NCBI GenBank assembly: GCA_041649575.1 | Contig: JBAZMW010000002.1 | Span: 1,934 to 65,933 of the forward strand | Direction: 5' to 3' | DNA length: 64,000 bases | DNA from: Patescibacteria group bacterium | GTDB lineage: Bacteria > Patescibacteriota > Patescibacteriia > 2-01-FULL-39-33 | The notes under the pieces: model-generated | Databases searched by the model: none | What the model was told of the DNA's origin: nothing | Seen by the model: the letters and a program-made list of their open reading frames with translations, nothing else | Position numbers and translations under genes: made by a program | In this document: in pieces, positions 1-64,000 of the stretch | Position numbering within the stretch: the first letter of the stretch is position 1 | Layout: every line of letters starts with the position of its first letter

Positions 1-9730: not shown

Positions 9731-12055
9731 ATGAACCAATCTAAAATTTTGGTATTGATTCCCAAGGTCATTATCTGGCTGTGTCTGGCCGTTATTTTAT
9801 TCTCGCCCCTTTATGTCAGCAGCCATCTTTTTTTTCCTTTTATCGTCACCAAAACCCTGGTTTTTAATATTGCGGTAGAGGTAATGGTTTTGGCTTTTTT
9901 GTTTCTGGCCAGCATAAGTGGCGACTATAAAATCAGGATTAATTTGGCGGTTATCTTGGTCGCGGTTTATATTATCTTGTCTTTCATTTCTTCTTTGGCG
10001 GGCGATAATTTTTACCGCAGTTTCTGGAGCAATAACGAAAGAAGCGAAGGATTGCTCCTCTTACTACATCTCTTTTTGTTTTTGGTGGTGCTTTCCAGCT
10101 TCTTTAGAAAAATAAAGAGTTGGCTTTTGGTTTTTGACACTTTTTTCTTCGCCAGTTTTCTGGTCGCTTTGATTGCCCTGGGTCAGTATTTCAAGCTTGA
10201 TTGGCTTTTTGCTTCCGGTGACGGCCAGCGCCTGGCCGGCACTATTGGTAATGCCGGCTATATGGCCGGCTACTTGGTTTTTGCCGTTTTTCTGGGCTTA
10301 TTATTGGTTTTTAAGCGGAAAACCATTTATTTGAAAATTTATTATCTGATAGTAATGGCTTTGGAGGTCTTTATTATTTTCGGTACTGGTACAAGGGGTG
10401 GTATGCTGGCGCTGTTGCTTGGAGCTTTTTTGTTTGTCTTGTATTTACTTTTCTTTTATTTCAAAAATAAATATTTAAAATTGGCCGGAGTGGTGGTTAT
10501 ACTTTTGGCTTTGGGGCTGCCCTTGGTAGTGTTTGCCAATAAAGATTCACATTGGGTGAAAAGTAATTTTGCCCTGAACAGACTTTCCACTATTTCCGCC
10601 ACCACGGTCACCGCTCAATACCGGTTTATGACTTGGCAAGCGGCTTGGCAGGGCTTTAAGAAAAAATCCGTCCTTGGTTGGGGTCAGGAAAATTTTTATC
10701 AACCGTTTGACAAATACTTCAATCCTAAAATATTTCGTCATGGTGGTTCGGTGGTTTGGTATGATCGCGCTCACAATATAGTTTTTGACCGCTTGGTTAC
10801 CGGCGGCATCCTGGGCCTGCTGTCTTATTTGGCGCTTTTGTTCGTTCCTTGTTATTTTTTGTGGCGCCAGCGGGCGAAAAAGGAACCAGAGGCGGGCAAT
10901 GACCAAGAAAAAAAAGGCAAGAGATATTTCATCCAGGTGATCTTTTCTTTAATTGTTCTGGCTTATTTTATTCAGAATTTGTTTATTTTTGAGGCTTTGG
11001 CTACTTATATTCCTTTATTTCTGGTATTGAGCTTCATTGGCTTGTTTGGTTGGAGCTACGATTGGCAGCCGCTAGCCAGCCGCCGTGTCAAGTTAGCGTT
11101 TTTTATTTTTTGGCTGATTGTTTTTTTACCGATTCTATATTTTGTCAACCTCAAGCCGCTCAATGCCAACTTGACCCTGACCAAAGCTTTAAGCAGCCAG
11201 GATTTGAGTGTTAGCGAGAGAATTGATCTTTTCAAACAAGTTTTGTCGCAGCAGACCCCGGGTAATCAGGAATATCGACGGCAGCTGTTCAATCTTTTGG
11301 AGGCGTTGATTACCCAAAAGTTCCCGGATAAAAAAGTTATTTCCGACCTGGCCGATTTTACCGGCAGCGAATTAAACAAACAGATCGCCGAAAACCCCCA
11401 CAGTGTTTCCAATTATTTGCTACTGATGAGATTCAACAGTTCCATGTTCAGTCAGACCGGCAATCTCGATTATCTTAATAAAAACTTGGATCTTTTTGAT
11501 CAGGCCAAGGAGCTGTCGCCGGCCCGTCAGGTTATATATTTTGAAATCGGCTATTCCTACATAGCCATGGGTAATTATTTTAAACAAACTAGCCAGGGGG
11601 AGATGGCCCAGAAATATTATGATTTGGCCGTAGATAACTTTCGTTACGCCCTGGAGTTAAACGATACTAATTTCGAATCATACAGGCAGTTAATAAGCGC
11701 CTTAATTTATGCCGGTAAAAACCAAGACGTGCTAGATTTTATCGACCAAATGAATCAGAAGGAAAAAGAAAAAATAATGGATGATTACGATCACACCAGT
11801 TTTTTTACCAGCGTCATTAACATCGGCGTTTCAGTAAAAAATTACCAAATTGCAAGATCGATGGCCCAAAAACTGATTGAGATAGACCCCAAAAATCCTT
11901 TGTATTATGTCCAACTGGCTTTAGCTGAAGCCTATTTAGGCAATAACAATGAGGCTATAACAGTAGCTCAAAAAGTGGCGGAATTCGGAGACGATTACAA
12001 AAAACAGTCTGAAGATTTCATCCAAAAGGTAAAAGCGGGCGATTTTTCCAAGTAG
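9731..12055 (+). CDS. O-antigen-ligase-like (Wzy_C) polytopic membrane protein with a C-terminal TPR region; candidate O-oligosaccharyltransferase.
   Basis: GTGTRGGMLALLLG motif in a periplasmic loop, typical of the WaaL / PglL / WsaB Wzy_C family. About 12 TM helices. C-terminal ~330 aa soluble and TPR-like (YYDLAVDNFRYALELNDTNFESYRQLISALIYAG). Confidence 0.6.
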   Translation: MNQSKILVLIPKVIIWLCLAVILFSPLYVSSHLFFPFIVTKTLVFNIAVEVMVLAFLFLASISGDYKIRINLAVILVAVYIILSFISSLAGDNFYRSFWSNNERSEGLLLLLHLFLFLVVLSSFFRKIKSWLLVFDTFFFASFLVALIALGQYFKLDWLFASGDGQRLAGTIGNAGYMAGYLVFAVFLGLLLVFKRKTIYLKIYYLIVMALEVFIIFGTGTRGGMLALLLGAFLFVLYLLFFYFKNKYLKLAGVVVILLALGLPLVVFANKDSHWVKSNFALNRLSTISATTVTAQYRFMTWQAAWQGFKKKSVLGWGQENFYQPFDKYFNPKIFRHGGSVVWYDRAHNIVFDRLVTGGILGLLSYLALLFVPCYFLWRQRAKKEPEAGNDQEKKGKRYFIQVIFSLIVLAYFIQNLFIFEALATYIPLFLVLSFIGLFGWSYDWQPLASRRVKLAFFIFWLIVFLPILYFVNLKPLNANLTLTKALSSQDLSVSERIDLFKQVLSQQTPGNQEYRRQLFNLLEALITQKFPDKKVISDLADFTGSELNKQIAENPHSVSNYLLLMRFNSSMFSQTGNLDYLNKNLDLFDQAKELSPARQVIYFEIGYSYIAMGNYFKQTSQGEMAQKYYDLAVDNFRYALELNDTNFESYRQLISALIYAGKNQDVLDFIDQMNQKEKEKIMDDYDHTSFFTSVINIGVSVKNYQIARSMAQKLIEIDPKNPLYYVQLALAEAYLGNNNEAITVAQKVAEFGDDYKKQSEDFIQKVKAGDFSK

Positions 12056-12111
12056 TGGTTTAAAAAGTTATCCACAGCTTTCCGTTGACAGTAATGAAAA
12101 TTTGTTTTTTT

Positions 12112-12120
12112 TGTGTTATA
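12112..12120 (+). promoter_or_regulatory. Extended -10 promoter element (TGTTATAAT) upstream of the small Thr-rich protein gene.
   Basis: TGnTATAAT match ~100 nt upstream of ATG 12221; upstream TTGACA at 12087 is at non-canonical spacing. Confidence 0.3.
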
Positions 12121-12220
12121 ATTAAAGCATCATAAAGTATAAGCAAAAACTCAAGTAGCCGTTCTTCAAAGAGAGTTCCATTTAATTTAATCAAATTAAA
12201 TAACTTTTAAAAAATAACTC

Positions 12221-12862
12221 ATGTTGTTTATGCACAAAAAAATCAATCTCTCCTCATCTTTGAGGAATGCTTTGATTGTTGTGGTGGCGTTGTTTTTTGT
12301 GGCCACGGCGGTTTACGCTACTACCATAATCGGGACTAACATAAGCACTGGCGGGACTTTAACGGTAAGCGGAGATTCCACTTTAACTTCGGCTACCACC
12401 AGCCATACTTTGTATGTCACAAGTTACGCCTCTTCCACCGGCGGCCTTTTCACTCAAGGTAATTTACACGCTGGCGGCACCGCTTCTTTTGACGGTAACT
12501 CCACTTTTGGCAAGTCGTCATCAATTGTCAATCTGTTCACCGGTACTCTACAGGCATCCACCACGGCTTTATTTACCGGGGCGAGTACTTTTTATAACAC
12601 TATAAACCTCAAAAATACCTCTGGCGGCACTTTTGATTTGACCACCAGCACCGCCACCACCACCAAAGGTATCTTTTCTCGCGATCATACCAACTCAACT
12701 TCAACCGTTAGTATTGGTGATGTTGGCTCTGCGGCTACCAAAGGTTGCTTAGAAATAACTGGTACCGACGGAGTATTTTATAGTTGTTTTATTGATAACA
12801 CTCACGGCACTGCCACCACCAGCGGCTACTACCTGTTGTGTCATCTGGGCCGGTGTATATAA
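12221..12862 (+). CDS. Small Thr/Gly/Ser-rich secreted or membrane-anchored protein (signal-anchor, then beta-repeat-like T/G-rich region, C-terminal CxxxxC).
   Basis: N-terminal hydrophobic helix LIVVVALFFVATAVYATTII. Periodic GGT/TST-rich repeats. Ends CHLGRCI. Composition matches the neighbouring surface proteins. Confidence 0.5.
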   Translation: MLFMHKKINLSSSLRNALIVVVALFFVATAVYATTIIGTNISTGGTLTVSGDSTLTSATTSHTLYVTSYASSTGGLFTQGNLHAGGTASFDGNSTFGKSSSIVNLFTGTLQASTTALFTGASTFYNTINLKNTSGGTFDLTTSTATTTKGIFSRDHTNSTSTVSIGDVGSAATKGCLEITGTDGVFYSCFIDNTHGTATTSGYYLLCHLGRCI

Positions 12863-12896
12863 AAGCAGATTTAATTTAAATTTTTAAGCTTATGCT

Positions 12897-14168
12897 ATGA
12901 AAATAAAAGCTAAAAAATTATTTTTTAGAGTTTTAATCTTTAGCGCTTGTTTGCTTTTTACTAGCACGGTTGTGTTGGCCGCCACCGATGATTTTACGGC
13001 TGATGGCGACATCTCGGTCAGTGGAGTAACTTTTGGTGACACCACGGCTGATATGATCATACTTAGCGGCTCAAAATCAGAAAGCTGGGAGTTTAACAGC
13101 GGTACCTTTACGGTTGCCAATCCCGACTCAGCCTTTAAGATTGGTTCGTCAGACAGTGCCGTCAAGGGACTTAAGGCGGTAAGAGGCACCAATGAATACT
13201 GCGAAAACAACACCACGCCTGGCACTAGCTACTTGACGCTCCCAACCACTGCCGGTACTTATACCATCACCCCTTTGTCGGGTACTTGCGTTGGCGGTTC
13301 ACCGTCATCAGTGCCTGCTCCTAGCGCCGGTTCGGGTTCTGGCGGTACAGGGGAAACCACTTTGGGCGGCACGTCGAATCTTGGCAATGTCAGCAGTAGC
13401 GGCAAAAATGTTTTTATGTATATTAATTCCACTGCCAATTTTACTACCACGGTCAGCGGTTCTGGTTCTAATAGTCACAGCGTGAAAGTCACCGGGCTCG
13501 ACTTGACCAATAAGCAGATCACCCTGACGTTTCAATCCGACCCGGTTACAGTGGAATTAAATCTAAAAGAGACCAAAGAAGTTGATTTAAACGGCGATGG
13601 TCTTAGTGATGTTAAGGTGACCTTTAATGATTTAATCATCAATAAGGCGGACTTAACGATCACCAATATTTTATCTACGTCAAAGGCATTTGCGCTGGGC
13701 TTGGTGGCCGGTGATTTAATCAAAATTGCCACCAATAGCGCCGTTTATTATATAGATTCTAATGGCAAACGACATTTATTTGTCAACGCGGCTACTTTTT
13801 GGACTTGGTATAGCGGTTCCTGGTCAAAAATAAAATATGGCACGGAAGCCAAAACCATCAAGATTATTTCTCAAGCTGATTTCGATCAGGTGCTACTGGG
13901 CGCCAATATTACAGCCAAGCCGGCAAATAAGTTAATTAAATTCAGAACCAGCAAGAGAGTTTATGTGGTTGATGAGGGCGCGATTTTGAGACAAGTGGTG
14001 TCGAGTTCCGGCGATGCCAGCGTGGCCAAAAAATTGTATGGCGCTGATTATGCCAAAAACGTGATCCTTGTTCCCGACGGTTTTGAAAGTGACTATACCC
14101 ACGGGGAAGTGCTGACCGAAACTTCAACAGCCCCAATCAAAACACTGGAGATAAACAAGTTGTTTTAA
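12897..14168 (+). CDS. Secreted surface protein with a C-terminal triple-repeat (YYxD-xxGKRHLF) module.
   Basis: Signal peptide LIFSACLLFTSTVVLAA. S/T/G-rich middle region. C-terminal AVYYIDSNGKRHLFVNAATFWTWYSG... module homologous to the N-terminus of the 1400-5236 protein and the C-terminus of the S8 protease. Confidence 0.7.
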   Translation: MKIKAKKLFFRVLIFSACLLFTSTVVLAATDDFTADGDISVSGVTFGDTTADMIILSGSKSESWEFNSGTFTVANPDSAFKIGSSDSAVKGLKAVRGTNEYCENNTTPGTSYLTLPTTAGTYTITPLSGTCVGGSPSSVPAPSAGSGSGGTGETTLGGTSNLGNVSSSGKNVFMYINSTANFTTTVSGSGSNSHSVKVTGLDLTNKQITLTFQSDPVTVELNLKETKEVDLNGDGLSDVKVTFNDLIINKADLTITNILSTSKAFALGLVAGDLIKIATNSAVYYIDSNGKRHLFVNAATFWTWYSGSWSKIKYGTEAKTIKIISQADFDQVLLGANITAKPANKLIKFRTSKRVYVVDEGAILRQVVSSSGDASVAKKLYGADYAKNVILVPDGFESDYTHGEVLTETSTAPIKTLEINKLF

Positions 14169-14185
14169 CGAACTGAAATTATTTA

Positions 14186-14215
14186 AAAATCCTCCCGCTT
14201 AAGCGGGAGGATTTT
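14186..14215. terminator. Bidirectional rho-independent terminator between convergent genes.
   Basis: AAATCCTCCCGC-ttaa-GCGGGAGGATTT perfect hairpin, with an A-run on the 5' side and a T-run on the 3' side. Confidence 0.7.
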
Positions 14216-14230
14216 TGTTAATCAGGTTTT

Positions 14231-15379
14231 TTATTTTTTGTATTCGCTTAGAGTTTCCAGAATCATTTTTTGAAAAGAAAAATCATTTATTACAGCAAGC
14301 CTTGCTTGTTCGGCCATTTTTTTTGCCAAAGCGGGGTCAGCGATTACTTGTTTGATTTTTTCTGCTAACTTAGCGGAATTACCAGGCTCCGAGAGCAGGC
14401 CGGTCTTACCATCTTTTATTATCTCCGGGATACCTCCTATTCTGGTGGCGACAATAGGCAGCCCAGCGGCCATTGCTTCTAGAATGGAGTAAGGCAACCC
14501 TTCCTTTAAAGAAGAGCAAAGGTAAAGATCAAAGGCTTTTAGGTATTGGGCGGCATCACTCTGGCTGCCAGCTAAAATGAATTTATTTTCCAGCCCGGCT
14601 TCTTTGATTAAATTTTCCAATTCCGGCCTTAGTTCGCCATCGCCAATCACCACGGCCACGACAGGTATTGGATCGGTGTTTATTATCTTTATCGCTTCAA
14701 TGAAGTATTTTAAGCCTTTGTTGGCATAAAAATTGGCTATGGTGCCGACTATGATTCCTGTCAGGGGGAGGCCCAATTTTTTTCTAGCCTCTGGCTGGTC
14801 TAAAAATTTTATTTTGTCCAGGTTAATCCCATTAGGGATAACCGCTAATTTGTTTTGGGGAGCAATATTTTTTTTCAAAGCGGATTGTTTGTCTAATTGG
14901 GAAAGGCAAATGATTTTGTCTTTGAACCGGCTGGTGCTTTTTTCTAAGACGAGGTAGGCTAGTTTTATCAGAGGATTTAGCGATTCGTTGAATACCCAGC
15001 CATGGCAAGTGAAAATAACCCTGGCTTTATGTTTAGCCAGTTTAGCGGCCAGCGAACCAACCACACCGGCTTTACTGCTGTTTAGATGTATTATATCTGG
15101 CTTTTCTTTCTCTATTGTCTTTTTTATTTCCCAAACAGCCAGCAAATCTTTTAGAGGATTAATCTCTCGGACCAGATTTTTGAAAGTTATTGATTTCAGC
15201 CCTTGGTTTTTTGCCCTTTCCGCCAGTTCGCCCTTGTTTTTAGCGCCGCCGCTAATTATTATTTCTAGGTTGGGCTCATCTTTTAGCCCGCTTATCAGAT
15301 CATAAACATACTTTTGCGCACCGCCCCAAGAGAGTAAAGTGATTATATATAAAACCTTCGTTTTTTCAGAGTTGTTCAT
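14231..15379 (-). CDS. GT4-family glycosyltransferase (glycosyl transferase group 1).
   Basis: C-terminal EGLPYSILEAMAAGLPIVATRIGGIPEIIKDGKTGLL, the canonical GT4 EX7E region. N-terminal GT-B Rossmann half. Confidence 0.85.
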   Translation of the reverse strand: MNNSEKTKVLYIITLLSWGGAQKYVYDLISGLKDEPNLEIIISGGAKNKGELAERAKNQGLKSITFKNLVREINPLKDLLAVWEIKKTIEKEKPDIIHLNSSKAGVVGSLAAKLAKHKARVIFTCHGWVFNESLNPLIKLAYLVLEKSTSRFKDKIICLSQLDKQSALKKNIAPQNKLAVIPNGINLDKIKFLDQPEARKKLGLPLTGIIVGTIANFYANKGLKYFIEAIKIINTDPIPVVAVVIGDGELRPELENLIKEAGLENKFILAGSQSDAAQYLKAFDLYLCSSLKEGLPYSILEAMAAGLPIVATRIGGIPEIIKDGKTGLLSEPGNSAKLAEKIKQVIADPALAKKMAEQARLAVINDFSFQKMILETLSEYKK

Positions 15380-15451
15380 AAATTGACTTTTTAGCTAAAA
15401 TATATAATAATATTAAGGTATATTCATTTATTAATCAAGAGTGATTAAATT

Positions 15452-16306
15452 ATGGAAAATAAAAAAATTGGTTTTATCGGCCAGGGCTGGATTGGCAAAA
15501 ATTACGCCGATGATTTGGAAGCAAGAGGCTATGAGGTAGTCAGATATTCTCTGGAGGAGCCTTTTGTAAACAACAAGGAAAAAATAAAAGATTGTAATAT
15601 TGTTTTTATCGCCGTACCCACACCAACGACCTCAGCCGGCTTCGACGATGCTATCGTCAGAAGCGCTGTCAAATTGGTCGGTAGCGGCCAGTCGGCGGTT
15701 ATCAAGTCTACTATTTTACCAGGTACCACCCAATCGATTCAGGCAGAGAATCCCGGCATCTTCGTTTTTCATTCGCCGGAATTCCTCTCGGTCTCCACGG
15801 CCTATGAAGATTCACATCATCCACAGAGAAACATTGTCGGCATACCGGTGGATAACGAAGAATATCGTAACCGCGCTCGAGAAATTTTGTCAGTTCTGCC
15901 CACCGCCGATTTTTCCTTAATTACTGATGCCAGGGAGGCGGAGCTTTTTAAATATCTACGTAATTGTTTTTTTTATACCAAAGTCATCTATATGAATTTG
16001 CTGTACGATCTGGCGAAAAACCTCGGCTGTCGTTGGGAGACGCTTAGAGAAATTATGGCCAATGATCCCTGGATTGGCAGCATGCACATAGACCCGGTAC
16101 ATAAATCTGGCCGTGGCGCCGGCGGCGAATGTTTCATTAAAGATTTTGCCGCTTTCAGGAAATTTTATCAGGCAAAGGTCTCCGATAGCGTGGCCGATGA
16201 AATTTTCAAGAGTCTGGAAGACAAAAACCGTGAACTACTTATAAAAAGCAATAAGGATTTGAATTTGCTAAAAGGGGTCTACGGCGAAGAGACAACAAAA
16301 AAATAA
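15452..16306 (+). CDS. UDP-glucose/GDP-mannose dehydrogenase-family protein, short form (NAD-binding and central domains; lacks the C-terminal UDP-binding domain).
   Basis: GFIGQGWIG Rossmann motif. [34 protein letters not shown] matches [36 protein letters not shown] matches GFGGSCFPKD with the catalytic Cys. Only 284 aa, versus ~390-440 for canonical Ugd. Confidence 0.6.
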   Translation: [284 protein letters not shown]

Positions 16307-16329
16307 ATTTTTTTATAAAAATAATAACG

Positions 16330-16362
16330 CGTCGTCCCCGCTTGAGTCAGGGGGACGACGCG
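16330..16362. terminator. Terminator hairpin at the left edge of the GC-rich island.
   Basis: GCGTCGTCCCC-gcttgagtca-GGGGACGACGC perfect 11-bp stem, with an AT-rich run on the minus-strand 3' side. Confidence 0.6.
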
Positions 16363-16381
16363 GTCTGTACTTGGTGCGTGT

Positions 16382-16894
16382 CTAGACGTACTGCAGCAGA
16401 TCGAAGAACGGTCTCTGGTGTTCCATAAACGGCTTCGGAAGCTGGTCGACCCTAAACCATTTTCCCTCTGTTCTTCTTAGAGCTTCTTCCTCCGCCGTCG
16501 TATCGACTACCACGTAGAAGACACAGTGCATTTCGCCACCGTAGATGTGCTTCGAATAGACAACGCCGAGTAATTCCGCATCTTCCGCCAGGTCCGGACA
16601 CCCGATTCCTCTAGCTATCCGCCACAGGGTGTCTTTCACTAAATTATCCGATAGCTGCGCTATCTCGCCGGCGACATGCCATCGGGAAGCAAAGCGAAGG
16701 GCGTCTGACGGGTTCTGCACCAGAAAGACCTCCCTGACTTTTTGCCGCTGCCTTATCACCAGCAACTCTACGGCTGGCAGGCGCAGGAGCCGCGCTAAAG
16801 CGCGCAGCAGTTCCGGAGACAGAGTGCCCCAAACCCTCGCTAGCAGCCTTAAAACTACATCCTCTTTTTCTGAGCTCAATCCTTCCGTGGCCAT
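16382..16894 (-). CDS. Hypothetical protein encoded in a GC-rich (~55-58% GC) island; the C-terminal half has weak Nudix-fold resemblance but a degenerate Nudix box.
   Basis: ATG 16894 preceded by a perfect AAGGAGG 8 nt upstream. 171 aa, MATEGLSSEKED... The track ORF extends to 17053, but the RBS supports the internal start. Tail W-F-R-V-D-Q-L-P...F is Nudix-like, but REx2EE is replaced by WRIARG. Confidence 0.5.
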   Translation of the reverse strand: MATEGLSSEKEDVVLRLLARVWGTLSPELLRALARLLRLPAVELLVIRQRQKVREVFLVQNPSDALRFASRWHVAGEIAQLSDNLVKDTLWRIARGIGCPDLAEDAELLGVVYSKHIYGGEMHCVFYVVVDTTAEEEALRRTEGKWFRVDQLPKPFMEHQRPFFDLLQYV

Positions 16895-16967
16895 CTGTAA
16901 ACGCCTCCTTTTCCACTTTCTTATGTACAGGACTAAGACCTGCCACATCAGTAGCAGATTATTTATT

Positions 16968-16996
16968 ATAATATGACTTTCCGACGTTCCTGTCAA
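16968..16996 (-). promoter_or_regulatory. Candidate sigma70-like promoter for the island ORF (TTGACA-17-TATTAT on the minus strand).
   Basis: The -35 hexamer is formed by one arm of the 16986-17007 hairpin. It lies ~75 nt upstream of ATG 16894. Confidence 0.35.
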
Positions 16997-17009
16997 TGAC
17001 CAGGAACTT

Positions 17010-17038
17010 TTGACTTTTTTGCTGAAATATACGATAAT
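17010..17038 (+). promoter_or_regulatory. Candidate sigma70-like promoter TTGACT-17-GATAAT driving the ~34-kb glycosylation operon; preceded by hairpin GTTCCTG-tcaatgac-CAGGAAC (16986-17007).
   Basis: Exact 17-nt spacer. 57 nt upstream of ATG 17095. No other intergenic gap longer than 60 nt occurs until 51346. Confidence 0.45.
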
Positions 17039-17094
17039 AATAGGGATAATCATTGGTTTAGGTAGATAAAGAATGCCAAGGTAATTTTTTTAAT

Positions 17095-18237
17095 ATGAGC
17101 AAAATTCTCATTTTTTCCCTGGCCTATCATCCTTTTGTCGGCGGGGCTGAAGTGGCTATCAAGGAAATCACCGAGCGGCTGGCTGGCGAGTTTGAATTTG
17201 AAATGATCACTGCCAATTTGGACGGTCGGCAAAAAGAATTTGAAGAGAATTTTAACGGCCTTAGCAAGATTTATCGTCTTGGCAAAAGAAAATCAGATAA
17301 ATATTTTTTTCCTTGGTTGGCCTGCCGCAAAGCCGTTGAGCTGCACCGGCAGAGTAATTATCAGATGATTTGGGCGATGATGGCCAACCAGGCCGGCTGG
17401 GCCGCTCTGAAATTCAAGAAGAAATTCCCACAAGTTCCATATTTGCTCACTTTGCAGGAAGGGGATAGCGAATGGGATATCTGGCGGCGGACATTTTTGA
17501 TTCGGCCTATTTACAAAGCGATCTACAAAAAAGCTGATTATATTCAGGCTATTAGTAATTTTCTAGCCCAGCGGGCGAAGAATTTGGGAGCTAAGTGTCC
17601 GATAGAAGTGGTGCCGAATGGAATAAGTAACGTCATTGCGAGCGAAGCGAAGCAATCCCATATTTTTAAAAATAAAGATTTAAAGAGAGTTATAACAGTT
17701 TCCAGGTTGGTTAAAAAAAATGGCCTGGAGGATTTAGTAAAAGCCATGGAATTAGTTAATAAAGATTATGACAAGCCAGTCGTTCTAAAAATAATTGGCG
17801 ATGGAGAATTAAAATACAAATTAGAAAAAGCAGTTAATTATTCAAAAATAAAAGACAAAATTGCATTCTTGGGAAAAATAAATAATGAAAAAGTTTATGA
17901 ATATTTGGCTCAAGCCGATATTTTTGTTCGGCCGTCATTGTCTGAAGGGTTGGGTAACGCTTTTTTAGAGGCTATGGCTTGTGGCGTGCCGGTCATTGCC
18001 ACTCCGGTTGGCGGTATTCCCGATTTTTTGAAAGACGGCGAAACTGGCTGGTTTTGCGAGGTAAGAAACCCCAAAAGCATTGCCGAAAAAATAAAGTATA
18101 TTTTTGATGAGGAAAATAAGGAAGAAGTTGACAGGGTGGTCAAAAGTGCCAAAAAGATGGTAGAAGAAAATTATAATTGGGAAAAAATCAGTTTGGACCT
18201 GAAAAAAATTTTTAACCATTTAATAAACCAAGAATGA
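17095..18237 (+). CDS. GT4-family glycosyltransferase.
   Basis: EGLGNAFLEAMACGVPVIATPVGGIPDFLKDGETGWF. GT-B N-terminal half with the LAYHPFVGGAEV motif. Confidence 0.85.
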   Translation: MSKILIFSLAYHPFVGGAEVAIKEITERLAGEFEFEMITANLDGRQKEFEENFNGLSKIYRLGKRKSDKYFFPWLACRKAVELHRQSNYQMIWAMMANQAGWAALKFKKKFPQVPYLLTLQEGDSEWDIWRRTFLIRPIYKAIYKKADYIQAISNFLAQRAKNLGAKCPIEVVPNGISNVIASEAKQSHIFKNKDLKRVITVSRLVKKNGLEDLVKAMELVNKDYDKPVVLKIIGDGELKYKLEKAVNYSKIKDKIAFLGKINNEKVYEYLAQADIFVRPSLSEGLGNAFLEAMACGVPVIATPVGGIPDFLKDGETGWFCEVRNPKSIAEKIKYIFDEENKEEVDRVVKSAKKMVEENYNWEKISLDLKKIFNHLINQE

Positions 18238-19646
18238 GAAAAGAAGTTTTGCTAATTTGTCCTCATTCCGCGCTGGAAATTTTTAAGGAATCGAAAATTA
18301 GCATCGTTATTCCCCATATCCCGTATGTATCACTGGCCAGTTTGGCTGGCGCTCTCTTGGCTGGCGGGCACGGCGTTCATATCTTGGATTTAAGTATTTC
18401 TAAAAACCCCCTGGTTGATTTGGAACAAAAACTAAAAGTTTATCAGCCGGATTTTGTGGGCGTCACTTTTACCACCGGTTTGTGCAGCGAGGCGGCCGCT
18501 ATCGCCAAGAAAGTCAGGGAGCTTTGCGGCCTGGCAAAGTTGATTGCCGGCGGCGCGCACCCGTCGGTTTTTCCGGCCGAGCCGATTGAAAAATACGGTT
18601 TTGATTTTTCGGTTTTTGGCGAAGGCGAGCTTACTTTGTCGGAATTGGTTTCCGGCCGCGATGTTTCTGCCATAGACGGTCTGGCTTATCGCGGGGCCGA
18701 CGGCCAGGTTGTCATTAATTCTCCCCGCGCTCTCATTGGCGATTTGGACGATCTGCCCCCTCCGGCCTATCAGCTTTACAACGCCAAAAATTATCACAGC
18801 CCGAAAGTCGCTTCACGCCGGAGCCCGGTGGCCGCCATTGAGACCAGCCGTGGCTGTCCCTACAGCTGTATTTATTGCAACAAACACATTTTTCAGACAA
18901 AATTTCGTGCCAAGTCGCCCCGACGAGTGGTTGACGAGATGGAAATCCTCTTAAACCTTGGCTACAAGGAAATTCACGTTTGGGACGATTGCTTTTCCGC
19001 TGATTTAAATCACGCTAAAGGCGTTTGCGACGAGATTGTCAGGCGCGGCGTCAAAGTCAACTGGAATGTCTATAATGGCATCAGGGTTGACCGCGTGGAT
19101 GAGGAGTTGCTTTGCAAACTTATGGCCGCGGGCTGCTACCGTCTAAGTTTTGGCATTGAATCGGGCGACCAGGCGGTTTTGAACTTGTCTCAGAAGGGAA
19201 TCACTTTAGAACAAATCAAAAACGCTGTTCGTTTGGCCAACCAAGTCGGCATAGAAACCCTTGGATTTTTTATGGTCGGTTTGCCCGGCGAAACAAAGGA
19301 GACCTTTGAAAAGACCGTTGCCTTGGCCAAAGAATTAGATTTGGATTTGCCCAAAATCGCCATTGCCACGCCACTGCCTGGTACTAAATTTTTCGATGAT
19401 TGGCGGGAAAAGGGTTTGATTAAGTCCTATAATTGGCCCGATTACGTATTGCATACCAAAAAAAGAGTAGCCAGTCATCCCAATATCGGCGATGAAGAAA
19501 TGTTTAAATATTATAATTTATTTTACCGGCAGCTGTATTTACGCCCGAGTTTTATTGCGAAAAGATTTTGGCGAGGACTAAGAACCGGAGAGATATTTTT
19601 TGATATCTATTATTTTTTGAAGGTTTTTATTGGCTTTAAATGGTAA
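18234..19646 (+). CDS. Cobalamin (B12)-binding domain radical SAM protein (class B radical SAM).
   Basis: N-terminal Rossmann-like B12-binding domain (VLLICPHS...GVTFTT...IAGGAHPSVFP). Radical SAM cluster SRGCPYSCIYCNK (CX3CX2C). ATGA overlap with the upstream gene. Confidence 0.85.
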   Translation: MRKEVLLICPHSALEIFKESKISIVIPHIPYVSLASLAGALLAGGHGVHILDLSISKNPLVDLEQKLKVYQPDFVGVTFTTGLCSEAAAIAKKVRELCGLAKLIAGGAHPSVFPAEPIEKYGFDFSVFGEGELTLSELVSGRDVSAIDGLAYRGADGQVVINSPRALIGDLDDLPPPAYQLYNAKNYHSPKVASRRSPVAAIETSRGCPYSCIYCNKHIFQTKFRAKSPRRVVDEMEILLNLGYKEIHVWDDCFSADLNHAKGVCDEIVRRGVKVNWNVYNGIRVDRVDEELLCKLMAAGCYRLSFGIESGDQAVLNLSQKGITLEQIKNAVRLANQVGIETLGFFMVGLPGETKETFEKTVALAKELDLDLPKIAIATPLPGTKFFDDWREKGLIKSYNWPDYVLHTKKRVASHPNIGDEEMFKYYNLFYRQLYLRPSFIAKRFWRGLRTGEIFFDIYYFLKVFIGFKW

Positions 19647-19666
19647 AAGTATAAATTCATTCTACC

Positions 19667-21067
19667 GTGATGTTAAAGTTTTTTAAAAAATATAAAATAG
19701 AAATCATCTTATTGGTGGTTTCTCTTTTGGCCCATTTCTTTTTCTTTTTTTTGTTGTTGCACAACTACGGCCATAATTTTCCCTACGACACCAATGAAGA
19801 TGCGGCGGAATTTTTTACTATTAGTAAAAACATTTATTTTCATGGGGCTTTTTCCAGCGAGCCGGAGCTGATACAATATCCAAACAGTTTGCGTACCCCG
19901 CTTTACCCGGCTTATTTGGCTGGCTTCAATATTTTCACAACCAGTCCTTTATTGCCGATAATTCTACAAAATATTCTGGCCGCTTTGGCCGTGGTTTTGG
20001 TTTATCGCCTGGGTCTGTTGGTAGTAAAAAACAAAACCATCAGCTGGCTGGCCGCTTTGTTGTTTGCCCTCGACCCGCTTGCTAATTATTGGGCCAATAT
20101 CACCGAGCCGGATACCTTGCTGGTAGTGGCGACTCTGGTGGTTTTGGTTTCATTTTTCAAGTTTCGCGACAGCGGCCAGTTAAAATTTCTGGCCCTCACT
20201 AGTTTGTTCTTGGGTCTGTCGATTTTAATCAAACCGGTGGCGCTTTATTTCCCCATTTTCTTTGTCCTGATGATTATCGGGGACGCGTTTTTTAAAAAAC
20301 AGCTGCCAAAAGGAATCAAATGGTCGGCGATTTTTTTGGCGATTACATTTTTGGTGGTCGCGCCGTGGCTGGGGCGCAATTATTCAAGGTTCGGCGTTTT
20401 CTCTGTTTCGTCTATTTCCGGTTACAATCTCTATAGTTACGCCGCTGTCGTTGGTCCTTACCCGCAAGAGGTAAAAGATTATTTAGTGGAGGTGAAAGAA
20501 AAATACGGCCAGTTTGGCCAGAATCGTAATGGCGAGCGCGATCTGCGGGCGCAAAAAAAATTCAAAGCATTGGCGGTCAAAATAATTATGGCCAATCCGA
20601 TCGTTTATGCCAAGGCGCATGTCCTGGGCATGGCCAGATTTTTTTTGGACGACGGTCATAAGGAAATTTTTTACAACCGGCACTACAGGGCGATGCTGAT
20701 TTATAATACGCCCGAGCCGACTGACAAGCCGGATATCACCGGTGAATTTAAAAAAGGCAATTTCGGCGTCATCTGGACCACGATAAAAACCGCCAATTGT
20801 TATACGGTAATCTATTTTATTTCCAAATTAATTTATTTTTTGGCCTATCTCCTGATTCTTTTCGGCTTGATAACTTCTGGCCGGCGTGACAAAAAAATGT
20901 TTGGCGCCTTTTTATTTTTACTGTCGTTGGCCTTTTTCATTGCTTTGGCGGCCGGGCCTTATGGTCCGTCTGTTCGTTATCGTTTGCCGGTTCTGCCCGG
21001 TCTGCTCTTGGTGATGGTCTATGGTTTTATGAGTTTGAAAAAAATCAAGAATCCAACAATAAAATAA
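19667..21067 (+). CDS. GT-C-fold membrane glycosyltransferase (PMT_2 / ArnT-like).
   Basis: About 11 TM helices. N-terminal loop FPYDTNEDAAEFFTISKNIYFHG...LRTPLYPAYLAGF typical of GT39/GT83 relatives. Confidence 0.6.
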   Translation: MMLKFFKKYKIEIILLVVSLLAHFFFFFLLLHNYGHNFPYDTNEDAAEFFTISKNIYFHGAFSSEPELIQYPNSLRTPLYPAYLAGFNIFTTSPLLPIILQNILAALAVVLVYRLGLLVVKNKTISWLAALLFALDPLANYWANITEPDTLLVVATLVVLVSFFKFRDSGQLKFLALTSLFLGLSILIKPVALYFPIFFVLMIIGDAFFKKQLPKGIKWSAIFLAITFLVVAPWLGRNYSRFGVFSVSSISGYNLYSYAAVVGPYPQEVKDYLVEVKEKYGQFGQNRNGERDLRAQKKFKALAVKIIMANPIVYAKAHVLGMARFFLDDGHKEIFYNRHYRAMLIYNTPEPTDKPDITGEFKKGNFGVIWTTIKTANCYTVIYFISKLIYFLAYLLILFGLITSGRRDKKMFGAFLFLLSLAFFIALAAGPYGPSVRYRLPVLPGLLLVMVYGFMSLKKIKNPTIK

Positions 21068-21097
21068 TCGTCTCTAAACTAAAAATATTTTCCGATT

Positions 21098-22525
21098 ATG
21101 TCTGGTCAGGTTGAAGAAAAATTTATTATTTTAGGTGCTGGGCCGGCGGGTCTGGCGGCTGGTTATGAGTTGGCAAAAAACGGTAAAAAAGTTGTTTTGA
21201 TCGAAAAAGACGACGGCGTCGGCGGATTAAGCCGGACCAAAAAATATCAGGGTCATTATTTTGATTTAGGCCCTCATCGTTTTTTCACCAAGAATAATGA
21301 AGTGGAATCACTCTGGCGGGCTTTATTGGGCAATGACTTTTTGGAATTGCCGCGTTTGACACGGATTTACTACAAAAAAAATTTTTATCATTATCCGCTT
21401 CAGCCGGTGGACGCTTTGTATAAACTGGGATTAGTCAGGTCGGTCTGGGTGATCGGCAGCCTGCTCAAGACAAAATTCAAAAACTTATTTTTTAGAAAAC
21501 CAGAGGCGAGCTTCGAAGATTGGGTGACTAATCGTTTCGGCAGTAAATTATTTTCTATATTTTTTAAGAGCTATACCGAAAAGTTATGGGGCATCAGCAC
21601 TCGTGATTTAGGAGCGGATTGGGCAGTCCAGCGGATCAAAAACCTATCATTAATTTCAGCGATTAAAAATGCCATTTTTGGCGATGAACACGGTAAAGTA
21701 AAGTCGCTGATTGAGAGATTTAATTATCCAAAGCGTGGCGCTGGTATGATGTATGAAAAAATGGCCGAGAATATCAAAAAATTGGGCGGAGAAATTATTT
21801 ATAATGCTAACGTCAAAAACATTTTACATGACGAAGACAAAGTCAGTGGCGTGATAATCGAGGATCAGAGCGGTGAGCGCCAAGTCGCCGGTGATTACAT
21901 CATTTCCAGTTTGGCGCTAAACGACATGATTAGAGCACTGTCTCCCTTGGCTCCGGAAAATGTTTTACGCGCGGCCGAAAATTTACGCTTTCGCTCGTTG
22001 GTCATTGTCTATTTGGTGGTCGAAGCGTCACAAGTCTTCCCGGATAACTGGGTTTATGTTCATGAGCCGGATTTAAAGGTTACCCGCGTCCAAGACACGA
22101 GCAGTTTTGGCCCATACCTGTCCGAGAATAAAAACCAAACCATGGTTTGCTTGGAGTATGCTTGCTGGTCTGGTGATGCCCTGTGGAGCCAGTCTGACGA
22201 TGAGTTGGTGGAAATGGGCAAAAGAGACATCGCTGCCATGGGGCTTTTGGGCGGCTCAAGGATTTTGGACGGTTTGGTCGGACGCATCCCTTATGCTTAT
22301 CCGGTTTATGCTTTCAATTACGAAGATAATTTGAAAATAATTTTTGATTATTTAGGCCAGTTTAAAAATTTTCAAACCGTCGGCCGGTCTGGCTTATTCC
22401 ACTACAACAACATGGACCACTCCATTTTGACTGGCATTTTCGCCGCCAGGAATTTCATGGGCTCAAACTACGATGTCTACAAAGTCAATGCCGAAGCCGA
22501 TTATCACGAATGCAAATTACCATAA
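21098..22525 (+). CDS. FAD-dependent oxidoreductase (amine-oxidase / protoporphyrinogen-oxidase-like; possible UDP-galactopyranose-mutase relative).
   Basis: ILGAGPAGLAAGYELAKNGKKVVLIEKDDGVGGLSRT dinucleotide-binding motif, then GPHRFFT. 475 aa. Confidence 0.65.
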   Translation: MSGQVEEKFIILGAGPAGLAAGYELAKNGKKVVLIEKDDGVGGLSRTKKYQGHYFDLGPHRFFTKNNEVESLWRALLGNDFLELPRLTRIYYKKNFYHYPLQPVDALYKLGLVRSVWVIGSLLKTKFKNLFFRKPEASFEDWVTNRFGSKLFSIFFKSYTEKLWGISTRDLGADWAVQRIKNLSLISAIKNAIFGDEHGKVKSLIERFNYPKRGAGMMYEKMAENIKKLGGEIIYNANVKNILHDEDKVSGVIIEDQSGERQVAGDYIISSLALNDMIRALSPLAPENVLRAAENLRFRSLVIVYLVVEASQVFPDNWVYVHEPDLKVTRVQDTSSFGPYLSENKNQTMVCLEYACWSGDALWSQSDDELVEMGKRDIAAMGLLGGSRILDGLVGRIPYAYPVYAFNYEDNLKIIFDYLGQFKNFQTVGRSGLFHYNNMDHSILTGIFAARNFMGSNYDVYKVNAEADYHECKLP

Positions 22526-23265
22526 ATATGGATCAAAAAAAAGCTGGTATAAATTTTAAAAAAGGCAAATTGGTCTCTGGTGTTATTTATCCTTCGTTTT
22601 TTCCCATTACCAAAGAAGACCTGGTGCTTAATATTGGTTGCGGCGATGGAGTGCAGGCCGTGGTTTATGGCGGTAATTTCAAGGAAATGGTTGGCGTTGA
22701 TATTAACGAGAAAAGTTTGGCCACAGCCGTGGCAGTGATGGATTATTATGGTATAAAAAATTTCAAATCGATCGGTGGTAATGTCGAAAAAATTCCGCTT
22801 AACGATCGGTTTGATAAGGCAATAGCCATCGACATTATTGAACACGTTATTCATCCAGAAAAAGTAATTGGAGAAATAAGAAGATTGCTTAAGGATAATG
22901 GGCGGCTACTGATGACCTTTCCAGCCATGCATGATAAATGGGAGCGTTTCTTCCGTTTGGTGGGTCAAAAGATTCTGCGGCGCCGGAGCCAGGCCGCCAG
23001 CAAAAACGGCTGGAACCCGGATCGGCACCAACATGATTATTCGCTCAAGAAATGGCTGAAATTGCTCCAGCACGGCGGTTTTAAATTGGTGAAGTCGCGC
23101 GCCAGCACCATGTGGCCGCCGCTGCATTATTTGGGTCTGCCAAAATTTTGGTTTTCCAGTAAAATTATCAGAACAATTGATGGGTTCTTTTGCCGGTTGC
23201 CAATTGTTAAAAATTTCGGTCAAGCATTGGTTTGCGAATTCATAAAAGACAACAAACATGAATAA
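22510..23265 (+). CDS. Class I SAM-dependent methyltransferase (Methyltransf_11-like).
   Basis: LNIGCGDGVQAV (motif I). IAIDIIEHVIHPEKVIGEIRRLLKDNGRLLMTFP (motif II / post II). Confidence 0.75.
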   Translation: MQITINMDQKKAGINFKKGKLVSGVIYPSFFPITKEDLVLNIGCGDGVQAVVYGGNFKEMVGVDINEKSLATAVAVMDYYGIKNFKSIGGNVEKIPLNDRFDKAIAIDIIEHVIHPEKVIGEIRRLLKDNGRLLMTFPAMHDKWERFFRLVGQKILRRRSQAASKNGWNPDRHQHDYSLKKWLKLLQHGGFKLVKSRASTMWPPLHYLGLPKFWFSSKIIRTIDGFFCRLPIVKNFGQALVCEFIKDNKHE

Positions 23266-24418
23266 GTTGAAAAAACAAAATCAGAGCATTATCATTGCCG
23301 CTGATATTTTTCCGCCGGACATCGGCGGCCCGGCAACCTATAGTCAAAAAGTTGCCGCCGAATTAAAAAACAAAGGCTGGCAAGTCAAATTAATTTGCTA
23401 TAGTGATAAAAAGATTAAGGATGATCTCGGTTTTCCGGTTTATAGGATTATTCGAGGCAAATTTGCGCCTTGGCGCTATCTAAAATACTTTTTAAAGTTA
23501 TGCCAACTGGCTAGAGGCGTTGACATAATTTACGCCATGGGTCCGGTGGCCGCTGGCTGGCCGGCGTCTTGGGCGGCCAAATTACTAGGCAAGAAGCTTG
23601 TTGTAAAGATAGTCGGCGATTATGCCTGGGAGCAGGCCAGAAATTTGAAGTTGACGGATTTGGGCATAGATGAGTTTCAGACGAAAGACTGGCATGGCAA
23701 AACTGGTCGGTTGAAAAGAATTGAGACCCGTGTTTGTTTCAAGGCCGATAAAGTTATTACCCCGAGTGAGTATTTGAAAAAAATTGTGAAAGGCTGGAGC
23801 GTAGAAGAAAATAAAATTCAAGTGATTTATAATGCTATTGAATTAAAAACCGTTGAGCCGATATTAAAACAGGAAAATGAAAGGTGGTTGATTTCTGTGG
23901 CTCGTTTAGTTCCCTGGAAAGGAATTGATACAATAATTAAATTAATGCCAGAGATAATAAAAGAAATACCAAACTTGAAATTTATAGTTATTGGTGATGG
24001 GCCGGAAAAACCAAAACTTCAAGAGATTATCCACTCTTTTGGATTAGAAAACAGCGTCAGATTGATGGGTTTAATGACTCATGGGGATACTTTAAAATAT
24101 ATTTGCGCCAGTGACTTGTTTATTCTAAATAGCGGCTATGAAGGATTACCTCACGTTTTAATAGAGGCTTTATCGTGCAACGTGCCTGTTGTCGCTAGTG
24201 ATGTGGGTGGCGTTTCCGAGGTTATATATTGTAATGAACTTGGGTTAATTTTCAAATATAATAATGAAAGAGAAATTTTGAAAGTAATTTTAGACTTTTT
24301 TAAAACAGGAGCCAAAAGTGATTGGTTATTAAAATCAAAAGAAAGGACTTCTTTCTTTGAACAATTTTCTTTCCCCAATATGATAAATAAAACCGAAGAA
24401 TTATTAAAAAATTTATGA
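23258..24418 (+). CDS. GT4-family glycosyltransferase.
   Basis: EGLPHVLIEALSCNVPVVASDVGGVSEVI. 8-nt overlap with the upstream gene. Confidence 0.85.
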   Translation: MNKLKKQNQSIIIAADIFPPDIGGPATYSQKVAAELKNKGWQVKLICYSDKKIKDDLGFPVYRIIRGKFAPWRYLKYFLKLCQLARGVDIIYAMGPVAAGWPASWAAKLLGKKLVVKIVGDYAWEQARNLKLTDLGIDEFQTKDWHGKTGRLKRIETRVCFKADKVITPSEYLKKIVKGWSVEENKIQVIYNAIELKTVEPILKQENERWLISVARLVPWKGIDTIIKLMPEIIKEIPNLKFIVIGDGPEKPKLQEIIHSFGLENSVRLMGLMTHGDTLKYICASDLFILNSGYEGLPHVLIEALSCNVPVVASDVGGVSEVIYCNELGLIFKYNNEREILKVILDFFKTGAKSDWLLKSKERTSFFEQFSFPNMINKTEELLKNL

Positions 24419-25530
24419 AAGTTTTGATGATTTCCATTGACAAGGGACTGCTGGGTCGCGGCCAGCTCGGCGATGTGGTTGAGCGCCATCGTAGATATGG
24501 CGAATTTTGTGAGCGTCTGGACATTATCGTCTTGAGTCAGCCCGGTTTTGTAAATTATCAAATTTCCGACAAGGTCATGGTTTATCCGACTAACTCGAAA
24601 AAAAAATGGAAATATTTTTTTGATGCCAAACGGATTGGCCGGGGATTGTTCAGGCAGACCAGTTATGATTTAGTGGTGACCCAGGAGCCATTTTTAACCG
24701 GTTTAGTCGGTGTTGGTTTAAAAAAGAAATTTAGCAGTAAACTGTTGGTTCATTTTCATGGCGATTTTGTCGGTCTGCCTTTATTATTTGCCAAATTATT
24801 CGTGTTGCCGAAAGCCGATGGAATCAGAGTAATGAGCGAGGGACAAAAAGAAAAGTTGATCAGAGCGGGGATTAGTGAAAAAAGAATCAGGGTTATTTCC
24901 ACGCCGGTTGATTTAATGAAGTTTGAAACTTATGGAGAGAAAGCGTCAGAAGAAGAATTGTTGAGGAATTTAACCGTATCAGCGAGAGAAATTAAGTTTG
25001 TTTTAATGGTCGGCCGTAAAGATCTGGTTAAAGATTTTGATACTTTATTTAAGGCAATGAACTTAGTTTATGAAAAACATCCAGAGACTGGGTTGTGGCT
25101 GGTAGGCAATTACACTAACTATAGCGAGGTCAAACAACGACTAAACTTACCAGCGGATAAAATAATATTTACCAGCAGAGTCAGCTCTAATGATTTAGCA
25201 GCTTATTATAAAATAGCTTATCTGACTGTTTTATCATCAATATCGGAAAGTTTCGGCAAAGTTTTAATCGAGGCTAATGCTTGCGGCAAGCCGGTGGTTT
25301 CTACCGCCACAACCGGCGCCAAGGAGATTATTAAAGACGGTGAAAATGGCTTTTTGGTGCCCATTAAAGATTGCAAAGGGTTGGCTAAAAAAATTATTTA
25401 TTTATTGGAAAATCCGGAGGTTGCCAAACAAATGGGAGAAAAGGGGAGGACGATGGTCAAAGAAAAATTTAGCGACAACACCGGTAAAATCATTCAATTT
25501 TGGAATAATATAATTAATAATAAACTATGA
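24415..25530 (+). CDS. GT4-family glycosyltransferase.
   Basis: ESFGKVLIEANACGKPVVSTATTGAKEIIKDGENGFLVP. ATGA overlap. Confidence 0.8.
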   Translation: MKVLMISIDKGLLGRGQLGDVVERHRRYGEFCERLDIIVLSQPGFVNYQISDKVMVYPTNSKKKWKYFFDAKRIGRGLFRQTSYDLVVTQEPFLTGLVGVGLKKKFSSKLLVHFHGDFVGLPLLFAKLFVLPKADGIRVMSEGQKEKLIRAGISEKRIRVISTPVDLMKFETYGEKASEEELLRNLTVSAREIKFVLMVGRKDLVKDFDTLFKAMNLVYEKHPETGLWLVGNYTNYSEVKQRLNLPADKIIFTSRVSSNDLAAYYKIAYLTVLSSISESFGKVLIEANACGKPVVSTATTGAKEIIKDGENGFLVPIKDCKGLAKKIIYLLENPEVAKQMGEKGRTMVKEKFSDNTGKIIQFWNNIINNKL

Positions 25531-26234
25531 ATAAGGTTTTTGTTTCTATTGCCACTTACAACGAAAAAGAGAATATTGAGAATTTAGTCAGGCAAATTTT
25601 TAGCCAGCAGGTTGACAATCTGTCTATCGTTGTAATTGACGACAATTCGCCCGATGGCACGGCGCAGATTATCACTGGTTTAAAACAAGAATTTTCCGGC
25701 CTGAATCTGATTAAGCGTTCCGGCAAACTGGGCTATGGCAGCGCTCATATCGCCGGTTTCAAAAAAGCGATGGCCGAGGGGGCGGATATTATTGTTTCTA
25801 TGGATGCCGATTTTTCCCATCAGCCAGAAAAAATTCCGGAGCTGGTGGCAGCTATTAGAAGTGGCAACGACGTGGCTGTCGGTTCAAGAAAAATTAAAGG
25901 CGGAGAGGTTGTCGGCTGGGGCTGGTGGCGAAAATTTTGCAGCACCGGCGCCATGATGGCTTCTCAAGTTATCTTAGGCATCAAGACGCGCGATCTGACC
26001 AGCGGCTTCAGGGCCTATAAAAGAGAGGTTTTTGACCGGGTTGATTTGGACGGGATCAAAAGCGACGGCTATTCCTTTTTGGAAGAATTGATTTATTTGA
26101 TTGAAAAACAGGGCTTTTCAATCAAAGAGATTCCCATTATTTTTCATGATCGTCGCTTGGGCCATTCAAAATTATCAAAAAAAGAAATAGTAAAATTTTT
26201 TGTTACCATTTTCAGAATTAAATTTGGCAAATGA
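25527..26234 (+). CDS. GT2 polyprenol-phosphate glycosyltransferase (Dpm1 / Ppm1-like, soluble form).
   Basis: VSIATYNEKENIENL...VIDDNSPDGT...MDADFSH (the DAD motif)...SRKIKGGEVVGWGWWR, characteristic of the dolichol-P-mannose synthase family. ATGA overlap. Confidence 0.85.
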   Translation: MNKVFVSIATYNEKENIENLVRQIFSQQVDNLSIVVIDDNSPDGTAQIITGLKQEFSGLNLIKRSGKLGYGSAHIAGFKKAMAEGADIIVSMDADFSHQPEKIPELVAAIRSGNDVAVGSRKIKGGEVVGWGWWRKFCSTGAMMASQVILGIKTRDLTSGFRAYKREVFDRVDLDGIKSDGYSFLEELIYLIEKQGFSIKEIPIIFHDRRLGHSKLSKKEIVKFFVTIFRIKFGK

Positions 26235-27292
26235 AACTATTAATGATTACCAGAAAAGTCGATCCCCACGACGCCTTAGCCGGCTTTACTTTTAATTGGG
26301 TAAAAAAAATCGGGGAGAATCTGGACGAACTCTATGTGATTTCTTGGCAAAAAGGGGACAGGGGAGACTTGCCGGCCAAAATCAAAACCATTTTTTTACC
26401 TGACAATAAATTGAAAAAGGTGTTGGTTTTAGAAAAAGAGTTATTTAAAATCTTACCAAAAGTTAGTGGCGTTTTCTGCCACATGAATCCAGAGTATACA
26501 ATTCTAGCGGCGTTTTTGGCCAAGATTTTTAGAAAAAAAATTGTTAGTTGGTACACGCACAAGACCGTCAGCTGGAGAAGGAGACTGGTAGAAGTTTTTG
26601 CTGACAAAATTTTAACTGCCTCAAAGGAAAGCTTTAGAGACCTTTGGTTTAAGGATAAAGTCGAGGTGACAGGACACGGAATTGATTTGGATGTTTTTAA
26701 CAATATTGATTCTTACCATGGTTATGATGGTATTTTTCACATCATCACTGTTGGCCGGATTTCGCCGACCAAAAATTATGAGTCAATGATTAAAGCGATG
26801 ACCGAATTAAAAACTGAACCAGCGAGATTAATAATTGTCGGCGATGCGATTTTACCTTCGCAAATTCAATACTTAAAATCTTTAAATGAGATGGTAAAAA
26901 GGTTAAAGCTTGATTTTACAATCGATTCGAAAAATTATTCAAAAATATCTTTTGCTGGTTGGATTTCTAATCGTAAAATTCCCAATAGTTTGAAAACAAC
27001 TGATTTATTTATAAATTTAAGCGGTACTGGCAGCTTAGATAAGGCAGTTTTGGAAGCCATGGCTTGTGGTTGCTTGGTTTTAACCTCCAATGAAGCGTTT
27101 AAAGATATTCTGCCCCCAGAATTAATGGTGGAAAAAAGCAATCCTCAAAAGTTGGCCGAAAAAATAAAGTGGCTGATGAATTTGCCAGCTGAGAGAAAAG
27201 CTGGGCTAAGACAACAATTACGGGACGAGGTTGTCAAAAACCATAACTTGGACGATTTAGTAAAAAAAATTGTGGCTCAATTTTATGCGTAA
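26231..27292 (+). CDS. GT4-like glycosyltransferase (divergent).
   Basis: C-terminal GSLDKAVLEAMACGCLVLTSNEAF. GT-B architecture. Confidence 0.6.
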   Translation: MKLLMITRKVDPHDALAGFTFNWVKKIGENLDELYVISWQKGDRGDLPAKIKTIFLPDNKLKKVLVLEKELFKILPKVSGVFCHMNPEYTILAAFLAKIFRKKIVSWYTHKTVSWRRRLVEVFADKILTASKESFRDLWFKDKVEVTGHGIDLDVFNNIDSYHGYDGIFHIITVGRISPTKNYESMIKAMTELKTEPARLIIVGDAILPSQIQYLKSLNEMVKRLKLDFTIDSKNYSKISFAGWISNRKIPNSLKTTDLFINLSGTGSLDKAVLEAMACGCLVLTSNEAFKDILPPELMVEKSNPQKLAEKIKWLMNLPAERKAGLRQQLRDEVVKNHNLDDLVKKIVAQFYA

Positions 27293-28784
27293 TAAAATAC
27301 TACTAATTTACCCAAGGTTTTATAAGATTGATTTTGATGCCAAGAGCTATCCTTTGGGCCTTTTGGCCATTGGCACGGTTTTGAAGCGGCAGGGTTTTGA
27401 AATCAAGTTGATCGATTTTTTAGTGGAAGATAATCCGTTGGAAGTTTTAGAAAAAGAATTAACCGAAAACGTTTTAGCCGTGGGCCTATCGGTAATGACG
27501 CCCCAAATAGCCGATGCCTTGAAAATCAGCCAAAAAATTAAAGATTATAACCGGGCTTTGCCGGTGATTTGGGGCGGCATCCACCCTACGCTTTTTCCGG
27601 ACCAGACTATTGTTCACCCTTTGATTGATTTTTTGATTGTCGGCGAGGGCGAAATTTCTTTTTCCAAATTTTTGAGATTTTTGCAAGGCCAGGGCGAACT
27701 GGCCGATATTGGCGGCTTGGTTTACAAAAAAGACGGCCAGGTTTTTAAGAATCAAGAAAAAGAGTTGATTGATTTAAATGATTTGCCTTTGATGGATTAT
27801 TCTTTGCTTTCTTCAAAAACTTTGAAGTTCGATTCGATAATTTTTAATACTAGTCGCGGCTGTCCTTATCGTTGCACTTTTTGTGTCAATATTTCTCTGC
27901 ACAACCGAGCTTGGCGGTATCAGAAAGCAGAAAAAGTTTTGGAAGAGCTGGCCTATCTGGTCGATACTCTGGGCTATAAAAAATTGAAATTTCAGGAAGA
28001 TAATTTTTTTGTCAGTCAGGATCGGGTGGAAAAAATTTTGACGGGCATCGAGGAAAGGGGATTAAAATTTCAATGGCTGGCTAATTGTCGGGTCAACTAT
28101 TTTCGAGACGATTATTTAAACGACCAGTTTTTGGAAAAATTGAAGCGATCCGGCTGTTACAAGCTGATGTTTGGGGCCGAATCTGGCTCACAGCGGGTTC
28201 TCGATTGGCTAAAGAAGGACATCACCGTGGCTCAGATAATCGAGTCTGCCCAGCTGTGCCAAAAGCATGGTCTGCGAGCCAATTATTCGTTTATGTGCGC
28301 TCTGCCGACCGAGACCAAAAAAGAGAGACTGGAAACCCTAGAGTTGATTGACAGGTTGATGGCGATAGGCGATTGCATCGAGATTATCTCGCCCCAACCT
28401 TATCGGCCTTATCCCGGAGACGAGTTGGCACAGTATTGCCAAAAGTTAGGCTATCAATTTCCGGATAAACTGGAAGATTGGCCCAAGGTGGTGGCCAAGT
28501 CTATGGATAGCAGCTCCAGCAACCTGGAAAATTTTCCCTGGATTAAAAATCCCAATGAGATCCGGCTACAGAGAGTTTGTTCTATTATCGCTACCAGCAA
28601 AAAAGGAATGAGGGGCTATATCAAAAGATACCCACTGGTTCTCGCTCCATTTATTGCCCTGTTTTATTTATTGGAAAAAACCAGATGGAAATTGAAATTT
28701 TTTGGCTGGCCTTTAGAGTATTCGATTTTTATTAACTTGTATTGGCAGACGCAAAAATTGAGAAAAAAATTATTTATCAAATAA
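27285..28784 (+). CDS. B12-binding domain radical SAM protein.
   Basis: MRNKILLIYPRF, B12-binding Rossmann half (GLSVMTPQ...IWGGIHPTLFP). SRGCPYRCTFCVN cluster. ATG 27285 preferred over track start 27270 (8-nt overlap with upstream stop). Confidence 0.85.
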   Translation: MRNKILLIYPRFYKIDFDAKSYPLGLLAIGTVLKRQGFEIKLIDFLVEDNPLEVLEKELTENVLAVGLSVMTPQIADALKISQKIKDYNRALPVIWGGIHPTLFPDQTIVHPLIDFLIVGEGEISFSKFLRFLQGQGELADIGGLVYKKDGQVFKNQEKELIDLNDLPLMDYSLLSSKTLKFDSIIFNTSRGCPYRCTFCVNISLHNRAWRYQKAEKVLEELAYLVDTLGYKKLKFQEDNFFVSQDRVEKILTGIEERGLKFQWLANCRVNYFRDDYLNDQFLEKLKRSGCYKLMFGAESGSQRVLDWLKKDITVAQIIESAQLCQKHGLRANYSFMCALPTETKKERLETLELIDRLMAIGDCIEIISPQPYRPYPGDELAQYCQKLGYQFPDKLEDWPKVVAKSMDSSSSNLENFPWIKNPNEIRLQRVCSIIATSKKGMRGYIKRYPLVLAPFIALFYLLEKTRWKLKFFGWPLEYSIFINLYWQTQKLRKKLFIK

Positions 28785-28785
28785 G

Positions 28786-29865
28786 ATGAAAATTTGTTAT
28801 TTTGGCATTTATAATCCCAAGTATAGTCGCAATAGAGTTATTATTAAAGGACTAAAAGAAAATGGCATAGAAGTCATAGAGTGCAGCAGCAATTTATCCG
28901 GGCTTAGAAAATATTTTGATTTAATAAAAAAACACAAAAAAATTAAAAAAGATTACGACTTAATGATTGTTGGCTTTCCCAGCAATCAGGCGGCGTTTCT
29001 GGCCAAATTTCTGACTCGAAAACCGGTGATAGCCGATGCTTTCGTGTCTTTTTATGATTCGATGATCTTTGATCGAAAAAATCATTCCCCTCGCAGTTTA
29101 CCGGCGCTCTATTATTGGTTTTTAGATTGGTTGCCGGCACGGTTTTCCGATTTAGTTTTATTAGACACCCGAGTCCACATTAATTATTTTGTGCGCACCT
29201 TCGGCATAAGAGAGGAGAAGTTTGAACGCGTTTTGGTGGGAACTGATGAGAGTGAGATATATTTTGACCCGGCCTTAAAGAAAAAACTTGATTATTTTTT
29301 GGTTCATTACCATGCTAGCTTTTTACCGCTCCAGGGAACCGAATATATTATTAAAGCGGCCAAAATTTTGGAAAAAGAAAATATCAGGTTTAATATTATT
29401 GGCAGTGGCCCGGAATATAATAAGATTATCAAGTTGGCTCAAAGCCTGGAGACTAATAACACGGAATTCATCAAGCCAGTCCCTTATGAGAAATTAAGGC
29501 AATATATTTCGGTGGCCGATATTTGTTTAGGGATTTTTGGCCAAACACCTAAGACCAGCCGGGTTATACCCAACAAAATTTATGAAGCGATTGCTTGTGG
29601 CAAAGCAGTGATTACCGCTGATGAGCCGGCTATCCATGAAGTGTTTACCGATGGTAGTAATATTGTTTTGTGTCACTCGGCTGATCCGAAAGATTTGGCA
29701 GAAAAAATTTTGTTTCTAAGAGATCACCAAGCGCTAAGACAGAGGATTGCCGATAGTGCCTATGAATTTTTTCTATATAAACTAACACCAAGAGTTATAG
29801 TGGAGCAACTGATCAAGAGATTGAAAAAAGAATTCTTAAACGATAAAGCCAGAGAGAATGTATAA
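28786..29865 (+). CDS. Glycosyltransferase, GT-B fold (GT4-like, divergent).
   Basis: C-terminal NKIYEAIACGKAVITADEPAIHEVFTDGSNIVLC (EX7E-like). Upstream gene stop 28782-28784 directly abuts ATG 28786 (1 nt between). Confidence 0.55.
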   Translation: MKICYFGIYNPKYSRNRVIIKGLKENGIEVIECSSNLSGLRKYFDLIKKHKKIKKDYDLMIVGFPSNQAAFLAKFLTRKPVIADAFVSFYDSMIFDRKNHSPRSLPALYYWFLDWLPARFSDLVLLDTRVHINYFVRTFGIREEKFERVLVGTDESEIYFDPALKKKLDYFLVHYHASFLPLQGTEYIIKAAKILEKENIRFNIIGSGPEYNKIIKLAQSLETNNTEFIKPVPYEKLRQYISVADICLGIFGQTPKTSRVIPNKIYEAIACGKAVITADEPAIHEVFTDGSNIVLCHSADPKDLAEKILFLRDHQALRQRIADSAYEFFLYKLTPRVIVEQLIKRLKKEFLNDKARENV

Positions 29866-31336
29866 AATCACAAGTCCCCATGATATTTTACTTATTCTGC
29901 CACCGAAGCGGTTTAAGGAACACCGTTATTCTTTGGGTTTGATGTATATCTCTGGTTATTTGCGCGATCATGGCTATGATAATACTATAATTGAAAGCAA
30001 GATTTTTGGCGGTAAAGATTATCAGTACGACCGAGAGAAAGCTAGAGAAGAAATTATTGAAATAGTAGTGCGCCTCAAACCAAAAATCATTGGTTTTACT
30101 TCCACCACCATTGAGATTAATGAGGTAATTTGGTTAAATCGGGAAATTCGTTCAAAAATCGATAGTCATTCTATAATCGGCGGTTCTCACGCGACGGCCA
30201 TGCCAGAGCAAACACTTCTCTCTGGCTTTGAGGCGGTGGTGTTGGGCGAGGGAGAAGAGACAACGCTGGAGTTGGTTAGAGAGCTGGAAAAAGATAAGCC
30301 TAATTTGTCATCGGTTGGCGGTATTGCTTGGCTGGACAGGGGCTCTAATCGAGTTGTCATAAACAAATCGCGAGAACAAATCGATATTTCTCAATTGTCG
30401 TTGCCAGCTTATGACAAGATAAATATGGATTATCATACGCGCCTGGGAGACGATATAATCCGTGGCTTTCCGATTAGAGCGGCTATGGTGATGGCTTCTC
30501 GCGGCTGTCCTTATAGTTGCACTTTTTGTGGTTGTAATCGGATTTTCGGCCACCAGATTCGTTACCGCAGTTTGGACAACATCAAGGAGGAAATAAAGCT
30601 TTTAAGAGACAAATATGGTGTCGAGGGAATTTGGTTTGCGGATGACACTCTGACTGTAAGTTATGACCATGTCCAAAAAGTTTGTGACATTATGAAAGAA
30701 CTAGGAATGTATTGGGGTGCGCAGTCGAGAGTGGATTTAACCAATGAAAAAATGGTAAAATTAATGAGTTCCAGTGGCTGTCTCCAGCTCGATTTCGGCG
30801 TCGAATCAGGGAATCAAAGGGTGTTGGATAAAATTATAAATAAAAGAATAAAATTAGCTGAAGTAGAAAAAGCTTTTATTTTATGCCGGAAATATCACCT
30901 CAGGACGCAAGCCAGTTTTATGATCGGCTTTCCCACAGAAACCAAAGAGGAGATGGAAGACACTTTTAGGTTTGCCCAAAAAATTAAACCAGATTATTAT
31001 TCTTTTAATATTTTAATGCCCCTGCCAGGGACAGAGATCTATGAAAAATATTTCAAGGGCGAGATAACTCTAGCAGATTATGAGGACGTTAACTTTCATA
31101 AAACGAAAGACAAGTTTAATAAGTCTCAAGTAAAAGATTTAAATCGACTGCACGCCCAGTGGCGCAGCAAGCTTTTTGAGGGTGTTAAAATTCGAAGCTT
31201 AATTCATCCTCTCAAGGTCTTGGTCTTGTTTTTAAGACTTGGCCACAAGAGAGAGAGGGTGAAGTTTATCGGTTTTAAAATAAAAAGAGCTACAAAATAT
31301 TTTCTCAATAAACTCGGTTTTAAGTTTGTTTTATGA
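29858..31336 (+). CDS. B12-binding domain radical SAM protein.
   Basis: SRGCPYSCTFCGCNRIF cluster. N-terminal B12-binding-like domain (IIGFTSTT...IGGSHATAMP). Confidence 0.85.
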   Translation: MYKITSPHDILLILPPKRFKEHRYSLGLMYISGYLRDHGYDNTIIESKIFGGKDYQYDREKAREEIIEIVVRLKPKIIGFTSTTIEINEVIWLNREIRSKIDSHSIIGGSHATAMPEQTLLSGFEAVVLGEGEETTLELVRELEKDKPNLSSVGGIAWLDRGSNRVVINKSREQIDISQLSLPAYDKINMDYHTRLGDDIIRGFPIRAAMVMASRGCPYSCTFCGCNRIFGHQIRYRSLDNIKEEIKLLRDKYGVEGIWFADDTLTVSYDHVQKVCDIMKELGMYWGAQSRVDLTNEKMVKLMSSSGCLQLDFGVESGNQRVLDKIINKRIKLAEVEKAFILCRKYHLRTQASFMIGFPTETKEEMEDTFRFAQKIKPDYYSFNILMPLPGTEIYEKYFKGEITLADYEDVNFHKTKDKFNKSQVKDLNRLHAQWRSKLFEGVKIRSLIHPLKVLVLFLRLGHKRERVKFIGFKIKRATKYFLNKLGFKFVL

Positions 31337-32484
31337 AAATGATTTATATTGCCAACGCTAGAATTCCCACAGAGAAAGCCCATGGTTATCAAATAATGAA
31401 AATGTGCGAATCTTTTGCCGATCTGGGAGTTAAGGTTGATTTGATTCTGCCATATCGGAGCAATAAACAGTTTCGGGGAGTAGCGTCATTCAAACATTAT
31501 CTAGTAAAAAATAATTTTACGATTAAAAAAATTTATTGTCCCGACCCAGTTTTTTTAATGAATAAGTCGGGCTGGTATATAAAAATTCAATCATTATTTT
31601 TTTCTTTAGGGCTATTGATTTATTTGGTTTTTAAATCAAGAAAAGATGAAATTATTTATACTAGAGACGAATATTTTTTGTCTTGGTTAACGTGGTTTCC
31701 TAATAAAGTGATTTGGGAGGCGCATGACTTGTTAAGATCACGGCAGACGAAGCAGTGGCTTAAATGTTTTAGAATCATGACCATCACCCAGGGTTTAAAG
31801 GATGAGATGACGAGACTGGGCGTACCAGAAGAAAAGATTTTGGTGGCGCCGGACGGTGTCGATTTGAAGCTATTTGCAGGAATTTCTAATTCAAAAAAAG
31901 ATTTAAGAGAGGAATTAGCTCTGCCGCTAGAAGAAAAAATTATCCTTTATGCTGGTCATCTTTATGATTGGAAAGGGGCAGATACTTTGGCTCAAGCCGC
32001 CACTTTTTTAAAAAATGAAAACGTTAAATTTGTCTTCGTTGGTGGAATAGGCAAAGACTTAGAAGCTTTTACCAAGAGTTATGGTGGAGAAAAAAATATT
32101 CTAATTGTCGGTCAGGTGAATCGATCTGTGGTGCCAAAATATTTAAAGGCGGCGGATGTTCTGATTTTGCCCAATTCCGCCAAGCGGGAAATCTCCAGTC
32201 ACTACTCCTCACCTCTGAAGCTTTTTGAATATATGGCCAGTGGTCGGCCGATAATTGCTTCCCGTCTCGATTCTTTACAGGAGGTTTTAACCGACGAAGA
32301 ATGTATTTTTTTCTCTCCCGATGATGCTATTGATTTGGCGCAAAAGATTAGCCACCTATTATCAAATAAAGAGTTGGCCGAGAAAGTGGCCGCCAAAGCC
32401 GGAGAGAAAGTAAAAGATTATACCTGGGAAAATCGCGCTAAAAATATTATTAAATTTATAAAATATGCTGGATCAGTATCTTAA
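31333..32484 (+). CDS. GT4-family glycosyltransferase.
   Basis: LKLFEYMASGRPIIASRLDSLQEVLTDEECIFFSP. ATGA overlap. Confidence 0.8.
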   Translation: MKMIYIANARIPTEKAHGYQIMKMCESFADLGVKVDLILPYRSNKQFRGVASFKHYLVKNNFTIKKIYCPDPVFLMNKSGWYIKIQSLFFSLGLLIYLVFKSRKDEIIYTRDEYFLSWLTWFPNKVIWEAHDLLRSRQTKQWLKCFRIMTITQGLKDEMTRLGVPEEKILVAPDGVDLKLFAGISNSKKDLREELALPLEEKIILYAGHLYDWKGADTLAQAATFLKNENVKFVFVGGIGKDLEAFTKSYGGEKNILIVGQVNRSVVPKYLKAADVLILPNSAKREISSHYSSPLKLFEYMASGRPIIASRLDSLQEVLTDEECIFFSPDDAIDLAQKISHLLSNKELAEKVAAKAGEKVKDYTWENRAKNIIKFIKYAGSVS

Positions 32485-33145
32485 TAAAAACACCGATCTC
32501 GATTCCAGCCAAAAGGCCTGGGAGCGTTCGTGGTGCAAGCAGTCTTTTGGTTTTGCTAGAGTCATCGACGTTGGTCGAAGAATCTATAATTATTTTTTAC
32601 TGCGATTTTTAAAGAATCACATTAATGGCCAGGCCGAATTTTTGGAACTGGGTTGCGGCACAGCCACCCTGGGCCTGAAACTGGCCCATTATGTCAAAGC
32701 ATATACTGGTTTTGATATCGCGCTCAATGCATTACAGGAAGCAGAAAAGAATTTTAGAAATAGCGGGCTGAGTAATTTTAGTTTTGCGATTAAAGATATC
32801 ACTAATTTTGATTGCGAACAGAGGTTTGATGTGGTTTGGTCCCAGGGACTAATTGAGCATTTTCCCGAGCCGGCCAAATTAATTGACGCTCATCTGCAGG
32901 CTTGTAAAAGAGGCGGTAAAGTTATTATTTCCGTCCCGGCTAGGAATTCCTATCATTATATTTGGTATCTACTCACCCGGCCGAAATGGCTAAGACGTTT
33001 TTGGCCCTGGCCGGATGAAATTTTTATATCTGACAAAATGTTTAAAGAATATCTTAAATTGTTGGTAAATGATTATCAAAAATATACCCTAACTTCCTTA
33101 AGGCCTCGGTTCCTGGGGTTGTCAATCTTGATTATTGAAAAGTAA
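32465..33145 (+). CDS. Class I SAM-dependent methyltransferase.
   Basis: FLELGCGTATLGLKLA (motif I). VVWSQGLIEHFPEP...ACKRGGKVIISVP. Confidence 0.7.
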   Translation: MLDQYLNKNTDLDSSQKAWERSWCKQSFGFARVIDVGRRIYNYFLLRFLKNHINGQAEFLELGCGTATLGLKLAHYVKAYTGFDIALNALQEAEKNFRNSGLSNFSFAIKDITNFDCEQRFDVVWSQGLIEHFPEPAKLIDAHLQACKRGGKVIISVPARNSYHYIWYLLTRPKWLRRFWPWPDEIFISDKMFKEYLKLLVNDYQKYTLTSLRPRFLGLSILIIEK

Positions 33146-33151
33146 TTTTTT

Positions 33152-34891
33152 ATGATGATCAAAAAACATTACTGGGCTTTTATTCTGGCAATTATAGTTG
33201 GTGTTTTATATCTGGCACCACAACTTTTTTTTATATTTTCTTTGGGTGATAAGTTTCAAGGAGTTTACCGTACGCTTAATGATGACGAGCTTTATTATAT
33301 GTCGCGGGCGCAGGAAGTGGTTGATGGGCATTATCTTATTAGTAATCCTTATTTTGCCGAATATAAAAATAGTTTGCCAATGCAGGTTTTTTTGCCGGAT
33401 TTGATTATCGCCTTGCCGGCTAAATTGCTGGGAATTAGCGTTGGTCAGCTGTATACTTTTTACGATTTTTTATTCCCGGCCGTTTTGTTTACCCTGACTT
33501 ACTTTATCTTTTATCTTTTGACAAAAAATAGATTGTGGTCCTTAGTTTTTGGCTCTTTTCTGCTTCTGATAAAATATTTTTACGTTTTTAATCGTCCGAT
33601 GAATCCCCAGTTTGTTTTTATTTTTGTTCTCAGCTTAATTTTATTATGGTTGATAATCTTATCTCGGTCCCGAGATCAGAATAAAAAAAATAACTGGCTG
33701 GTTGTTTTGGCTGGAATAAATCTGGGCCTGCTGTTTAACTTCTACACCTACTTTTGGACGTATTTTGTCACTATTATTTTTATTTTATTGATTTATTTTT
33801 TATACAAAAAAGATTTTTATTTTTTGAAAAAATTTTTTGGCATTGGTCTGATCGGCTTAGTTGTTGGCATTCCGTATTTTTATCAGGCCTGGCAATCAAG
33901 CAGGTTAATTTTTTTCCAGGAGACGATTCAGCGAATAGGACTTATAAACACGCGGCTTCCCTCGGGAATCGTGATTAGTTTTTTGGCGCTGCTGATCATG
34001 GTTTTATTTATTATCTTTTGGCGTTTTGCTTCTAAAAGAGGAGCTAAAATAGCCAACACGGAAGTTTTTCTTTTTTTGGGCACACTGGCCGCTTTGGTTA
34101 ATATGAATCAGCACCTGATCACTGGAAAAAATATATTTTTTTCTAGTCATTATGACTTAATCTCTTTCTTCTTTATTGGTTTTTCTTTTGTCTATCTTCT
34201 GTGGCGAAGCAGGATAGTTGTTTTTTTGGCCAGCTTGAAAGCCCTGTCAATAGTGGCCCTATTGACAATAGTTGTTATTTTTTCATCAGTTTTTTCTAAT
34301 TCGTTAAAATTTGATTATTCTGCCGAATTAAATAACCAAAGATATGCTTCGATTTTTGATTGGCTCAATGACAATACAACGAAGGACTCGGTAGTCATGA
34401 CGGATTCAGTGCTAAGCGAATATTTGCCGGCTTATACCCACAATAATGTATTCTTTAACTTTGGTGGCGTGCTATTTTTTGTAAGTAATCAGGAAATTTT
34501 GAATCGATTTGTTTTAAATAATTTTTGGCGTCAGAATTTTAATGAAGAATTTGTCAAGGAAAATTTCAAATCGGTTTACGGCTATCAATACGATGCTCAG
34601 GGCGGTCGGGCCAAACAAGTGAATAACTTCAAAAAAATATTTAATCTCCAAGGTGACGAGCTGGAAAAGATTTATTTTCCGCCAGATAAAATCAAGGCGG
34701 TTATTGACTATTATCACCAAACCAAAGAAGAGGATTGGGCCATAGCTTTCAAAAAATATCAGATTGATTATTTAGCGGTCGATGAAACGATCACCAATAA
34801 TTGGCAAGTGGATTTAAAAAAGTTTAGCTTTTTGCGGCCAATCTATGAAATGAATAAAATAAAGTTATATCAGGTAGATTTTACAAAATGA
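33152..34891 (+). CDS. Polytopic membrane protein, hypothetical (possible GT-C-fold glycosyltransferase or glycan-assembly protein).
   Basis: At least 10 predicted TM helices in the N-terminal 400 aa. Soluble C-terminal ~180 aa. No diagnostic motif recognised. Confidence 0.5.
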   Translation: MMIKKHYWAFILAIIVGVLYLAPQLFFIFSLGDKFQGVYRTLNDDELYYMSRAQEVVDGHYLISNPYFAEYKNSLPMQVFLPDLIIALPAKLLGISVGQLYTFYDFLFPAVLFTLTYFIFYLLTKNRLWSLVFGSFLLLIKYFYVFNRPMNPQFVFIFVLSLILLWLIILSRSRDQNKKNNWLVVLAGINLGLLFNFYTYFWTYFVTIIFILLIYFLYKKDFYFLKKFFGIGLIGLVVGIPYFYQAWQSSRLIFFQETIQRIGLINTRLPSGIVISFLALLIMVLFIIFWRFASKRGAKIANTEVFLFLGTLAALVNMNQHLITGKNIFFSSHYDLISFFFIGFSFVYLLWRSRIVVFLASLKALSIVALLTIVVIFSSVFSNSLKFDYSAELNNQRYASIFDWLNDNTTKDSVVMTDSVLSEYLPAYTHNNVFFNFGGVLFFVSNQEILNRFVLNNFWRQNFNEEFVKENFKSVYGYQYDAQGGRAKQVNNFKKIFNLQGDELEKIYFPPDKIKAVIDYYHQTKEEDWAIAFKKYQIDYLAVDETITNNWQVDLKKFSFLRPIYEMNKIKLYQVDFTK

Positions 34892-34951
34892 GGTTTTTGT
34901 GTTAAAGTAGCCTAATAAATTAGAAGGAAAAAGCCATAAAAATAAGCGATT

Positions 34952-36724
34952 ATGATTAGATTTATAAAAAATTATTACCCATTAATATTAATTATTATTT
35001 TGGGCGTATTACTACGTTTTTGGGGAGTTTTTCATGATTGGCCATTAAGTTCGGCTGCGTCAGGAAGAGACGAAATTAATATCTTAACTGGCAGCTTAAA
35101 GATGTTGAGCAATTTTAGCCTGGTGCCGCGGGCAGCCGATTCTGGCGGCGGCACTTATTTCCCCTTAATGTATTATTTTTATTTGCCGTTTTTAATGGTT
35201 TATGCGGGGATTTTATTCATCTTGGGCCAAGTTCACACTTTGGCTGATATCAAGAACTCGGTTGCGCTGAATCTGGGCGATTGGCTGCTTGTCGGCCGTT
35301 TCATCTCGATTATTTTGGGCTCTTTTTCTATCTATCTAATCTATCTAATTGGTCAGAGGCTGTTTGACAAAAAATCAGTCGCCTACTTGGCCGCTCTGTT
35401 TTTTGCCTTGAGCCCTTTTAATGTGGCTCTAAGCCATTTCGGAAAAATTTGGACGCCTCAAGTTTTTTTTATATTATTGGCGTTTTACTTTTTTCTTCGT
35501 TTTTGGCAGGATCCAAATGGTCGGCTCTCAATTAAAATTGTTTTTTTTACGGCTTTGTTTGTCTTGCTTTCTTTTGCGGTTAATCTTGTTGGCGCCATAG
35601 CTTACCCCCTGCTTTTGCTAATAATTTTCATTTATTACTGCGATTTTAAATGGCGTAAGTTTTTTGCATTTTTAACCAGTCGCTGGTCGATTCTGTTACA
35701 TTTATTTTTGGTTATTGGGGTTTTGGTTGTATTTTTAATAACACCCGATTGGTTTAAATCCTACGACATAATTAGGCGGATATTTTTTACAATCGATACC
35801 GGTATTCCTTTTTATGCTCAGGATTCGTTTTGGGATTTGCCTTGGTGGGGCAAAACCGGATTGGTGTTGAATATATTGCTTCAGTTTGAAACGGTCGCCT
35901 TTCTCTTCCTGGCGCCGGCCTTTTGGTTTTTATATAAACAAGGCAAAAAAAATTTTTATTTTTTGCTCTTTTCTTTGTTGGGATTTTTTATCGTTTTAAG
36001 TCCGCCACTGATGAATACCACTCGACCACGTTATCTGTCTTTATTAACCCCTTTTTTAATTTTTCCCGCCGCTTACCTGTCGAACAAGCTGGTGACTTGT
36101 TTCAGACAGAAGAGGGCATCCCTGGTTTTTATCTTTGTGTTTATAGCTATTATTATTGCTCCCGCTCTATTTATTGATCTAAAATATGATTATCTTTTAC
36201 AAAAGAATAGTACAAAACTGGAGCTGTATTCCTGGTTGAAAAACAATCTCCAGCCTGGCGAAAAAGCCCTTTTAGTGGAATACTATTTTTTGCAAGACTT
36301 ACCGCCAGATAAAGAGCTGATCTCTCTGATCAAAGAATATTCCCCGTCATATTATTCTACGCGTTTGAAATATATAGACAGTGGGTTGGCAGGAGATCTT
36401 CGTGGTTATGGCCTCTACTCCAATGGATTTATTTGCCAGTGGCCCAAAGAAGTGGTGGAAAAGATAAAATTTGATTATATTATTATCGCCGAGACTAAAA
36501 CCCCTCCATCTTTTGACTTGGCCAATTATCATGATTTCAGGCTCCTGGATGTTTGTGACAGTATCCCTAAATATCGTTTGACGACAGAGCAGTTGGTTTT
36601 TAGTGAGGATAATAGCCCTTATTTCAACTATAGTATCGATAGCGGCACTCCTTTGGAATCATATTACCCACTATGGCAAATCAAAAAAATCGGCAAGCCG
36701 GTAAATATTTATAAGATAAAATAA
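34952..36724 (+). CDS. GT-C-fold membrane glycosyltransferase, ArnT/PMT_2-like.
   Basis: LRFWGVFHDWPLSSAASGRDEIN loop. ...AALFFALSPFNVALSHFGKIWTPQVFFILLAFYFF. About 11 TM helices and a C-terminal soluble domain. Confidence 0.65.
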   Translation: MIRFIKNYYPLILIIILGVLLRFWGVFHDWPLSSAASGRDEINILTGSLKMLSNFSLVPRAADSGGGTYFPLMYYFYLPFLMVYAGILFILGQVHTLADIKNSVALNLGDWLLVGRFISIILGSFSIYLIYLIGQRLFDKKSVAYLAALFFALSPFNVALSHFGKIWTPQVFFILLAFYFFLRFWQDPNGRLSIKIVFFTALFVLLSFAVNLVGAIAYPLLLLIIFIYYCDFKWRKFFAFLTSRWSILLHLFLVIGVLVVFLITPDWFKSYDIIRRIFFTIDTGIPFYAQDSFWDLPWWGKTGLVLNILLQFETVAFLFLAPAFWFLYKQGKKNFYFLLFSLLGFFIVLSPPLMNTTRPRYLSLLTPFLIFPAAYLSNKLVTCFRQKRASLVFIFVFIAIIIAPALFIDLKYDYLLQKNSTKLELYSWLKNNLQPGEKALLVEYYFLQDLPPDKELISLIKEYSPSYYSTRLKYIDSGLAGDLRGYGLYSNGFICQWPKEVVEKIKFDYIIIAETKTPPSFDLANYHDFRLLDVCDSIPKYRLTTEQLVFSEDNSPYFNYSIDSGTPLESYYPLWQIKKIGKPVNIYKIK

Positions 36725-36730
36725 ACTTTT

Positions 36731-37603
36731 ATGGAAAGTTATCAAAAAAAGTCATTATCCGTCGTAGTCCCCGTTTATAATGAGGAGAAGACAGTCGGTC
36801 AGGTTATGGCCAGTCTAAAGAGCGAATTATCAAAATTAGACGTCCAGTACGAAATTATTGCGGTTAATGACTGTTCACAAGATCAAAGTCTGGTTGTTTT
36901 GGAAAAGATAGATGGAATTAAGGCAATAAGCCATCCTCACAATAAAGGCTATGGCGCCTCTTTAAAAACTGGCATCAAGGCCAGTCAATATGAATGGATC
37001 TTAATTATCGATGCCGACGGCACTTATCCCATCGATTCCATTGCAAAGTTGCTGGAAAAAATCCCTCAGTACGACCTGGTGGTGGGAGCGCGTGATAATA
37101 AAAGCAGCGCCATTCCTTCAAGTCGCAGGCACGCCAAGGGATTTTTAAATAAATTCGCCGGCTATTTAGCTGGCCGCGAGATACCAGACTTAAACTCTGG
37201 GTTAAGAATTTTTAAAAAAGATATCATTTTGAAATATTGGGAATTATTTCCTAATAAATTTTCTTTTACCTCTACTTTAACCATGACTTGTTTAACCCAT
37301 CAGTATGAAACAATTTTTCTGCCAATCGATTATTATAAAAGACAGGGCAAGTCGTCGTTAAAACCATTTGAATTTTTTGTTTTTTTGAAATTAATTATTA
37401 AACTGTCTTTATTTTTTAAGCCACTTAAGGTTTTTATTCCGATTAGCTTATTTTTACTGTTTATAGCAATACTACTAACAATTCTGTTTCTCGTGGGCGT
37501 TCTCGGCGCTTTTATGAACACAACAATCATGGTTTTATGCGCGACCGCGTTACAAACTTTTTTCTTCGGTTTGTTGGCGGAAATAGTCATTCATAATAAA
37601 TAG
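36731..37603 (+). CDS. GT2 polyprenol-phosphate glycosyltransferase with C-terminal TM helices (ArnC/GtrB-like).
   Basis: LSVVVPVYNEEKTV...IAVNDCSQDQS...NKGYGASLKTGI...IIDADGTYP. Two C-terminal TM helices. Paralog of 57012-57902. Confidence 0.85.
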   Translation: MESYQKKSLSVVVPVYNEEKTVGQVMASLKSELSKLDVQYEIIAVNDCSQDQSLVVLEKIDGIKAISHPHNKGYGASLKTGIKASQYEWILIIDADGTYPIDSIAKLLEKIPQYDLVVGARDNKSSAIPSSRRHAKGFLNKFAGYLAGREIPDLNSGLRIFKKDIILKYWELFPNKFSFTSTLTMTCLTHQYETIFLPIDYYKRQGKSSLKPFEFFVFLKLIIKLSLFFKPLKVFIPISLFLLFIAILLTILFLVGVLGAFMNTTIMVLCATALQTFFFGLLAEIVIHNK

Positions 37604-37608
37604 TAATA

Positions 37609-38373
37609 ATGGATAATTTTTTTAAACGTTTGGTAAAAGAACTCAAATATATCGCAGGTTTGGGTTGGACGTTTAAAGCCGTGGGCGAACACTGGGACAA
37701 AACAACAGATTATGACGATATAAACGAAAGGACCTATTCTTACTTCCGACGCTTTGTCGATGCTGCCAAGCTATTTGATTTACCTGATCAAAAATACACC
37801 CTGGATATTTGTTCCCGGACGGGCAATGGCAGTTTGTACTTTTGGCAGAAAGGAAAGATTTCTCGGGTGGTCTGTGCCGATGTCACCCAAAAGATGCAGT
37901 TGATTTGCGCGGCTAATCTAAAAAAATATCCGATTAATTTTGAGCTCGAGTATTTTGACAAGTACCCCTTGCCTTTTGGGGATAATGAATTTGAGACTAT
38001 TTTAAGTTTTGAAACCATAGAGCATGTTCCTCAGCCGCAAGTTTTTATCAAAGAATTGTCTCGGATTTTGAAACCAGCCGGCTTAATGGTTTTGACAACC
38101 CCAAACGTTTTATGGGAGCCGGTTCATTGGTTGGCCGCTATTTTTAACATTCATCATAGCGAGGGACCGCATCGTTTTCTCCGGCATCATAAAATTAAAA
38201 AACTGCTCAAGCAAAATAACCTGGAAATAATAAGAGAGGGGACTTTTGTTTTAATCCCCGGTGGGCCCAAGCCTTTAATAGCATTTGGAGAAAAACTGGA
38301 AGAGACTTTGCCCCAGTTTATTTTAAGATGGCTGGCTTTGAGAAGAATTTATATTTGTCAAAAAAATAAATAA
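37609..38373 (+). CDS. Class I SAM-dependent methyltransferase.
   Basis: LDICSRTGNGS (motif I-like). ILSFETIEHVPQPQVFIKELSRILKPAGLMVLTTPN. Confidence 0.7.
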   Translation: MDNFFKRLVKELKYIAGLGWTFKAVGEHWDKTTDYDDINERTYSYFRRFVDAAKLFDLPDQKYTLDICSRTGNGSLYFWQKGKISRVVCADVTQKMQLICAANLKKYPINFELEYFDKYPLPFGDNEFETILSFETIEHVPQPQVFIKELSRILKPAGLMVLTTPNVLWEPVHWLAAIFNIHHSEGPHRFLRHHKIKKLLKQNNLEIIREGTFVLIPGGPKPLIAFGEKLEETLPQFILRWLALRRIYICQKNK

Positions 38374-38383
38374 TAAAAATAAA

Positions 38384-39040
38384 ATGGATTTGATCAAAGC
38401 AATAAAAAACAGACGCAGCGTTAGGACCTTTCAGCACAAACCAGTAGCCAGAGAATTGATCGAGAAGCTGATAGAGTCGGCTATTTGCGCTCCCTCGGCT
38501 TGCAACATTCAGGGCTGGAAATTTATCGTGGTTGATAATCAGGACGTCAAAAAAAGCATAGTAGACGCCGGCGGCTCGGTTTTGATTGAAAAAGCGCCTT
38601 TAGGAATCCTGGTTTTATATAACAACCGAACCCACAATGTCGGCTATCGTGATTATATCCAAAGCGCGTCCGCGGCGATAGAAAATTTGCTTTTGACCGC
38701 CACTAGCGAGGGCCTGGGGGCTTGCTGGATCTGCCATCTGCCTCGGCCTGGGAATTTACGAAAAATTTTTAATATTCCCAAATCTTTTTCTCCCATCGCC
38801 TATCTACTATTGGGTTATCCGGAAAATCAGCCTCAGGCCGTGCCGCGTAAATATCGGCTCGACGAAGTTATGGCGGTTAATAAGTTTTCTCCAAATTGGC
38901 CCAGATTAAAAGTGAGTTGGCTCGGACTAAAGATTAAAAGATTATTAATCGCCATTTATAATTTAATGCCAACCATCATTAAGAAAAAATTTTTGAACAA
39001 ATTAGTTGACAAGAACTTCGTAAAAAAGTTTGAAAATTAG
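38384..39040 (+). CDS. Nitroreductase-family flavoprotein.
   Basis: IKNRRSVRTFQHKPVARELIEKLIESAICAPSACNIQGWKFIVV, the canonical nitroreductase N-terminus. Confidence 0.8.
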   Translation: MDLIKAIKNRRSVRTFQHKPVARELIEKLIESAICAPSACNIQGWKFIVVDNQDVKKSIVDAGGSVLIEKAPLGILVLYNNRTHNVGYRDYIQSASAAIENLLLTATSEGLGACWICHLPRPGNLRKIFNIPKSFSPIAYLLLGYPENQPQAVPRKYRLDEVMAVNKFSPNWPRLKVSWLGLKIKRLLIAIYNLMPTIIKKKFLNKLVDKNFVKKFEN

Positions 39041-39046
39041 GAAATA

Positions 39047-40462
39047 ATGAAAATAATTTTTATCAATCCGCCGGTTAAGAATCTCATTACCGCTAATGTG
39101 CCTATGGTGGTAGAGGAGGGAGGCCGTGGCGCGCTGCCGCCTCTAGGTATTTTGTATGTGGCCGCCTATTTAAAAAAATATACCAGCAATGAGATTAAAA
39201 TTTTGGATTTGGAGCTGGAATCTAAAAGCGATGAGGAAATTGGTGATTACCTTTTAAAAGAAAAGCCCCAGGTCGTCGGCATCACTTTGATTTCCTTTCT
39301 TTTGATCGATGTCATTAATTTAATTAGCTTGATTAGGCGCTTTTTGCCAGAAGTGAAAATAATTGCCGGTGGTCCGCATGCCTGCATTTATCCGGTTGAA
39401 ACTTTAAATAGTTTGCATGTTGATTATGTCGTCTTAGGCGAAGGCGAATTGCCCTGCTTTGATTTGATCAGTAATTTGGATGACCTAGAAAAGTTAAAGA
39501 AAGTTAGGGGATTGGTTTTTAAAGATGGTGAAGAAATTATCAATACCGGCCCCAGAGAATTGATTCAAGATTTAGACTCCTTGCCCTTTCCTGCTCGGGA
39601 ATTGACAGAGTACAAAAAATATTATTCCACCCTGGCCTTGGCCAATCCGACTACCACCATGTTCACTTCCAGGGGCTGTCCTTACCAGTGTGTTTTTTGC
39701 GACCGGCCACACTTGGGCAAGTTTTTCCGGGCGCGATCAGCAAAGAATGTGGTTGATGAAATGGAAGAAGTGGTTGGCTTGGGTATTAAAGAAATTTATA
39801 TTTATGACGACACCTTTACCATTGATCGTCAACGAGTAGTTGATATCTGCGAAGAGATTTTGAGGAGAAATTTGAAAATTTATTGGGATGTAAGGGCCAG
39901 AGTCAATACGGTAGATGAAGAATTGTTAAAACTCATGAAAAAAGCCGGTTGTTCCCGAATTCATTATGGAGTCGAATCTGGTGTTGATCGGGTGTTGGAG
40001 AACCTTCGCAAAGGCATTACCGTTGAGATGGTCAGGCGCGCTTTCAAAATGACGAAAATAGTTGGAATTGAAACGGCAGCTTACTTTATGGTTGGTTGCC
40101 CCGGTGAAACTATGGACGATATTAAAAAGTCGGTAGAACTGGCCAAAGAATTAAAGCCGGCCTATGTTCATTTTTCGGTATTCAGTATTTACCCGGCCAC
40201 GGACGCCTATCTTAGGGCCTTAAAGGCTGGTTTAGTTAAAAAAGACGTTTGGCAAGAATTTGCCGCCGCGCCCTCGGCTGATTTTAAACCGCCGCTTTGG
40301 GAGGAAAATTTTAGTCGGGAACAGCTAATTGAAATATTAAACCAGGCCTACCGCTCGTTTTATTTGAGGCCAAGTTATGTCTTTAAAAAATTAGTCGAAA
40401 TAAAATCATTTAGCGATCTTTGGCACAAGGCAAGGATTGGATTGAAGATCTTTAGGATTTAA
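39047..40462 (+). CDS. B12-binding domain radical SAM protein. Close paralog of the N-terminal domain of 52334-54727.
   Basis: MKIIFINPPV. TSRGCPYQCVFCDRPH. Shares the INTGPRELIQDLDSLPFPARELT block with the minus-strand paralog. Confidence 0.85.
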   Translation: MKIIFINPPVKNLITANVPMVVEEGGRGALPPLGILYVAAYLKKYTSNEIKILDLELESKSDEEIGDYLLKEKPQVVGITLISFLLIDVINLISLIRRFLPEVKIIAGGPHACIYPVETLNSLHVDYVVLGEGELPCFDLISNLDDLEKLKKVRGLVFKDGEEIINTGPRELIQDLDSLPFPARELTEYKKYYSTLALANPTTTMFTSRGCPYQCVFCDRPHLGKFFRARSAKNVVDEMEEVVGLGIKEIYIYDDTFTIDRQRVVDICEEILRRNLKIYWDVRARVNTVDEELLKLMKKAGCSRIHYGVESGVDRVLENLRKGITVEMVRRAFKMTKIVGIETAAYFMVGCPGETMDDIKKSVELAKELKPAYVHFSVFSIYPATDAYLRALKAGLVKKDVWQEFAAAPSADFKPPLWEENFSREQLIEILNQAYRSFYLRPSYVFKKLVEIKSFSDLWHKARIGLKIFRI

Positions 40463-40481
40463 TAAAAAATTGGTTTTTTAA

Positions 40482-41975
40482 ATGAAAATTCTCCTTATTT
40501 CCCTTAATCAACAGGATGTGGAGGAATACAAAAAAGCGCCGACTGATATTAGTGCTCTGGGGGTGAGGTATCTTTCTTCATATTTGAAGAGCCAGAGCCA
40601 GGAGGTAAAAATATTATTTCTAGCCAAACCTTATGGCGTGGCAGAGAGCCAGGAAGAATTAGAACAAATTAATAATCTGATAAACGAACAAAAACCAGAT
40701 TTAATTGGTTTAAGCTTGATGTCCAACCATTTTTTTCGAGCCAAGCAGATAACTAAAAATATAAAAGAAAAATTTTCCGCTTTACCGGTGATCTGGGGCG
40801 GCATTCACCCTACGATTGATCCGGCCGGTTGTTTAGCTTATGCAGATTTAGTCTGCGTGGGAGAGGGCGAATTACCCCTTAGCCAACTGGCGCAAGGAGA
40901 TAATTTAAAACAATATCAAAATCTGAACCTGGCCGGGATTTGGTATAAAAAAAATGGCCAGATAGTTAACGGCGAAAAAGCCGATTTGGTAAAGGAAATA
41001 GATAGGCTACCCAATCCCGATTATGATCTGGAAAACCATTACATTATCCATCAGGATAAATTGGTGCCGCTTTCGATTGAAATTTTTAGGCAGTATTATC
41101 CGGCGTCCCGCGGCGATCATCGTTTAATTTCTACCCGCGGCTGCCCTCATGCCTGCGCCTACTGCTGTAATTCGGTTTTTCGGGATATGTATGGCGGTGG
41201 TTATTTAAGAAAGCGCTTCGTGGAACAGGTAATAGCTGAAATGAAAGTAACCAGGGAAAAATTTCCGTTTTTGAAATCATTCAAGATCATGGACGACAGC
41301 TTTACGGTCAACGATCTTGATTGGATAAGAAAGTTCAGCCGCAGGTACCAAACGGAAATAAACTTGCCTTTCTATTGTTTGATCAGCCCCCTGACAATCA
41401 CCCAGGAAAAATTGGATTTATTGGTGGCGGCGGGGCTGTCTACGGCGCAAATGGGTCTGCAGAGCGGTAGTGACAGGATAAATCAGGAGATTTATCTAAG
41501 ACAGGTTAAAACCGATCAATTCTTGGCCGCGGCAAAACTGCTGGAAAAATACCAAAATCGAGTAAGCGTTTCCATTGACGTAATTGTGGACAATCCCTAC
41601 GAAACGGAATCAGACTTGCTGTTGACGGCCGAAATTTTAAACCAGATAAAAAGACCTTTTCATTTGTCGCTTTTTTCATTAGCTTTTTATCCTGGAACGG
41701 AACTCTACCGGCGAGCATCGCAGGATAAAATTTTAGCAAACAATGAAGAATATTTAGACAAGCAATTTCATTTATTCAAAAAAAATTATTTAAACAAAAT
41801 TATTTACTTGGTGCCCCATCTGCCGCCCGAAAAAGTTAAGGTTTTATTGGCCAAGAGAAACAAGTTGTTTTACAAATTTCAGGTAGAGTTGTTGTATCTT
41901 TTTTTGACCAAAAAAAATAAGATGCCCTCAATGTTGATTAAGGCAGCCAAAATTTTGAAACATTTATTGAAATAA
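40482..41975 (+). CDS. B12-binding domain radical SAM protein.
   Basis: STRGCPHACAYCCN (CX3CX2C). N-terminal B12-binding-like domain (LIGLSLMSN...IWGGIHPTIDP). Confidence 0.85.
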   Translation: MKILLISLNQQDVEEYKKAPTDISALGVRYLSSYLKSQSQEVKILFLAKPYGVAESQEELEQINNLINEQKPDLIGLSLMSNHFFRAKQITKNIKEKFSALPVIWGGIHPTIDPAGCLAYADLVCVGEGELPLSQLAQGDNLKQYQNLNLAGIWYKKNGQIVNGEKADLVKEIDRLPNPDYDLENHYIIHQDKLVPLSIEIFRQYYPASRGDHRLISTRGCPHACAYCCNSVFRDMYGGGYLRKRFVEQVIAEMKVTREKFPFLKSFKIMDDSFTVNDLDWIRKFSRRYQTEINLPFYCLISPLTITQEKLDLLVAAGLSTAQMGLQSGSDRINQEIYLRQVKTDQFLAAAKLLEKYQNRVSVSIDVIVDNPYETESDLLLTAEILNQIKRPFHLSLFSLAFYPGTELYRRASQDKILANNEEYLDKQFHLFKKNYLNKIIYLVPHLPPEKVKVLLAKRNKLFYKFQVELLYLFLTKKNKMPSMLIKAAKILKHLLK

Positions 41976-41977
41976 AT

Positions 41978-43165
41978 ATGAAAAAATGGCGACTTAGAAT
42001 CAAGAGTGTTTTTTTGCTGGTTTGCTGTTATTGTTATTGTCTTATCCGTGGCCGGGCTGACAAAAAAATTACCGACCCCAAAAAAATTCTGGTGGTTCAA
42101 ATGGCCAAGTTGGGCGACATGGTGTGCACCACGCCGGTTCTCCGGGCGGTTAAAGCAAAATATCCTCAAAGTGAGGTTTATGTCTTGGGTGATGCTGTCA
42201 ATAAAATTTTATTGCAAAATCATCCTGATGTCGACGGCTATATTGTTTTCGGCGATAATCTTTTTCGTTTCATTAAAGAACTAAGAAAAATAAAATTTGA
42301 TTTTGCCTGCGTAGCCGTGCCGGATTTTGACAGTTTGGCTATAATTTATCTCTCCGGCATTCCTTTGATTTGCGTTCCGAAAATTACTGACGGTTATTCT
42401 CCTTATAACACCAGGCCGTTTAGGCTGGCTTCTAAATTAGTAGTTACCAGAAATTACGGTTTGGAAAAATATGCGCCCCGGGAATATTTAAAACTTTTAG
42501 AGCCGATCGATATCTATACCGATGATACCAAAAAATGGCTGGCCTACTCATCCTGGGCAAAGAAAAAAGTTGATGAATTTTTTATTGATCGCGCTATTGA
42601 TAAGAGTAGCGATTTTATTATTGGCTTGTCTCCGGCGGCCGGCAATAAAATAAAGCTGTGGAGTCCCAAAAAATTCGCCGATTTGATAAATCATATTTGT
42701 CATCATTGGCAGGCGAAGATAATTATTATCGGCGCTTCGGCCGATACCCCCTTAGCCAACGAGGTTGTTAGTCATCTAAATCAAGAGAATCAAGTAATAA
42801 ATACGGTCGGGGTATTTAATTTGGACGAGCTCAAGGTGTTGATGGCTCAAATGTCCATGTTTATCAGCGTGGATACGGGCCCAATTTATGTCGCGGAAGC
42901 TTTTGAGGTGCCAACCATCGACATTGTCGGTCCGGTTGACGAGAGAGTTCAGCCGCCCCAAGGCCAATTCAATAAAATCGTAAAGGTTGAAAGAAAAAAA
43001 GCGGAGATGTATATTCTGAATTCCAGAGATTACAATTATCAGGAAGCTAAGAGGCAGGTAGATGAGATAAGCGTTGAAATGGTGGTAGAGCAATTTGAGC
43101 AACTAGTGAGCGCTATTAATACTGTCGGAAACAGAACTAGAGCTAAGCCCCGCGTTCTAACCTAA
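41978..43165 (+). CDS. GT9-family glycosyltransferase (heptosyltransferase-like).
   Basis: ILVVQMAKLGDMVCTTPVLRAVKAKYPQSEVYVLGD, the canonical GT9 N-terminal motif. ...VDTGPIYVAEAFEVPTIDIVGP. Confidence 0.85.
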   Translation: MKKWRLRIKSVFLLVCCYCYCLIRGRADKKITDPKKILVVQMAKLGDMVCTTPVLRAVKAKYPQSEVYVLGDAVNKILLQNHPDVDGYIVFGDNLFRFIKELRKIKFDFACVAVPDFDSLAIIYLSGIPLICVPKITDGYSPYNTRPFRLASKLVVTRNYGLEKYAPREYLKLLEPIDIYTDDTKKWLAYSSWAKKKVDEFFIDRAIDKSSDFIIGLSPAAGNKIKLWSPKKFADLINHICHHWQAKIIIIGASADTPLANEVVSHLNQENQVINTVGVFNLDELKVLMAQMSMFISVDTGPIYVAEAFEVPTIDIVGPVDERVQPPQGQFNKIVKVERKKAEMYILNSRDYNYQEAKRQVDEISVEMVVEQFEQLVSAINTVGNRTRAKPRVLT

Positions 43166-43200
43166 AAAAAGTCAAAACTTGAGAATTAAAAAGTAAACCG

Positions 43201-44538
43201 ATGATTTTTTTAAAAAAGATTCTCTCTTTAAGAAACAAGAAATTTGTTCGGGACGCTTCGGTTTTACAGCTGGGATCAATATTTTCAACCGGCCTGTCTT
43301 TTTTGGCTTCCATTGTTTACGCTCGGATTTTGGGTATAAATGGTTATGCCAATTACGCTTTGATTTTTGCCTTTGTCAGTTTGACCGGGATTTTTATGAA
43401 TGTGGGCACTAATGAGACGGCGATTACTCTTTTAGCCGAGGCTTATGCCGAAAACAACAGGGAGAAAATTAAAAATCTTTTGACCTATTATATAAAAATA
43501 ACCTTTTTGTTCGCTTTGGTAGTCGGATTAATAATTATTATTTTTGCTCCGTTTTTAACCTCGCTTTTTTACCACAACCGAGAAATCGGCCGGCTGGCCA
43601 GGATTGTTGTCATCGGCAACATCAGCCAGATTTTTTTCTACATGTACACGATAGTTTTGCAAATCATGAGAAAGATAAAGAATCTTACTATTGTTGAAAA
43701 TTTGAATAAAATTTTTGGCGTGGTTGTTCCTGTCTCCCTGGTTTTAGCCGGCTTTGGCTTAAAGGGTTTGGTTTTTGGTTATCTTGTAGTCACTCTCTGT
43801 TTTGCCTTATTTTCTATATTGGCTTATCGCCGGCTTTGGCTAAGAAGCCAAGTTTTACCTTCCTGGTTGGAAATTATCGGCAATTTAAGGCGGGTTAAAT
43901 TGGCCTATTATTTCAAATTCGGTTTTTTAATTGCGGTAGATAAAAATTTGGGCAGTTTGTATAGTACTCTGCCAATTTTTATTCTAGGTATGTTTAGTTT
44001 CGACCAGGTGGCTTTTTTCAAAATAGCAACGGCCTATGCCGGGCTACCCTCGATCTTAATTAGTCCGGTTTCTCGTTTATTAATGGTGCAATTGCCAAAG
44101 TCAAAAATCTACAGCCTGGCCATTCTAAAAAGAGATTTTGTCAGGTCGTCTTTTGGCGGCTTTCTGATTACTTTTGGTGCGGCCTTGGTTCTGGTTTTTC
44201 TGGCGCCCATATTGATTCCCTTGGTTTATGGCCAAAGTTATTTATTCGCTATTTGTTTATCCTATCCTTTGCTGCTTGGCACGGTGATTTCAAGCTGGGG
44301 CTTGGGTCTTAGCTCAATTTTTAGAACCTTGAATTTAATGAAAAAATCGATTATAATTAATTTTGTTTTGATCGTCGCCGGCAGTGGTCTCTTATGCTTT
44401 CTGGCTAAAAATTATTCCATTAATGTTTCGGTCTGGGCGATCGCTTTGTGGCTGCCTTTGGCGACAATGGTGTTTTTCTTCTATGTCTTAAACTATATGA
44501 ATAAAAAAATAAAAGTGACTAATGAAACTGGAGAATAA
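43201..44538 (+). CDS. Wzx-like oligosaccharide flippase (MOP superfamily, Polysacc_synt family).
   Basis: About 12 TM helices. N-terminal LQLGSIFSTGLSFLASIVYARILGINGYANYALIFAF pattern of PST-family flippases. Confidence 0.7.
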   Translation: MIFLKKILSLRNKKFVRDASVLQLGSIFSTGLSFLASIVYARILGINGYANYALIFAFVSLTGIFMNVGTNETAITLLAEAYAENNREKIKNLLTYYIKITFLFALVVGLIIIIFAPFLTSLFYHNREIGRLARIVVIGNISQIFFYMYTIVLQIMRKIKNLTIVENLNKIFGVVVPVSLVLAGFGLKGLVFGYLVVTLCFALFSILAYRRLWLRSQVLPSWLEIIGNLRRVKLAYYFKFGFLIAVDKNLGSLYSTLPIFILGMFSFDQVAFFKIATAYAGLPSILISPVSRLLMVQLPKSKIYSLAILKRDFVRSSFGGFLITFGAALVLVFLAPILIPLVYGQSYLFAICLSYPLLLGTVISSWGLGLSSIFRTLNLMKKSIIINFVLIVAGSGLLCFLAKNYSINVSVWAIALWLPLATMVFFFYVLNYMNKKIKVTNETGE

Positions 44539-45142
44539 AAATTTTTTTGGCACCAAAGAGCTGGTTGATTATTGTTTGAAATATGTGACAGGCGAAGTGG
44601 CGGATGTCGGGGCCGGCACGGCCAAGTATAAGCCGATGATTTTAAGCCGAGCCTCTTCTTATTTGGCTTTTGATGTAGTGCCAGGGGAGAAAATAGACGT
44701 GGTTGGTGATGTTTTAAACATGCCTTTGTCCAGTGAGAGCTTTGATACGGTTATCTCCACTCAAGTACTCGAACACGTCGAAAAGCCATGGGTGATGGTT
44801 TCTGAAATAAGAAGAATTCTAAAGCCCGGCGGCGTTTGCGTTCTCACCGCGCCTTTTTTAATTTCTTATCATCCTGATCCGACGGATTTTTTCCGTTACA
44901 CCACCGAGGGCATAGTCTCATTGTTTAAAAATGAGGGTTTCGAAATTATAGAAGCCGGCTCTTATGGGCGTTTATTTTCTACCTTTAAAGAGATTGTTCG
45001 GCTCGGTTATTTCCGCCAAAAACGTTTTAAGGGTCAGGAGTTATTTTTGAAGTACGCACAAAAATTTACCCATTGGCTTGACGGCTTTGTTAAAAACAAA
45101 AGCATTTATACCAATATTTATGTTATTGCCAGAAAAAAATGA
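44522..45142 (+). CDS. Class I SAM-dependent methyltransferase.
   Basis: VADVGAGTAKY (motif I). VISTQVLEHVEKPWVMVSEIRRILKPGGVCVLTAPF. Confidence 0.75.
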   Translation: MKLENKNFFGTKELVDYCLKYVTGEVADVGAGTAKYKPMILSRASSYLAFDVVPGEKIDVVGDVLNMPLSSESFDTVISTQVLEHVEKPWVMVSEIRRILKPGGVCVLTAPFLISYHPDPTDFFRYTTEGIVSLFKNEGFEIIEAGSYGRLFSTFKEIVRLGYFRQKRFKGQELFLKYAQKFTHWLDGFVKNKSIYTNIYVIARKK

Positions 45143-46593
45143 AAATCATATTAATTAATCCGCCGGTTTGTAATGATATCGGCCATAAATTGGCCGATAC
45201 GCCGCCCCTGGGCTTGCTTTATTTAGCCTCTTTTTTGGAAAAAAATGGCTATCGTGAGGTTAAGGTTGTCGACGCCGATGTCGCTTTAATGAGCTGGCCC
45301 GCCTTAAGAGATTTTTTAATCAAGGAAAAGCCAGAAATAGTCGGGCTGTCTGGCGCTTCATTAGTTTTGCCGGCTTTGATAAAAACTGCCCAATTAGCCA
45401 AAGAGGCTTTGCCCGGTGTCATAACAATCGCTGGCGGCTTCGGACCAACCAAGGAGCCAGAAAAAGTTTTAAGAGATAGTAGTGGTTCCATCGATTTTAT
45501 TGTCAGAGGAGAAGGGGAGGTTACTTTACTGGAAATGGTCAAGCAGATTGAAAGCCGGGAGAAAAGGTATAACCAGATAAAAGGATTGGCTTATCTCGAT
45601 CAAAATAATTTAGTTATCACTGAAAGCAGGGAGGCAGTCAGGGATTTGGATTCTTTGCCTTGGCCGGCTTATCATCTTTTAGAACAAAAGTTTTCTGACT
45701 ACGGCGGTATGCATGCTCGTTACAAGGAGATGGGACGGCCCAACGCTGTTATGATCGCTGCCCGCGGTTGTCCGCATCGTTGCACTTTTTGTAGTCTGGG
45801 CTCGAGGCTGTATCGCCAGCGAAATCCTCGGGATGTCGTTGATGAGATGGAGTCTTATGTTAAGAAGTTCCAAGCTAAATCCATCCAGCTTTACGATGAC
45901 GAGTTTGTTGGTCTTAGCCCCAAACAGAATGAATGGATTAATCAGATTTGCGATGAAATAATTAGACGCGATTTGGACAAAAAACTTTCTTTTCTGGTTC
46001 AGGGACGTTGTAGTCAGTTTGTCGATTTAAAAACTTTGCAGAAAATGCGTCAAGCCAATTTCCGCTGGATTTGGTGGGGCGTGGAATCAGGTTCTCAAAA
46101 AGTTTTAGATTTGATAAAAAAGGATTTAAAAATTGAAAATGTGATCCGCGATTTCTCTCTGGCCAAGCAAGCTGGAATTAAGTCATTAATGTTTATCATG
46201 GTCGGTTTTCCAGGAGAAACGCCAGCCGACATCAAAATGACCGCCGCCTTGGTAAAAAAAATCAAGCCCGACGACATCGCCATTCATATTGTCACACCAT
46301 ACCCGGGTTCGGAGATGAGAAAATATTTGGAAGAAAATAATTTACTTGAGACCACCGACTATTATAAATTCAATACGCGTCGGGACGTAATCCATCATAC
46401 TCAAGAAATGACTGCCGAAGAAATAAAAAAATATTTTCATCTTCTGGTTTTTCGGTTTTCCAATGGTCATTGGTATTTTATTAAGTTTTTCTTTAAATCA
46501 TTGACCACCATCGATGGCTGGAAAAAATTATTCAAAAGGATAAAAATGGCGTTTAGCTATTTTTCCAGTTGGTTTAAGATTAATGTTAATTAA
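45139..46593 (+). CDS. B12-binding domain radical SAM protein.
   Basis: MKIILINPPV. ARGCPHRCTFCSLG. ATGA overlap. Confidence 0.85.
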   Translation: MKIILINPPVCNDIGHKLADTPPLGLLYLASFLEKNGYREVKVVDADVALMSWPALRDFLIKEKPEIVGLSGASLVLPALIKTAQLAKEALPGVITIAGGFGPTKEPEKVLRDSSGSIDFIVRGEGEVTLLEMVKQIESREKRYNQIKGLAYLDQNNLVITESREAVRDLDSLPWPAYHLLEQKFSDYGGMHARYKEMGRPNAVMIAARGCPHRCTFCSLGSRLYRQRNPRDVVDEMESYVKKFQAKSIQLYDDEFVGLSPKQNEWINQICDEIIRRDLDKKLSFLVQGRCSQFVDLKTLQKMRQANFRWIWWGVESGSQKVLDLIKKDLKIENVIRDFSLAKQAGIKSLMFIMVGFPGETPADIKMTAALVKKIKPDDIAIHIVTPYPGSEMRKYLEENNLLETTDYYKFNTRRDVIHHTQEMTAEEIKKYFHLLVFRFSNGHWYFIKFFFKSLTTIDGWKKLFKRIKMAFSYFSSWFKINVN

Positions 46594-47352
46594 GTGATTG
46601 TGAAAAAAATAATCGTTACAACCAGTTGGGATGACGGCCATAATTTGGATTTAAAGACAGCTTCTTTGTTAAAAAAATATGACTTACGCGGCACTTTCTA
46701 TATTCCCAAGCAGTTTAACTCTCGCTTAACAGAGGAAGAGATATTAGAAATTTCTAAAACGCAGGAGATAGGCGCCCACACCAAGAGCCACGCTTCGCTT
46801 ACCGAAATCGATTTGGTTTCAGCGAAACAAGAGATCGACGTCTCTAAAAAATGGTTGGAAAGCCTCCTAGGGCAACCAATAAAAATGTTTTGTTATCCCA
46901 GAGGATTGTATAATGATCAAATTAAAGAGGAAGTCAGAAGAGCTGGCTTTATTGGAGCCAGGAGCGTTCTTTATGGAGAAGAAATAAAAGATCCCTTTGA
47001 ATTGCCGGTCAATTTACAGATTTATCCCTTTCCTTGTCGCAAAAGAAATGCCCGCACTCTGCATTGGTCAAAATTTTTATTTCAGCCGCTAACAAGGAAA
47101 TTTTCAGTCATCAGAAAAAATCATTTACCCTGGAAATCTTTTTTAAGTTGGAGTAATTTTGCGGAGCAGTATTTTTTGTCGGTCTTAAGTCGGAGTGGTT
47201 TTCTGCACCTCTGGGGCCATTCCTGGGAAATTGAAAAATACGGCATGTGGGGCCAGTTGGAAAAATTTTTAAAAGTGATCTCTAGCCGTAAAGATACATT
47301 ATATTTAACTAATTCCGAAGCGATTTGGTATGCGCATCATGGTTCTAACTGA
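46594..47352 (+). CDS. Polysaccharide deacetylase (CE4 / NodB-homology) family protein.
   Basis: TTSWDDGHNLDLKTASLLKKYDLRGTFYIP. HTKSHASL. Starts 1 nt after the upstream stop. Confidence 0.7.
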   Translation: MIVKKIIVTTSWDDGHNLDLKTASLLKKYDLRGTFYIPKQFNSRLTEEEILEISKTQEIGAHTKSHASLTEIDLVSAKQEIDVSKKWLESLLGQPIKMFCYPRGLYNDQIKEEVRRAGFIGARSVLYGEEIKDPFELPVNLQIYPFPCRKRNARTLHWSKFLFQPLTRKFSVIRKNHLPWKSFLSWSNFAEQYFLSVLSRSGFLHLWGHSWEIEKYGMWGQLEKFLKVISSRKDTLYLTNSEAIWYAHHGSN

Positions 47353-48604
47353 TTGTTTTCCTCCTTTGTTGGGAGGGGGCGCGGCGATTATCGCCCAAAG
47401 ACTGTCTCTGGCCATGCAAAAAGCAGGTCATGAAATTTTTGTTTTTTCTATTTGCCAGAAGGAAGAAGACGCTGGCGAGCGGGAAGTGGATGGATTAAGA
47501 GTGTTCTTCTTGCGTGATCAATATAACCCAAAGTGGCGTGGCTGGCTATCTTTATACAACCGTAAAGTCCTCTCGGTTTTGGAAAAGCATTTGGCCGATT
47601 TTAGACCGGATGTGGTCCAGGCTCACAATATTCATTCCTATATTTCTTACGCTTGCTTGAAACTGTCAAAAAAATATTGCAGAAAGGTTTTTTTGACGGC
47701 TCATGATGTGGATATTTTTCATCAGGACAAATTTTTTAGTTATATCGATAGAAATAACTTAACAATTCCCAGCAGCTTCAATTACAAATTAACAATTATA
47801 GAAAGGATTAAACAGATCAAGCAAACCAAAAACCCTTTTAGGAGTTTAATTATTAAATATTACTTGAAAAACGTAAATCGGATTATTCCAGTCAGCCAGG
47901 CCCTGGAGCAGGCTTTAAAGCAGAATGGTATTACTAAATTGAGGGTCATCCATAACGGCATTGAGCCTGGTGAGGCCGTAGTTAACGCTAGAAGTCTGAT
48001 TAAAGAAAGATTTAATATTGATTTGGCAAAAAAAATAATTTTAATCGCCGGTCGGTTTGGCGGGTTAAAGGGCGGTGATTTGATTCTAAAGTATGTTCAG
48101 GAAATAAAAAAATCATTTAGTGATTTTGTTTTTGCCATCGCCAGCGATAAATATCAGTATAATGAAAATATTTTTAAGCAGGCCAAGGCCATGAACTTAT
48201 CGGAGCATCTGGTTTTTACCGGTTGGCTAAATTATAGCGAGTTGAGAATTCTATATTCCGGCTGTGATGTCTGTTTTATTCCCTCGGTTTGCTTTGACTC
48301 ATTTCCCAATGACAATTTGGAAGCCATGTCTTTTAAAAAGCCGGTCGTTGGCACTTGTTTCGGTGGCACGCCGGAAGCAGTGGTTGACGGCGAAACTGGC
48401 TACGTCGTTAATCCTTTTAATATACTTAAAGTTGCAGAAAAAATTGTAGAGTTATTAAATAATTCAACAAAAGCAGAAAAAATGGGGGAAGCTGGATTTA
48501 GAAGGGTAAAAGAGAAATTTAGTCTAAGTGAGCAGATAAACAAATATTTTACTGTTTTTTTTGAAGCTGCTATAAATAAAGAGTCAAATAAAAAGCCACA
48601 ATGA
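47330..48604 (+). CDS. GT4-family glycosyltransferase.
   Basis: MRIMVLTDCFPPLLGGGAAIIAQRLSLAM (Glyco_trans_4-like N-terminus). C-terminal DSFPNDNLEAMSFKKPVVGTCFGGTPEAVVDGETGYVV. Confidence 0.8.
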   Translation: MRIMVLTDCFPPLLGGGAAIIAQRLSLAMQKAGHEIFVFSICQKEEDAGEREVDGLRVFFLRDQYNPKWRGWLSLYNRKVLSVLEKHLADFRPDVVQAHNIHSYISYACLKLSKKYCRKVFLTAHDVDIFHQDKFFSYIDRNNLTIPSSFNYKLTIIERIKQIKQTKNPFRSLIIKYYLKNVNRIIPVSQALEQALKQNGITKLRVIHNGIEPGEAVVNARSLIKERFNIDLAKKIILIAGRFGGLKGGDLILKYVQEIKKSFSDFVFAIASDKYQYNENIFKQAKAMNLSEHLVFTGWLNYSELRILYSGCDVCFIPSVCFDSFPNDNLEAMSFKKPVVGTCFGGTPEAVVDGETGYVVNPFNILKVAEKIVELLNNSTKAEKMGEAGFRRVKEKFSLSEQINKYFTVFFEAAINKESNKKPQ

Positions 48605-50325
48605 AAAATCAGCTAATTAAAAAAATTATTTTTCCTCTATTTTTAATTTTTATTTTTATTGTCGCTATAGGTATTTGGTCTACCCCGATTCTATTTAAAG
48701 GCTATCCGGTTTCCCTAAGGAGCGTGGAAATTGTTTTAGCTAGAAATTTAGCCCAGAGCAGTGTTTATGGCTCGGAGAATGATTTAAATGTGGTAGTGGC
48801 GCCGGAACTCGTTAAGACCGAAGCTCATTACAGCTCTCAAGGCAACAAATTCAGTCCGATTTTTTGGTCAATGATTTTTAAGGCTTTAGGCCATCAAGAC
48901 TGGAATCATCTGATCATAATTTCTTTGATTATCAACGCTTTAAGTCTGATCTTTTTTACTCTCACCATCCGTTTTTTATTTGGTATGAAAACGGCCATGT
49001 TTTTCCCTTTTATTTATATTTTACTGCCATCAATCTGGCAGACTGCGGCCGTATCTTTGGGCGTCTATGAATTCAGCCTGTTATTTTTCTCTCTCTTCAC
49101 CTTATTTTATTTTTGGGGCGGTAAGCAAAAATTCAGTTATTTTTATCTAGTTCTGTCTGGTATCTTTATGATTTTTTCTTGTCTAGCCAAAGAAGTGATG
49201 TTTTTGTTTGTGCCGGTTTTTTTCTTTTGGCTTTTATTTTACAAAAAGAAAAAGGAATTATTGGCTGTCTTTATTCCTTTTTTTGTCTTACTAGCGATTT
49301 TTTGGCTGCCAACCATGTTGGGATTTAAGGGCCAGAATCATTACCGTAATTTCTTCGTCGTCAATTCTGCGCAAGAAGACAGTTATGCCGATTATCACTC
49401 TTTTGGTGAGTTTTGTCGCGATCCTTATACTTTTCATTTCGAACGCGAAGCAACCAAGATTAAGTTTGAACAAAAAATTAAACAGACGGAAAATGAAGGC
49501 GGCTGGCTTTATCTAGGAGCTTTGGCTAAAACCGGAGCTAATAATGCTATTAGAAATATTAGTTTTAGCGAGCGTCTATCGGAAGGGATGGTTTTATTAT
49601 TAAAGCATTTACTTCGCTACCTTTCCCTAGAAGATATTGGAGGGCCTTTTATCTTTTTATTAATGATAATCGGTTGGTGGCAATTAAAGAAAAAGGACGT
49701 TAAGCTTCATTATCTTCTTGGCGTCTGGCTAGTCGCTGTTCCATTTCTCCTAGCTTTTGTGGCCCTGGCTAGCCGTAATCATTTAGTTGACTTTGGTTTT
49801 GCCATTGCCGGCTTGGTCTCTTTGGGTCTGATTGGTATTTGGCAAACAACCAAAGACAGCTACTCTTCCGGCAAGTATGCTAAAATATTTTTTATTCTTG
49901 TAATTTTGCTGACTTTGTACGCCTTGTTTTTGGCTGGTCGTACTTTTTGGGGCAGGGCCTATGATAGTTCAAATACTTTAGAAATACAGTATCTAGCTAA
50001 AAAAACAAATGAAATACCAAATATTAGTCCTCGGGAGGTAATTGCTGGTGGCTGTGCTTGTTTTCAGCCAACTTTGAATTATTTGACTAATAAATCAGTG
50101 GTTTTTTTCCATCCCGATACTATCAGGGAACTAGTGGAAAAAAGAAAGTTACAGGCGGCTTTTGATAAATTTGGCGTTAAATATTTTATTGGTTATGATT
50201 CTCAAATTTCTAAACTGATAGCCGAAAACAGCAATGCGAAAAACATCGCCGCTTGGCCCGAAAAAAAAGAAGTTAATCTCCCTACCAGTTATAATAAGAG
50301 TTGGCTTCTTAATTTAATCAGATAA
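48601..50325 (+). CDS. Polytopic membrane protein, hypothetical (glycan polymerase / GT-C-like candidate).
   Basis: About 12 TM helices and a C-terminal soluble region. ATGA overlap with upstream GT4. Confidence 0.5.
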   Translation: MKNQLIKKIIFPLFLIFIFIVAIGIWSTPILFKGYPVSLRSVEIVLARNLAQSSVYGSENDLNVVVAPELVKTEAHYSSQGNKFSPIFWSMIFKALGHQDWNHLIIISLIINALSLIFFTLTIRFLFGMKTAMFFPFIYILLPSIWQTAAVSLGVYEFSLLFFSLFTLFYFWGGKQKFSYFYLVLSGIFMIFSCLAKEVMFLFVPVFFFWLLFYKKKKELLAVFIPFFVLLAIFWLPTMLGFKGQNHYRNFFVVNSAQEDSYADYHSFGEFCRDPYTFHFEREATKIKFEQKIKQTENEGGWLYLGALAKTGANNAIRNISFSERLSEGMVLLLKHLLRYLSLEDIGGPFIFLLMIIGWWQLKKKDVKLHYLLGVWLVAVPFLLAFVALASRNHLVDFGFAIAGLVSLGLIGIWQTTKDSYSSGKYAKIFFILVILLTLYALFLAGRTFWGRAYDSSNTLEIQYLAKKTNEIPNISPREVIAGGCACFQPTLNYLTNKSVVFFHPDTIRELVEKRKLQAAFDKFGVKYFIGYDSQISKLIAENSNAKNIAAWPEKKEVNLPTSYNKSWLLNLIR

Positions 50326-50329
50326 AAAG

Positions 50330-51346
50330 ATGATTGATTTTAAAAATCTACCTCAAGTTGCCGGCAATATCCTTAAAGCGAGGATTGGCCATCGCGTTCC
50401 TCTGAAAGTCACCCAGTATGTGACTTATCGTTGCAATTTAGCTTGTGGTTTTTGCGGGCGTCGTTATTTGAAAACGTCAGAAATGGCCACCGAGCAGATT
50501 AAAAAATGCATGGATGAGTTTAAGAAAATGGGTACGATTTTTTGGTCTTTTAACGGCGGTGAGCCGCTGCTGCGTCCGGACATTGGGGAATTAATTAATT
50601 ATTCCCAAAAATTAGGATTCAAGTGTTCCATTATGACTAATGGCACCTTAATTCCGGAAAAAATAGAGCAGTTGAAAGGCTTGGATTTAGTCGAAGTCAG
50701 TCTCGATGGTCCCGAGGAAATAAATGACGCCATTAGGGGTCAGGGCACCTTTAAAAAAGTTATCAAGGCGATAGAAATATTAAGGGCTAATAACATCTTG
50801 GTCTGTATTGATTCGGTTATCAACAGCACCAACCTCGATTATTTAGACGAGCTTTGGAAAATAAGCGAAAAATACGGTACTCAATTGGAGTTTCAGCCGG
50901 TTATTATCCATAGTGGTGATCAAGAAAAAAAAGCGGCTCAATATTTTCCGGCCAAGGAAAAATTTTTGGTGGCGATTAACTGGTTAATCGCTCAAAAGAG
51001 ACAAGGCCGTAAAATTAACAACTCTTTTTCTTATTTAGAACAACTAAAAAGTTATCCAGATCTGCCCATGTCTTTAGACTGCTGGGCGTCTTATCTTTTT
51101 TGTGTCATCACTCCCGATGGCTTTGTGGCGCCTTGCGCCGTTATGCTTGATGAACAGGAGAAATTCAAAAATGGCCTGGAAGTTAGTTTTGAAAAAGCTT
51201 TTTATAGTCTACCGGATCTTAAAAAATGTCGTCGTTGTTTTTTTAGTTGTTATGGGGAATATAACTGTGCGCTTAATTCATTAACTAAAACCGGATTAAA
51301 GTTTATCAAAAATAAAATATTGGGTAGCGGTTGGTTTTGGCAGTAA
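50330..51346 (+). CDS. Radical SAM protein with a C-terminal SPASM/twitch-like Cys-rich domain.
   Basis: VTYRCNLACGFCGRRY (CX3CX2C). C-terminal CWASYLFCV...APCAV...CRRCFFSCYGEYNC. Confidence 0.8.
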   Translation: MIDFKNLPQVAGNILKARIGHRVPLKVTQYVTYRCNLACGFCGRRYLKTSEMATEQIKKCMDEFKKMGTIFWSFNGGEPLLRPDIGELINYSQKLGFKCSIMTNGTLIPEKIEQLKGLDLVEVSLDGPEEINDAIRGQGTFKKVIKAIEILRANNILVCIDSVINSTNLDYLDELWKISEKYGTQLEFQPVIIHSGDQEKKAAQYFPAKEKFLVAINWLIAQKRQGRKINNSFSYLEQLKSYPDLPMSLDCWASYLFCVITPDGFVAPCAVMLDEQEKFKNGLEVSFEKAFYSLPDLKKCRRCFFSCYGEYNCALNSLTKTGLKFIKNKILGSGWFWQ

Positions 51347-51347
51347 T

Positions 51348-52337
51348 TTATTTTTTTTGCCAAAAAAAGAAGATGTCTGCGTACATATTCCAAACATCAC
51401 ACTTGGCGCAGATGGAAATCTGGTCATACTTACCTTGAAGATGAAGTTGCCTATATTTTTTTATCAATTCTGAATTCCAAATTTTATTAACGGTTTGGTC
51501 ACTGGCGTTTCCCAAGACGCCCACTCTGGCTAGGTCGTCGCAACAAATGGAGACATCGCCGTTAAAATGGACAGCCGGGGAAAACCACAGATGATAACAA
51601 GGATATCTTTTGTGATTTTTTCTGACATGGCTTTTTGCCACGTTGCCGCCATAATTGTGTTGGTCTCGCAGTTCGATGATGACTTTTTCGTTTTGCCATT
51701 TGGAAATGAAGTTTTTTGCCTGCGATTGCGTGTCATCGTCAACAATCATCCGGACAAAAATTTTTGGTTTTGCCGCCCGCCCCTTAATTTTTATCAGCTC
51801 TTTGACGTTTTTTTCCACTTCATCTAGTTTGTCCACCCCGGTTTTTTCGCGGTAGGTTTGCGCTTCCGGGCTTAGGAAACTAATGGAAACCTTGTCAATC
51901 CCGATTCTAACAATCTGTTCTGCGATGGTCGGAGACAGTAGAGATCCGTTGGTGGTTAAGGAAATGCTGTTTCGCCGATTTTTTTCTTTGATGTATTTGG
52001 CCATCTCCATGAGCCGTGGGTTAATCAGCGGTTCACCAGACAAATGGAGAGAAAAATTTCTCGGGCCATAATTGGCCGCCTCATTAACTATCTTTTTAAA
52101 AAAATCAAAATCCATACTACCGATCAGGGTTTTGCCGGTTATCCGGGCGCAGATGCGGCAATTGAAATTACAAACAGAGGTCGATTCCAAAAAAATATGT
52201 TGAGGGAAATCATAATTGATCATCCTTTGGACAAAGACTTTTTTAAACCAGCTAAGAGGCGGGAAATTACTCCAATCATCTAGTTTTTTGACGTTGATTT
52301 TAGAATTTAGATAGCTGAAAAAATCATTTTTAGTCAT
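51348..52337 (-). CDS. Radical SAM protein with a C-terminal SPASM-like domain.
   Basis: ESTSVCNFNCRICAR cluster. C-terminal ...CCDDLARVGVLGN...ICAKCDVW. Convergent with 50330-51346; the two stops are separated by 1 nt. Confidence 0.8.
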   Translation of the reverse strand: MTKNDFFSYLNSKINVKKLDDWSNFPPLSWFKKVFVQRMINYDFPQHIFLESTSVCNFNCRICARITGKTLIGSMDFDFFKKIVNEAANYGPRNFSLHLSGEPLINPRLMEMAKYIKEKNRRNSISLTTNGSLLSPTIAEQIVRIGIDKVSISFLSPEAQTYREKTGVDKLDEVEKNVKELIKIKGRAAKPKIFVRMIVDDDTQSQAKNFISKWQNEKVIIELRDQHNYGGNVAKSHVRKNHKRYPCYHLWFSPAVHFNGDVSICCDDLARVGVLGNASDQTVNKIWNSELIKKYRQLHLQGKYDQISICAKCDVWNMYADIFFFWQKK

Positions 52338-54727
52338 GGAGATGGGTTTATTTTTTTAAAAGGCACTGGTTTAAAGATGGTCATAATTGCTCCCCATAAG
52401 CTGGTTAGGATAAAATTAAGCAGAATAATTTCAGATAGTAGTACCAGTGATTCAGTGGATTTTACCAGCGGCCCCAAAAGAATAATAAGCGCGGCCTCTC
52501 TGGTGCCGATACCCAGAAAAGATATGGGCAGCAGGCTTAGAAAGGAAGCGATCGCGACAGAGGTTATCAGTTCAGGAAAACTGACGACGGTTAAATTTAT
52601 AGCCTGGCCGAAAAAGTAAATCTGTCCCGAATAAATTACCCAAGAAAGAGCCGTGATCAAAAATCCTATAAAATACGTTTTGTAATTGTAGGTTTTTAGG
52701 CCGGTTTTAAAACTATTAATCTCGCTAGTCAGGCCAGCAGGCATCAGCCGATAAAATATTTTTTCAATAAATTTTCTAAAAAATTTATTTTTTATGGCCA
52801 GCAGCGCCGCCAGAATCAGCAGGATGATTACAAGGTAGAGTAGAAAGAATTTTTCCAAATAACGACTGAAAAAGAAAATCAAACCAACTAAGCTAAATAG
52901 TAGTAAAAAAAATAAATCAAACAATCTATCCATAATAACGCTTACCAGAGACTCTCCTGATTTATAGCCTTTGGCTTTCAAATAATAAATTTTGATCAGT
53001 TCGGCGATCCGGCCGGGCGTAACGGAAGCAAAACCCAAGGCCGCGATATAGATTTTAAATGATTCCATTATTTTGTAAACAATGCCTTGTTTTTTCTTAA
53101 GATAATTCCAACGCCAGGCCCTTACAAAAAGGTAAGGAACAGTTAAAAGCATGCCGAATAGCATAAGGGCATAGTTCATGGTTTTTAAAAGCTGGATCGT
53201 GGCCGTCCAGTTGATTTCCTTGGCAATAATAACAACCAGAACCAAACTAATTAGAAAATAATATTTTTTGGAAATAGTTTTCAACGGCCGATAAAAGGGA
53301 GAGTTTTTAATGATCAATTTCAAAAGCTTGATTCCCGCCCGTAAATTATTTTTTAAATTATTCCAACTGCGCAATTCTAAAATTCTTCTTAAAATATAAC
53401 GTGGCGCAAGGTAATATGAGCGGTAGGCGGCAATCACCATGGAAAACAGTTCCTTTCGGGAAAAAGTTTCGTCCCAAACCGGCGGCAGAAAATCTGGTTT
53501 AGGGTCGAGCGCGAATTTTTGCCAGAAATCTTCTTTAAAAACGCCTTCTTTTTTCCCCATTAGATATAAATCAGTAGCCGCGGGAAACAAGGTTAGCACA
53601 GAAAAGTGGACATAGTCGGGAAAAAGTTTTTTGGCTAATTTGATCGTTGCTTTGATATCGGCTTCAGTTTCATGAGGCGAACCGATCATAAAATACCCGG
53701 CCGTTTCTATGCCCGCCTTTTTCGTCAGGGCAAAAGCCTTTTTGACCATGGGCATAGAGATATCTTTTCTTAATATTTTGAGGATTTTTTCCGTACCCGC
53801 TTCAACACCGTAGTGGATTCTGGTGCAGCTAGCCTTTTTCATTAATTTTAACAACTCTTCATCCACGGTGTTGACCCTAGCTCTCACATCCCAATTTATT
53901 TTTAATCCCTTTTGGATAATGAGGCGGCAGATATCTATCACTCGTTGGCGGTCAATGGTAAAAGTGTCGTCGTAAATGAAGATTTCTTTAATGCCTAATT
54001 TTTTTATCTCTTCCATTTCCGCGACCACATTGGGAGCGCTCCGAGCCCTGAAAGCCTTGCCCATGTGCGGCCGATCGCAGAACAGGCATTGGTAGGGGCA
54101 GCCACGCGAGGTGAACATAATGGTCGTGGGATTTTTCTGGGCTACTATGGAGTAATATTTTTTGTAAGGAGTGAGTTCTCTGGCTGGAAAGGGCAAAGAA
54201 TCCAAATCTTGAATTAATTCCCTTTTTCCAGTATTGATAATCTTCCCACCTTCCTTAAAAATCAGTCCTTTGATGTTTTTTGTTTTTTCCGGATTATCAA
54301 GATTATCAAGTAATTCGGCTAAGGCTATCTCGCCTTCACCTACCACCAGATAGTCAACAAAATCGTTATTAATGGTTTCTTCTGGATAAAGATAGGTATG
54401 AGGTCCGCCCAATATTATTTTTATCTGCGGGTTGGCTTTCCTCACGGCCTGGGCGATTAGGTAAACATCGATTAAGGAAAAAGTCAAAACCGTGATGCCG
54501 ATTGCATCAGGATCCTCGGCCACAATCCTGGAAACAATTTCCTCATTGCTGATGTCCTCCATCGGACAATCCAGCACTTTTACCTGGTGAGGAGTATTTT
54601 TTTGTAGGTAGCCGGCCAAATATAAAAGACTTAGAGGCGGTAAAAAATCCATGCCCGATTCCAGTTCTTTGGGCATGTCGCTTTCAATTATTTTGGCGAG
54701 CGGCGGGTTAATTAAGAGTATTTTCAT
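52334..54727 (-). CDS. Fusion protein: B12-binding radical SAM domain (aa 1-~470) plus a C-terminal flippase-like membrane domain (UPF0104 / lysyl-PG-synthase-TM-like).
   Basis: MKILLINPPL. TSRGCPYQCLFCDRPH. C-terminal ~310 aa with ~8 TM helices and the repeated VTPGRIAE / GIGTREAAL motifs typical of PF03706-type flippase-like domains. Confidence 0.75.
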   Translation of the reverse strand: MKILLINPPLAKIIESDMPKELESGMDFLPPLSLLYLAGYLQKNTPHQVKVLDCPMEDISNEEIVSRIVAEDPDAIGITVLTFSLIDVYLIAQAVRKANPQIKIILGGPHTYLYPEETINNDFVDYLVVGEGEIALAELLDNLDNPEKTKNIKGLIFKEGGKIINTGKRELIQDLDSLPFPARELTPYKKYYSIVAQKNPTTIMFTSRGCPYQCLFCDRPHMGKAFRARSAPNVVAEMEEIKKLGIKEIFIYDDTFTIDRQRVIDICRLIIQKGLKINWDVRARVNTVDEELLKLMKKASCTRIHYGVEAGTEKILKILRKDISMPMVKKAFALTKKAGIETAGYFMIGSPHETEADIKATIKLAKKLFPDYVHFSVLTLFPAATDLYLMGKKEGVFKEDFWQKFALDPKPDFLPPVWDETFSRKELFSMVIAAYRSYYLAPRYILRRILELRSWNNLKNNLRAGIKLLKLIIKNSPFYRPLKTISKKYYFLISLVLVVIIAKEINWTATIQLLKTMNYALMLFGMLLTVPYLFVRAWRWNYLKKKQGIVYKIMESFKIYIAALGFASVTPGRIAELIKIYYLKAKGYKSGESLVSVIMDRLFDLFFLLLFSLVGLIFFFSRYLEKFFLLYLVIILLILAALLAIKNKFFRKFIEKIFYRLMPAGLTSEINSFKTGLKTYNYKTYFIGFLITALSWVIYSGQIYFFGQAINLTVVSFPELITSVAIASFLSLLPISFLGIGTREAALIILLGPLVKSTESLVLLSEIILLNFILTSLWGAIMTIFKPVPFKKINPSP

Positions 54728-56166
54728 TTATTTTTTGGCTTTGGTTTAAATAGAATTCGTCCTAATATTAGCATACCCAAAAATACGGTTTTTATTCCGT
54801 CCCAGGAATTAAGTTGTTTTAATTTGCGAATAATATATTTTGGTCTGAGATAAAACTCGCGGAAGGCTCTTTTTTGCCAATAGACTAGATCGGCTGGCGT
54901 CAGGCTTCTCTGAACCGGCAGAGGCGCCGTATTGCTTAAAGGAGCGAATCTTTCCCAGGGGGTGTCTTTGGAAATAAGGCCTTCTTTTTGGGCGTAGTAG
55001 TACAAATCAGAGCCAGGCACGGGACAGGTGATGAAAAAAGTGGCGTTATCTAAATCTAGGCTTTTGGCAAAATCAATAGTTTCTCTTATGGTTTCTTCGG
55101 TTTCGCCAATATTGCCGAGCATGAAACTGGCGTGCGCCAAGATGCCGTGGCGTCTGGCGATACTGATGGCGCGTTTTCCAATCTCGGTGGTAGTTTGTTT
55201 GCGCATCAAGCTTAGCACTTTTTGCGAGCCCGACTCCAGCCCAAAAGATATTTTTTTGCATCCGGCTTTAGCCATTATTTCCGCCAGTTCGTCGCTGATT
55301 GTATCGGCTCTAGAGGAACAGATCCAGGCGATGGGCAGTTTTTTGTCAATTATTTTCTGGCAGATTTCAAATGCCCTGGGCCGGTTTAAGGTAAAGTTAT
55401 CATCCAAGATGTTAAATTCTTTGATGTTGAATTTATTAATGCATTCTTCGATCTCCGCAATAACGTTGTCAGCGCTCCGGTATCGCAGGCGACGTTGCCA
55501 AATACTTTTGGAAACACAATGCACACAATCGAAGTTGCAACCTCGGCTGGTTTGTAAGGGGGAACACTGTTCCTCGGTCAGTTTCTTGGTGGGAGCGGAA
55601 TAATATAATTTTAGGTCGAATAAATCACGGGCAGGAAAGGGGATATCGTCTAAATTTTGAATCATCTGGCGGGGCGGGTTGTTTATTATTTCCCCCCGGC
55701 GTTTAAAGTATAAACCGTTTATTTTTTCAAAATCGGTTTTTTTATCCGAAAGAGTTTTAACTAATTCATAAAAAGTTTCTTCTCCCTCACCAATGACCGC
55801 AAAGTCGACGTAAGGATTACTCATCACTTCTTGAGGTAAGATGGTGGGATGAGTGCCGCCAAGAACCGTGACACAATTTAATAATTCTAAGTCTTCTTTA
55901 ATGATCCGGCAGATTTCGAGAACATGGTTAATCGTCGGCGAGAGGCAGGTGAAGCCGACGATATCTGGTTTTTCCTTGGCCAAAAAATTTTTTATTTCTT
56001 CATAGCCCAAGGCCATGGCTTCCGTGTCGAGGATTTTTATTTCACAGTCGATTTTGGCACGCAAATAGCCGGCCAGGTAGGCCAGATTAAACGGCATGGC
56101 GTGGCCGCCAGATTCTTTCATGCCCTCGAAGTTTATGTAGGGAGGGTTAACAAGTATGATCTTCAT
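54724..56166 (-). CDS. B12-binding domain radical SAM protein.
   Basis: MKIILVNPPYINF. TSRGCNFDCVHCVSK. ATGA overlap with the downstream gene. Confidence 0.85.
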   Translation of the reverse strand: MKIILVNPPYINFEGMKESGGHAMPFNLAYLAGYLRAKIDCEIKILDTEAMALGYEEIKNFLAKEKPDIVGFTCLSPTINHVLEICRIIKEDLELLNCVTVLGGTHPTILPQEVMSNPYVDFAVIGEGEETFYELVKTLSDKKTDFEKINGLYFKRRGEIINNPPRQMIQNLDDIPFPARDLFDLKLYYSAPTKKLTEEQCSPLQTSRGCNFDCVHCVSKSIWQRRLRYRSADNVIAEIEECINKFNIKEFNILDDNFTLNRPRAFEICQKIIDKKLPIAWICSSRADTISDELAEIMAKAGCKKISFGLESGSQKVLSLMRKQTTTEIGKRAISIARRHGILAHASFMLGNIGETEETIRETIDFAKSLDLDNATFFITCPVPGSDLYYYAQKEGLISKDTPWERFAPLSNTAPLPVQRSLTPADLVYWQKRAFREFYLRPKYIIRKLKQLNSWDGIKTVFLGMLILGRILFKPKPKNK

Positions 56167-56184
56167 ATGCTTTTGATTTTTATT

Positions 56185-57015
56185 CTAAAGATTATAATTT
56201 TCTATTGACAGGCAGTCAAAATTTTTTAAAACGTAATTTAATTTTTTCCAAGTTTTTTGCGCCTGGCCGTATTTGATGATTTTTCTAATTTTAGGCATCT
56301 TGAAATCAGGCGGCTCGCCCAGAAAATCAAAAGGGTGGAAATAAAGACAGGCTGGATTGTTTTTAAGTTTGAGCCGAAGCAATTTTCTAAACACGAACCA
56401 GGGGATAATTCTTAAATAGACACCACCCGCAATGGGAATTCTTATTAGCTTACCGTCAAAAACAGCCAAGGGCATTTCTTTGATGCCGTTTATCTGGTAA
56501 GGGTTGATTTCCCCTTTTTTGTGGCCGTAATTTCTGCTTTTAAAAAATTTAAAAATAAAGTTTGGCAGACTAAAAGGGAATAGAGAAGAATCAAACTTGA
56601 TACCTTTTGACGCCAGCACAGGTAGTGCCCAAAAAGTAGAAGAATCCAAAGAAAAATTGACAGCGCGGTGGCTGACCGGTCTTTTGCTGGTCAGGGCTGT
56701 AATCTTGTCCACCAAAATTTCTATTTCTTTTTTAAAGTTGTCGGAATTTTTCTGCCAAAGCGGCCGGTGATCCAGGGAGTGCAGGCCGATTTCTTGACCA
56801 GCGTCATTTATTTTTTTAATTAGGTTTGGCTCGTTTTCTATAACTTTTCCGGTCACAAAAAAAGTGGCCGTTGCTTTGTTATTTTTTAATAGCGGTAGAA
56901 TTTTTTCCGTAAAGCTTTCCAGGTTTTCCCGTTCGTTGCCCTTAAGATATCTTTGCAAAGACAAAGATTCAAACCAATATTCCAGGTCAAAAGTTAGAAT
57001 TACTGGATTCATCAC
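56185..57015 (-). CDS. Polysaccharide deacetylase-family protein (CE4-like, DUF3473-type; ArnD-like).
   Basis: ILTFDLEYWF. TATFFVTGKVIENEPNLIKKINDAGQEIGLHSLDHRPL. Confidence 0.6.
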   Translation of the reverse strand: MMNPVILTFDLEYWFESLSLQRYLKGNERENLESFTEKILPLLKNNKATATFFVTGKVIENEPNLIKKINDAGQEIGLHSLDHRPLWQKNSDNFKKEIEILVDKITALTSKRPVSHRAVNFSLDSSTFWALPVLASKGIKFDSSLFPFSLPNFIFKFFKSRNYGHKKGEINPYQINGIKEMPLAVFDGKLIRIPIAGGVYLRIIPWFVFRKLLRLKLKNNPACLYFHPFDFLGEPPDFKMPKIRKIIKYGQAQKTWKKLNYVLKNFDCLSIENYNL

Positions 57016-57902
57016 TGGCGGTTGTTAATTTCTCTTCTAATAGCGGCAATCTGATCGGCCAAAAGACCAAAGAAAAAGACGAGAATAGACGCAATAAAGA
57101 GGAAAATGGTGCTGTCGGAAAGATTTATAGAAATAAGATCAAAAGCCAGGAAAATTAAAGCGACTATAAATAGAATCAGGCTGACCGGAAAAAAAATACG
57201 TAGCGGAGAAAAAGTCATAATCAGACGGAAAATCAGCATTAAAGTAGTGAAACCATCGCGCGGTTTGACCGTGCTTTTGGAACCACCCTCTCTTTTGTTT
57301 ATTTCAATAGGCAGAAATTTAACATTTTTTTTGTCTTTCAAAAAAGCCAGGGTAGAAGTGGTGGACATGGAAAAACCATTAGGCATCAGGTGCAAGTAGT
57401 TTTTAAGAATATTTTTTTTGACCAGGCGTAAGCCGCAGTTTAAATCAGGGATTTTATAATCCACCAGGTAATTGGCAACAACTCTCAGCAACCACAGGCC
57501 TGGTTTTCGCAGAGTCGGCCTGACATATTTGCCGCCAGTCCGATCGCCAGCGATTAGTTCATAGTCATTAATATGAGCGATAAAGTTTTTTATATCTTCA
57601 GGACGATGTTGGCCGTCGGAGTCAAAAAATAAAATCCAATCATGCCCCGAATTAAGGACTCCGGTTTTCAGGGCGGCACCATAACCTTTGTTGTAGGGAT
57701 GGTTTATTAGTTTTATACCTTCAATTTTATTTAGAACTTCTTTGCTATCATCTGTCGAACCGTCATTTATAACAATAATTTCATGTTCTATTCCCAGACC
57801 AATAAGTTCTTTTTTAAGCATTTCCACTGTTTGCTGGACTTTTTGACTTTCATTGTAGACTGGAACGACTACAGATAAATTTATTGTTTGATTGTTTTCC
57901 AT
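57012..57902 (-). CDS. GT2 polyprenol-phosphate glycosyltransferase with C-terminal TM helices (ArnC/GtrB-like).
   Basis: LSVVVPVYNESQKV...IVINDGSTDDS...NKGYGAALKTGV...FFDSDGQH. Two C-terminal TM helices. Confidence 0.85.
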   Translation of the reverse strand: MENNQTINLSVVVPVYNESQKVQQTVEMLKKELIGLGIEHEIIVINDGSTDDSKEVLNKIEGIKLINHPYNKGYGAALKTGVLNSGHDWILFFDSDGQHRPEDIKNFIAHINDYELIAGDRTGGKYVRPTLRKPGLWLLRVVANYLVDYKIPDLNCGLRLVKKNILKNYLHLMPNGFSMSTTSTLAFLKDKKNVKFLPIEINKREGGSKSTVKPRDGFTTLMLIFRLIMTFSPLRIFFPVSLILFIVALIFLAFDLISINLSDSTIFLFIASILVFFFGLLADQIAAIRREINNRQ

Positions 57903-57910
57903 AAATATTT

Positions 57911-59269
57911 TTATCTCCCTCTGCCTCCCAACGCCACCTTAATGGTTTTAAGTAAAATACTTAGATCCATCAGCAGCGAACGGTTTTTTATATAATATAA
58001 ATCATATTTAACTTTTTCCAGAGATTCTTCCTTGGAGCCGCCATAAGCCGGTCCGTTGAGTTGGGCCCAACCGGTAAGCCCAGGCTTCACCAGCAGCCGT
58101 TCCCTGTAAAAAGGCACCTCTTGGGCCAAAATTTGGATAAATTCTGGTCTTTCTGGCCTAGGCCCGACCAGACTCATTTCTCCTCGTAAGATGTTAATTA
58201 ATTGGGGGATTTCATCCAGCCTGGTTTTACGCATTAATCTGCCGAAACGAGTCACTCTCGGATCGTTTTCACTGGCCCATTGTGGCCCGTTTTTCTCGGC
58301 GTTATCAAACATCGAGCGGAATTTCATGGCCAAAAAATTTTTACCGTTTTTGCCAACGCGTATTTGCTTAAAGACCACCGGTCCCGGACTTTCTAATTTT
58401 ATGATCAGAGCTATTGGCGGCGCGATAAATATGGCCACTAGCAGGCCGAGTAAAGCCAGAAAGACATCCATGATTCTTTTGCTGATCTCATAAAGTTTTT
58501 TGGAATGTTCGGCCAAGTTTTCCAAAAACCAGCTGTGTTCCAGATATTCAGCCGGCACTTTATTGGTTATCTGCTCGTAAAAGCTGTTGATATTATAAAC
58601 ATCAACGCCTAGCGACAAACAGTCGAAGATTTTTCGCGAGATTTCATCATTATTTTTTAAACTATTGGCGCTGACCAGGATATCCACCTGGTTTTCTTGG
58701 CAATATTTTTTTAAATCTTCGGGAACATTTTGGTTGTTTATGGCTTGATACCCTAGTTGCGGCTTATGATTTATCTCTCTGATTAACGAATCAGCCAGCG
58801 GTGATTGACCAATGATCAGCACCTTATTGCTAATGGCCGAGGATTTTATAAAGGTATAGAATATCCGACGCCACAAAAAAGAGAAAACCAAGGAAATAAT
58901 CACATCTATCGCAAGGACTCTTTGCGGTTTAATACTTCCTAGAAAAGGATTGAAAAAATAAAAAATAGCTATAGCTATCAGAATGTTTATAACATAAACA
59001 CGAACTAGCAGATTTAACAGGTTGTTTATATTATAACTTATTTTTAAATCATAAAGCTCGTTAATAAAAAAAACCAATAACCAGATAACAAAAACCACAG
59101 TAAACATAATTACATGTCCTGACCAGAAATAACCGATGTCCTTTAGGCCGTATCTGATAATTAAGGTCAAGTATAAACCTAGATATAAAGTGGCCAGGTC
59201 GCCTAACAAAAGGATGACCTTTTTTGTTTTAATAAAGAAATTAGCCATAATTTTAAGCGATAACTTCAA
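57911..59269 (-). CDS. Polyprenyl-phosphate glycosyl-1-phosphate transferase (WbaP / bacterial sugar transferase family), the initiating enzyme.
   Basis: C-terminal Bac_transf domain: SPGPVVFKQIRVGKNGKNFLAMKFRSM...DPRVTRFGRLMRKTRLDEIPQLINILRGEMSLVGPRPERPEF. Four N-terminal TM helices. Track start is TTG 59269; ATG 59248 is an alternative. Confidence 0.85.
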   Translation of the reverse strand: MKLSLKIMANFFIKTKKVILLLGDLATLYLGLYLTLIIRYGLKDIGYFWSGHVIMFTVVFVIWLLVFFINELYDLKISYNINNLLNLLVRVYVINILIAIAIFYFFNPFLGSIKPQRVLAIDVIISLVFSFLWRRIFYTFIKSSAISNKVLIIGQSPLADSLIREINHKPQLGYQAINNQNVPEDLKKYCQENQVDILVSANSLKNNDEISRKIFDCLSLGVDVYNINSFYEQITNKVPAEYLEHSWFLENLAEHSKKLYEISKRIMDVFLALLGLLVAIFIAPPIALIIKLESPGPVVFKQIRVGKNGKNFLAMKFRSMFDNAEKNGPQWASENDPRVTRFGRLMRKTRLDEIPQLINILRGEMSLVGPRPERPEFIQILAQEVPFYRERLLVKPGLTGWAQLNGPAYGGSKEESLEKVKYDLYYIKNRSLLMDLSILLKTIKVALGGRGR

Positions 59270-59366
59270 TATTTATACAATATTTTTGACCAAAAATCAA
59301 GTTTGGCCGCCCGCCCTTTTAAAAGAATGATAATTTTGATAAAATATAATCATTAAATCCCTTTTT

Positions 59367-61067
59367 ATGGTTAAAAGATTTTTTTTATTTTCAATTGTTT
59401 GCTTGTTTTTTTTTATTACTATTTTTCCGGCTCAGGCCTATGTTCCCTCCGACCCGTTGTATTACCGAGAAACCTATCTCAACCCTCTTGGCGCGGAAAA
59501 AGCTTGGGATTTGTCACGGGGTAATGGCGTGGTAGTAGCCGTCTTAGATTCCGGGGTAGACACGGACCACCCTGATTTAAAAAATAATATTTGGCGTAAT
59601 TTGGACGAAACTCCTGGCGATGGCGTTGATAATGATCATAATGGTTTTATTGACGATATTAGTGGTTGGGATTTTGTCTCAGGTCAGCCGGATCCCAAAC
59701 CAAAATTTTCTGAAAACTATTCAGCAGCCGGCTTGGAACATGGCACGGCTATCTCGGGAGTGATCGCTGGTACGGCCAATAACGGGCAGGGAATGGTTGG
59801 CTTGGCTTTTGATTCCAAAATCATGCCTCTTAGAATTCTAGATGCTGACGGTACGGGGGAGGTGCCCAATCTGGTCAAAGCCATTGAGTACGCTGTCAAT
59901 AACGGAGCTGATATCATTAACTTAAGCTTAGTTGGTTATGATTATAGCCAGGAACTTTTTGATGCCGTTAGGTCGGCTAACGCTCGGGGAGTGTTGGTGG
60001 TGGCGGCCGCTGGTAACGCCGAAGATGGTTTAGTTGACGGAATTAATCTTGATAACAGGCCGGCTTACCCGGTTTGCTACGGCAATAATACTGATAATAA
60101 TTTAATTATCGCCGTTTCTTCCGTTGATGACAAAAAGAACAAATCTGTTTTTTCTAATTATGGCAGCTGTGTGGACGTCTCCGCTTTTGGCGAGAAAATT
60201 CTCAGTGCCTCTTTTTATTATCCAGAGAAGGGTTTGGATGATTATTATCTTTATGATTGGAACGGAACTTCCTTTGCCACCGCTTTGGTTTCTGGCGCCG
60301 CCGCCCTAGTTAAGGCGAAAAATAAGTCTTTTACGCCGACCAAGATCACTGACGCTCTTTTGAGTACAGCTGAAGATATTGATAGTTATAATTCTCAATA
60401 TCGGGGCTTGCTTGGCCGGGGTTTGATTAATGTTTTTAGCGCCGTAAATTATTTGCCGCCGGTCGCTCCCGGCCGTTTGGTAAAATTGAAAACTTCCAAC
60501 ACCGTCTATTATGTCGACTCCAATAACACCAAACATCTTTTTCCCAATGAAAGTGTTTTTTGGAGCTGGTATAGTGGTAACTGGCCCGATCAGAAGATAG
60601 CCATTGTTGGTCAGGAAGAGATGGACGGCTTGAGATACGGCTCAAATATGACCATCAGAGCCGGCACTAATTTGGTGAAATTTGGCAGTAGCAATAAAAT
60701 TTATTTTGTCTCCGGTGGTAACCGACTGGTGCAGCTTAATGAGGCTTTGGCCCGTCAGCTTTTTGGCACAAACTATTATCAGCGGTTGGCCAAATTAAGC
60801 GAGGGTTTTGTGGCTGATTATTTTGAGGCTCCGGCTTTAAGTGAAGGGCTCTATCCCGACGGCTCTTTGATTCAGTACAAGGACTCCGGCGACATTTACT
60901 ATATCCAAAATGGCACTAAGCGTTTAGTGACGGCCGCTGGCCTGGCGGCTAACAATTTCAAGAAAGAGTTTGTTATAAGAGAAGTTGGCAGCAGTTTGTC
61001 TTATAGAAACGGCGCCAATCTGGACGCCTGGGAAGAGGGGGTCTTTCCCTATCTCCTGATTAATTAA
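59367..61067 (+). CDS. Secreted subtilisin-like serine protease (peptidase S8) with a C-terminal triple-repeat module.
   Basis: Signal peptide. Catalytic-triad motifs VAVLDSGVDTDHPDL (Asp), HGTAISGVIAG (His) and GTSFATALVSGAAALV (Ser). C-terminal TVYYVDSNNTKHLFPNESVFWSWYSG... module. Confidence 0.85.
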   Translation: MVKRFFLFSIVCLFFFITIFPAQAYVPSDPLYYRETYLNPLGAEKAWDLSRGNGVVVAVLDSGVDTDHPDLKNNIWRNLDETPGDGVDNDHNGFIDDISGWDFVSGQPDPKPKFSENYSAAGLEHGTAISGVIAGTANNGQGMVGLAFDSKIMPLRILDADGTGEVPNLVKAIEYAVNNGADIINLSLVGYDYSQELFDAVRSANARGVLVVAAAGNAEDGLVDGINLDNRPAYPVCYGNNTDNNLIIAVSSVDDKKNKSVFSNYGSCVDVSAFGEKILSASFYYPEKGLDDYYLYDWNGTSFATALVSGAAALVKAKNKSFTPTKITDALLSTAEDIDSYNSQYRGLLGRGLINVFSAVNYLPPVAPGRLVKLKTSNTVYYVDSNNTKHLFPNESVFWSWYSGNWPDQKIAIVGQEEMDGLRYGSNMTIRAGTNLVKFGSSNKIYFVSGGNRLVQLNEALARQLFGTNYYQRLAKLSEGFVADYFEAPALSEGLYPDGSLIQYKDSGDIYYIQNGTKRLVTAAGLAANNFKKEFVIREVGSSLSYRNGANLDAWEEGVFPYLLIN

Positions 61068-61083
61068 TTTTTTTGTGCTGCTT

Positions 61084-61554
61084 ATGTTTGAAAAACTTAA
61101 AAAAATAAAAAATCAAATTAGCGGCTTCTATTTTTTCCGGAGATACATGATTGCCAAGGAGTTTATTAAATTTTGTTTGATTGGCCTGACCAATCTGTTT
61201 GTCGATATGTCCGTTTATTGGCTCTTGACCCGCTTTTTTCATTTCTATTATTTATTAGCGGCCATTTTTTCTTTTGTAGTGGCGGTAACCTGGAGCTTCT
61301 ACCTCAACCGGCACTGGACTTTCCGTCATCAGGAAAAAGACCTTTCTCGGCAATACATAAAATTTTTTATCGCCAATCTTATCAGCATCTTCATTAATCT
61401 CTCACTTTTTTATGTTTTGGTTGACTATTGGCATTTCTACGACCTATTAGCCAAGTTTTTGGCGGCGATGATCGTGGCTTTCCTTAATTTTTCTCTTAAT
61501 AAATTCTGGACCTTTAGAAAACCGGCCAATAGTCAAACAACTCGAACTCCTTAG
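61084..61554 (+). CDS. GtrA-family small membrane protein (polyprenol-P-sugar translocase-like).
   Basis: Four TM helices. FIKFCLIGLTNLFVDMSVYWLL...AVTWSFYLNRHWTF, the GtrA signature. Track start GTG 61075; ATG 61084 chosen. Confidence 0.7.
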   Translation: MFEKLKKIKNQISGFYFFRRYMIAKEFIKFCLIGLTNLFVDMSVYWLLTRFFHFYYLLAAIFSFVVAVTWSFYLNRHWTFRHQEKDLSRQYIKFFIANLISIFINLSLFYVLVDYWHFYDLLAKFLAAMIVAFLNFSLNKFWTFRKPANSQTTRTP

Positions 61555-61619
61555 CCGCCGACTTGTTTTTAAAGGCGTTTTTTTATATAATAAGGGCAAC
61601 AAAACTTAACCCATAATTT

Positions 61620-62630
61620 ATGACTCAAAAAATAATTTTTGACAAAAAAAACATTCTGATAGTCGGTGGCGCCGGTTTTATCGGTTCTCATCTGGGAGAT
61701 GAATTGGTAGTTAAAAACAAGGTGATTTGTCTCGATAATTTTCTGACCGGTACCGAGCATAATATCGCCCATCTTTTACAAAATCCCAATTTTAAATTTA
61801 TTAATCATAATATTGTCGAGGCGATTAACCTGGAAAAGCAGCCGGACTTAAAAGAGTTTAGAATCGAATTTCAGGGTTTGCAGGAAATTTATTTTTTGGC
61901 CTCGCCCACCTCGCCGCGCGATTATTCCAGGTATCCTATCGAGACCCTGCTGGCCAATTCCGTTGGTTTGCGTAACGCCTTAGACTTGGCGGTGAAGTAT
62001 AAGTCGCAGTTTTTGTATGTGTCTGGCTCGGCGGTCTATGGCCAGGTCGAGGATAAAAAAAAGGTGAAAGAGGATTATGTTGGCAGAGTTGATCAGTTGG
62101 GCCCGCGTGCTTGTTATGAAGAAGCCAAGAGATTTGGCGAATCACTGGTTAATAATTATCGTCTCAAATACAATATAGACGCCAAGATAGTCAGGGTGTT
62201 TAATTGTTACGGACCGCGGATGCGTTTGGGCGACGGTCGGATGATTCCCGAAATAATCGAGCTGGCCTTGAAAAATAAAGAAATAGTGATTTACGGCGAA
62301 AAGAAAAGTGCTGGTTCTTATTTTTATATCTCTGATTTGATCAAGGCGCTGATCAAGATGATGTCCAGTGGCGAAATCGGTCCGCTTAATCTGGCTTCGG
62401 AGTGGCAAAACAGTTTTGAGGAAGTGGCGCAAAAAATTATTCAGCTGACTGGTTCGCAAGCCAAAGTTAAATATGAATCAACCGGCGGCCTGATGGCGCC
62501 GCAACTTCTAGGCGATATCACTCAAGCCAAAGAAAGGCTGGGTTGGTTTCCTATAGTTTTGCTCGATGAGGGTTTGAAAAAAACCATCGACTATCTTAGC
62601 GCCCAGCAGGGAATATTGGATCTAAATTGA
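61620..62630 (+). CDS. NAD-dependent epimerase/dehydratase of the UDP-glucuronate decarboxylase (UXS / ArnA C-domain) lineage, with an atypical active-site motif.
   Basis: ILIVGGAGFIGSHL. DNFLTG. GPRACYEEAKR (YxxxK). GPRM...DGR. The conserved STSEVYG is replaced by SGSAVYG. Confidence 0.75.
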   Translation: MTQKIIFDKKNILIVGGAGFIGSHLGDELVVKNKVICLDNFLTGTEHNIAHLLQNPNFKFINHNIVEAINLEKQPDLKEFRIEFQGLQEIYFLASPTSPRDYSRYPIETLLANSVGLRNALDLAVKYKSQFLYVSGSAVYGQVEDKKKVKEDYVGRVDQLGPRACYEEAKRFGESLVNNYRLKYNIDAKIVRVFNCYGPRMRLGDGRMIPEIIELALKNKEIVIYGEKKSAGSYFYISDLIKALIKMMSSGEIGPLNLASEWQNSFEEVAQKIIQLTGSQAKVKYESTGGLMAPQLLGDITQAKERLGWFPIVLLDEGLKKTIDYLSAQQGILDLN

Positions 62631-62645
62631 AGTTTTTTATAAAAT

Positions 62646-62663
62646 AACCCCCGACCGGGGGTT
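62646..62663 (+). terminator. Rho-independent terminator after the UXS-like gene.
   Basis: AACCCCCG-acc-GGGGGTT hairpin followed by TGTTTTTTTAT. Confidence 0.6.
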
Positions 62664-62697
62664 TGTTTTTTTATCTAAAAAGTGCCATAATTTAGTT

Positions 62698-63360
62698 ATG
62701 AAAATATTAGTTTTAATTCCTGCCAAAGACGAAAAGGCCAAAATTTTTTCGGTGGTTAGAGAAATTAAAGATTGTGGCTTCGAGGTGTTGGTGATTGATG
62801 ACGGCTCTTCGGATAATACCGGCGAACTGGCCAAAGCCGCCGGCGCCAAGGTTCTAAGGCACGTTATTAATCGTGGCCAAGGAGCGGCCTTAAGAACTGG
62901 TTTGTCTTATGCTCTAAAAGGCGATTATCAAGCCGTGGTTTTTTTTGATGCCGACGGACAAATGCTGGCCTCGGAAATAGAAAAACTATTGGAGCCATTG
63001 CTTTTAAAGAGAGCTGAAGTGGTTTTGGGCTCGCGGTTTCTGGGTCGGGCGGAGAATATTTCCTTTTCGAAATTAATAACCTTAAAACTGGCTTTGCTTT
63101 TTACTAAACTAACCACCGGTCTGAAATTAACTGACGTTCATAACGGATTCCAGGCTTGGGATCTAAGTGCTCTGGAGAAAATCACCCTCACGCAAGATCG
63201 TTACGCCTACGCCTCGGAAATCTTAAAAGAAATCGCTCACAAGCGGCTTAGGTACCAGGAAGTCCCGGTGACTATCAAATATACTGATTATTCCAAAAAG
63301 AAAGGTCAGAGTATTTTTAATGCTTTGCACATTCTCTGGGATTTAATGATTAAAAAATAA
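62698..63360 (+). CDS. GT2 polyprenol-phosphate glycosyltransferase (Dpm1-like).
   Basis: KILVLIPAKDE...VIDDGSSDNT...NRGQGAALRTGL...FFDADGQM. Confidence 0.8.
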   Translation: MKILVLIPAKDEKAKIFSVVREIKDCGFEVLVIDDGSSDNTGELAKAAGAKVLRHVINRGQGAALRTGLSYALKGDYQAVVFFDADGQMLASEIEKLLEPLLLKRAEVVLGSRFLGRAENISFSKLITLKLALLFTKLTTGLKLTDVHNGFQAWDLSALEKITLTQDRYAYASEILKEIAHKRLRYQEVPVTIKYTDYSKKKGQSIFNALHILWDLMIKK

Positions 63361-63363
63361 TTT

Positions 63364-63702
63364 ATGCTGATTCAATTCATTCTCATTTTTTTTATTTTGC
63401 TTTTGGTTCTACGTTTGATTTGGCAATTAAAAAACAAAGAAATTTCGGGTTGGCAATTTTTGTCCTGGCTAGTTATTTGGTTTTTAGCCATCATTATTAT
63501 CTGGTATCCCCAAGTGACTATCTTTTTGGCCGGCCAATTGGGCGTGGGCCGGGGCGTCGATCTGGTTATTTATTTGTCGGTGATTTTACTTTTTTATCTA
63601 TTGTTTCGTCTGCTTTTGAGAATAGAGAGAGTGGAAAAAAATATCACAAAAATTACCCAGGAGCTGGCCGTCAAAAAAGATCAAAATCATGAGTCCGACT
63701 AA
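63364..63702 (+). CDS. Small membrane protein, DUF2304-like (commonly paired with GT2 enzymes).
   Basis: 112 aa. Three TM helices and a charged tail. Sits immediately downstream of a GT2 gene. Confidence 0.55.
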   Translation: MLIQFILIFFILLLVLRLIWQLKNKEISGWQFLSWLVIWFLAIIIIWYPQVTIFLAGQLGVGRGVDLVIYLSVILLFYLLFRLLLRIERVEKNITKITQELAVKKDQNHESD

Positions 63703-64000
63703 AAGAGTAACCATTATCATTGTTACGCACAATGGACGGCACTATTTGCCGGAATGCTTGGCTAGTGTTTTCGATCAGCATTATCTCCAAAGCCTTTTGA
63801 AAATAATCGTTATTGATAATGATTCTTCAGATAGCACGGTTAGCTATTTGCGGCAGTGGCCGCAGGTAAAGGTGGTGGTTAATCGTAAGAATTTAGGCTT
63901 TGCGGTGGCCAACAACCAAGGCTATTATTTGGCTAAAAAACAGGAAGCGGATTATCTTTTTTTATTGAACCAGGATACTGTCTTGGAAAAGAATTGCCTG
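63689..64000 (+). CDS. GT2-family glycosyltransferase, N-terminal fragment (continues beyond the window).
   Basis: ATG 63689 overlaps the upstream stop by 14 nt. VTIIIVTHNGRHYLPECLASV...IVIDNDSSDST...NLGFAVANNQG, a typical GT2 (rhamnosyltransferase-like) N-terminus. No stop before the window end. Confidence 0.7.
   Translation, partial: MSPTKRVTIIIVTHNGRHYLPECLASVFDQHYLQSLLKIIVIDNDSSDSTVSYLRQWPQVKVVVNRKNLGFAVANNQGYYLAKKQEADYLFLLNQDTVLEKNCL

Follow-up and report, generated by a model that had tools for sequence, protein, structure and literature searches.

GDP-mannose mannosyl hydrolase (Gmm/WcaH/NudD, PDB 1RYA), which is encoded in the colanic-acid cluster of E. coli, is a small stand-alone Nudix protein of a polysaccharide and nucleotide-sugar cluster. 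Its reduced Nudix box keeps E70, the Mg-ligand glutamate, and the arginines R37 and R65 are retained as well. In O-antigen and capsule loci, the central genes are reshuffled between conserved flanking genes, in a slot of variable content whose genes deviate in GC. GDP-sugar glycosyl hydrolases have lost residues of the Nudix box (PMC5389931). Degenerate boxes are also found in the NrtR-family effector domains (Shewanella NrtR, 3GZ5/3GZ8; Bacteroides AraR, 5BS6/5DEQ), Nudix domains that bind ADP-ribose or arabinose (PMC2330246, PMC4666351). These proteins carry a C-terminal winged-helix DNA-binding domain behind the Nudix-like domain and are associated with NAD or arabinose genes.

Here we describe a Nudix-fold gene that shares features with each of these systems. 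It lies in a GC-rich island of the window, the 64,000-nucleotide stretch of patescibacterial DNA that was analysed. The preliminary description had read this island as a horizontally acquired cassette. We propose that the gene is an old, dispensable and patchily kept resident of a glycan locus, not a fresh insert, and that the minus strand of the island carries a complete transcription unit of one gene, comprising a promoter, a 5' stem-loop, a Shine-Dalgarno sequence, the ORF and an intrinsic terminator. To this explanation as a whole we assign a probability of roughly 60%.

Like the mannosyl hydrolase, members of the family to which the gene product belongs are small stand-alone Nudix proteins of polysaccharide or nucleotide-sugar clusters. 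The family profile aligns with the mannosyl hydrolase from the N-terminal helix on (hhalign probability 91%; Foldseek TMq 0.58-0.61) and has the same reduced box, R-x4-E-L-G, in which a single glutamate is kept. However, identity is only about 18%, and an additional N-terminal helix and invariant W-H-x-P-G and R-G motifs are peculiar to the family. The window protein differs further, as it has a glycine at the position of E70 and an asparagine at that of R37, whereas its relatives keep these residues. The NCBIfam model PRK15434 (cut-off 146 bits) did not match the window protein, and the best family member reached 20.9 bits. By profile, the NrtR and AraR effector domains are the best match to the family, and they are also the best structural match to the window model (E 1.9e-8, TMq 0.64). 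Unlike these proteins, the window protein does not extend beyond the last helix of the Nudix fold, at residue 170; Pfam found no HTH family in it, and its context is glycan biosynthesis. The locus resembles O-antigen and capsule loci in having conserved borders, variable content and a GC-deviating gene, but here a single gene deviates, it does so by being GC-rich in an AT-rich genome, and it has kept its position and promoter across lineages.

The island (16363-16930) has a GC content of 53.7%, compared with a mean of 41.0% for the window, and falls in the top 0.8% of 568-bp segments across the stretch. The Nudix-fold ORF itself has 54.6%, and 200-bp segments reach 57%. The baseline of about 36% in the earlier account is too low for the window as a whole; only the intergenic DNA flanking the island drops to 28-34%. 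Comparably GC-rich DNA occurs elsewhere in the window, at 1981-5029 and 18261-19199. Among 50 window ORFs, the Nudix-fold ORF is the most extreme gene in GC (z = 4.4); its GC3 is 0.62 (z = 3.5), its synonymous-codon likelihood has a z of -5.5, and 270 length-matched chunks cut from other genes included none as extreme in GC or codon usage. The protein contains 9.4% Arg and 3.5% Lys, versus 3.9% and 8.2%, respectively, in the other window genes. Overlapping alternative frames of 115 and 100 codons are open, as had been reported.

GC-rich islands of AT-rich genomes are often structured RNAs, and the transcript has a fold z-score of -2.65. A structured non-coding RNA in place of a protein-coding island is nevertheless extremely improbable, because the terminator supplies most of this fold signal and homologues align over the full length of the protein, which has a confident predicted fold. 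Rfam gave no match at gathering thresholds in the whole window, and at permissive E-values the region 16200-17150 yielded only sub-threshold, chance-level matches on the hairpin. We regard an assembly artefact as equally remote. A Logan contig (L001; 2174 bp, from SRR8542065) is 100% identical to the window over both island junctions, which argues against the chimeric assembly that had been raised as a concern, although this contig was possibly built from the same reads.

The Nudix-fold ORF is a true gene. It had been singled out as the sole convincing ORF of the island, and this was borne out, except that it encodes 170 aa plus a stop codon and not 171 aa (Table 1). A longer, 223-aa ORF that starts at 17053 was rejected because its extension would cross the promoter and because family members have N-termini that line up with the ATG at 16894. 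The canonical AAGGAGG was also correctly recognized, but lies 9 nt from the ATG instead of 8 nt. Shine-Dalgarno sequences are indeed rare in the window, where even a 4-mer core precedes only two of 50 other ORFs. Homologues carry AGGAGG (L022), GGGAGG (L015), AGGAG (L002) and AAGGA (L006); three of these four closest relatives found have strong motifs. The -35 and -10 boxes of the putative promoter are kept in all four. L022 and L015 retain the 5' stem-loop (27 of 27 cells paired, three compensatory pairs), while slid alignments, used as a control, paired at 52% or less; L002 and L006 lack it.

Table 1. Features of the Nudix-fold gene and its surroundings, in window coordinates.
Feature	Position	Strand	Remarks
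GT4 glycosyltransferase 'GT4b'	14231..15379	-	Pfam; other conserved border of the variable slot
Short UDP-glucose/GDP-mannose dehydrogenase-like gene	15452..16306	+	Pfam N-terminal and central domains only
Putative intrinsic terminator of the Nudix-fold gene (first hairpin)	16315..16362	-	Begins 19 nt past the stop codon
Nudix-fold CDS	16382..16894	-	170 aa + stop; two N-terminal helices, then Nudix fold (predicted)
Shine-Dalgarno AAGGAGG	16904..16910	-	9 nt upstream of ATG
9-bp stem-loop, predicted mRNA 5' end	16938..16959	-	Computed fold
Putative sigma-70-type promoter of the Nudix-fold gene	16968..16996	-	TTGACA, 17 nt, TATTAT; 11/12 matches
Inverted repeat GTTCCTG-N8-CAGGAAC (second hairpin)	16986..17007		Brackets the -35 box of the Nudix-fold gene
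Putative promoter block of the GT4 / radical-SAM operon	17010..17056	+	TTGACT, 17 nt, GATAAT and conserved downstream bases
GT4 glycosyltransferase 'GT4a'	17095..18237	+	Pfam; conserved divergent neighbour anchoring synteny

Two hairpins had been described as the boundaries of the island. The first, given as 16330-16362 with an 11-bp stem, does form a perfect G+C-rich stem, but of 12 bp (16328-16339/16351-16362), with a computed dG of -28 to -29 kcal/mol; the z-scores for the two strands are -4.9 and -6.5. The stem is followed by UUAUUAUUUUUAU on the minus strand and by no U-run on the plus strand. As the U-run is on the minus strand, this hairpin would terminate the Nudix-fold gene and not the gene at 15452-16306, to which it had been assigned. 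It was missed by a terminator consensus scan on account of its loop, which is over 8 nt long. Each of the homologues in L006 and L002 also has a hairpin and T-run of its own at the equivalent place.

The second hairpin is present as a weakly folding repeat (z -1.9 and -2.9) with a 7-bp stem and an 8-nt loop. L015 and L022 retain a degenerate form of it, and L006 has lost it by deletion. Because it overlaps the -35 box of the gene and is not conserved, it appears to be neither a terminator nor a cassette boundary, and is probably lineage-specific and incidental. We rejected it as a plus-strand terminator, since beyond the first hairpin there is no upstream plus-strand gene to stop and the reported T-run belongs to the GT4a promoter, as its -35 box and spacer. 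We also rejected it as an operator: it has a single exact copy in the window and is not conserved in relatives. A search of the window with up to three mismatches gave four matches, one of them exact, versus 1.6 expected. The GT4a promoter block is identical at 42 of 44 bases between the window and L015, and is conserved also in L022, L006 and L002.

The surroundings of the gene recur in relatives. The gene order of L006, a Patescibacteria MAG, is that of the window: radical SAM (66% identity), GT4a (66%), Nudix (36%), GT4b (45%), ORF12897 (50%) and ORF12221 (55%). GT4a is also conserved in L007 (64%), L008 (68%), L015 (67%, N-terminal part) and L022 (59%), and GT4b is 45-58% identical to its orthologues in L006, L007 and L008. 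In L006, L015 and L022, the Nudix-fold gene is divergent from the orthologous GT4a. On the short L002 contig, which shares the promoter block, it is convergent with a dehydrogenase, and we infer that this copy lies in the same slot. In the window, the Nudix-fold gene is likewise convergent with the gene at 15452-16306, a second occupant of the variable slot that is 57% identical to L007. The five slot proteins form one clade in a neighbour-joining tree, and those of the four relatives were the top matches in an exhaustive search. The slots of L007/L009 and L008 are without a Nudix-fold gene, and in L007 the dehydrogenase-like gene stops only 35 bp short of GT4a. In the L022 copy, ATA replaces the ATG start and a TGA is in frame; this copy looks like a pseudogene.

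Based on this distribution, we propose that within one clade of Patescibacteria-like genomes the gene would sit at a fixed place, divergent from the GT4 / radical-SAM operon, in a slot that may otherwise be occupied by nucleotide-sugar dehydrogenases or epimerases. It would have been kept in some lineages, lost from others and pseudogenised in one. As L007/L009 and L008 do not have the gene, gain and loss, or allele exchange, within the locus is real.

A recent insertion specific to the window genome is not supported by these comparisons, and we consider it very unlikely that a foreign cassette entered between a terminator and the operon promoter. Such an event would account for the atypical GC, codon usage and amino-acid composition, for a perfect Shine-Dalgarno motif in a window nearly devoid of them, and for the relatives without the gene. 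However, syntenic homologues with the same promoter architecture occur in four other lineages, and two of these four show a GC excess of 11-13 points. Of the two hairpins taken as boundaries, one appears to terminate the gene itself and the other is an inverted repeat that surrounds the gene's -35 box. A repeat search detected neither terminal repeats, direct or inverted, nor target-site duplications around the island, only short matches at chance level. The segment contains no integrase or transposase, as the Nudix-fold ORF is the sole gene there, and a search for a possible integration-site marker found no tRNA or tmRNA gene. The idea that relatives lack the segment thus holds only for L007/L009 and L008; it is present in L006, L015 and L022 and, as we infer, in L002.

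The deviant composition is also not confined to the window. GC values for the gene and for the remaining contig are 53.3/40.6 in L015, 51/40 in L022, 47/34 in L002 and 43/41 in L006. GC3 is 0.62, 0.60 and 0.54 for the Nudix-fold gene in the window, L015 and L022, versus 0.38-0.42 for its neighbours, and GC1 is high throughout the family (0.53-0.64), so that part of the GC excess stems from amino-acid composition. Judging from these sequences, a GC-rich, Arg-rich, Shine-Dalgarno-led character is common, in varying degree, to four of the five clade genes and is no mark of recent import. The composition had been called foreign; it is atypical, as the Arg content shows, but is shared with L015 and L022, which is the outcome that the preliminary description had itself named as refuting acquisition. 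An island with textbook signs of foreign origin (a jump in GC, unusual codons, a single Shine-Dalgarno sequence and flanking hairpins) can therefore be a long-standing gene of its locus, and composition alone would mislead horizontal-transfer calls in Patescibacteria.

It is also possible, though we think it unlikely, that a resident gene received its GC-rich alleles (window, L015 and L022) by homologous recombination with GC-richer relatives through the conserved flanks, much as O-antigen and capsule loci exchange their central genes. The highly conserved promoter block and the GT4 genes could serve as recombination arms, and slot gene content differs among relatives. Codon usage and GC set the gene apart, and the Nudix identities (34-51%) are below those of the neighbours (45-68%). 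On the other hand, the five slot proteins are a single clade and mutual best matches among 1.8 billion representatives, no closer homologue from a GC-rich donor lineage was found, and the family-wide GC1 points to amino-acid composition as a partial source of the excess. We favour long residence of the gene in the locus. Its high GC3, persisting in one gene among AT-rich relatives, is a small puzzle. A GC3 of 0.60-0.62 is kept in genomes of about 40% GC while the proteins are 36-51% identical, for which simple vertical descent is insufficient.

The exhaustive search of 1.8 billion representative proteins returned 66 relatives at E <= 1e-3, full-length at about 170 aa, and 30 of 52 aligned relatives match Pfam NUDIX (PF00293). 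Against the PDB, the family profile matched NrtR (1.5e-9), AraR (9e-9) and GDP-mannose mannosyl hydrolase (1.6e-4). AlphaFold predicted the structure of the window protein with a pLDDT of 93.9 when given the family alignment, and of only 47 from the single sequence. Foldseek found 213 matches in the PDB at E <= 1e-3, and the top 50 listed were all of Nudix fold, an alpha/beta/alpha fold of about 130 residues. By predicted fold and family-level sequence, the window protein thus belongs to the Nudix superfamily, in agreement with the preliminary description. When the window protein was used alone, Pfam and NCBIfam gave nothing above threshold, a word-indexed protein search found only the protein itself, and phmmer found no match in the PDB. 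A PADLOC match to DrmMI (18 bits) was limited to the window protein and was considered spurious because four relatives did not match. P0079 and similar low-coverage matches, which have an unrelated context, were excluded from the family.

The more distant members (L003, L005 with two copies, and L016-L018) adjoin NTP_transferase, dTDP-sugar isomerase, epimerase/dehydratase, DegT and glycosyltransferase genes. Their presence in such nucleotide-sugar clusters suggests an NDP-sugar hydrolase or binder. Family members repeatedly occur alongside nucleotide-sugar and glycan genes, and this uncharacterised Nudix subfamily would be inexpensive to assign biochemically, whether as an NDP-sugar hydrolase or as a sensor.

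Neither the family nor the window protein has the canonical box GX5EX7REUXEEXGU with its REx2EE glutamates. In the family consensus, one R and one E of the box are kept. Among the other 51 aligned relatives, E96 and R92 are conserved in 100%, R61 in 98% and R118 in 94%, and hhalign pairs R61, R92 and E96 with R37, R65 and E70 of the mannosyl hydrolase. The window protein carries R61N, E96G and R118Y, and its box, W-R-I-A-R-G-I-G, has no Glu, which fits the degenerate box noted earlier. Its identity to L002, L006 and L015 is 8-11 points lower than that of its sister L022, and it lies on a long branch of the neighbour-joining tree, which was computed without support values.

We propose that the family binds an NDP-sugar, and that intact members may hydrolyse it by way of the reduced box, as does GDP-mannose mannosyl hydrolase. 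Hydrolysis could trim or proofread the precursor pool for the adjacent glycosyltransferases. The nearest solved structures, those of the NrtR and AraR effector domains, are non-catalytic sensors, so that catalysis may be lacking in intact members too.

This raises the question of whether the family senses a sugar or NDP-sugar and regulates the divergent glycan operon, in the manner of NrtR and AraR but lacking a winged helix. It would then act through its two N-terminal helices or a partner protein. The solved relatives nearest in sequence and fold are effector domains, the Nudix box is reduced family-wide, the gene is transcribed divergently from the operon through a tightly conserved common control region, and in the window an inverted repeat overlaps the promoters. 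We nevertheless judge a non-catalytic regulator to be improbable: Pfam and the AlphaFold model gave no DNA-binding domain, the inverted repeat is not conserved, and distant members are co-directional within, or heading, biosynthetic operons, as is usual for enzymes. The near-invariant R, E and R residues also suggest chemistry beyond binding. Similarly doubtful is the idea that the clade represents stand-alone Nudix pseudo-hydrolases of a new class, which would sense nucleotide sugars and tune the divergent operon. If it were true, the GC-rich coding sequence, the strong Shine-Dalgarno sequence and the 5' stem-loop, an unusual combination in genomes that otherwise make little use of Shine-Dalgarno motifs, would be under selection and not inherited from a donor, and would be a sign that Patescibacteria have a gene-specific route of translation or mRNA stabilisation.

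Under our preferred reading, in which intact members may be hydrolases, the window copy would be a natural variant without the presumed catalytic residues: the last metal-binding Glu and two conserved Arg appear to have been replaced on an accelerated branch. The loss of family residues together with the long branch suggests that it is probably non-catalytic or decaying. Judged from its sequence, the window copy has most likely lost catalysis and become either a ligand-binding pseudoenzyme or a gene on its way to being lost. Its ORF is intact and has good expression signals, which counts against plain decay.

The four nearest relatives of the Nudix gene in the whole search (P0002-P0005) all came from loci that match the window locus. 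In L006, a contig of a Patescibacteria MAG, the Nudix homologue (36% identical to the window protein) is divergent from a GT4 gene 66% identical to the glycosyltransferase gene GT4a, and on its other side lie a GT4 gene 45% identical to the second glycosyltransferase gene, GT4b, and homologues of window 12897-14168 (50%) and 12221-12862 (55%). Divergent GT4a neighbours likewise flank the homologue in L015 (P0003; GT4a N-terminus 67% identical) and the closest relative, P0005 in L022 (49% identity over 160 aa; GT4a 59% identical). The gene for P0002, on the short contig L002, is preceded by the promoter block seen in the window, and a nucleotide-sugar dehydrogenase gene faces it convergently, again as in the window. 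Neighbour-joining placed the five proteins of the slot between GT4b and GT4a in one clade, with the window protein sister to that of L022.

The preliminary description had read the island as a horizontally acquired cassette and had named carriage of the same segment, with similar composition, by relatives as refuting this. The homologues in the same slot, with a recurring GC excess and Shine-Dalgarno motif (see table), argue that the Nudix gene was not recently acquired. Additionally, the island is flanked by no terminal repeats or mobility genes, and nothing about the gene resembles a mobile element, a defence system or a known RNA.

Features of the window and of related loci, with composition and Shine-Dalgarno motifs
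Locus	Feature	Position (strand)	GC	GC, rest of contig	GC3	Shine-Dalgarno
Window	Nudix gene	16894..16382 (-)	54.6%		0.62	AAGGAGG, 16904-16910
L015	Nudix gene		53.3%	40.6%	0.60	GGGAGG
L022	Nudix copy	1159-1626	51%	40%	0.54	AGGAGG
L002	Nudix gene		47%	34%	0.51	AGGAG
L006	Nudix gene		43%	41%	0.39	AAGGA
Window	GC-rich island	16363-16930	53.7%
Window	Hairpin 1	16328-16339/16351-16362
Window	Hairpin 2	16986-17007
Window	Nudix promoter	16996..16968 (-)
Window	GT4a promoter	17010-17038
Window	GT4a promoter block	17010-17056
Window	5' stem-loop	16938-16959 (-)
L022	5' stem-loop	~1089-1110
L015	5' stem-loop	~353-374
Window	GT4b	14231-15379 (-)
Window	Short dehydrogenase	15452-16306
Window	GT4a	17095-18237 (+)
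Window	Radical-SAM gene	18234-19646
Window	DUF5667-containing ORF	5-1153			0.59
Window	1291-aa ORF	1361-5236	50%
L005	Two Nudix paralogues	8001-8615; 9600-10136

The compositional anomaly itself is real. The GC-rich island, its Shine-Dalgarno-led ORF of 170 codons plus stop and the two alternative frames, open for 115 and 100 codons, were all present, and both island junctions were identical in a 2174-bp Logan contig (SRR8542065). Against a window mean of 41.0% GC, the island reaches 57% in 200-bp windows and belongs to the top 0.8% of windows of its size; its GC richness is not unique, as 1981-5029 and 18261-19199 are comparable. Among 50 window ORFs the Nudix gene is the most extreme in composition (GC, z = 4.4; GC3, z = 3.5; synonymous-codon likelihood under the window's own usage, z = -5.5), and none of 270 length-matched chunks of other genes matched its GC or codon deviation. 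Its product is rich in arginine (9.4% vs 3.9% in other genes) and poor in lysine (3.5% vs 8.2%). The Shine-Dalgarno motif lies 9 nt 5' of the ATG, and even a 4-base core occurs within 22 nt upstream of only two of the 50 other ORFs. Alleles of the Nudix gene may have been exchanged through the conserved flanks; this is the best explanation available for a GC3 of ~0.6 persisting in ~40% GC genomes at such divergence.

The other compositionally high-GC region of the window consists of the 1291-aa ORF (GC2 0.48), which has no Pfam match, and the DUF5667-containing ORF that precedes it. Most window genes run in the same direction and are closely spaced or overlap, a layout suggestive of a very long glycosylation-related operon array.

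Neither hairpin bounds the island in the way that had been supposed. Hairpin 1 has a perfect 12-bp stem (dG ~-28 kcal/mol; z -4.9 and -6.5). It had been taken as the terminator of the short dehydrogenase gene, but its U-run follows on the minus strand only (UUAUUAUUUUUAU) and it starts 19 nt past the Nudix stop codon; thus, it is the predicted terminator of the Nudix gene. The consensus scan passed over it owing to its long loop. The L006 and L002 homologues have their own hairpin and T-run at the equivalent place. Hairpin 2 (7-bp stem, 8-nt loop; z only -1.9 and -2.9) brackets the -35 TTGACA of the Nudix promoter (11/12 matches), and what had looked like its T-run belongs to the divergent GT4a promoter, as the -35 box and spacer. 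Since L015 and L022 keep it only in degenerate form and L006 has lost it by deletion, we treat hairpin 2 as probably incidental.

The intergenic region aligns across lineages as back-to-back TTGACA/TATAAT-type promoters, and 42 of 44 bases of the GT4a promoter block are identical between the window and L015. This block, which also serves the radical-SAM gene, is near-identical across L015, L022, L006 and L002, including the spacer and the bases downstream of the -10, beside encoded proteins that are only ~60-67% identical, suggesting a regulatory site under strong constraint. The last 4 nt of GT4a are shared with the B12-binding radical-SAM gene, which adjoins GT4a in L006 too (66% identity); this hints at a glycan modification step coupled to GT4a.

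L022 and L015 share with the window a 9-bp stem-loop located where the Nudix mRNA is predicted to start; L002 and L006 lack it. All 27 cells are paired across the three sequences, with three compensatory and two one-sided changes, whereas slid controls pair at no more than 52%. With three sequences, this conservation is suggestive. Stabiliser hairpins at 5' termini are known, and by analogy the stem-loop may protect the Nudix transcript.

The content of the slot varies. L007/L009 and L008 lack the Nudix gene despite an equally similar GT4a: in L007/L009, GT4b is followed by an epimerase, a short dehydrogenase-like gene and, just 35 bp on, GT4a, and in L008 a full-length 449-aa nucleotide-sugar dehydrogenase lies between the two GT4 genes. 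The window slot holds the short dehydrogenase and the Nudix gene, and that of L006 the Nudix gene only. In L002 the convergent partner is a C-terminal fragment of the L008-type dehydrogenase. In the L022 copy ATA stands in for the start codon, and a TGA interrupts the frame where the window protein has D101; GT4a beside it is uninterrupted, and this copy is probably a pseudogene. Because of this copy and the absences, we conclude that the Nudix gene is dispensable and under loss in some lineages.

The short dehydrogenase of the window (284 aa, UDP-glucose/GDP-mannose dehydrogenase-like) consists of the N-terminal and central domains, without the C-terminal UDP-binding domain. The L007 protein (314 aa) is short in the same way, which marks this as a conserved truncated type, not a fragment.

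The window protein alone matched nothing in curated libraries or in a word-indexed search. An exhaustive HMMER search found 66 representatives at E <= 1e-3, nearly all ~170 aa and matching end to end. Thirty members of a 52-sequence family alignment matched Pfam NUDIX, and the family profile matched the Nudix domains of Shewanella NrtR (1.5e-9) and Bacteroides AraR (9e-9) and E. coli GDP-mannose mannosyl hydrolase (1.6e-4). The AlphaFold model built with this alignment (pLDDT 93.9) has N-terminal helices at residues 8-20 and 27-34 and a Nudix fold from ~39 to the C-terminus. The top Foldseek hits listed were Nudix-fold structures only; AraR and NrtR ranked first (TMq up to 0.64), and the mannosyl hydrolase scored 0.58-0.61. 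The earlier Nudix call was thus correct, except that the fold spans three quarters of the protein rather than its C-terminal half. We would class the protein in a new, uncharacterised subfamily of the Nudix superfamily; its gene is of an ordinary kind and unusual in composition.

Outside the slot clade, family members also occur in nucleotide-sugar contexts. In L016-L018 the gene heads an rml-like operon (NTP_transferase, dTDP-sugar isomerase, dehydratase/epimerase, GT2, DegT, RmlD-like), and in L003 it adjoins a dTDP-sugar isomerase, a GDP-mannose-dehydratase-like gene and an NTP_transferase. The family Nudix box is reduced to R-x4-E-L-G, a pattern common to GDP-mannose mannosyl hydrolase, and hhalign (probability 91%) equates family R61, R92 and E96 with mannosyl hydrolase R37, R65 and E70. 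Published work documents GDP-sugar glycosyl hydrolases that have lost Nudix-box residues and Nudix proteins that are not enzymes (PMC5389931), as well as an effector role for the Nudix domains of NrtR and AraR (PMC2330246, PMC4666351). We propose that intact family members would bind an NDP-sugar that neighbouring genes make or use, and would probably hydrolyse it.

The window protein itself is probably catalytically inactive. E96, R61 and R118 are conserved in 100%, 98% and 94% of the other 51 aligned relatives; in the window protein they are replaced by G, N and Y, and it also has A65 (consensus D), A75 (consensus P) and Q80 (consensus R). It is the most deviant family member, off consensus at 8 of 24 conserved columns, and its identity to L002, L006 and L015 is 8-11 points lower than that of its sister in L022, a sign of an accelerated branch. 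It would be either a pseudoenzyme that binds a ligand, a reading favoured by the intact ORF and its good expression signals, or the product of a gene under relaxed constraint, a reading favoured by the pseudogene in the sister lineage.

Among known systems, it would most resemble in its working a cluster-embedded accessory Nudix protein such as Gmm/WcaH; however, the window protein falls far under the curated cut-off, lacks the metal-binding Glu and is no member of that family. It also fails the test of the canonical Nudix box. The NrtR/AraR effector domains are structurally closest, but their defining winged-helix domain is absent. Within the window we found no second copy of the family, no Rfam family and no tRNA. 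L005, from a genome of ~34% GC, carries two paralogues of the subfamily, one gene apart, in a single large glycan cluster.

Follow-up and report, generated by a model that had tools for sequence, protein, structure and literature searches.

The array of 29 genes at 17095–51346 probably (at a probability of roughly 0.6) serves as the chief transcription unit within a supercluster for a cell-surface glycan, at least 55 kb long, of a Patescibacteria bacterium. Radical SAM (rSAM) enzymes would act there as accessory tailoring modules of the pathway proposed below. The window, meaning the whole stretch of 64,000 nucleotides analysed, comes from a metagenome contig of an uncultured Patescibacteria (CPR) bacterium, and genes for surface-glycan synthesis fill nearly all of it. 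The array is the core of this glycan machinery and has an unusual load of B12-type radical enzymes; their probable role is to remodel sugars anchored in the membrane, in ways for which no cell-surface glycan offers a described precedent so far.

The array forms one co-directional, nearly gap-free unit, as supported by several features of its layout. Its 29 ORFs, rather than the 27 counted in an earlier note, run unbroken on the + strand and cover 99.4% of its 34,252 bp, which leaves no more than 209 nt non-coding. No junction has a gap above 60 nt, although the widest (34892–34951, upstream of g16) measures exactly 60 nt and not less, as had been proposed for all of them. Overlaps occur at 13–14 of the 28 junctions, that is, at half of them instead of at most, and the nine overlaps whose coordinates had been listed (seven of the ATGA type and two of 8 nt) are all correct. 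Junctions are also tighter than the other same-strand junctions of the window (median 0.5 nt vs 25.5 nt; n=16; Mann-Whitney, p=0.0007), and a search for terminator-like sites at the array junctions found none in any. Most start codons are unambiguous, close alternatives exist only at g3, g5, g10 and g27, and none of these opens a gap above 60 nt; g14 has a single possible start, so its 20-nt overlap with g13 is real. Pfam and NCBIfam provide assignments for 27 of the 29 genes and for most flanking genes. The products include eight GT-B, two GT2 and at least three GT-C transferases, a Wzx flippase, four methyltransferases (MTs), one deacetylase, two flavoenzymes, six B12-domain rSAMs and one SPASM-like rSAM, and the GT4, B12-rSAM and GT9 identities given earlier hold at every position. 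Percentages below are protein identities, and L numbers denote related loci.

17095–18237, +: g1, GT4-type GT-B glycosyltransferase (Pfam Glycos_transf_1, 4.5e-43, and Glyco_transf_4); orthologue in L003/L088, 57–59%
18234–19646, +: g2, B12-binding-domain rSAM (Pfam B12-binding and Radical_SAM; CPYSCIYC); best NCBIfam partial match HpnJ, 197 bits, under the 578 cutoff
19670–21067, +: g3, GT-C (PMT_2) membrane glycosyltransferase (Pfam PMT_2, 5.8e-11; 9 TM segments)
21098–22525, +: g4, FAD oxidoreductase, PRK07208 family (NF005548, 588 bits, over the 389 cutoff); L003 has a distant homologue (Amino_oxidase, 28%) fused to an NDP-sugar epimerase/dehydratase domain
22528–23265, +: g5, class I SAM MT (Pfam Methyltransf_31/23/11; gene-caller start, alternative 22510)
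23258–24418, +: g6, GT4 glycosyltransferase (Pfam)
24415–25530, +: g7, GT4 glycosyltransferase (Pfam); orthologue in L003/L088, 50–51%
25527–26234, +: g8, soluble GT2, polyprenyl-phosphate-sugar synthase-like (Pfam GT2, 1.3e-30); NCBIfam partial matches Dol-P-hexose transferase, AglJ, ArnC and PpgS, all under cutoff
26231–27292, +: g9, GT-B glycosyltransferase (Pfam Glycos_transf_1); orthologue in L003/L088, 57–58%
27285–28784, +: g10, B12-domain rSAM (Pfam; CPYRCTFC; alternative TTG start 27270); orthologue in L089, 77%
28786–29865, +: g11, GT-B glycosyltransferase of the conserved g11-g12-g13 triad (Pfam)
29858–31336, +: g12, B12-domain rSAM, core of the triad; CPR orthologues, 48–70%
31333–32484, +: g13, GT-B glycosyltransferase (Pfam)
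32465–33145, +: g14, class I SAM MT (Pfam)
33152–34891, +: g15, 10-TM membrane protein of unrecognised family, possibly a GT-C or polymerase (no match in a Pfam search; weak hhalign match to a GT-C profile, probability 49%); orthologue in L089, 58%; GC 0.345, the array minimum
34952–36724, +: g16, GT-C (PMT_2) membrane glycosyltransferase (Pfam PMT_2, 2.8e-8; 10 TM segments)
36731–37603, +: g17, GT2 with C-terminal TM region, polyprenyl-phosphate-sugar synthase-like (Pfam GT2); NCBIfam partial matches AglJ, Dol-P-hexose transferase, ArnC and PpgS, all under cutoff
37609–38373, +: g18, class I SAM MT (Pfam); orthologue in L089, 79%; homologues in the L105/L106 cassette, 34%
38384–39040, +: g19, FMN nitroreductase-family protein (Pfam Nitroreductase, 1e-29); best NCBIfam partial match BluB, 82 bits, under the 150 cutoff; orthologues in the L105/L106 cassette, 54–56%
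39047–40462, +: g20, B12-domain rSAM of a widespread 470-aa CPR family (sequence similarity; L104–L106 members, 52–56%)
40482–41975, +: g21, divergent B12-domain rSAM (Pfam; CPHACAYC)
41978–43165, +: g22, GT9 (heptosyltransferase-like) glycosyltransferase (Pfam Glyco_transf_9, 4e-19)
43201–44538, +: g23, Wzx-type flippase (Pfam Polysacc_synt, 52.6 bits, over the 28.2 cutoff); orthologues in relatives, 54–57%
44522–45142, +: g24, class I SAM MT (Pfam); orthologue directly 3' of Wzx in L102, 48%
45139–46593, +: g25, B12-domain rSAM (Pfam); orthologues in L102 (53%) and L105 (46%); best NCBIfam partial match BchE, 228 bits, under the 481 cutoff
46594–47352, +: g26, NodB-type polysaccharide deacetylase, GTG start (Pfam Polysacc_deac_1, 1e-17); orthologue 3' of the rSAM in L102, 50%
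47330–48604, +: g27, GT4 glycosyltransferase (Pfam); orthologues in L102 (41%) and L105 (37%)
48601–50325, +: g28, GT-C-fold membrane transferase of a CPR family without Pfam model (AF2 pLDDT 89; Foldseek matches AglB, 3e-7, also STT3, PglB, ALG9/12 and ArnT; hhalign to PMT_2, probability 75%); 68 homologues, all taxon-named ones CPR or unclassified 'bacterium'
50330–51346, +: g29, SPASM/twitch-like rSAM (Pfam Radical_SAM, 1.2e-25; 13 Cys); NCBIfam partial matches MftC, PTO1314 and PqqE, under cutoff

A convergent operon adjoins the array and contributes three further rSAMs.

51348–52337, −: m1, rSAM/SPASM enzyme, final gene of the operon (Pfam Radical_SAM and SPASM); orthologues in the L105/L106 cassette, 52–55%
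52334–54727, −: m2, B12-domain rSAM fused to a flippase-like LPG_synthase_TM domain (Pfam; TM domain TIGR00374, 68 bits, over the 43 cutoff)
54724–56166, −: m3, B12-domain rSAM (Pfam); orthologue in L106, 60%
56185–57015, −: m4, polysaccharide deacetylase with DUF3473 (Pfam; TIGR03006 partial match)
57012–57902, −: m5, GT2 with C-terminal TM helices, polyprenyl-phosphate-sugar synthase-like (Pfam; TM segments); orthologues at the head of the L105/L106 cassette, 55–58%
57911–59269, −: m6, initiating polyprenyl glycosylphosphotransferase (Pfam Bac_transf, 7.9e-68; TIGR03025, 373 bits, over the 296 cutoff)

Regarding its transcription, the only real intergenic space precedes g1; it measures about 200 nt when Met54 of the divergent gene (window position 16894) is taken as the start of that gene, and it holds two elements.

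16986–17007, no strand assigned: palindrome GTTCCTG-N8-CAGGAAC between the divergent −35 boxes, a possible operator or + strand terminator (single occurrence in the window; hairpin z=−2.1, with a T-run after it)
17010–17038, +: candidate sigma-70-type promoter TTGACT-17-GATAAT (10/12 matches; about 55 nt 5' of the g1 ATG, in the divergent intergenic region)

This promoter had been described as the single good candidate. The motif is present, but nine other + strand matches inside the array reach the same 10/12 score, and the totals of promoter-like matches lie near the shuffle expectation (68 vs 45.5±6 and 46 vs 49.9±7.8); support for the candidate comes from its position in the only real intergenic space and not from the motif itself. 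The nine equal-score sites also leave room for a different reading, in which internal promoters possibly split the array into several units, and the 60-nt gap before g16 coincides with a 9/12 promoter-like site (34880–34908). A single operon is plausible: one promoter near 17010–17038 would probably drive all 29 genes as a long polycistronic mRNA, to which internal promoters may add. Translation of the downstream genes would not use Shine-Dalgarno sites but would begin at A/U-rich junctions or through termination-reinitiation.

The compact one-strand layout is also found in nine related Patescibacteria loci, in which multi-gene blocks of the array are kept. The conserved units are cassettes that mix GT, MT, deacetylase and rSAM genes, and not a one-to-one GT4/rSAM alternation. 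These cassettes include GT4-(MT)-rSAM-GT4, Wzx-MT-rSAM-deacetylase-GT4, and GT-C with rSAM, which are fused in some genomes. The g11-(MT)-g12-g13 block is found in eight of the nine loci, with the g11 orthologue (46–60%) 5' of that of g12 in eight relatives and the g13 orthologue (41–49%) directly 3' in 8/9. The order of g23–g27 is identical in L102, that of g10–g19 is kept in L089 (49–79%), and the rSAM-rSAM-GT9 order of g20-g21-g22 recurs in L005/L101. A longer cassette, GT2-nitroreductase-MT-deacetylase-B12rSAM-B12rSAM-SPASM, is present in other CPR genomes (52–65% identity to m5, g19, m2 and m1), adjoined in L106 by genes for a ferredoxin, cysteine desulfurase, NifU and an FNR-like reductase. 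In the window its genes are divided between the convergent operon and the array, which is therefore not self-contained.

The alternation of GT4 and rSAM genes had been taken earlier as a radical step after every sugar addition. With this set of genes, 4.1 rSAM-GT junctions are expected and 6 are observed, which is at chance level (p=0.19). A radical step after each addition does not hold either, with six B12-rSAMs against ten GT-A/B and at least three GT-C enzymes. The rSAM paralogues are mutually 24–37% identical (g21 only 24–28% to the others), except for g20 and the rSAM part of m2 (58%), which together with g17 and m5 (43%) reveal cassette-level paralogy within the window. GT4s share 22–32%. 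By this divergence the paralogues of the array are old, and GT4-rSAM pairs were therefore not duplicated recently as units. In one relative (L003/L088) the g9 and g11 orthologues are directly adjacent, with g10 absent between them, and the 21 kb read contain no g2 orthologue; the rSAM genes look like accessory insertions.

Five further genes of the window were assigned as follows.

6164–7948, +: GT-C (PMT_2) fused to TPR repeats (Pfam)
7982–9715, +: GT-C (PMT_2; Pfam, 8.7e-23)
9731–12055, +: Wzy_C-TPR protein, candidate ligase or O-oligosaccharyltransferase (Pfam Wzy_C, 69.6 bits, over the 31.7 cutoff; 12 TM segments)
14231–15379, −: GT4 glycosyltransferase (Pfam)
61075–61554, +: GtrA-like small membrane protein, candidate lipid-linked-sugar flippase (Pfam GtrA_DPMS_TM, 7.9e-31)

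According to this proposal, m6 would prime the polyprenyl-phosphate carrier and the eight cytoplasmic GT-B enzymes would extend the chain, while ArnC/GtrB/PpgS-type GT2 enzymes, whose matches lie under curated cutoffs, would load single sugars onto polyprenyl phosphate. At the cytoplasmic membrane face, deacetylases, the four class I MTs, the two flavoenzymes and the rSAMs, encoded as accessory modules that would move in conserved mixed cassettes, would modify the lipid-linked sugars. Products would cross the membrane via Wzx and flippase-like proteins, and the GT-C enzymes (g3, g16, g28 and the two upstream) and the Wzy_C-TPR protein would attach them to the final acceptor, for which the secreted protein of 1291 aa encoded at 1361–5236 is a candidate.

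From their gene context, glycan tailoring is the simplest role to propose for the rSAMs. The CxxxCxxC motif is kept in all ten rSAMs, and none of the B12-rSAMs reaches the cutoff of any curated NCBIfam family. Some are tethered to membrane proteins: the flippase-like domain fused to m2, a rare arrangement (2/120 among the homologues listed, P0121 and P0122), is encoded by the neighbouring gene in L104, and a homologue of g29 forms the rSAM-SPASM domain of a PMT_2 fusion in L005/L101 and lies next to PMT_2 in L103. Six cluster representatives among g12 orthologues carry a C-terminal class I MT fusion, to which g14 is weakly similar (25%). That the rSAMs act on the growing oligosaccharide, rather than on lipid-phosphate monosaccharides, fits as well, as in the g11-g12-g13 triad an rSAM gene lies between two soluble GT-B genes.

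The AF2 model of g12 (pLDDT 93) adopts a class-B rSAM fold, with Foldseek matches to QCMT (1e-26), AprD4 (6e-24), TsrM, OxsB, CysS and TokK, and g20 matches AprD4 (9e-26), OxsB (1e-19) and QCMT (3e-18) among PDB sequences. The nearest characterised relatives, AprD4, OxsB and (by best partial family match) HpnJ, act on sugar rings; of those with a solved structure AprD4 is the closest, and it does not itself bind cobalamin. The candidate chemistry would be C-methylation or else a rearrangement or deoxygenation like those of HpnJ, AprD4 or OxsB. Finally, the logic of the GT2-to-SPASM cassette resembles that of ArnC/D/T and also that of HpnI/K/J, and by this analogy the rSAMs probably tailor lipid-linked sugars.

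The interest of the locus lies in its unassigned radical SAM (rSAM) chemistry and in the spread of this chemistry across the CPR, not in its operon structure. Taken alone, the operon claim is unremarkable: it is common knowledge that glycan operons can be long and tightly packed. As regards gene content, the window as a whole serves surface-glycan synthesis. Its main component is an array of plus-strand ORFs, g1 to g29, which encodes glycosyltransferases (GTs), methyltransferases (MTs) and rSAMs, including rSAMs with a B12-binding domain (B12-rSAMs).

Genes of the array (17095-51346, plus strand), assigned with Pfam
g1, g6, g7, g9, g11, g13 and g27, plus: GT4-type GT-B (seven)
g22, plus: GT9 (one)
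g8 and g17, plus: GT2 (two)
g3 and g16, plus: PMT_2 GT-C (two)
g23, plus: Wzx
g5, g14, g18 and g24, plus: class I MTs (four)
g26, plus: NodB-type deacetylase
g4, plus: FAD oxidoreductase
g19, plus: nitroreductase-family protein
g2, g10, g12, g20, g21 and g25, plus: B12-rSAMs (six)
g29, plus: a further rSAM
g15 and g28, plus: polytopic membrane proteins without a family (two)

In physical terms, the earlier note was essentially right, small corrections aside. The ORF series is unbroken from 17095 to 51346, and the ORF listing counts 29 genes instead of the 27 first reported. Junctions had been placed below 60 nt; with the longest ORFs they range from -23 to +60 nt, 60 nt being reached and never exceeded. 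The nine overlaps originally listed are all exact, seven of them being ATGA and those at 23258 and 29858 being 8-nt overlaps. As a check on mis-called starts, alternative in-frame starts were scanned: most starts are unambiguous, no junction exceeds 60 nt under any choice, and the 20-nt overlap of g14 is real because this gene has one possible start. The gene caller of the source contig places the starts of g3, g5 and g10 slightly later. The coding share of the array is 99.4%, with a median junction of 0.5 nt and overlaps in 13 or 14 of the 28, tighter than the 16 other same-strand junctions of the window (median 25.5 nt; Mann-Whitney p=0.0007). Terminator-like hairpins are as frequent as in shuffles and fall in none of the array junctions, and the hairpins at junctions and convergent 3' ends do not exceed those of shuffled sequence in strength. 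Among the features expected of an operon, the array thus shows co-directional genes, short or overlapping junctions and no internal terminator-like site.

The region 5' of g1 was said to hold the single good promoter of the array. The motif is there, but its singleness is lost, as nine plus-strand sites inside the array score equally. Since, in addition, total counts of promoter-like sites are close to shuffle expectation, the motif alone proves little; it is its position that favours this candidate. The first 53 codons of the neighbouring divergent ORF are AT-rich and implausible as coding, and a start at Met54, which is probable, would leave about 200 nt between the divergent genes, with these elements:

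16382-17053, divergent: ORF, probably starting at Met54 (16894)
16996-16968, opposite strand: promoter-like site, 11/12 matches
16986-17007: perfect palindrome GTTCCTG-N8-CAGGAAC between the two divergent -35 boxes, followed by a T-run and unique in the window
17010-17038, plus: candidate promoter TTGACT-17-GATAAT, 10/12 matches

The palindrome could be an operator or a plus-strand terminator. At the opposite end (51344-51350), g29 meets m1, the last gene of a convergent minus-strand operon, their stop codons being separated by 1 nt. No terminator lies between the two genes; a weak 9-bp A/U-rich hairpin, which does no better than shuffles, has both stops in its loop, and read-through from either operon would go antisense into the other. 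Regarding translation, Shine-Dalgarno sequences are missing from the array: none of its 29 upstream regions, and two of 21 among the other window genes, bind the anti-Shine-Dalgarno sequence at -4.5 kcal/mol or below, so that such pairing is rarer at window starts than in random 20-mers (18%). The 20 nt 5' of starts are 46% A and 79% A+T. Neither a cobalamin riboswitch nor any other Rfam family was detected in the window, and no tRNA genes were found in it.

A single-operon reading of the array is plausible from its layout and agrees with the relatives. It is also quite possible, if short of probable, that the array comprises several adjoining transcription units, with internal promoters inside upstream coding regions and no obligatory co-expression. 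Internal promoters are possible at the nine 10/12 sites and at a 9/12 site with an extended TG within the 60-nt gap between g15 and g16, and related loci contain gaps of 120-150 nt elsewhere (L003, 12651-12802; L100, 6034-6154). Against several units stand the near-shuffle frequency of these sites, the lack of terminator-like sites in all junctions, the 13 or 14 overlaps, and the closest relative, L089, which does not conserve the site of the largest gap.

The surroundings of the array extend the glycan inventory. On its 5' side lie TPR proteins, two GT-C, a Wzy_C-TPR protein, a GT4 and a short UDP-sugar dehydrogenase homologue; ORF 9731-12055 scores 69.6 on Wzy_C (cutoff 31.7). Farther away, a stretch whose GC rises to 0.50-0.52 (about 0.40 elsewhere) encodes, at 1361-5236 (+), a protein of 1291 aa that carries a signal peptide, contains much S, T, N, G and V, and has no Pfam match. 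This protein is a candidate for the S-layer or cell surface, and possibly a glycosylation acceptor. The homologue of UDP-glucose/GDP-mannose dehydrogenases at 15452-16306 (+; 284 aa) is devoid of the C-terminal domain and of part of the N-terminal domain, and may represent either a short variant or a gene that has been truncated. Beyond the convergent operon, which consists of six genes 3' of g29, are found GtrA, an NDP-sugar epimerase/dehydratase and another GT2.

Genes of the convergent operon (minus strand), from the distal end towards g29
m6 (57911..59269), minus: phosphoglycosyl transferase (TIGR03025, 373 bits, above the cutoff of 296)
m5, minus: GT2
m4, minus: deacetylase
m3, minus: B12-rSAM
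m2, minus: B12-rSAM fused to a flippase-like LPG_synthase_TM domain (above the TIGR00374 cutoff)
m1 (51348..52337), minus: rSAM/SPASM protein

Among these genes, parts typical of two types of glycan pathway can be recognised. The Wzx/Wzy type is represented by an initiating glycosylphosphotransferase (m6), Wzx (g23, which scores 52.6 on Polysacc_synt against a cutoff of 28.2) and the Wzy_C protein; no chain-length regulator domain (Wzz/PCP) was detected among the ORFs scanned in the 64-kb window. The Arn/Gtr type is represented by PF01522 proteins (g26 and m4), GtrA, the flippase-like domain of m2 and GT-C proteins (the PMT_2 proteins and, by fold, g28). The top NCBIfam matches of the GT2 proteins g8, g17 and m5 are polyprenyl-phosphate-sugar synthases, namely haloarchaeal Dol-P-hexose transferase, AglJ, ArnC and PpgS, all below cutoff (58-88 bits), and g17 and m5 carry the C-terminal TM helices typical of such synthases.

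The family of g28 (about 570 aa) has no Pfam model, and its named homologues all belong to CPR or unclassified bacteria. An AlphaFold model based on 36 homologues (pLDDT 89) matches the GT-C fold, with AglB, STT3 and PglB as best hits (E 3e-7 to 3e-5) and ALG9/12 and ArnT next in rank; profile comparison with the PMT_2 proteins of the window (probability 75%) agrees with this fold. By BLAST, g28 does not match the PMT_2/rSAM fusion of the related locus L005; its link to that fusion is drawn from synteny, from hhalign and from the fold search. The other membrane protein without a family, g15 (33152-34891, +), has ten TM helices, the lowest GC of the array (0.345), a weak GT-C profile match and a 58% orthologue in L089. 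As for g19 (38384-39040, +), which may be a redox or cobamide-related helper, NCBIfam gives as its best partial match BluB (82 bits against a cutoff of 150), the enzyme that makes the lower ligand of B12.

The earlier note had also read the array as an alternation of GT4 and rSAM genes, each sugar being added and then radically tailored. The orders on which it relied, GT4-rSAM (g1-g2), GT-rSAM-GT-rSAM-GT (g9-g13) and rSAM-rSAM-GT9, are all real by Pfam. As a pattern, alternation does not rise above chance: there are six rSAM-GT junctions against 4.1 expected under gene-order shuffling (p=0.19), and a GT adjoins four of the six rSAMs, where 3.5 would be expected. A recent duplication of GT4-rSAM pairs can be discarded as the source of modularity because the paralogues are old (24-37% identity among B12-rSAMs, 22-32% among GT4s) and show no paired pattern. 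Strict add-then-tailor alternation is thus unsupported, and conserved mixed cassettes are favoured.

Comparison with nine related loci does reveal conserved modules, which differ from GT/rSAM alternation. In module (a), a GT-B (g11), an optional MT, an rSAM (g12) and a GT-B (g13) keep their order in eight of the nine relatives (41-70% identity). Six cluster representatives carry a C-terminal class I MT domain on the g12 orthologue, and this fused domain is 52-54% identical to a free-standing MT gene just upstream in L103. As a split counterpart of the fused domain, g14 was rejected (25% identity). Module (b), Wzx-MT-rSAM-deacetylase-GT4 (g23-g27), occurs in the same order in L102 and in part in L100 and L105. 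Module (c) consists of a GT-C and a SPASM-type rSAM, which adjoin in the window (g28-g29) and in L103 and form one 854-aa protein in L005 and L101, where module (d), rSAM-rSAM-GT9, is also repeated. L089 keeps the order from g10 to g19, while in the L003/L088 lineage the g9 and g11 orthologues adjoin without g10, and the g2 orthologue is absent from the stretch read; rSAM genes thus behave like accessories inserted into a transferase backbone that is itself conserved.

Where the window has g14-g22, the glycan operon of some relatives contains VTC and DUF4956 genes (L003, 12802-14248; L100, 10433-11935; L102, 12664-15991), and a CotH gene lies beside them in L102 and elsewhere, at the locus end, in L003. 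The window belongs to a metagenome contig of 235 kb. Its close homologues, exact ones included, bear the names Patescibacteria, Candidatus Buchananbacteria, Kuenenbacteria, Portnoybacteria or Parcubacteria; on these names, an affiliation with Bacteroidota, to which A-rich starts without Shine-Dalgarno sites might point, was rejected. The metagenome search returned three close loci only, and the matches listed from a profile search of genome contigs with the g12 alignment comprise distant B12-rSAMs (25-41%) of many phyla, with no orthologous synteny. The nearest non-CPR relatives of g12 among the matches listed (at most 41% identity) come from Aenigmatarchaeota, Nanoarchaeota and Woesearchaeota, which are DPANN archaea (L008, L016, L041, L080). 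Some of these loci also contain several B12-rSAM, GT and MT genes, and similar loci may therefore be common to small-genome episymbionts.

Also widespread in the CPR is the setting of g20 and the rSAM part of m2, paralogues of 58% identity that belong to one 470-aa family. At an identity of at least 55%, this family counts more than 120 cluster representatives, and the named ones are almost all Patescibacteria. Two loci in other CPR genomes, L105 and L106, contain the following cassette:

Components of the cassette in L105 and L106, with identity to window proteins
GT2: 55-58% to m5
Nitroreductase: 54-56% to g19
MT: 34% to g18
Deacetylase, then B12-rSAM
Second B12-rSAM: 58-65% to m2
SPASM rSAM: 52-55% to m1
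MT, then B12-rSAM: the latter 60% to m3

The g19 orthologues are a fixed component of this rSAM cassette in other CPR genomes. Directly 3' of the cassette, L106 encodes a ferredoxin, a cysteine desulfurase, NifU and an FNR-like reductase (12848-15403), a set that would provide dedicated Fe-S assembly and electron supply. In L104, the 470-aa family member is followed by a separate LPG_synthase_TM gene, stop and start overlapping, and a phosphoglycosyl transferase and a GT2 lie upstream. In the window, the array carries one share of this cassette (g17-g21) and the convergent operon the other (m5-m1), the best cross-paralogues being g17/m5 (43%) and g20/m2; the 34-kb array therefore does not make up a pathway by itself.

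All ten window rSAMs, eight with a B12 domain and two others, contain the CxxxCxxC motif of the radical SAM [4Fe-4S] cluster, and the eight have the class B layout, in which an N-terminal Rossmann-type B12 domain (PF02310, 56-79 bits, cutoff 32) precedes a radical SAM barrel (PF04055). None reaches the cutoff of a curated NCBIfam family. The best partial matches are BchE (244 at most, cutoff 481) and HpnJ (228 at most, cutoff 578), the latter being the best match of g2, g20 and m2 (197-228 bits). Assignment of g29 as HpnH (adenosylhopane synthase) was rejected, with 72.6 on TIGR03470 (cutoff 225) and 28.2 on DUF3463 (cutoff 31.3). By sequence, AprD4, OxsB and QCMT come nearest among solved structures, and a model of g12 (pLDDT 93) aligns with AprD4 and with QCMT, TsrM, OxsB, CysS and TokK (E 1e-26 to 1e-16 for these five). 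Within the class, AprD4 has a B12 domain and binds no cobalamin (PMC12931638), methylases and non-methylases are not separable by sequence (PMC12931638, PMC9204698), and the reaction proposed for HpnJ is contraction of a glucosamine ring in a lipid-linked sugar (PMC9204698). Cobalamin binders and non-binders are likewise separated by no sequence rule. These recent reviews of the B12-dependent class do not mention polysaccharides or glycans and tie no member to cell-surface glycans, and a literature search on rSAMs in CPR or in polysaccharide loci retrieved nothing relevant.

Within a surface-glycan supercluster of very large size, conserved mixed cassettes of accessory tailoring enzymes probably act, as gene content and fusions suggest, on lipid-linked sugars. 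The fusion of rSAMs to a flippase-like domain and to GT-C argues that at least some of them work at the membrane on such sugars, and the synthase-like matches and C-terminal helices of the GT2 proteins complete a parts list. GT2, then PF01522 deacetylase, rSAM(s), flippase-like protein and GT-C would form an Arn-type scheme with radical steps inserted. A bolder reading, less likely than not at a rough probability of 0.3, is that this represents a widespread and so far undescribed CPR pathway, in which B12-rSAMs would remodel polyprenyl-phosphate-linked amino sugars through C-methylation, ring contraction or deoxygenation. For the rSAMs in general, the chemistry may be C-methylation, deoxygenation, ring contraction or another reaction.

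It is unlikely that the array is instead a colinear line, with each GT4 adding a sugar to an undecaprenyl-diphosphate oligosaccharide, the B12-rSAM encoded next tailoring that sugar at once, and gene order following reaction order. Besides the GT/rSAM orders named above and the retention of g11-g12-g13 among relatives, this is favoured by MoeK5, which methylates a lipid-linked sugar in moenomycin assembly; it is weakened by the chance level of rSAM-GT adjacency, by the excess of transferases (at least 13 against six rSAMs), by the location of g25 between an MT and a deacetylase and of g20 between the nitroreductase and another rSAM, and by the L003/L088 lineage, with no g10 orthologue between those of g9 and g11. 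Moreover, gene order in glycan loci rarely equals reaction order. Regarding MoeK5, the reviews list it as a C-methylase of the moenomycin pathway, with no further detail (PMC12931638, PMC9204698).

Equally doubtful is an earlier action of the rSAMs on soluble nucleotide sugars, yielding C-methylated, deoxy or epimerised donors for the neighbouring GTs. NDP-sugar epimerase/dehydratase and DegT-type aminotransferase genes do lie beside the g12 orthologue in L100 and L102, L003 has a distant g4 homologue fused to an epimerase domain, and the rSAM proteins themselves are predicted to be soluble, but rSAM domains are also fused to membrane modules (m2; PMT_2 with rSAM-SPASM) and keep their adjacency to genes for PF01522 proteins and synthase-like GT2. 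A target outside the glycan, be it membrane lipids of ladderane, hopanoid or tetraether style, a RiPP-like peptide or a cofactor, is very improbable. The 64 kb contain neither lipid-synthesis nor precursor-peptide genes, and linkage to GT, deacetylase and flippase genes is kept across CPR. The partial matches that would suggest such a target (a ladderane-lipid rSAM, HpnR/HpnJ, ApyD and BzaD, along with BluB for g19) are all far below cutoff; also in its favour, distant homologues in other phyla, among the matches listed, often occur in rSAM-only arrays without GT.

If remodelling of polyprenyl-linked amino sugars is correct, its products would be sugar or cyclitol units new to cell-surface glycans, and the surface of these reduced-genome bacteria would rely on scavenged cobamide, which may tie surface structure to the cobamide supply of neighbours. 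It would also mean that a large uncharacterised rSAM group is devoted to cell-surface glycans, and that about 60 kb of a very small bacterial genome go into a single decorated glycan. The locus offers small, concrete cassettes for reconstitution.

Among known systems, HpnI-HpnK-HpnJ, of the bacteriohopanetetrol cyclitol ether pathway, shares its three-step logic with the CPR cassette. The substrate is an amino sugar anchored to a lipid: N-acetylhexosamine is transferred by a GT2, its amine is exposed by a deacetylase, and ring rearrangement falls to a B12-domain rSAM (HpnJ reaction: PMC9204698). Window rSAMs score far under the HpnJ cutoff of 578, and the window contains no hopanoid genes. The window deacetylases are of the NodB type (PF01522), whereas HpnK is of the YdjC type, and the cassette has several rSAMs and MTs, a nitroreductase, flippases and GT-C in addition. 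In ArnC-ArnD-ArnE/F-ArnT, with which PpgS/Rv3779 and GtrA/B/V are grouped, a GT2 loads polyprenyl phosphate, a PF01522 protein deacylates at the cytoplasmic face of the membrane, a small flippase exports and a GT-C transfers. Candidates for all four component types are present in the window, with radical SAM, methyltransferase and flavoenzyme steps inserted; the acceptor is not lipid A, and the window GT2 scores 65 bits against the ArnC cutoff of 529.

Wzx/Wzy O-antigen, capsule and S-layer-glycan operons (pneumococcal cps, Geobacillus slg) are likewise long and one-stranded, and share with the window an initiating phosphoglycosyl transferase, many GTs, Wzx, a Wzy_C-domain protein and an adjoining surface-protein gene, here a candidate. 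The window differs in lying at the upper end of the range (29 genes, 34 kb), in its GT-C proteins (at least five) and in showing no chain-length regulator, and we know of no counterpart in characterised glycan loci to its eight B12-domain and two SPASM-type rSAMs. Finally, GenK, GenD1, Fms7, MoeK5, AprD4 and OxsB, from antibiotic sugar tailoring, have the same fold as the window B12-rSAMs and all act on sugar or sugar-like rings. AprD4 and OxsB are, with QCMT, the top sequence and structure matches, yet identity is 16-21%; these antibiotic-pathway enzymes make secondary metabolites in actinomycetes and Bacillus, whereas the window genes belong to an envelope-glycan locus in a CPR bacterium whose genome is reduced. 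In all, we see in the system a variant of known glycan pathways.

Follow-up and report, generated by a model that had tools for sequence, protein, structure and literature searches.

What do ten radical SAM enzymes do in a gene cluster for cell-envelope sugar assembly? The locus lies on a 235-kb contig of a Patescibacteria (CPR) MAG. In the analysed window of 64,000 nucleotides, positions 17095–59269 (the reported range) hold 35 genes, ten of which code for radical SAM enzymes, eight of them of the B12-binding type, interleaved with glycosyltransferases. A paper describing such a locus was not found in the literature.

Gene content and layout

Twenty-nine genes form a single co-directional array with intergenic gaps of at most 60 bp, and stop and start codons overlap at many glycosyltransferase/radical SAM gene boundaries; the radical SAM clustering is clearly not due to chance. 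Genes are named below by their lower coordinate.

6164..9715 (+), two PMT_2 (GT-C) glycosyltransferases, the first with a TPR tail (Pfam; 9–10 predicted TM segments; upstream of the reported range)
9731..12055 (+), Wzy_C (O-antigen ligase/polymerase-like), TPR tail (Pfam)
14231..15379 (−), GT4 glycosyltransferase (Pfam)
17095..18237 (+), GT4 glycosyltransferase (Pfam; stop codon overlaps start of 18234)
18234..19646 (+), B12-binding-domain radical SAM (Pfam; CPYSCIYC at residue 208)
19667..21067 (+), PMT_2 GT-C glycosyltransferase (Pfam; 10 TM segments)
21098..22525 (+), FAD-dependent oxidoreductase, amine-oxidase fold (Pfam; NF005548 588 bits, cut-off 389)
22510..23265 (+), class I SAM methyltransferase (Pfam)
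23258..25530 (+), two GT4 glycosyltransferases (Pfam)
25527..26234 (+), short GT2 without TM segments, like Dol-P hexose transferases (Pfam; NCBIfam)
26231..27292 (+), GT4 glycosyltransferase (Pfam)
27270..28784 (+), B12-binding-domain radical SAM (Pfam; CPYRCTFC at residue 198); start more likely at the ATG of 27285
28786..29865 (+), GT4 glycosyltransferase (Pfam)
29858..31336 (+), B12-binding-domain radical SAM (Pfam)
31333..32484 (+), GT4 glycosyltransferase (Pfam)
32465..33145 (+), class I SAM methyltransferase, MetW/NodS-like (Pfam)
33152..34891 (+), membrane protein, about 12 TM segments, family unknown (TM prediction)
34952..36724 (+), PMT_2 GT-C glycosyltransferase (Pfam)
36731..37603 (+), GtrB/ArnC/DPMS-like GT2, two C-terminal TM segments (Pfam; NCBIfam; structure comparison)
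37609..38373 (+), class I SAM methyltransferase (Pfam)
38384..39040 (+), nitroreductase-family flavoprotein, best match BluB below cut-off (Pfam; NCBIfam)
39047..40462 (+), B12-binding-domain radical SAM, cross-phylum GT2-paired clade (Pfam; AlphaFold model)
40482..41975 (+), B12-binding-domain radical SAM, most divergent of the eight paralogues (Pfam)
41978..43165 (+), GT9 (heptosyltransferase-like) glycosyltransferase (Pfam; NCBIfam)
43201..44538 (+), Wzx-type flippase, Polysacc_synt/MATE (Pfam)
44522..45142 (+), class I SAM methyltransferase (Pfam)
45139..46593 (+), B12-binding-domain radical SAM, opening the second conserved module of rSAM, CE4, GT4 and GT-C (Pfam)
46594..47352 (+), CE4 polysaccharide deacetylase (Pfam)
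47330..48604 (+), GT4 glycosyltransferase (Pfam)
48601..50325 (+), GT-C-fold membrane glycosyltransferase (predicted structure; no Pfam match)
50330..51346 (+), radical SAM, 7-Cys SPASM-like C-terminus (weak DUF3463/HpnH-like match)
51348..52337 (−), radical SAM/SPASM enzyme (Pfam)
52334..54727 (−), fusion of B12-binding radical SAM and 8-TM LPG_synthase_TM/flippase-like domain (Pfam; TIGR00374)
54724..56166 (−), B12-binding-domain radical SAM (Pfam)
56185..57015 (−), CE4 deacetylase with DUF3473 domain (Pfam; NCBIfam)
57012..57902 (−), GtrB/ArnC-like GT2, C-terminal TM segments (Pfam; NCBIfam)
57911..59269 (−), polyprenyl glycosylphosphotransferase, pathway-initiating enzyme (Pfam; TIGR03025 372.7 bits, cut-off 295.6)
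61075..63360 (+), GtrA-like small membrane protein, NDP-sugar epimerase/dehydratase and PpgS-like GT2 (Pfam; NCBIfam)

The first-pass annotation had counted about eight GT4 enzymes in the reported range; Pfam finds eight in total, seven within it and the eighth outside at 14231 (−). Its further tally was borne out: three GT2 (the window's fourth at 62698), one GT9 and several GT-C enzymes (two PMT_2 proteins by Pfam, and 48601, detected by fold), as well as four class I methyltransferases, two CE4 deacetylases, one Wzx flippase and an initiating phosphoglycosyl transferase, a Bac_transf protein passing TIGR03025. It had overlooked the nitroreductase-family gene, the FAD oxidoreductase and the 12-TM protein of unknown family (33152), which matched no Pfam or NCBIfam model and is not detectably related to the family of 48601. 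Genes near the locus encode an S8 protease and large secreted proteins without an assigned function. In the window there is no cobalamin riboswitch, and no cobalamin transporter was identified.

The radical SAM enzymes

All eight ORFs that had been named as cobalamin-type enzymes indeed combine a B12-binding domain (PF02310, 56–79 bits; cut-off 32.1 bits) with a radical SAM domain (PF04055, 64–99 bits; cut-off 29.5 bits), and each contains one CxxxCxxC motif, at residues 198–221. The AlphaFold model of 39047 (pLDDT 87) can be superposed along its whole length on the class B structures of AprD4, TsrM, QCMT, OxsB, CysS and TokK (TM 0.67–0.76). The SPASM-like Cys-rich C-termini ascribed to two further radical SAM enzymes were confirmed: 51348 (−) exceeds the Pfam SPASM threshold, while 50330 (+), with no Pfam SPASM match and a sub-threshold DUF3463 match, carries a tail with seven Cys, including CxxCxxxCxxxxxC. 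The eight B12-type paralogues are 24–37% identical to one another, except that residues 1–480 of 52334, its B12-binding radical SAM part, share 58% identity with 39047; the paralogues are therefore old and did not arise by recent tandem duplication. The C-termini of all eight are cationic amphipathic tails, which suggests that these enzymes may bind to the membrane surface.

None of the ten radical SAM enzymes reached an NCBIfam equivalog cut-off. For most B12-type paralogues, the best-scoring named families are the non-methylases HpnJ and BchE; HpnJ ranks first for 18234 (197 bits), 39047, 52334 and the Planctomycetota orthologues, with 197–242 bits over nearly the full length (cut-off 577.6 bits). 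The RiPP enzyme ApyD scores best for 27270 and 29858 (146–179 bits; cut-off 750 bits), and for 40482 it is the model of a lipid radical SAM enzyme associated with ladderanes (95 bits). A tetrapyrrole or hopanoid pathway was rejected as an explanation of the locus, the BchE and HpnJ scores being far below the cut-offs and no such genes being located nearby.

As regards cobalamin binding, the domain and fold match stands and binding itself is putative: several paralogues have AprD4 as their nearest solved neighbour in structure and sequence, and AprD4 has the class B fold yet does not bind cobalamin (PMC12931638). Non-methylating class B enzymes are indistinguishable from methylases by sequence, and the majority of the characterised enzymes are methylases (PMC12931638). 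Because C-methylation is the commonest known reaction of the class, it would be the most likely outcome for the B12-type enzymes; the earlier description of the product as "probably C-methylated", however, is not inferable from sequence, given that for most paralogues the best-scoring families are non-methylases. Precedents for sugar C-methylation are GenK, GenD1 and MoeK5.

Related loci, conserved partners and fusions

The locus is not a one-off island; comparison among Patescibacteria identified it as one instance of a recurrent locus type. Syntenic loci in related Patescibacteria are as dense in radical SAM genes, one of them having six B12-type enzymes and one SPASM enzyme within 22 kb. 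The number of B12-type enzymes varies from one to eight per locus on a common glycosyltransferase scaffold, with one to at least six in the related loci, as expected of accessory tailoring enzymes. In other Patescibacteria, the Wzy_C gene (9731) adjoins the phosphoglycosyl transferase gene, and the 51348-type radical SAM/SPASM gene is kept at the operon end; the nitroreductase-family gene (38384) immediately precedes the gene of the 39047-type enzyme elsewhere too, and the genes at 61075..63360, beyond the downstream end of the reported range, keep their synteny in related loci.

The core GT2–rSAM pair is common to several other phyla. The 39047/52334 clade (47–58% identity across phyla) spans Patescibacteria, Brocadia/Planctomycetota, Chloroflexota, Nitrospirota and DPANN archaea. 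It nearly always follows a GT2 of the GtrB/ArnC/DPMS type: among 80 loci, with at least five phyla represented, 62 have a GT2 gene on the same strand within 4 kb upstream, nine further loci being cut by a contig end. In Iainarchaeum loci, a 50330 homologue follows the pair. Each of the two conserved modules has a CE4 deacetylase gene next to its radical SAM gene. The nearest solved structures to the 36731 GT2 are GtrB (5ekp), ArnC and DPMS, with a full-length alignment and a likeness that includes the C-terminal TM segments; the enzyme is a candidate polyprenyl-phosphate sugar synthase, the NCBIfam homology for the lipid-acceptor assignment lying below curated cut-offs.

The C-terminal LPG_synthase_TM/flippase-like domain of 52334, also missed at first, scores 72.6 bits with TIGR00374 (cut-off 43.2); in 11 other loci a neighbouring gene of its own encodes it, and the fusion was seen in only one other sequence cluster. 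A PMT_2-Radical_SAM-SPASM fusion is present in L082, and at least six sequence clusters contain 29858-type enzymes with a fused class I methyltransferase, the 32465 methyltransferase being the counterpart of the domain fused in other genomes. The predicted model of 48601 (pLDDT 88), from a family without Pfam match seen in Patescibacteria only, retrieved AglB, PglB and STT3 as top Foldseek matches (E = 4e-8), followed by ALG9/12 and ArnT. Synteny and fusions are, like operon structure and the domain identities, all of which clear curated thresholds, direct observations; the conserved pairs and fusions strengthen the link between radical SAM enzymes and glycan building, and the glycan-assembly context proposed earlier holds.

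Proposed pathway and rival explanations

We propose, with roughly even confidence, that this is a cell-envelope glycoconjugate locus whose class-B-type radical SAM enzymes tailor membrane-anchored polyprenyl phosphate- or diphosphate-linked sugars. Its substrates, step order and chemistry, which we infer, would be as follows. The phosphoglycosyl transferase would prime a lipid carrier, to be extended at the cytoplasmic face by soluble GT4, GT9 and GT2 enzymes, while in a parallel route GtrB/ArnC-like GT2 enzymes would put single sugars on polyprenyl phosphate. The CE4 deacetylases probably expose amines, and the radical SAM enzymes, sometimes with class I methyltransferases, would modify unactivated carbons of the lipid-linked sugars. 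The products may cross the membrane via the flippase-like domain, GtrA and Wzx, and GT-C enzymes and the Wzy_C protein would carry out their transfer or polymerisation on the outside. The evidence favours lipid-linked intermediates over a finished polysaccharide as substrates; from the first interpretation, architecture, counts and glycan context hold, whereas cobalamin binding and C-methylation were stated too firmly. Since four paralogues (18234, 27270, 29858, 40482) adjoin soluble GT4 genes, Und-PP-oligosaccharides or nucleotide sugars are equally possible substrates for these.

Action before transfer, on soluble NDP-sugars, yielding C-methyl, deoxy or epimerised donors for GT4 enzymes, is suggested by the position of 18234, 27270 and 29858 directly after soluble GT4 genes, whose stop codons overlap the next start, and by the window's having a single NDP-sugar epimerase/dehydratase, so that unusual precursors would need another source. 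We consider this improbable, as the fusions to the flippase-like TM domain and to PMT_2 favour membrane-bound substrates, the cross-phylum partner is a presumably membrane-anchored polyprenyl-phosphate GT2, and the amphipathic cationic tails point to the membrane; we know of no class B radical SAM enzyme acting on an NDP-sugar. The enzymes might instead methylate or cyclise a lipid hydrocarbon (polyprenyl carrier or scavenged lipids), cf. HpnP/HpnR, GrsA/B and Hgm, with the glycosyltransferases as mere neighbours. Many lipid-modifying radical SAM enzymes are of the B12-binding class (PMC13459092; bioRxiv 10.1101/2023.10.20.563219), and the ladderane-associated match of 40482 and the membrane association suggested by the tails fit this idea, but it appears quite improbable: every score is far below cut-off, the conserved coupling is to GT2, deacetylase and glycosyltransferases rather than to lipid-synthesis genes, and a deacetylase would have no role in tail modification. 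Highly improbable is the modification of a peptide or protein, in a RiPP-like pathway or in surface glycoprotein maturation. SPASM enzymes are typical peptide maturases, ApyD is the best match of two paralogues, and the S8 protease and secreted proteins are close by; however, the ApyD scores fall far short of the cut-off, a precursor gene would not fit into the 42-kb array, which has no gap >60 bp, no leader-peptide recognition domain, precursor peptide or RiPP-type transporter/protease pair occurs, and the conserved partners in each phylum examined are glycosylation genes.

For the core clade (39047, 52334, possibly 54724 and 45139), HpnJ- or Cds-like ring contraction or another rearrangement of lipid-linked amino sugars, not methylation, would convert a lipid-linked hexosamine to a rearranged head group, such as a carbocycle (cyclitol). 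We regard this as unlikely. It agrees with the HpnJ ranking of 18234, 39047 and 52334, with the sugar-acting non-methylases AprD4 and OxsB among the nearest solved structures, and with the separate class I methyltransferases accompanying the radical SAM genes, by which conventional chemistry could supply methyl groups. Yet the scores for HpnJ do not reach half the cut-off and are about equalled by BchE, no HpnL or HpnI model of NCBIfam was matched, most characterised class B enzymes methylate (PMC12931638), and a ring-contracted sugar is no glycosyl donor, a poor fit with the abundance of GT-C enzymes.

On the preferred reading, tailoring of lipid-linked sugars, these tiny bacteria would carry unknown sugar modifications on their surface. 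In gene types, which speak for ring contraction, it matches hpnH-I-J-K-L: both comprise an HpnH-like radical SAM enzyme, a GT2, a B12-type radical SAM enzyme, a deacetylase and an LPG_synthase_TM protein, the membrane family to which HpnL presumably belongs. HpnK is of the YdjC family and not CE4, a difference from the deacetylases here that speaks against ring contraction. For the preferred reading there is a precedent in HpnI (GT2), HpnK (deacetylase) and HpnJ (B12-type radical SAM), whose substrate is a lipid-linked glucosamine (PMC13459092).

Radical SAM enzymes and gene content of the locus

The first-pass annotation had described the region 17095–59269 as a glycan locus containing ten radical SAM enzymes, eight of them cobalamin-binding, and had proposed HMM searches as a check. 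In Pfam scans, an N-terminal B12-binding domain (PF02310, 56–79 bits, cut-off 32.1) and a Radical_SAM domain (PF04055, 64–99 bits, cut-off 29.5) were detected in all eight of these ORFs, termed B12-type in the following; each contains a single CxxxCxxC motif at residues 198–221 and a cationic amphipathic C-terminal tail. The two further radical SAM proteins were likewise recovered. The ten ORFs, designated by their start positions, are:

18234, plus strand: B12-type radical SAM enzyme
27270/27285, plus strand: B12-type radical SAM enzyme
29858, plus strand: B12-type radical SAM enzyme
39047, plus strand: B12-type radical SAM enzyme
40482, plus strand: B12-type radical SAM enzyme
45139, plus strand: B12-type radical SAM enzyme
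50330, plus strand: radical SAM protein with a seven-cysteine C-terminus and a sub-threshold match to DUF3463
51348, minus strand: radical SAM protein scoring above the SPASM threshold
52334, minus strand: B12-type radical SAM enzyme fused to a flippase-like domain
54724, minus strand: B12-type radical SAM enzyme

Pairwise identities among the eight B12-type paralogues are only 24–37%, which argues for ancient divergence rather than recent amplification; the exception is 39047, which is 58% identical to the N-terminal part of 52334. A 191-aa ORF (55028–55603, plus strand) lies antisense within the radical SAM gene 54724–56166 and is almost certainly spurious.

None of the ten proteins reached the curated cut-off of a named NCBIfam family. 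The best partial matches of 18234, 39047, 45139, 52334, and 54724 were HpnJ and BchE, those of 27270 and 29858 the RiPP enzyme ApyD, and that of 40482 a ladderane-associated lipid enzyme. HpnJ (TIGR03471) scores of the window paralogues (87–228 bits) and of their Planctomycetota orthologues (239–242 bits) stay below the equivalog cut-off of 577.6, and the top BchE (TIGR02026) score was 244 bits at a cut-off of 481; membership in both families was therefore ruled out, as was, on curated cut-offs, membership in HpnI and HpnL. The families of the hopanoid genes shc and hpnH/G/I/K were not found among the 50 window ORFs, which include analogous gene types only, and the window contains no chlorophyll genes. 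The BchE-like or hopanoid pathway that the first-pass annotation had named as a competing explanation thus does not account for the locus.

The solved proteins closest in sequence are AprD4, QCMT (PDB 9ccb; PMC12931638), OxsB, TokK, CysS, and TsrM; 40482 did not match any solved protein below 1e-6. The AlphaFold model of 39047 (pLDDT 87.3, pTM 0.88) superposes across both domains on AprD4, the top structural match (TM 0.75), and on TsrM, OxsB, QCMT, CysS, and TokK. Since the fit extends over both domains, the class B architecture is real. However, AprD4 and ArsL homologues have the class B fold but do not bind cobalamin, and according to a 2026 review non-methylating class B members are inseparable from methylases by sequence or structure (PMC12931638), so that the terms “cobalamin-binding” and “C-methylating” denote putative properties of the eight proteins. 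Sorting of methylases from non-methylases by sequence was given up, because distinguishing features are not known (PMC12931638). An Rfam search of the window did not detect any RNA family, cobalamin riboswitches included.

The window, which belongs to a 235-kb metagenomic contig (ENA ERZ27247363), contains 52 ORFs of at least 150 aa. Pfam scans of all large ones matched the gene inventory of the first-pass annotation almost item by item. Among the 35 genes in 17095–59269 are those for seven GT4, three GT2, and one GT9 glycosyltransferases, two PMT_2-type GT-C proteins, four class I methyltransferases, two CE4 deacetylases, a Wzx flippase (Polysacc_synt match), a phosphoglycosyl transferase scoring above the TIGR03025 cut-off, an FAD oxidoreductase, a nitroreductase-family protein, and two polytopic membrane proteins without any family match. 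Twenty-nine genes (17095–51346) form a single co-directional array with gaps of at most 60 bp and frequent overlaps of stop and start codons; the remaining six, on the minus strand, converge on it. The functional locus exceeds the reported range on both sides:

6164–15379, upstream flank: PMT_2/TPR GT-C genes, a Wzy_C-TPR gene, and a GT4 gene
61075–63360, downstream flank: GtrA, an epimerase/dehydratase, and a PpgS-like GT2

In related genomes, synteny is kept for the genes of 61075–63360 and for the Wzy_C gene of the upstream flank. Matches to an initiating phosphoglycosyl transferase, Polysacc_synt (Wzx), and Wzy_C characterize the locus as Wzx/Wzy-dependent; a chain-length regulator was not found in the window. 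Parts of a three-component system are present as well, namely four PMT_2 proteins, the membrane protein 48601 with its predicted GT-C fold, GtrA, and a flippase-like domain (TIGR00374).

Several neighboring genes deserve mention. The 1291-aa product of 1361–5236 (plus strand), to which Pfam assigned no domain, has a single hydrophobic segment, located N-terminally; it could belong to the cell surface and serve as a glycosylation target. The product of 15452–16306 (plus strand) resembles UDP-glucose/GDP-mannose dehydrogenases, but is short (284 aa), comprising the NAD-binding and central domains without the C-terminal domain. An S8 subtilase (59367–61067, plus strand) is encoded between the phosphoglycosyl transferase and GtrA; the S8/Wzy_C/transferase arrangement also occurs in the Patescibacteria loci L009, L010, L013, and L019.

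Related loci in Patescibacteria and other phyla

The locus type recurs in other Patescibacteria (CPR) genomes, a comparison which the first-pass annotation had called for, but the number of radical SAM genes varies. L082, a 22-kb stretch on a 958-kb Patescibacteria contig, encodes six B12-type enzymes and a single SPASM enzyme. Its gene order is syntenic with that of window positions 17095–43165: GT4, radical SAM (rSAM), GT4, rSAM, GT2, methyltransferase (MT), GT4, CE4, GT4, rSAM-MT, GT4, MT, GT2, rSAM, a PMT_2-rSAM-SPASM fusion, rSAM, rSAM, and GT9. L084 has kept the glycosyltransferase scaffold but only a single B12-type enzyme; at 12802–14248 and from 21430 onward, its glycan operon has insertions coding for VTC-domain, DUF4956, and CotH/beta-helix proteins, in the places that radical SAM genes occupy in the window. 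Radical SAM densities are 0.23–0.42 per kb in the related loci and 0.237 per kb in the window. Since these loci share the scaffold and differ in the number of radical SAM genes, the radical SAM proteins behave as a variable tailoring set on a common assembly line.

In Patescibacteria, a GT2 and a B12-type rSAM form a pair within a conserved operon of the order phosphoglycosyl transferase, GT2, (nitroreductase, methyltransferase), CE4, B12-type rSAM, LPG_synthase_TM, SPASM rSAM. A second conserved module, which adjoins the first, comprises a 45139-type rSAM, (CE4), GT4, and a 48601-type membrane protein. In 11 loci, a stand-alone LPG_synthase_TM gene directly downstream is the counterpart of the C-terminal domain of 52334, which scores above the TIGR00374 (“flippase-like domain”) cut-off. 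Dozens of Patescibacteria sequence clusters contain orthologues of 29858 with 54–70% identity, and at least six of these clusters show a fusion of the enzyme with a class I methyltransferase, mirroring the window order 29858, GT4, methyltransferase 32465. Overall, three fusion types were observed: B12-type rSAM with the flippase-like membrane domain, PMT_2 (GT-C) with Radical_SAM-SPASM (854 aa), and B12-type rSAM with class I methyltransferase (719–727 aa); the proteins are located at window 52334–54727 (minus strand), at L082 16111–18675, and in P0194, P0208, P0214, P0216, P0222, and P0223. These fusions tie the radical SAM proteins to the glycosylation machinery.

A search with 52334 retrieved thousands of homologues of about 470 aa, the named ones mostly from Patescibacteria; the fusion to the flippase-like domain was seen in one other sequence cluster only. 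Because the alignment of the eight paralogues was too divergent, the 39047/52334 clade served as seed for a scan of one genome per species, which yielded 490 relatives. The best 80 of the 490, 47–82% identical, originate from Patescibacteria (Buchanan-, Kuenen-, Portnoy-, Yanofsky-, Nealson-, and Falkowbacteria), Ca. Brocadia and further Planctomycetota, Anaerolineae/Chloroflexota, Nitrospirota, and DPANN archaea. When the ORFs of these related loci were annotated by comparison with the window's own proteins, a GT2 resembling 36731 and 57012, the GtrB/ArnC-like enzymes of the window, was found at most 4 kb upstream on the same strand in 62 of these best 80 loci; nine more are truncated at the end of a contig. 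In Planctomycetota, the stop codon of the GT2 gene lies next to the rSAM start codon or overlaps it, and the GT2 scores best against AglJ; the pair lies in unrelated housekeeping surroundings, and after it comes a class I methyltransferase or a fusion of GT2 and methyltransferase. The apparent “PMT_2” neighbors in Planctomycetota proved to be TPR-only proteins among housekeeping genes, and GT-C was therefore removed from the cross-phylum cassette. Outside CPR, conservation extends to GT2-rSAM, in some cases together with a methyltransferase.

In L050 and L062 of the DPANN archaea (Candidatus Iainarchaeum), a homologue of 50330 (214–216 bits) directly follows the GT2-rSAM pair, linking this enzyme to the cassette, too. 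The nitroreductase-family flavoprotein encoded by 38384–39040 (plus strand) has its best match in BluB (82 bits, cut-off 150), which synthesizes DMB, the lower ligand of B12. Genes of this type directly precede the 39047-type rSAM gene in the window and in at least nine further loci; the product could be a reductase partner or cofactor-related.

Partner enzymes and proposed site of action

The two GT2 enzymes 36731 and 57012 have two or three predicted C-terminal transmembrane segments. In NCBIfam they score best, though always below cut-off, against synthases of polyprenyl- or dolichyl-phosphate sugars (AglJ, Dol-P hexose transferase, PpgS, ArnC, and PgfS), and the nearest solved structures, with full-length alignments, are GtrB, ArnC, and DPMS. 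The unannotated 48601 family was observed in Patescibacteria alone and appears to be restricted to them. A sequence profile of the family did not retrieve anything from the PDB; however, the fold of the 48601 model (pLDDT 88.4) matches AglB, PglB, and STT3 (E = 4e-8, TM 0.53), followed by ALG9/12, ArnT, DPY19, and PMT, which identifies 48601 as a GT-C glycosyltransferase. GT-C enzymes use lipid-linked donors. The gene product of 33152–34891 (plus strand; 579 aa, about 12 transmembrane segments) has neither a Pfam nor an NCBIfam match, and a relationship with the 48601 family was not detected.

The conserved pairing with GtrB/ArnC-like GT2 enzymes, the CE4 deacetylases adjoining rSAM genes in each of the two conserved modules, the flippase-like and GT-C domains fused to radical SAM proteins, and the cationic amphipathic tails of all eight B12-type proteins suggest that the radical SAM enzymes act at the cytoplasmic face of the membrane, on lipid-anchored sugars. 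The locus would combine two known schemes: a Wzx/Wzy-type pathway with the initiating transferase, GT4/GT9 enzymes, Wzx, and Wzy_C, and “three-component” branches with GT2, flippase, and GT-C. The radical step would come after loading of the sugar and before flipping. Among possible reactions, C-methylation has only an edge over HpnJ-like contraction and AprD4-like deoxygenation, the sole reason being that it is the commonest known reaction in the class.

The paralogues flanked by GT4 genes may, with a low probability, act on nucleotide sugars instead, but this would leave the membrane fusions unexplained. Modification of lipid tails, which would not account for the glycosyltransferase and deacetylase partners, is very improbable. 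A RiPP-like role is unlikely, as the array 17095–51346, without intergenic space of more than 60 bp, has no room for a precursor gene, and the partner genes are glycosylation genes in each phylum examined; Pfam matched no peptide-related family. Returning to lipid-anchored sugars, we tentatively propose, as a rather doubtful but specific reading, that the GtrB-like GT2 and the B12-type rSAM form an unrecognised two-gene cassette, shared by Patescibacteria, anammox Planctomycetota, Chloroflexota, Nitrospirota, and DPANN archaea, for radical chemistry on a polyprenyl-phosphate sugar. The reaction could be a ring contraction like that of HpnJ or Cds, or else a C-alkylation new to glycosylation. 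In Patescibacteria, the rSAM enzyme would have expanded to up to eight paralogues per locus, giving a surface glycoconjugate with many rearranged or C-branched residues.

Significance and comparison with known systems

The literature covered, which included few subscription papers, describes neither B12-type radical SAM enzymes of CPR glycan loci, nor polyprenyl-phosphate sugars as radical SAM substrates, nor cobalamin-dependent enzymes in O-antigen or capsule loci. The enzyme class, its sugar tailoring, and lipid-linked glycosylation are already known; what appears to be new is that they come together in an envelope locus, that so many of the enzymes are present, and that a GT2-rSAM cassette is shared across phyla. 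Patescibacteria are organisms attached to other cells; to our knowledge, there is hardly any information on their surface chemistry. A locus in which radical SAM genes make up close to one third implies glycans modified at unactivated carbons, as well as a substantial demand for Fe-S clusters, and probably also for scavenged cobalamin, in very small genomes. The GT2-rSAM pair offers enzymology a defined and testable entry into one of several large unexplored groups of B12-type enzymes; anammox bacteria, which carry orthologues of the pair, grow in enrichment culture.

GenK, GenD1, and MoeK5 (sugar C-methylation) and the non-methylases AprD4 (deoxygenation) and OxsB share the architecture of the window enzymes, albeit at about 20% sequence identity. 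As in the window, radical SAM genes of natural-product clusters are interleaved with genes for glycosyltransferases, N-/O-methyltransferases, and amino-sugar chemistry; however, Actinobacteria secondary-metabolite clusters contain one or two of them, whereas eight occur here, in a bacterium with a reduced genome and in an envelope locus of the Wzx/Wzy type. The calditol synthase Cds, which contracts a ring in archaeal lipid head groups, is a radical SAM protein proposed to turn a lipid-linked hexose into a carbocycle (PMC13459092). Its homologues are reported mainly from acidophilic archaea.

Hopanoid tailoring is the closest functional analogy: the GT2 HpnI adds GlcNAc to the lipid, HpnK deacetylates it, and the B12-type rSAM HpnJ is thought to contract the sugar ring (PMC13459092). 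The hpnI/K/J/L/H genes represent the same set of gene types, acting on a lipid-anchored amino sugar, and HpnJ is the best-scoring named family for the 39047/52334 core clade, though with less than half the cut-off score. In contrast to HpnI, the GT2 partner in the window resembles GtrB, ArnC, and AglJ, and the deacetylase is of the CE4 type, whereas HpnK is YdjC-type. Neither squalene-hopene cyclase nor any other hopanoid gene is in view around the locus, and instead of one HpnJ there are eight paralogues amid Wzx, Wzy, and GT-C glycan genes.

GtrA/GtrB/GtrC, ArnC/ArnD/ArnT, and PpgS/Rv3779 share with the window a small flippase, a GT-C, and a GT2, which acts on polyprenyl phosphate in the known systems and putatively does so here; the Arn system moreover includes a CE4-type deacylase acting on the lipid-linked sugar (ArnD), and CE4 proteins are encoded in the window as well. 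We know of no three-component periplasmic glycosylation system with a radical SAM step. Here, by contrast, a B12-type rSAM gene separates the GT2 from the flippase-like protein, with which it even forms a fusion. Should a polyprenyl-phosphate sugar prove to be the substrate, a radical step would be added to the known scheme of lipid-linked glycosylation.
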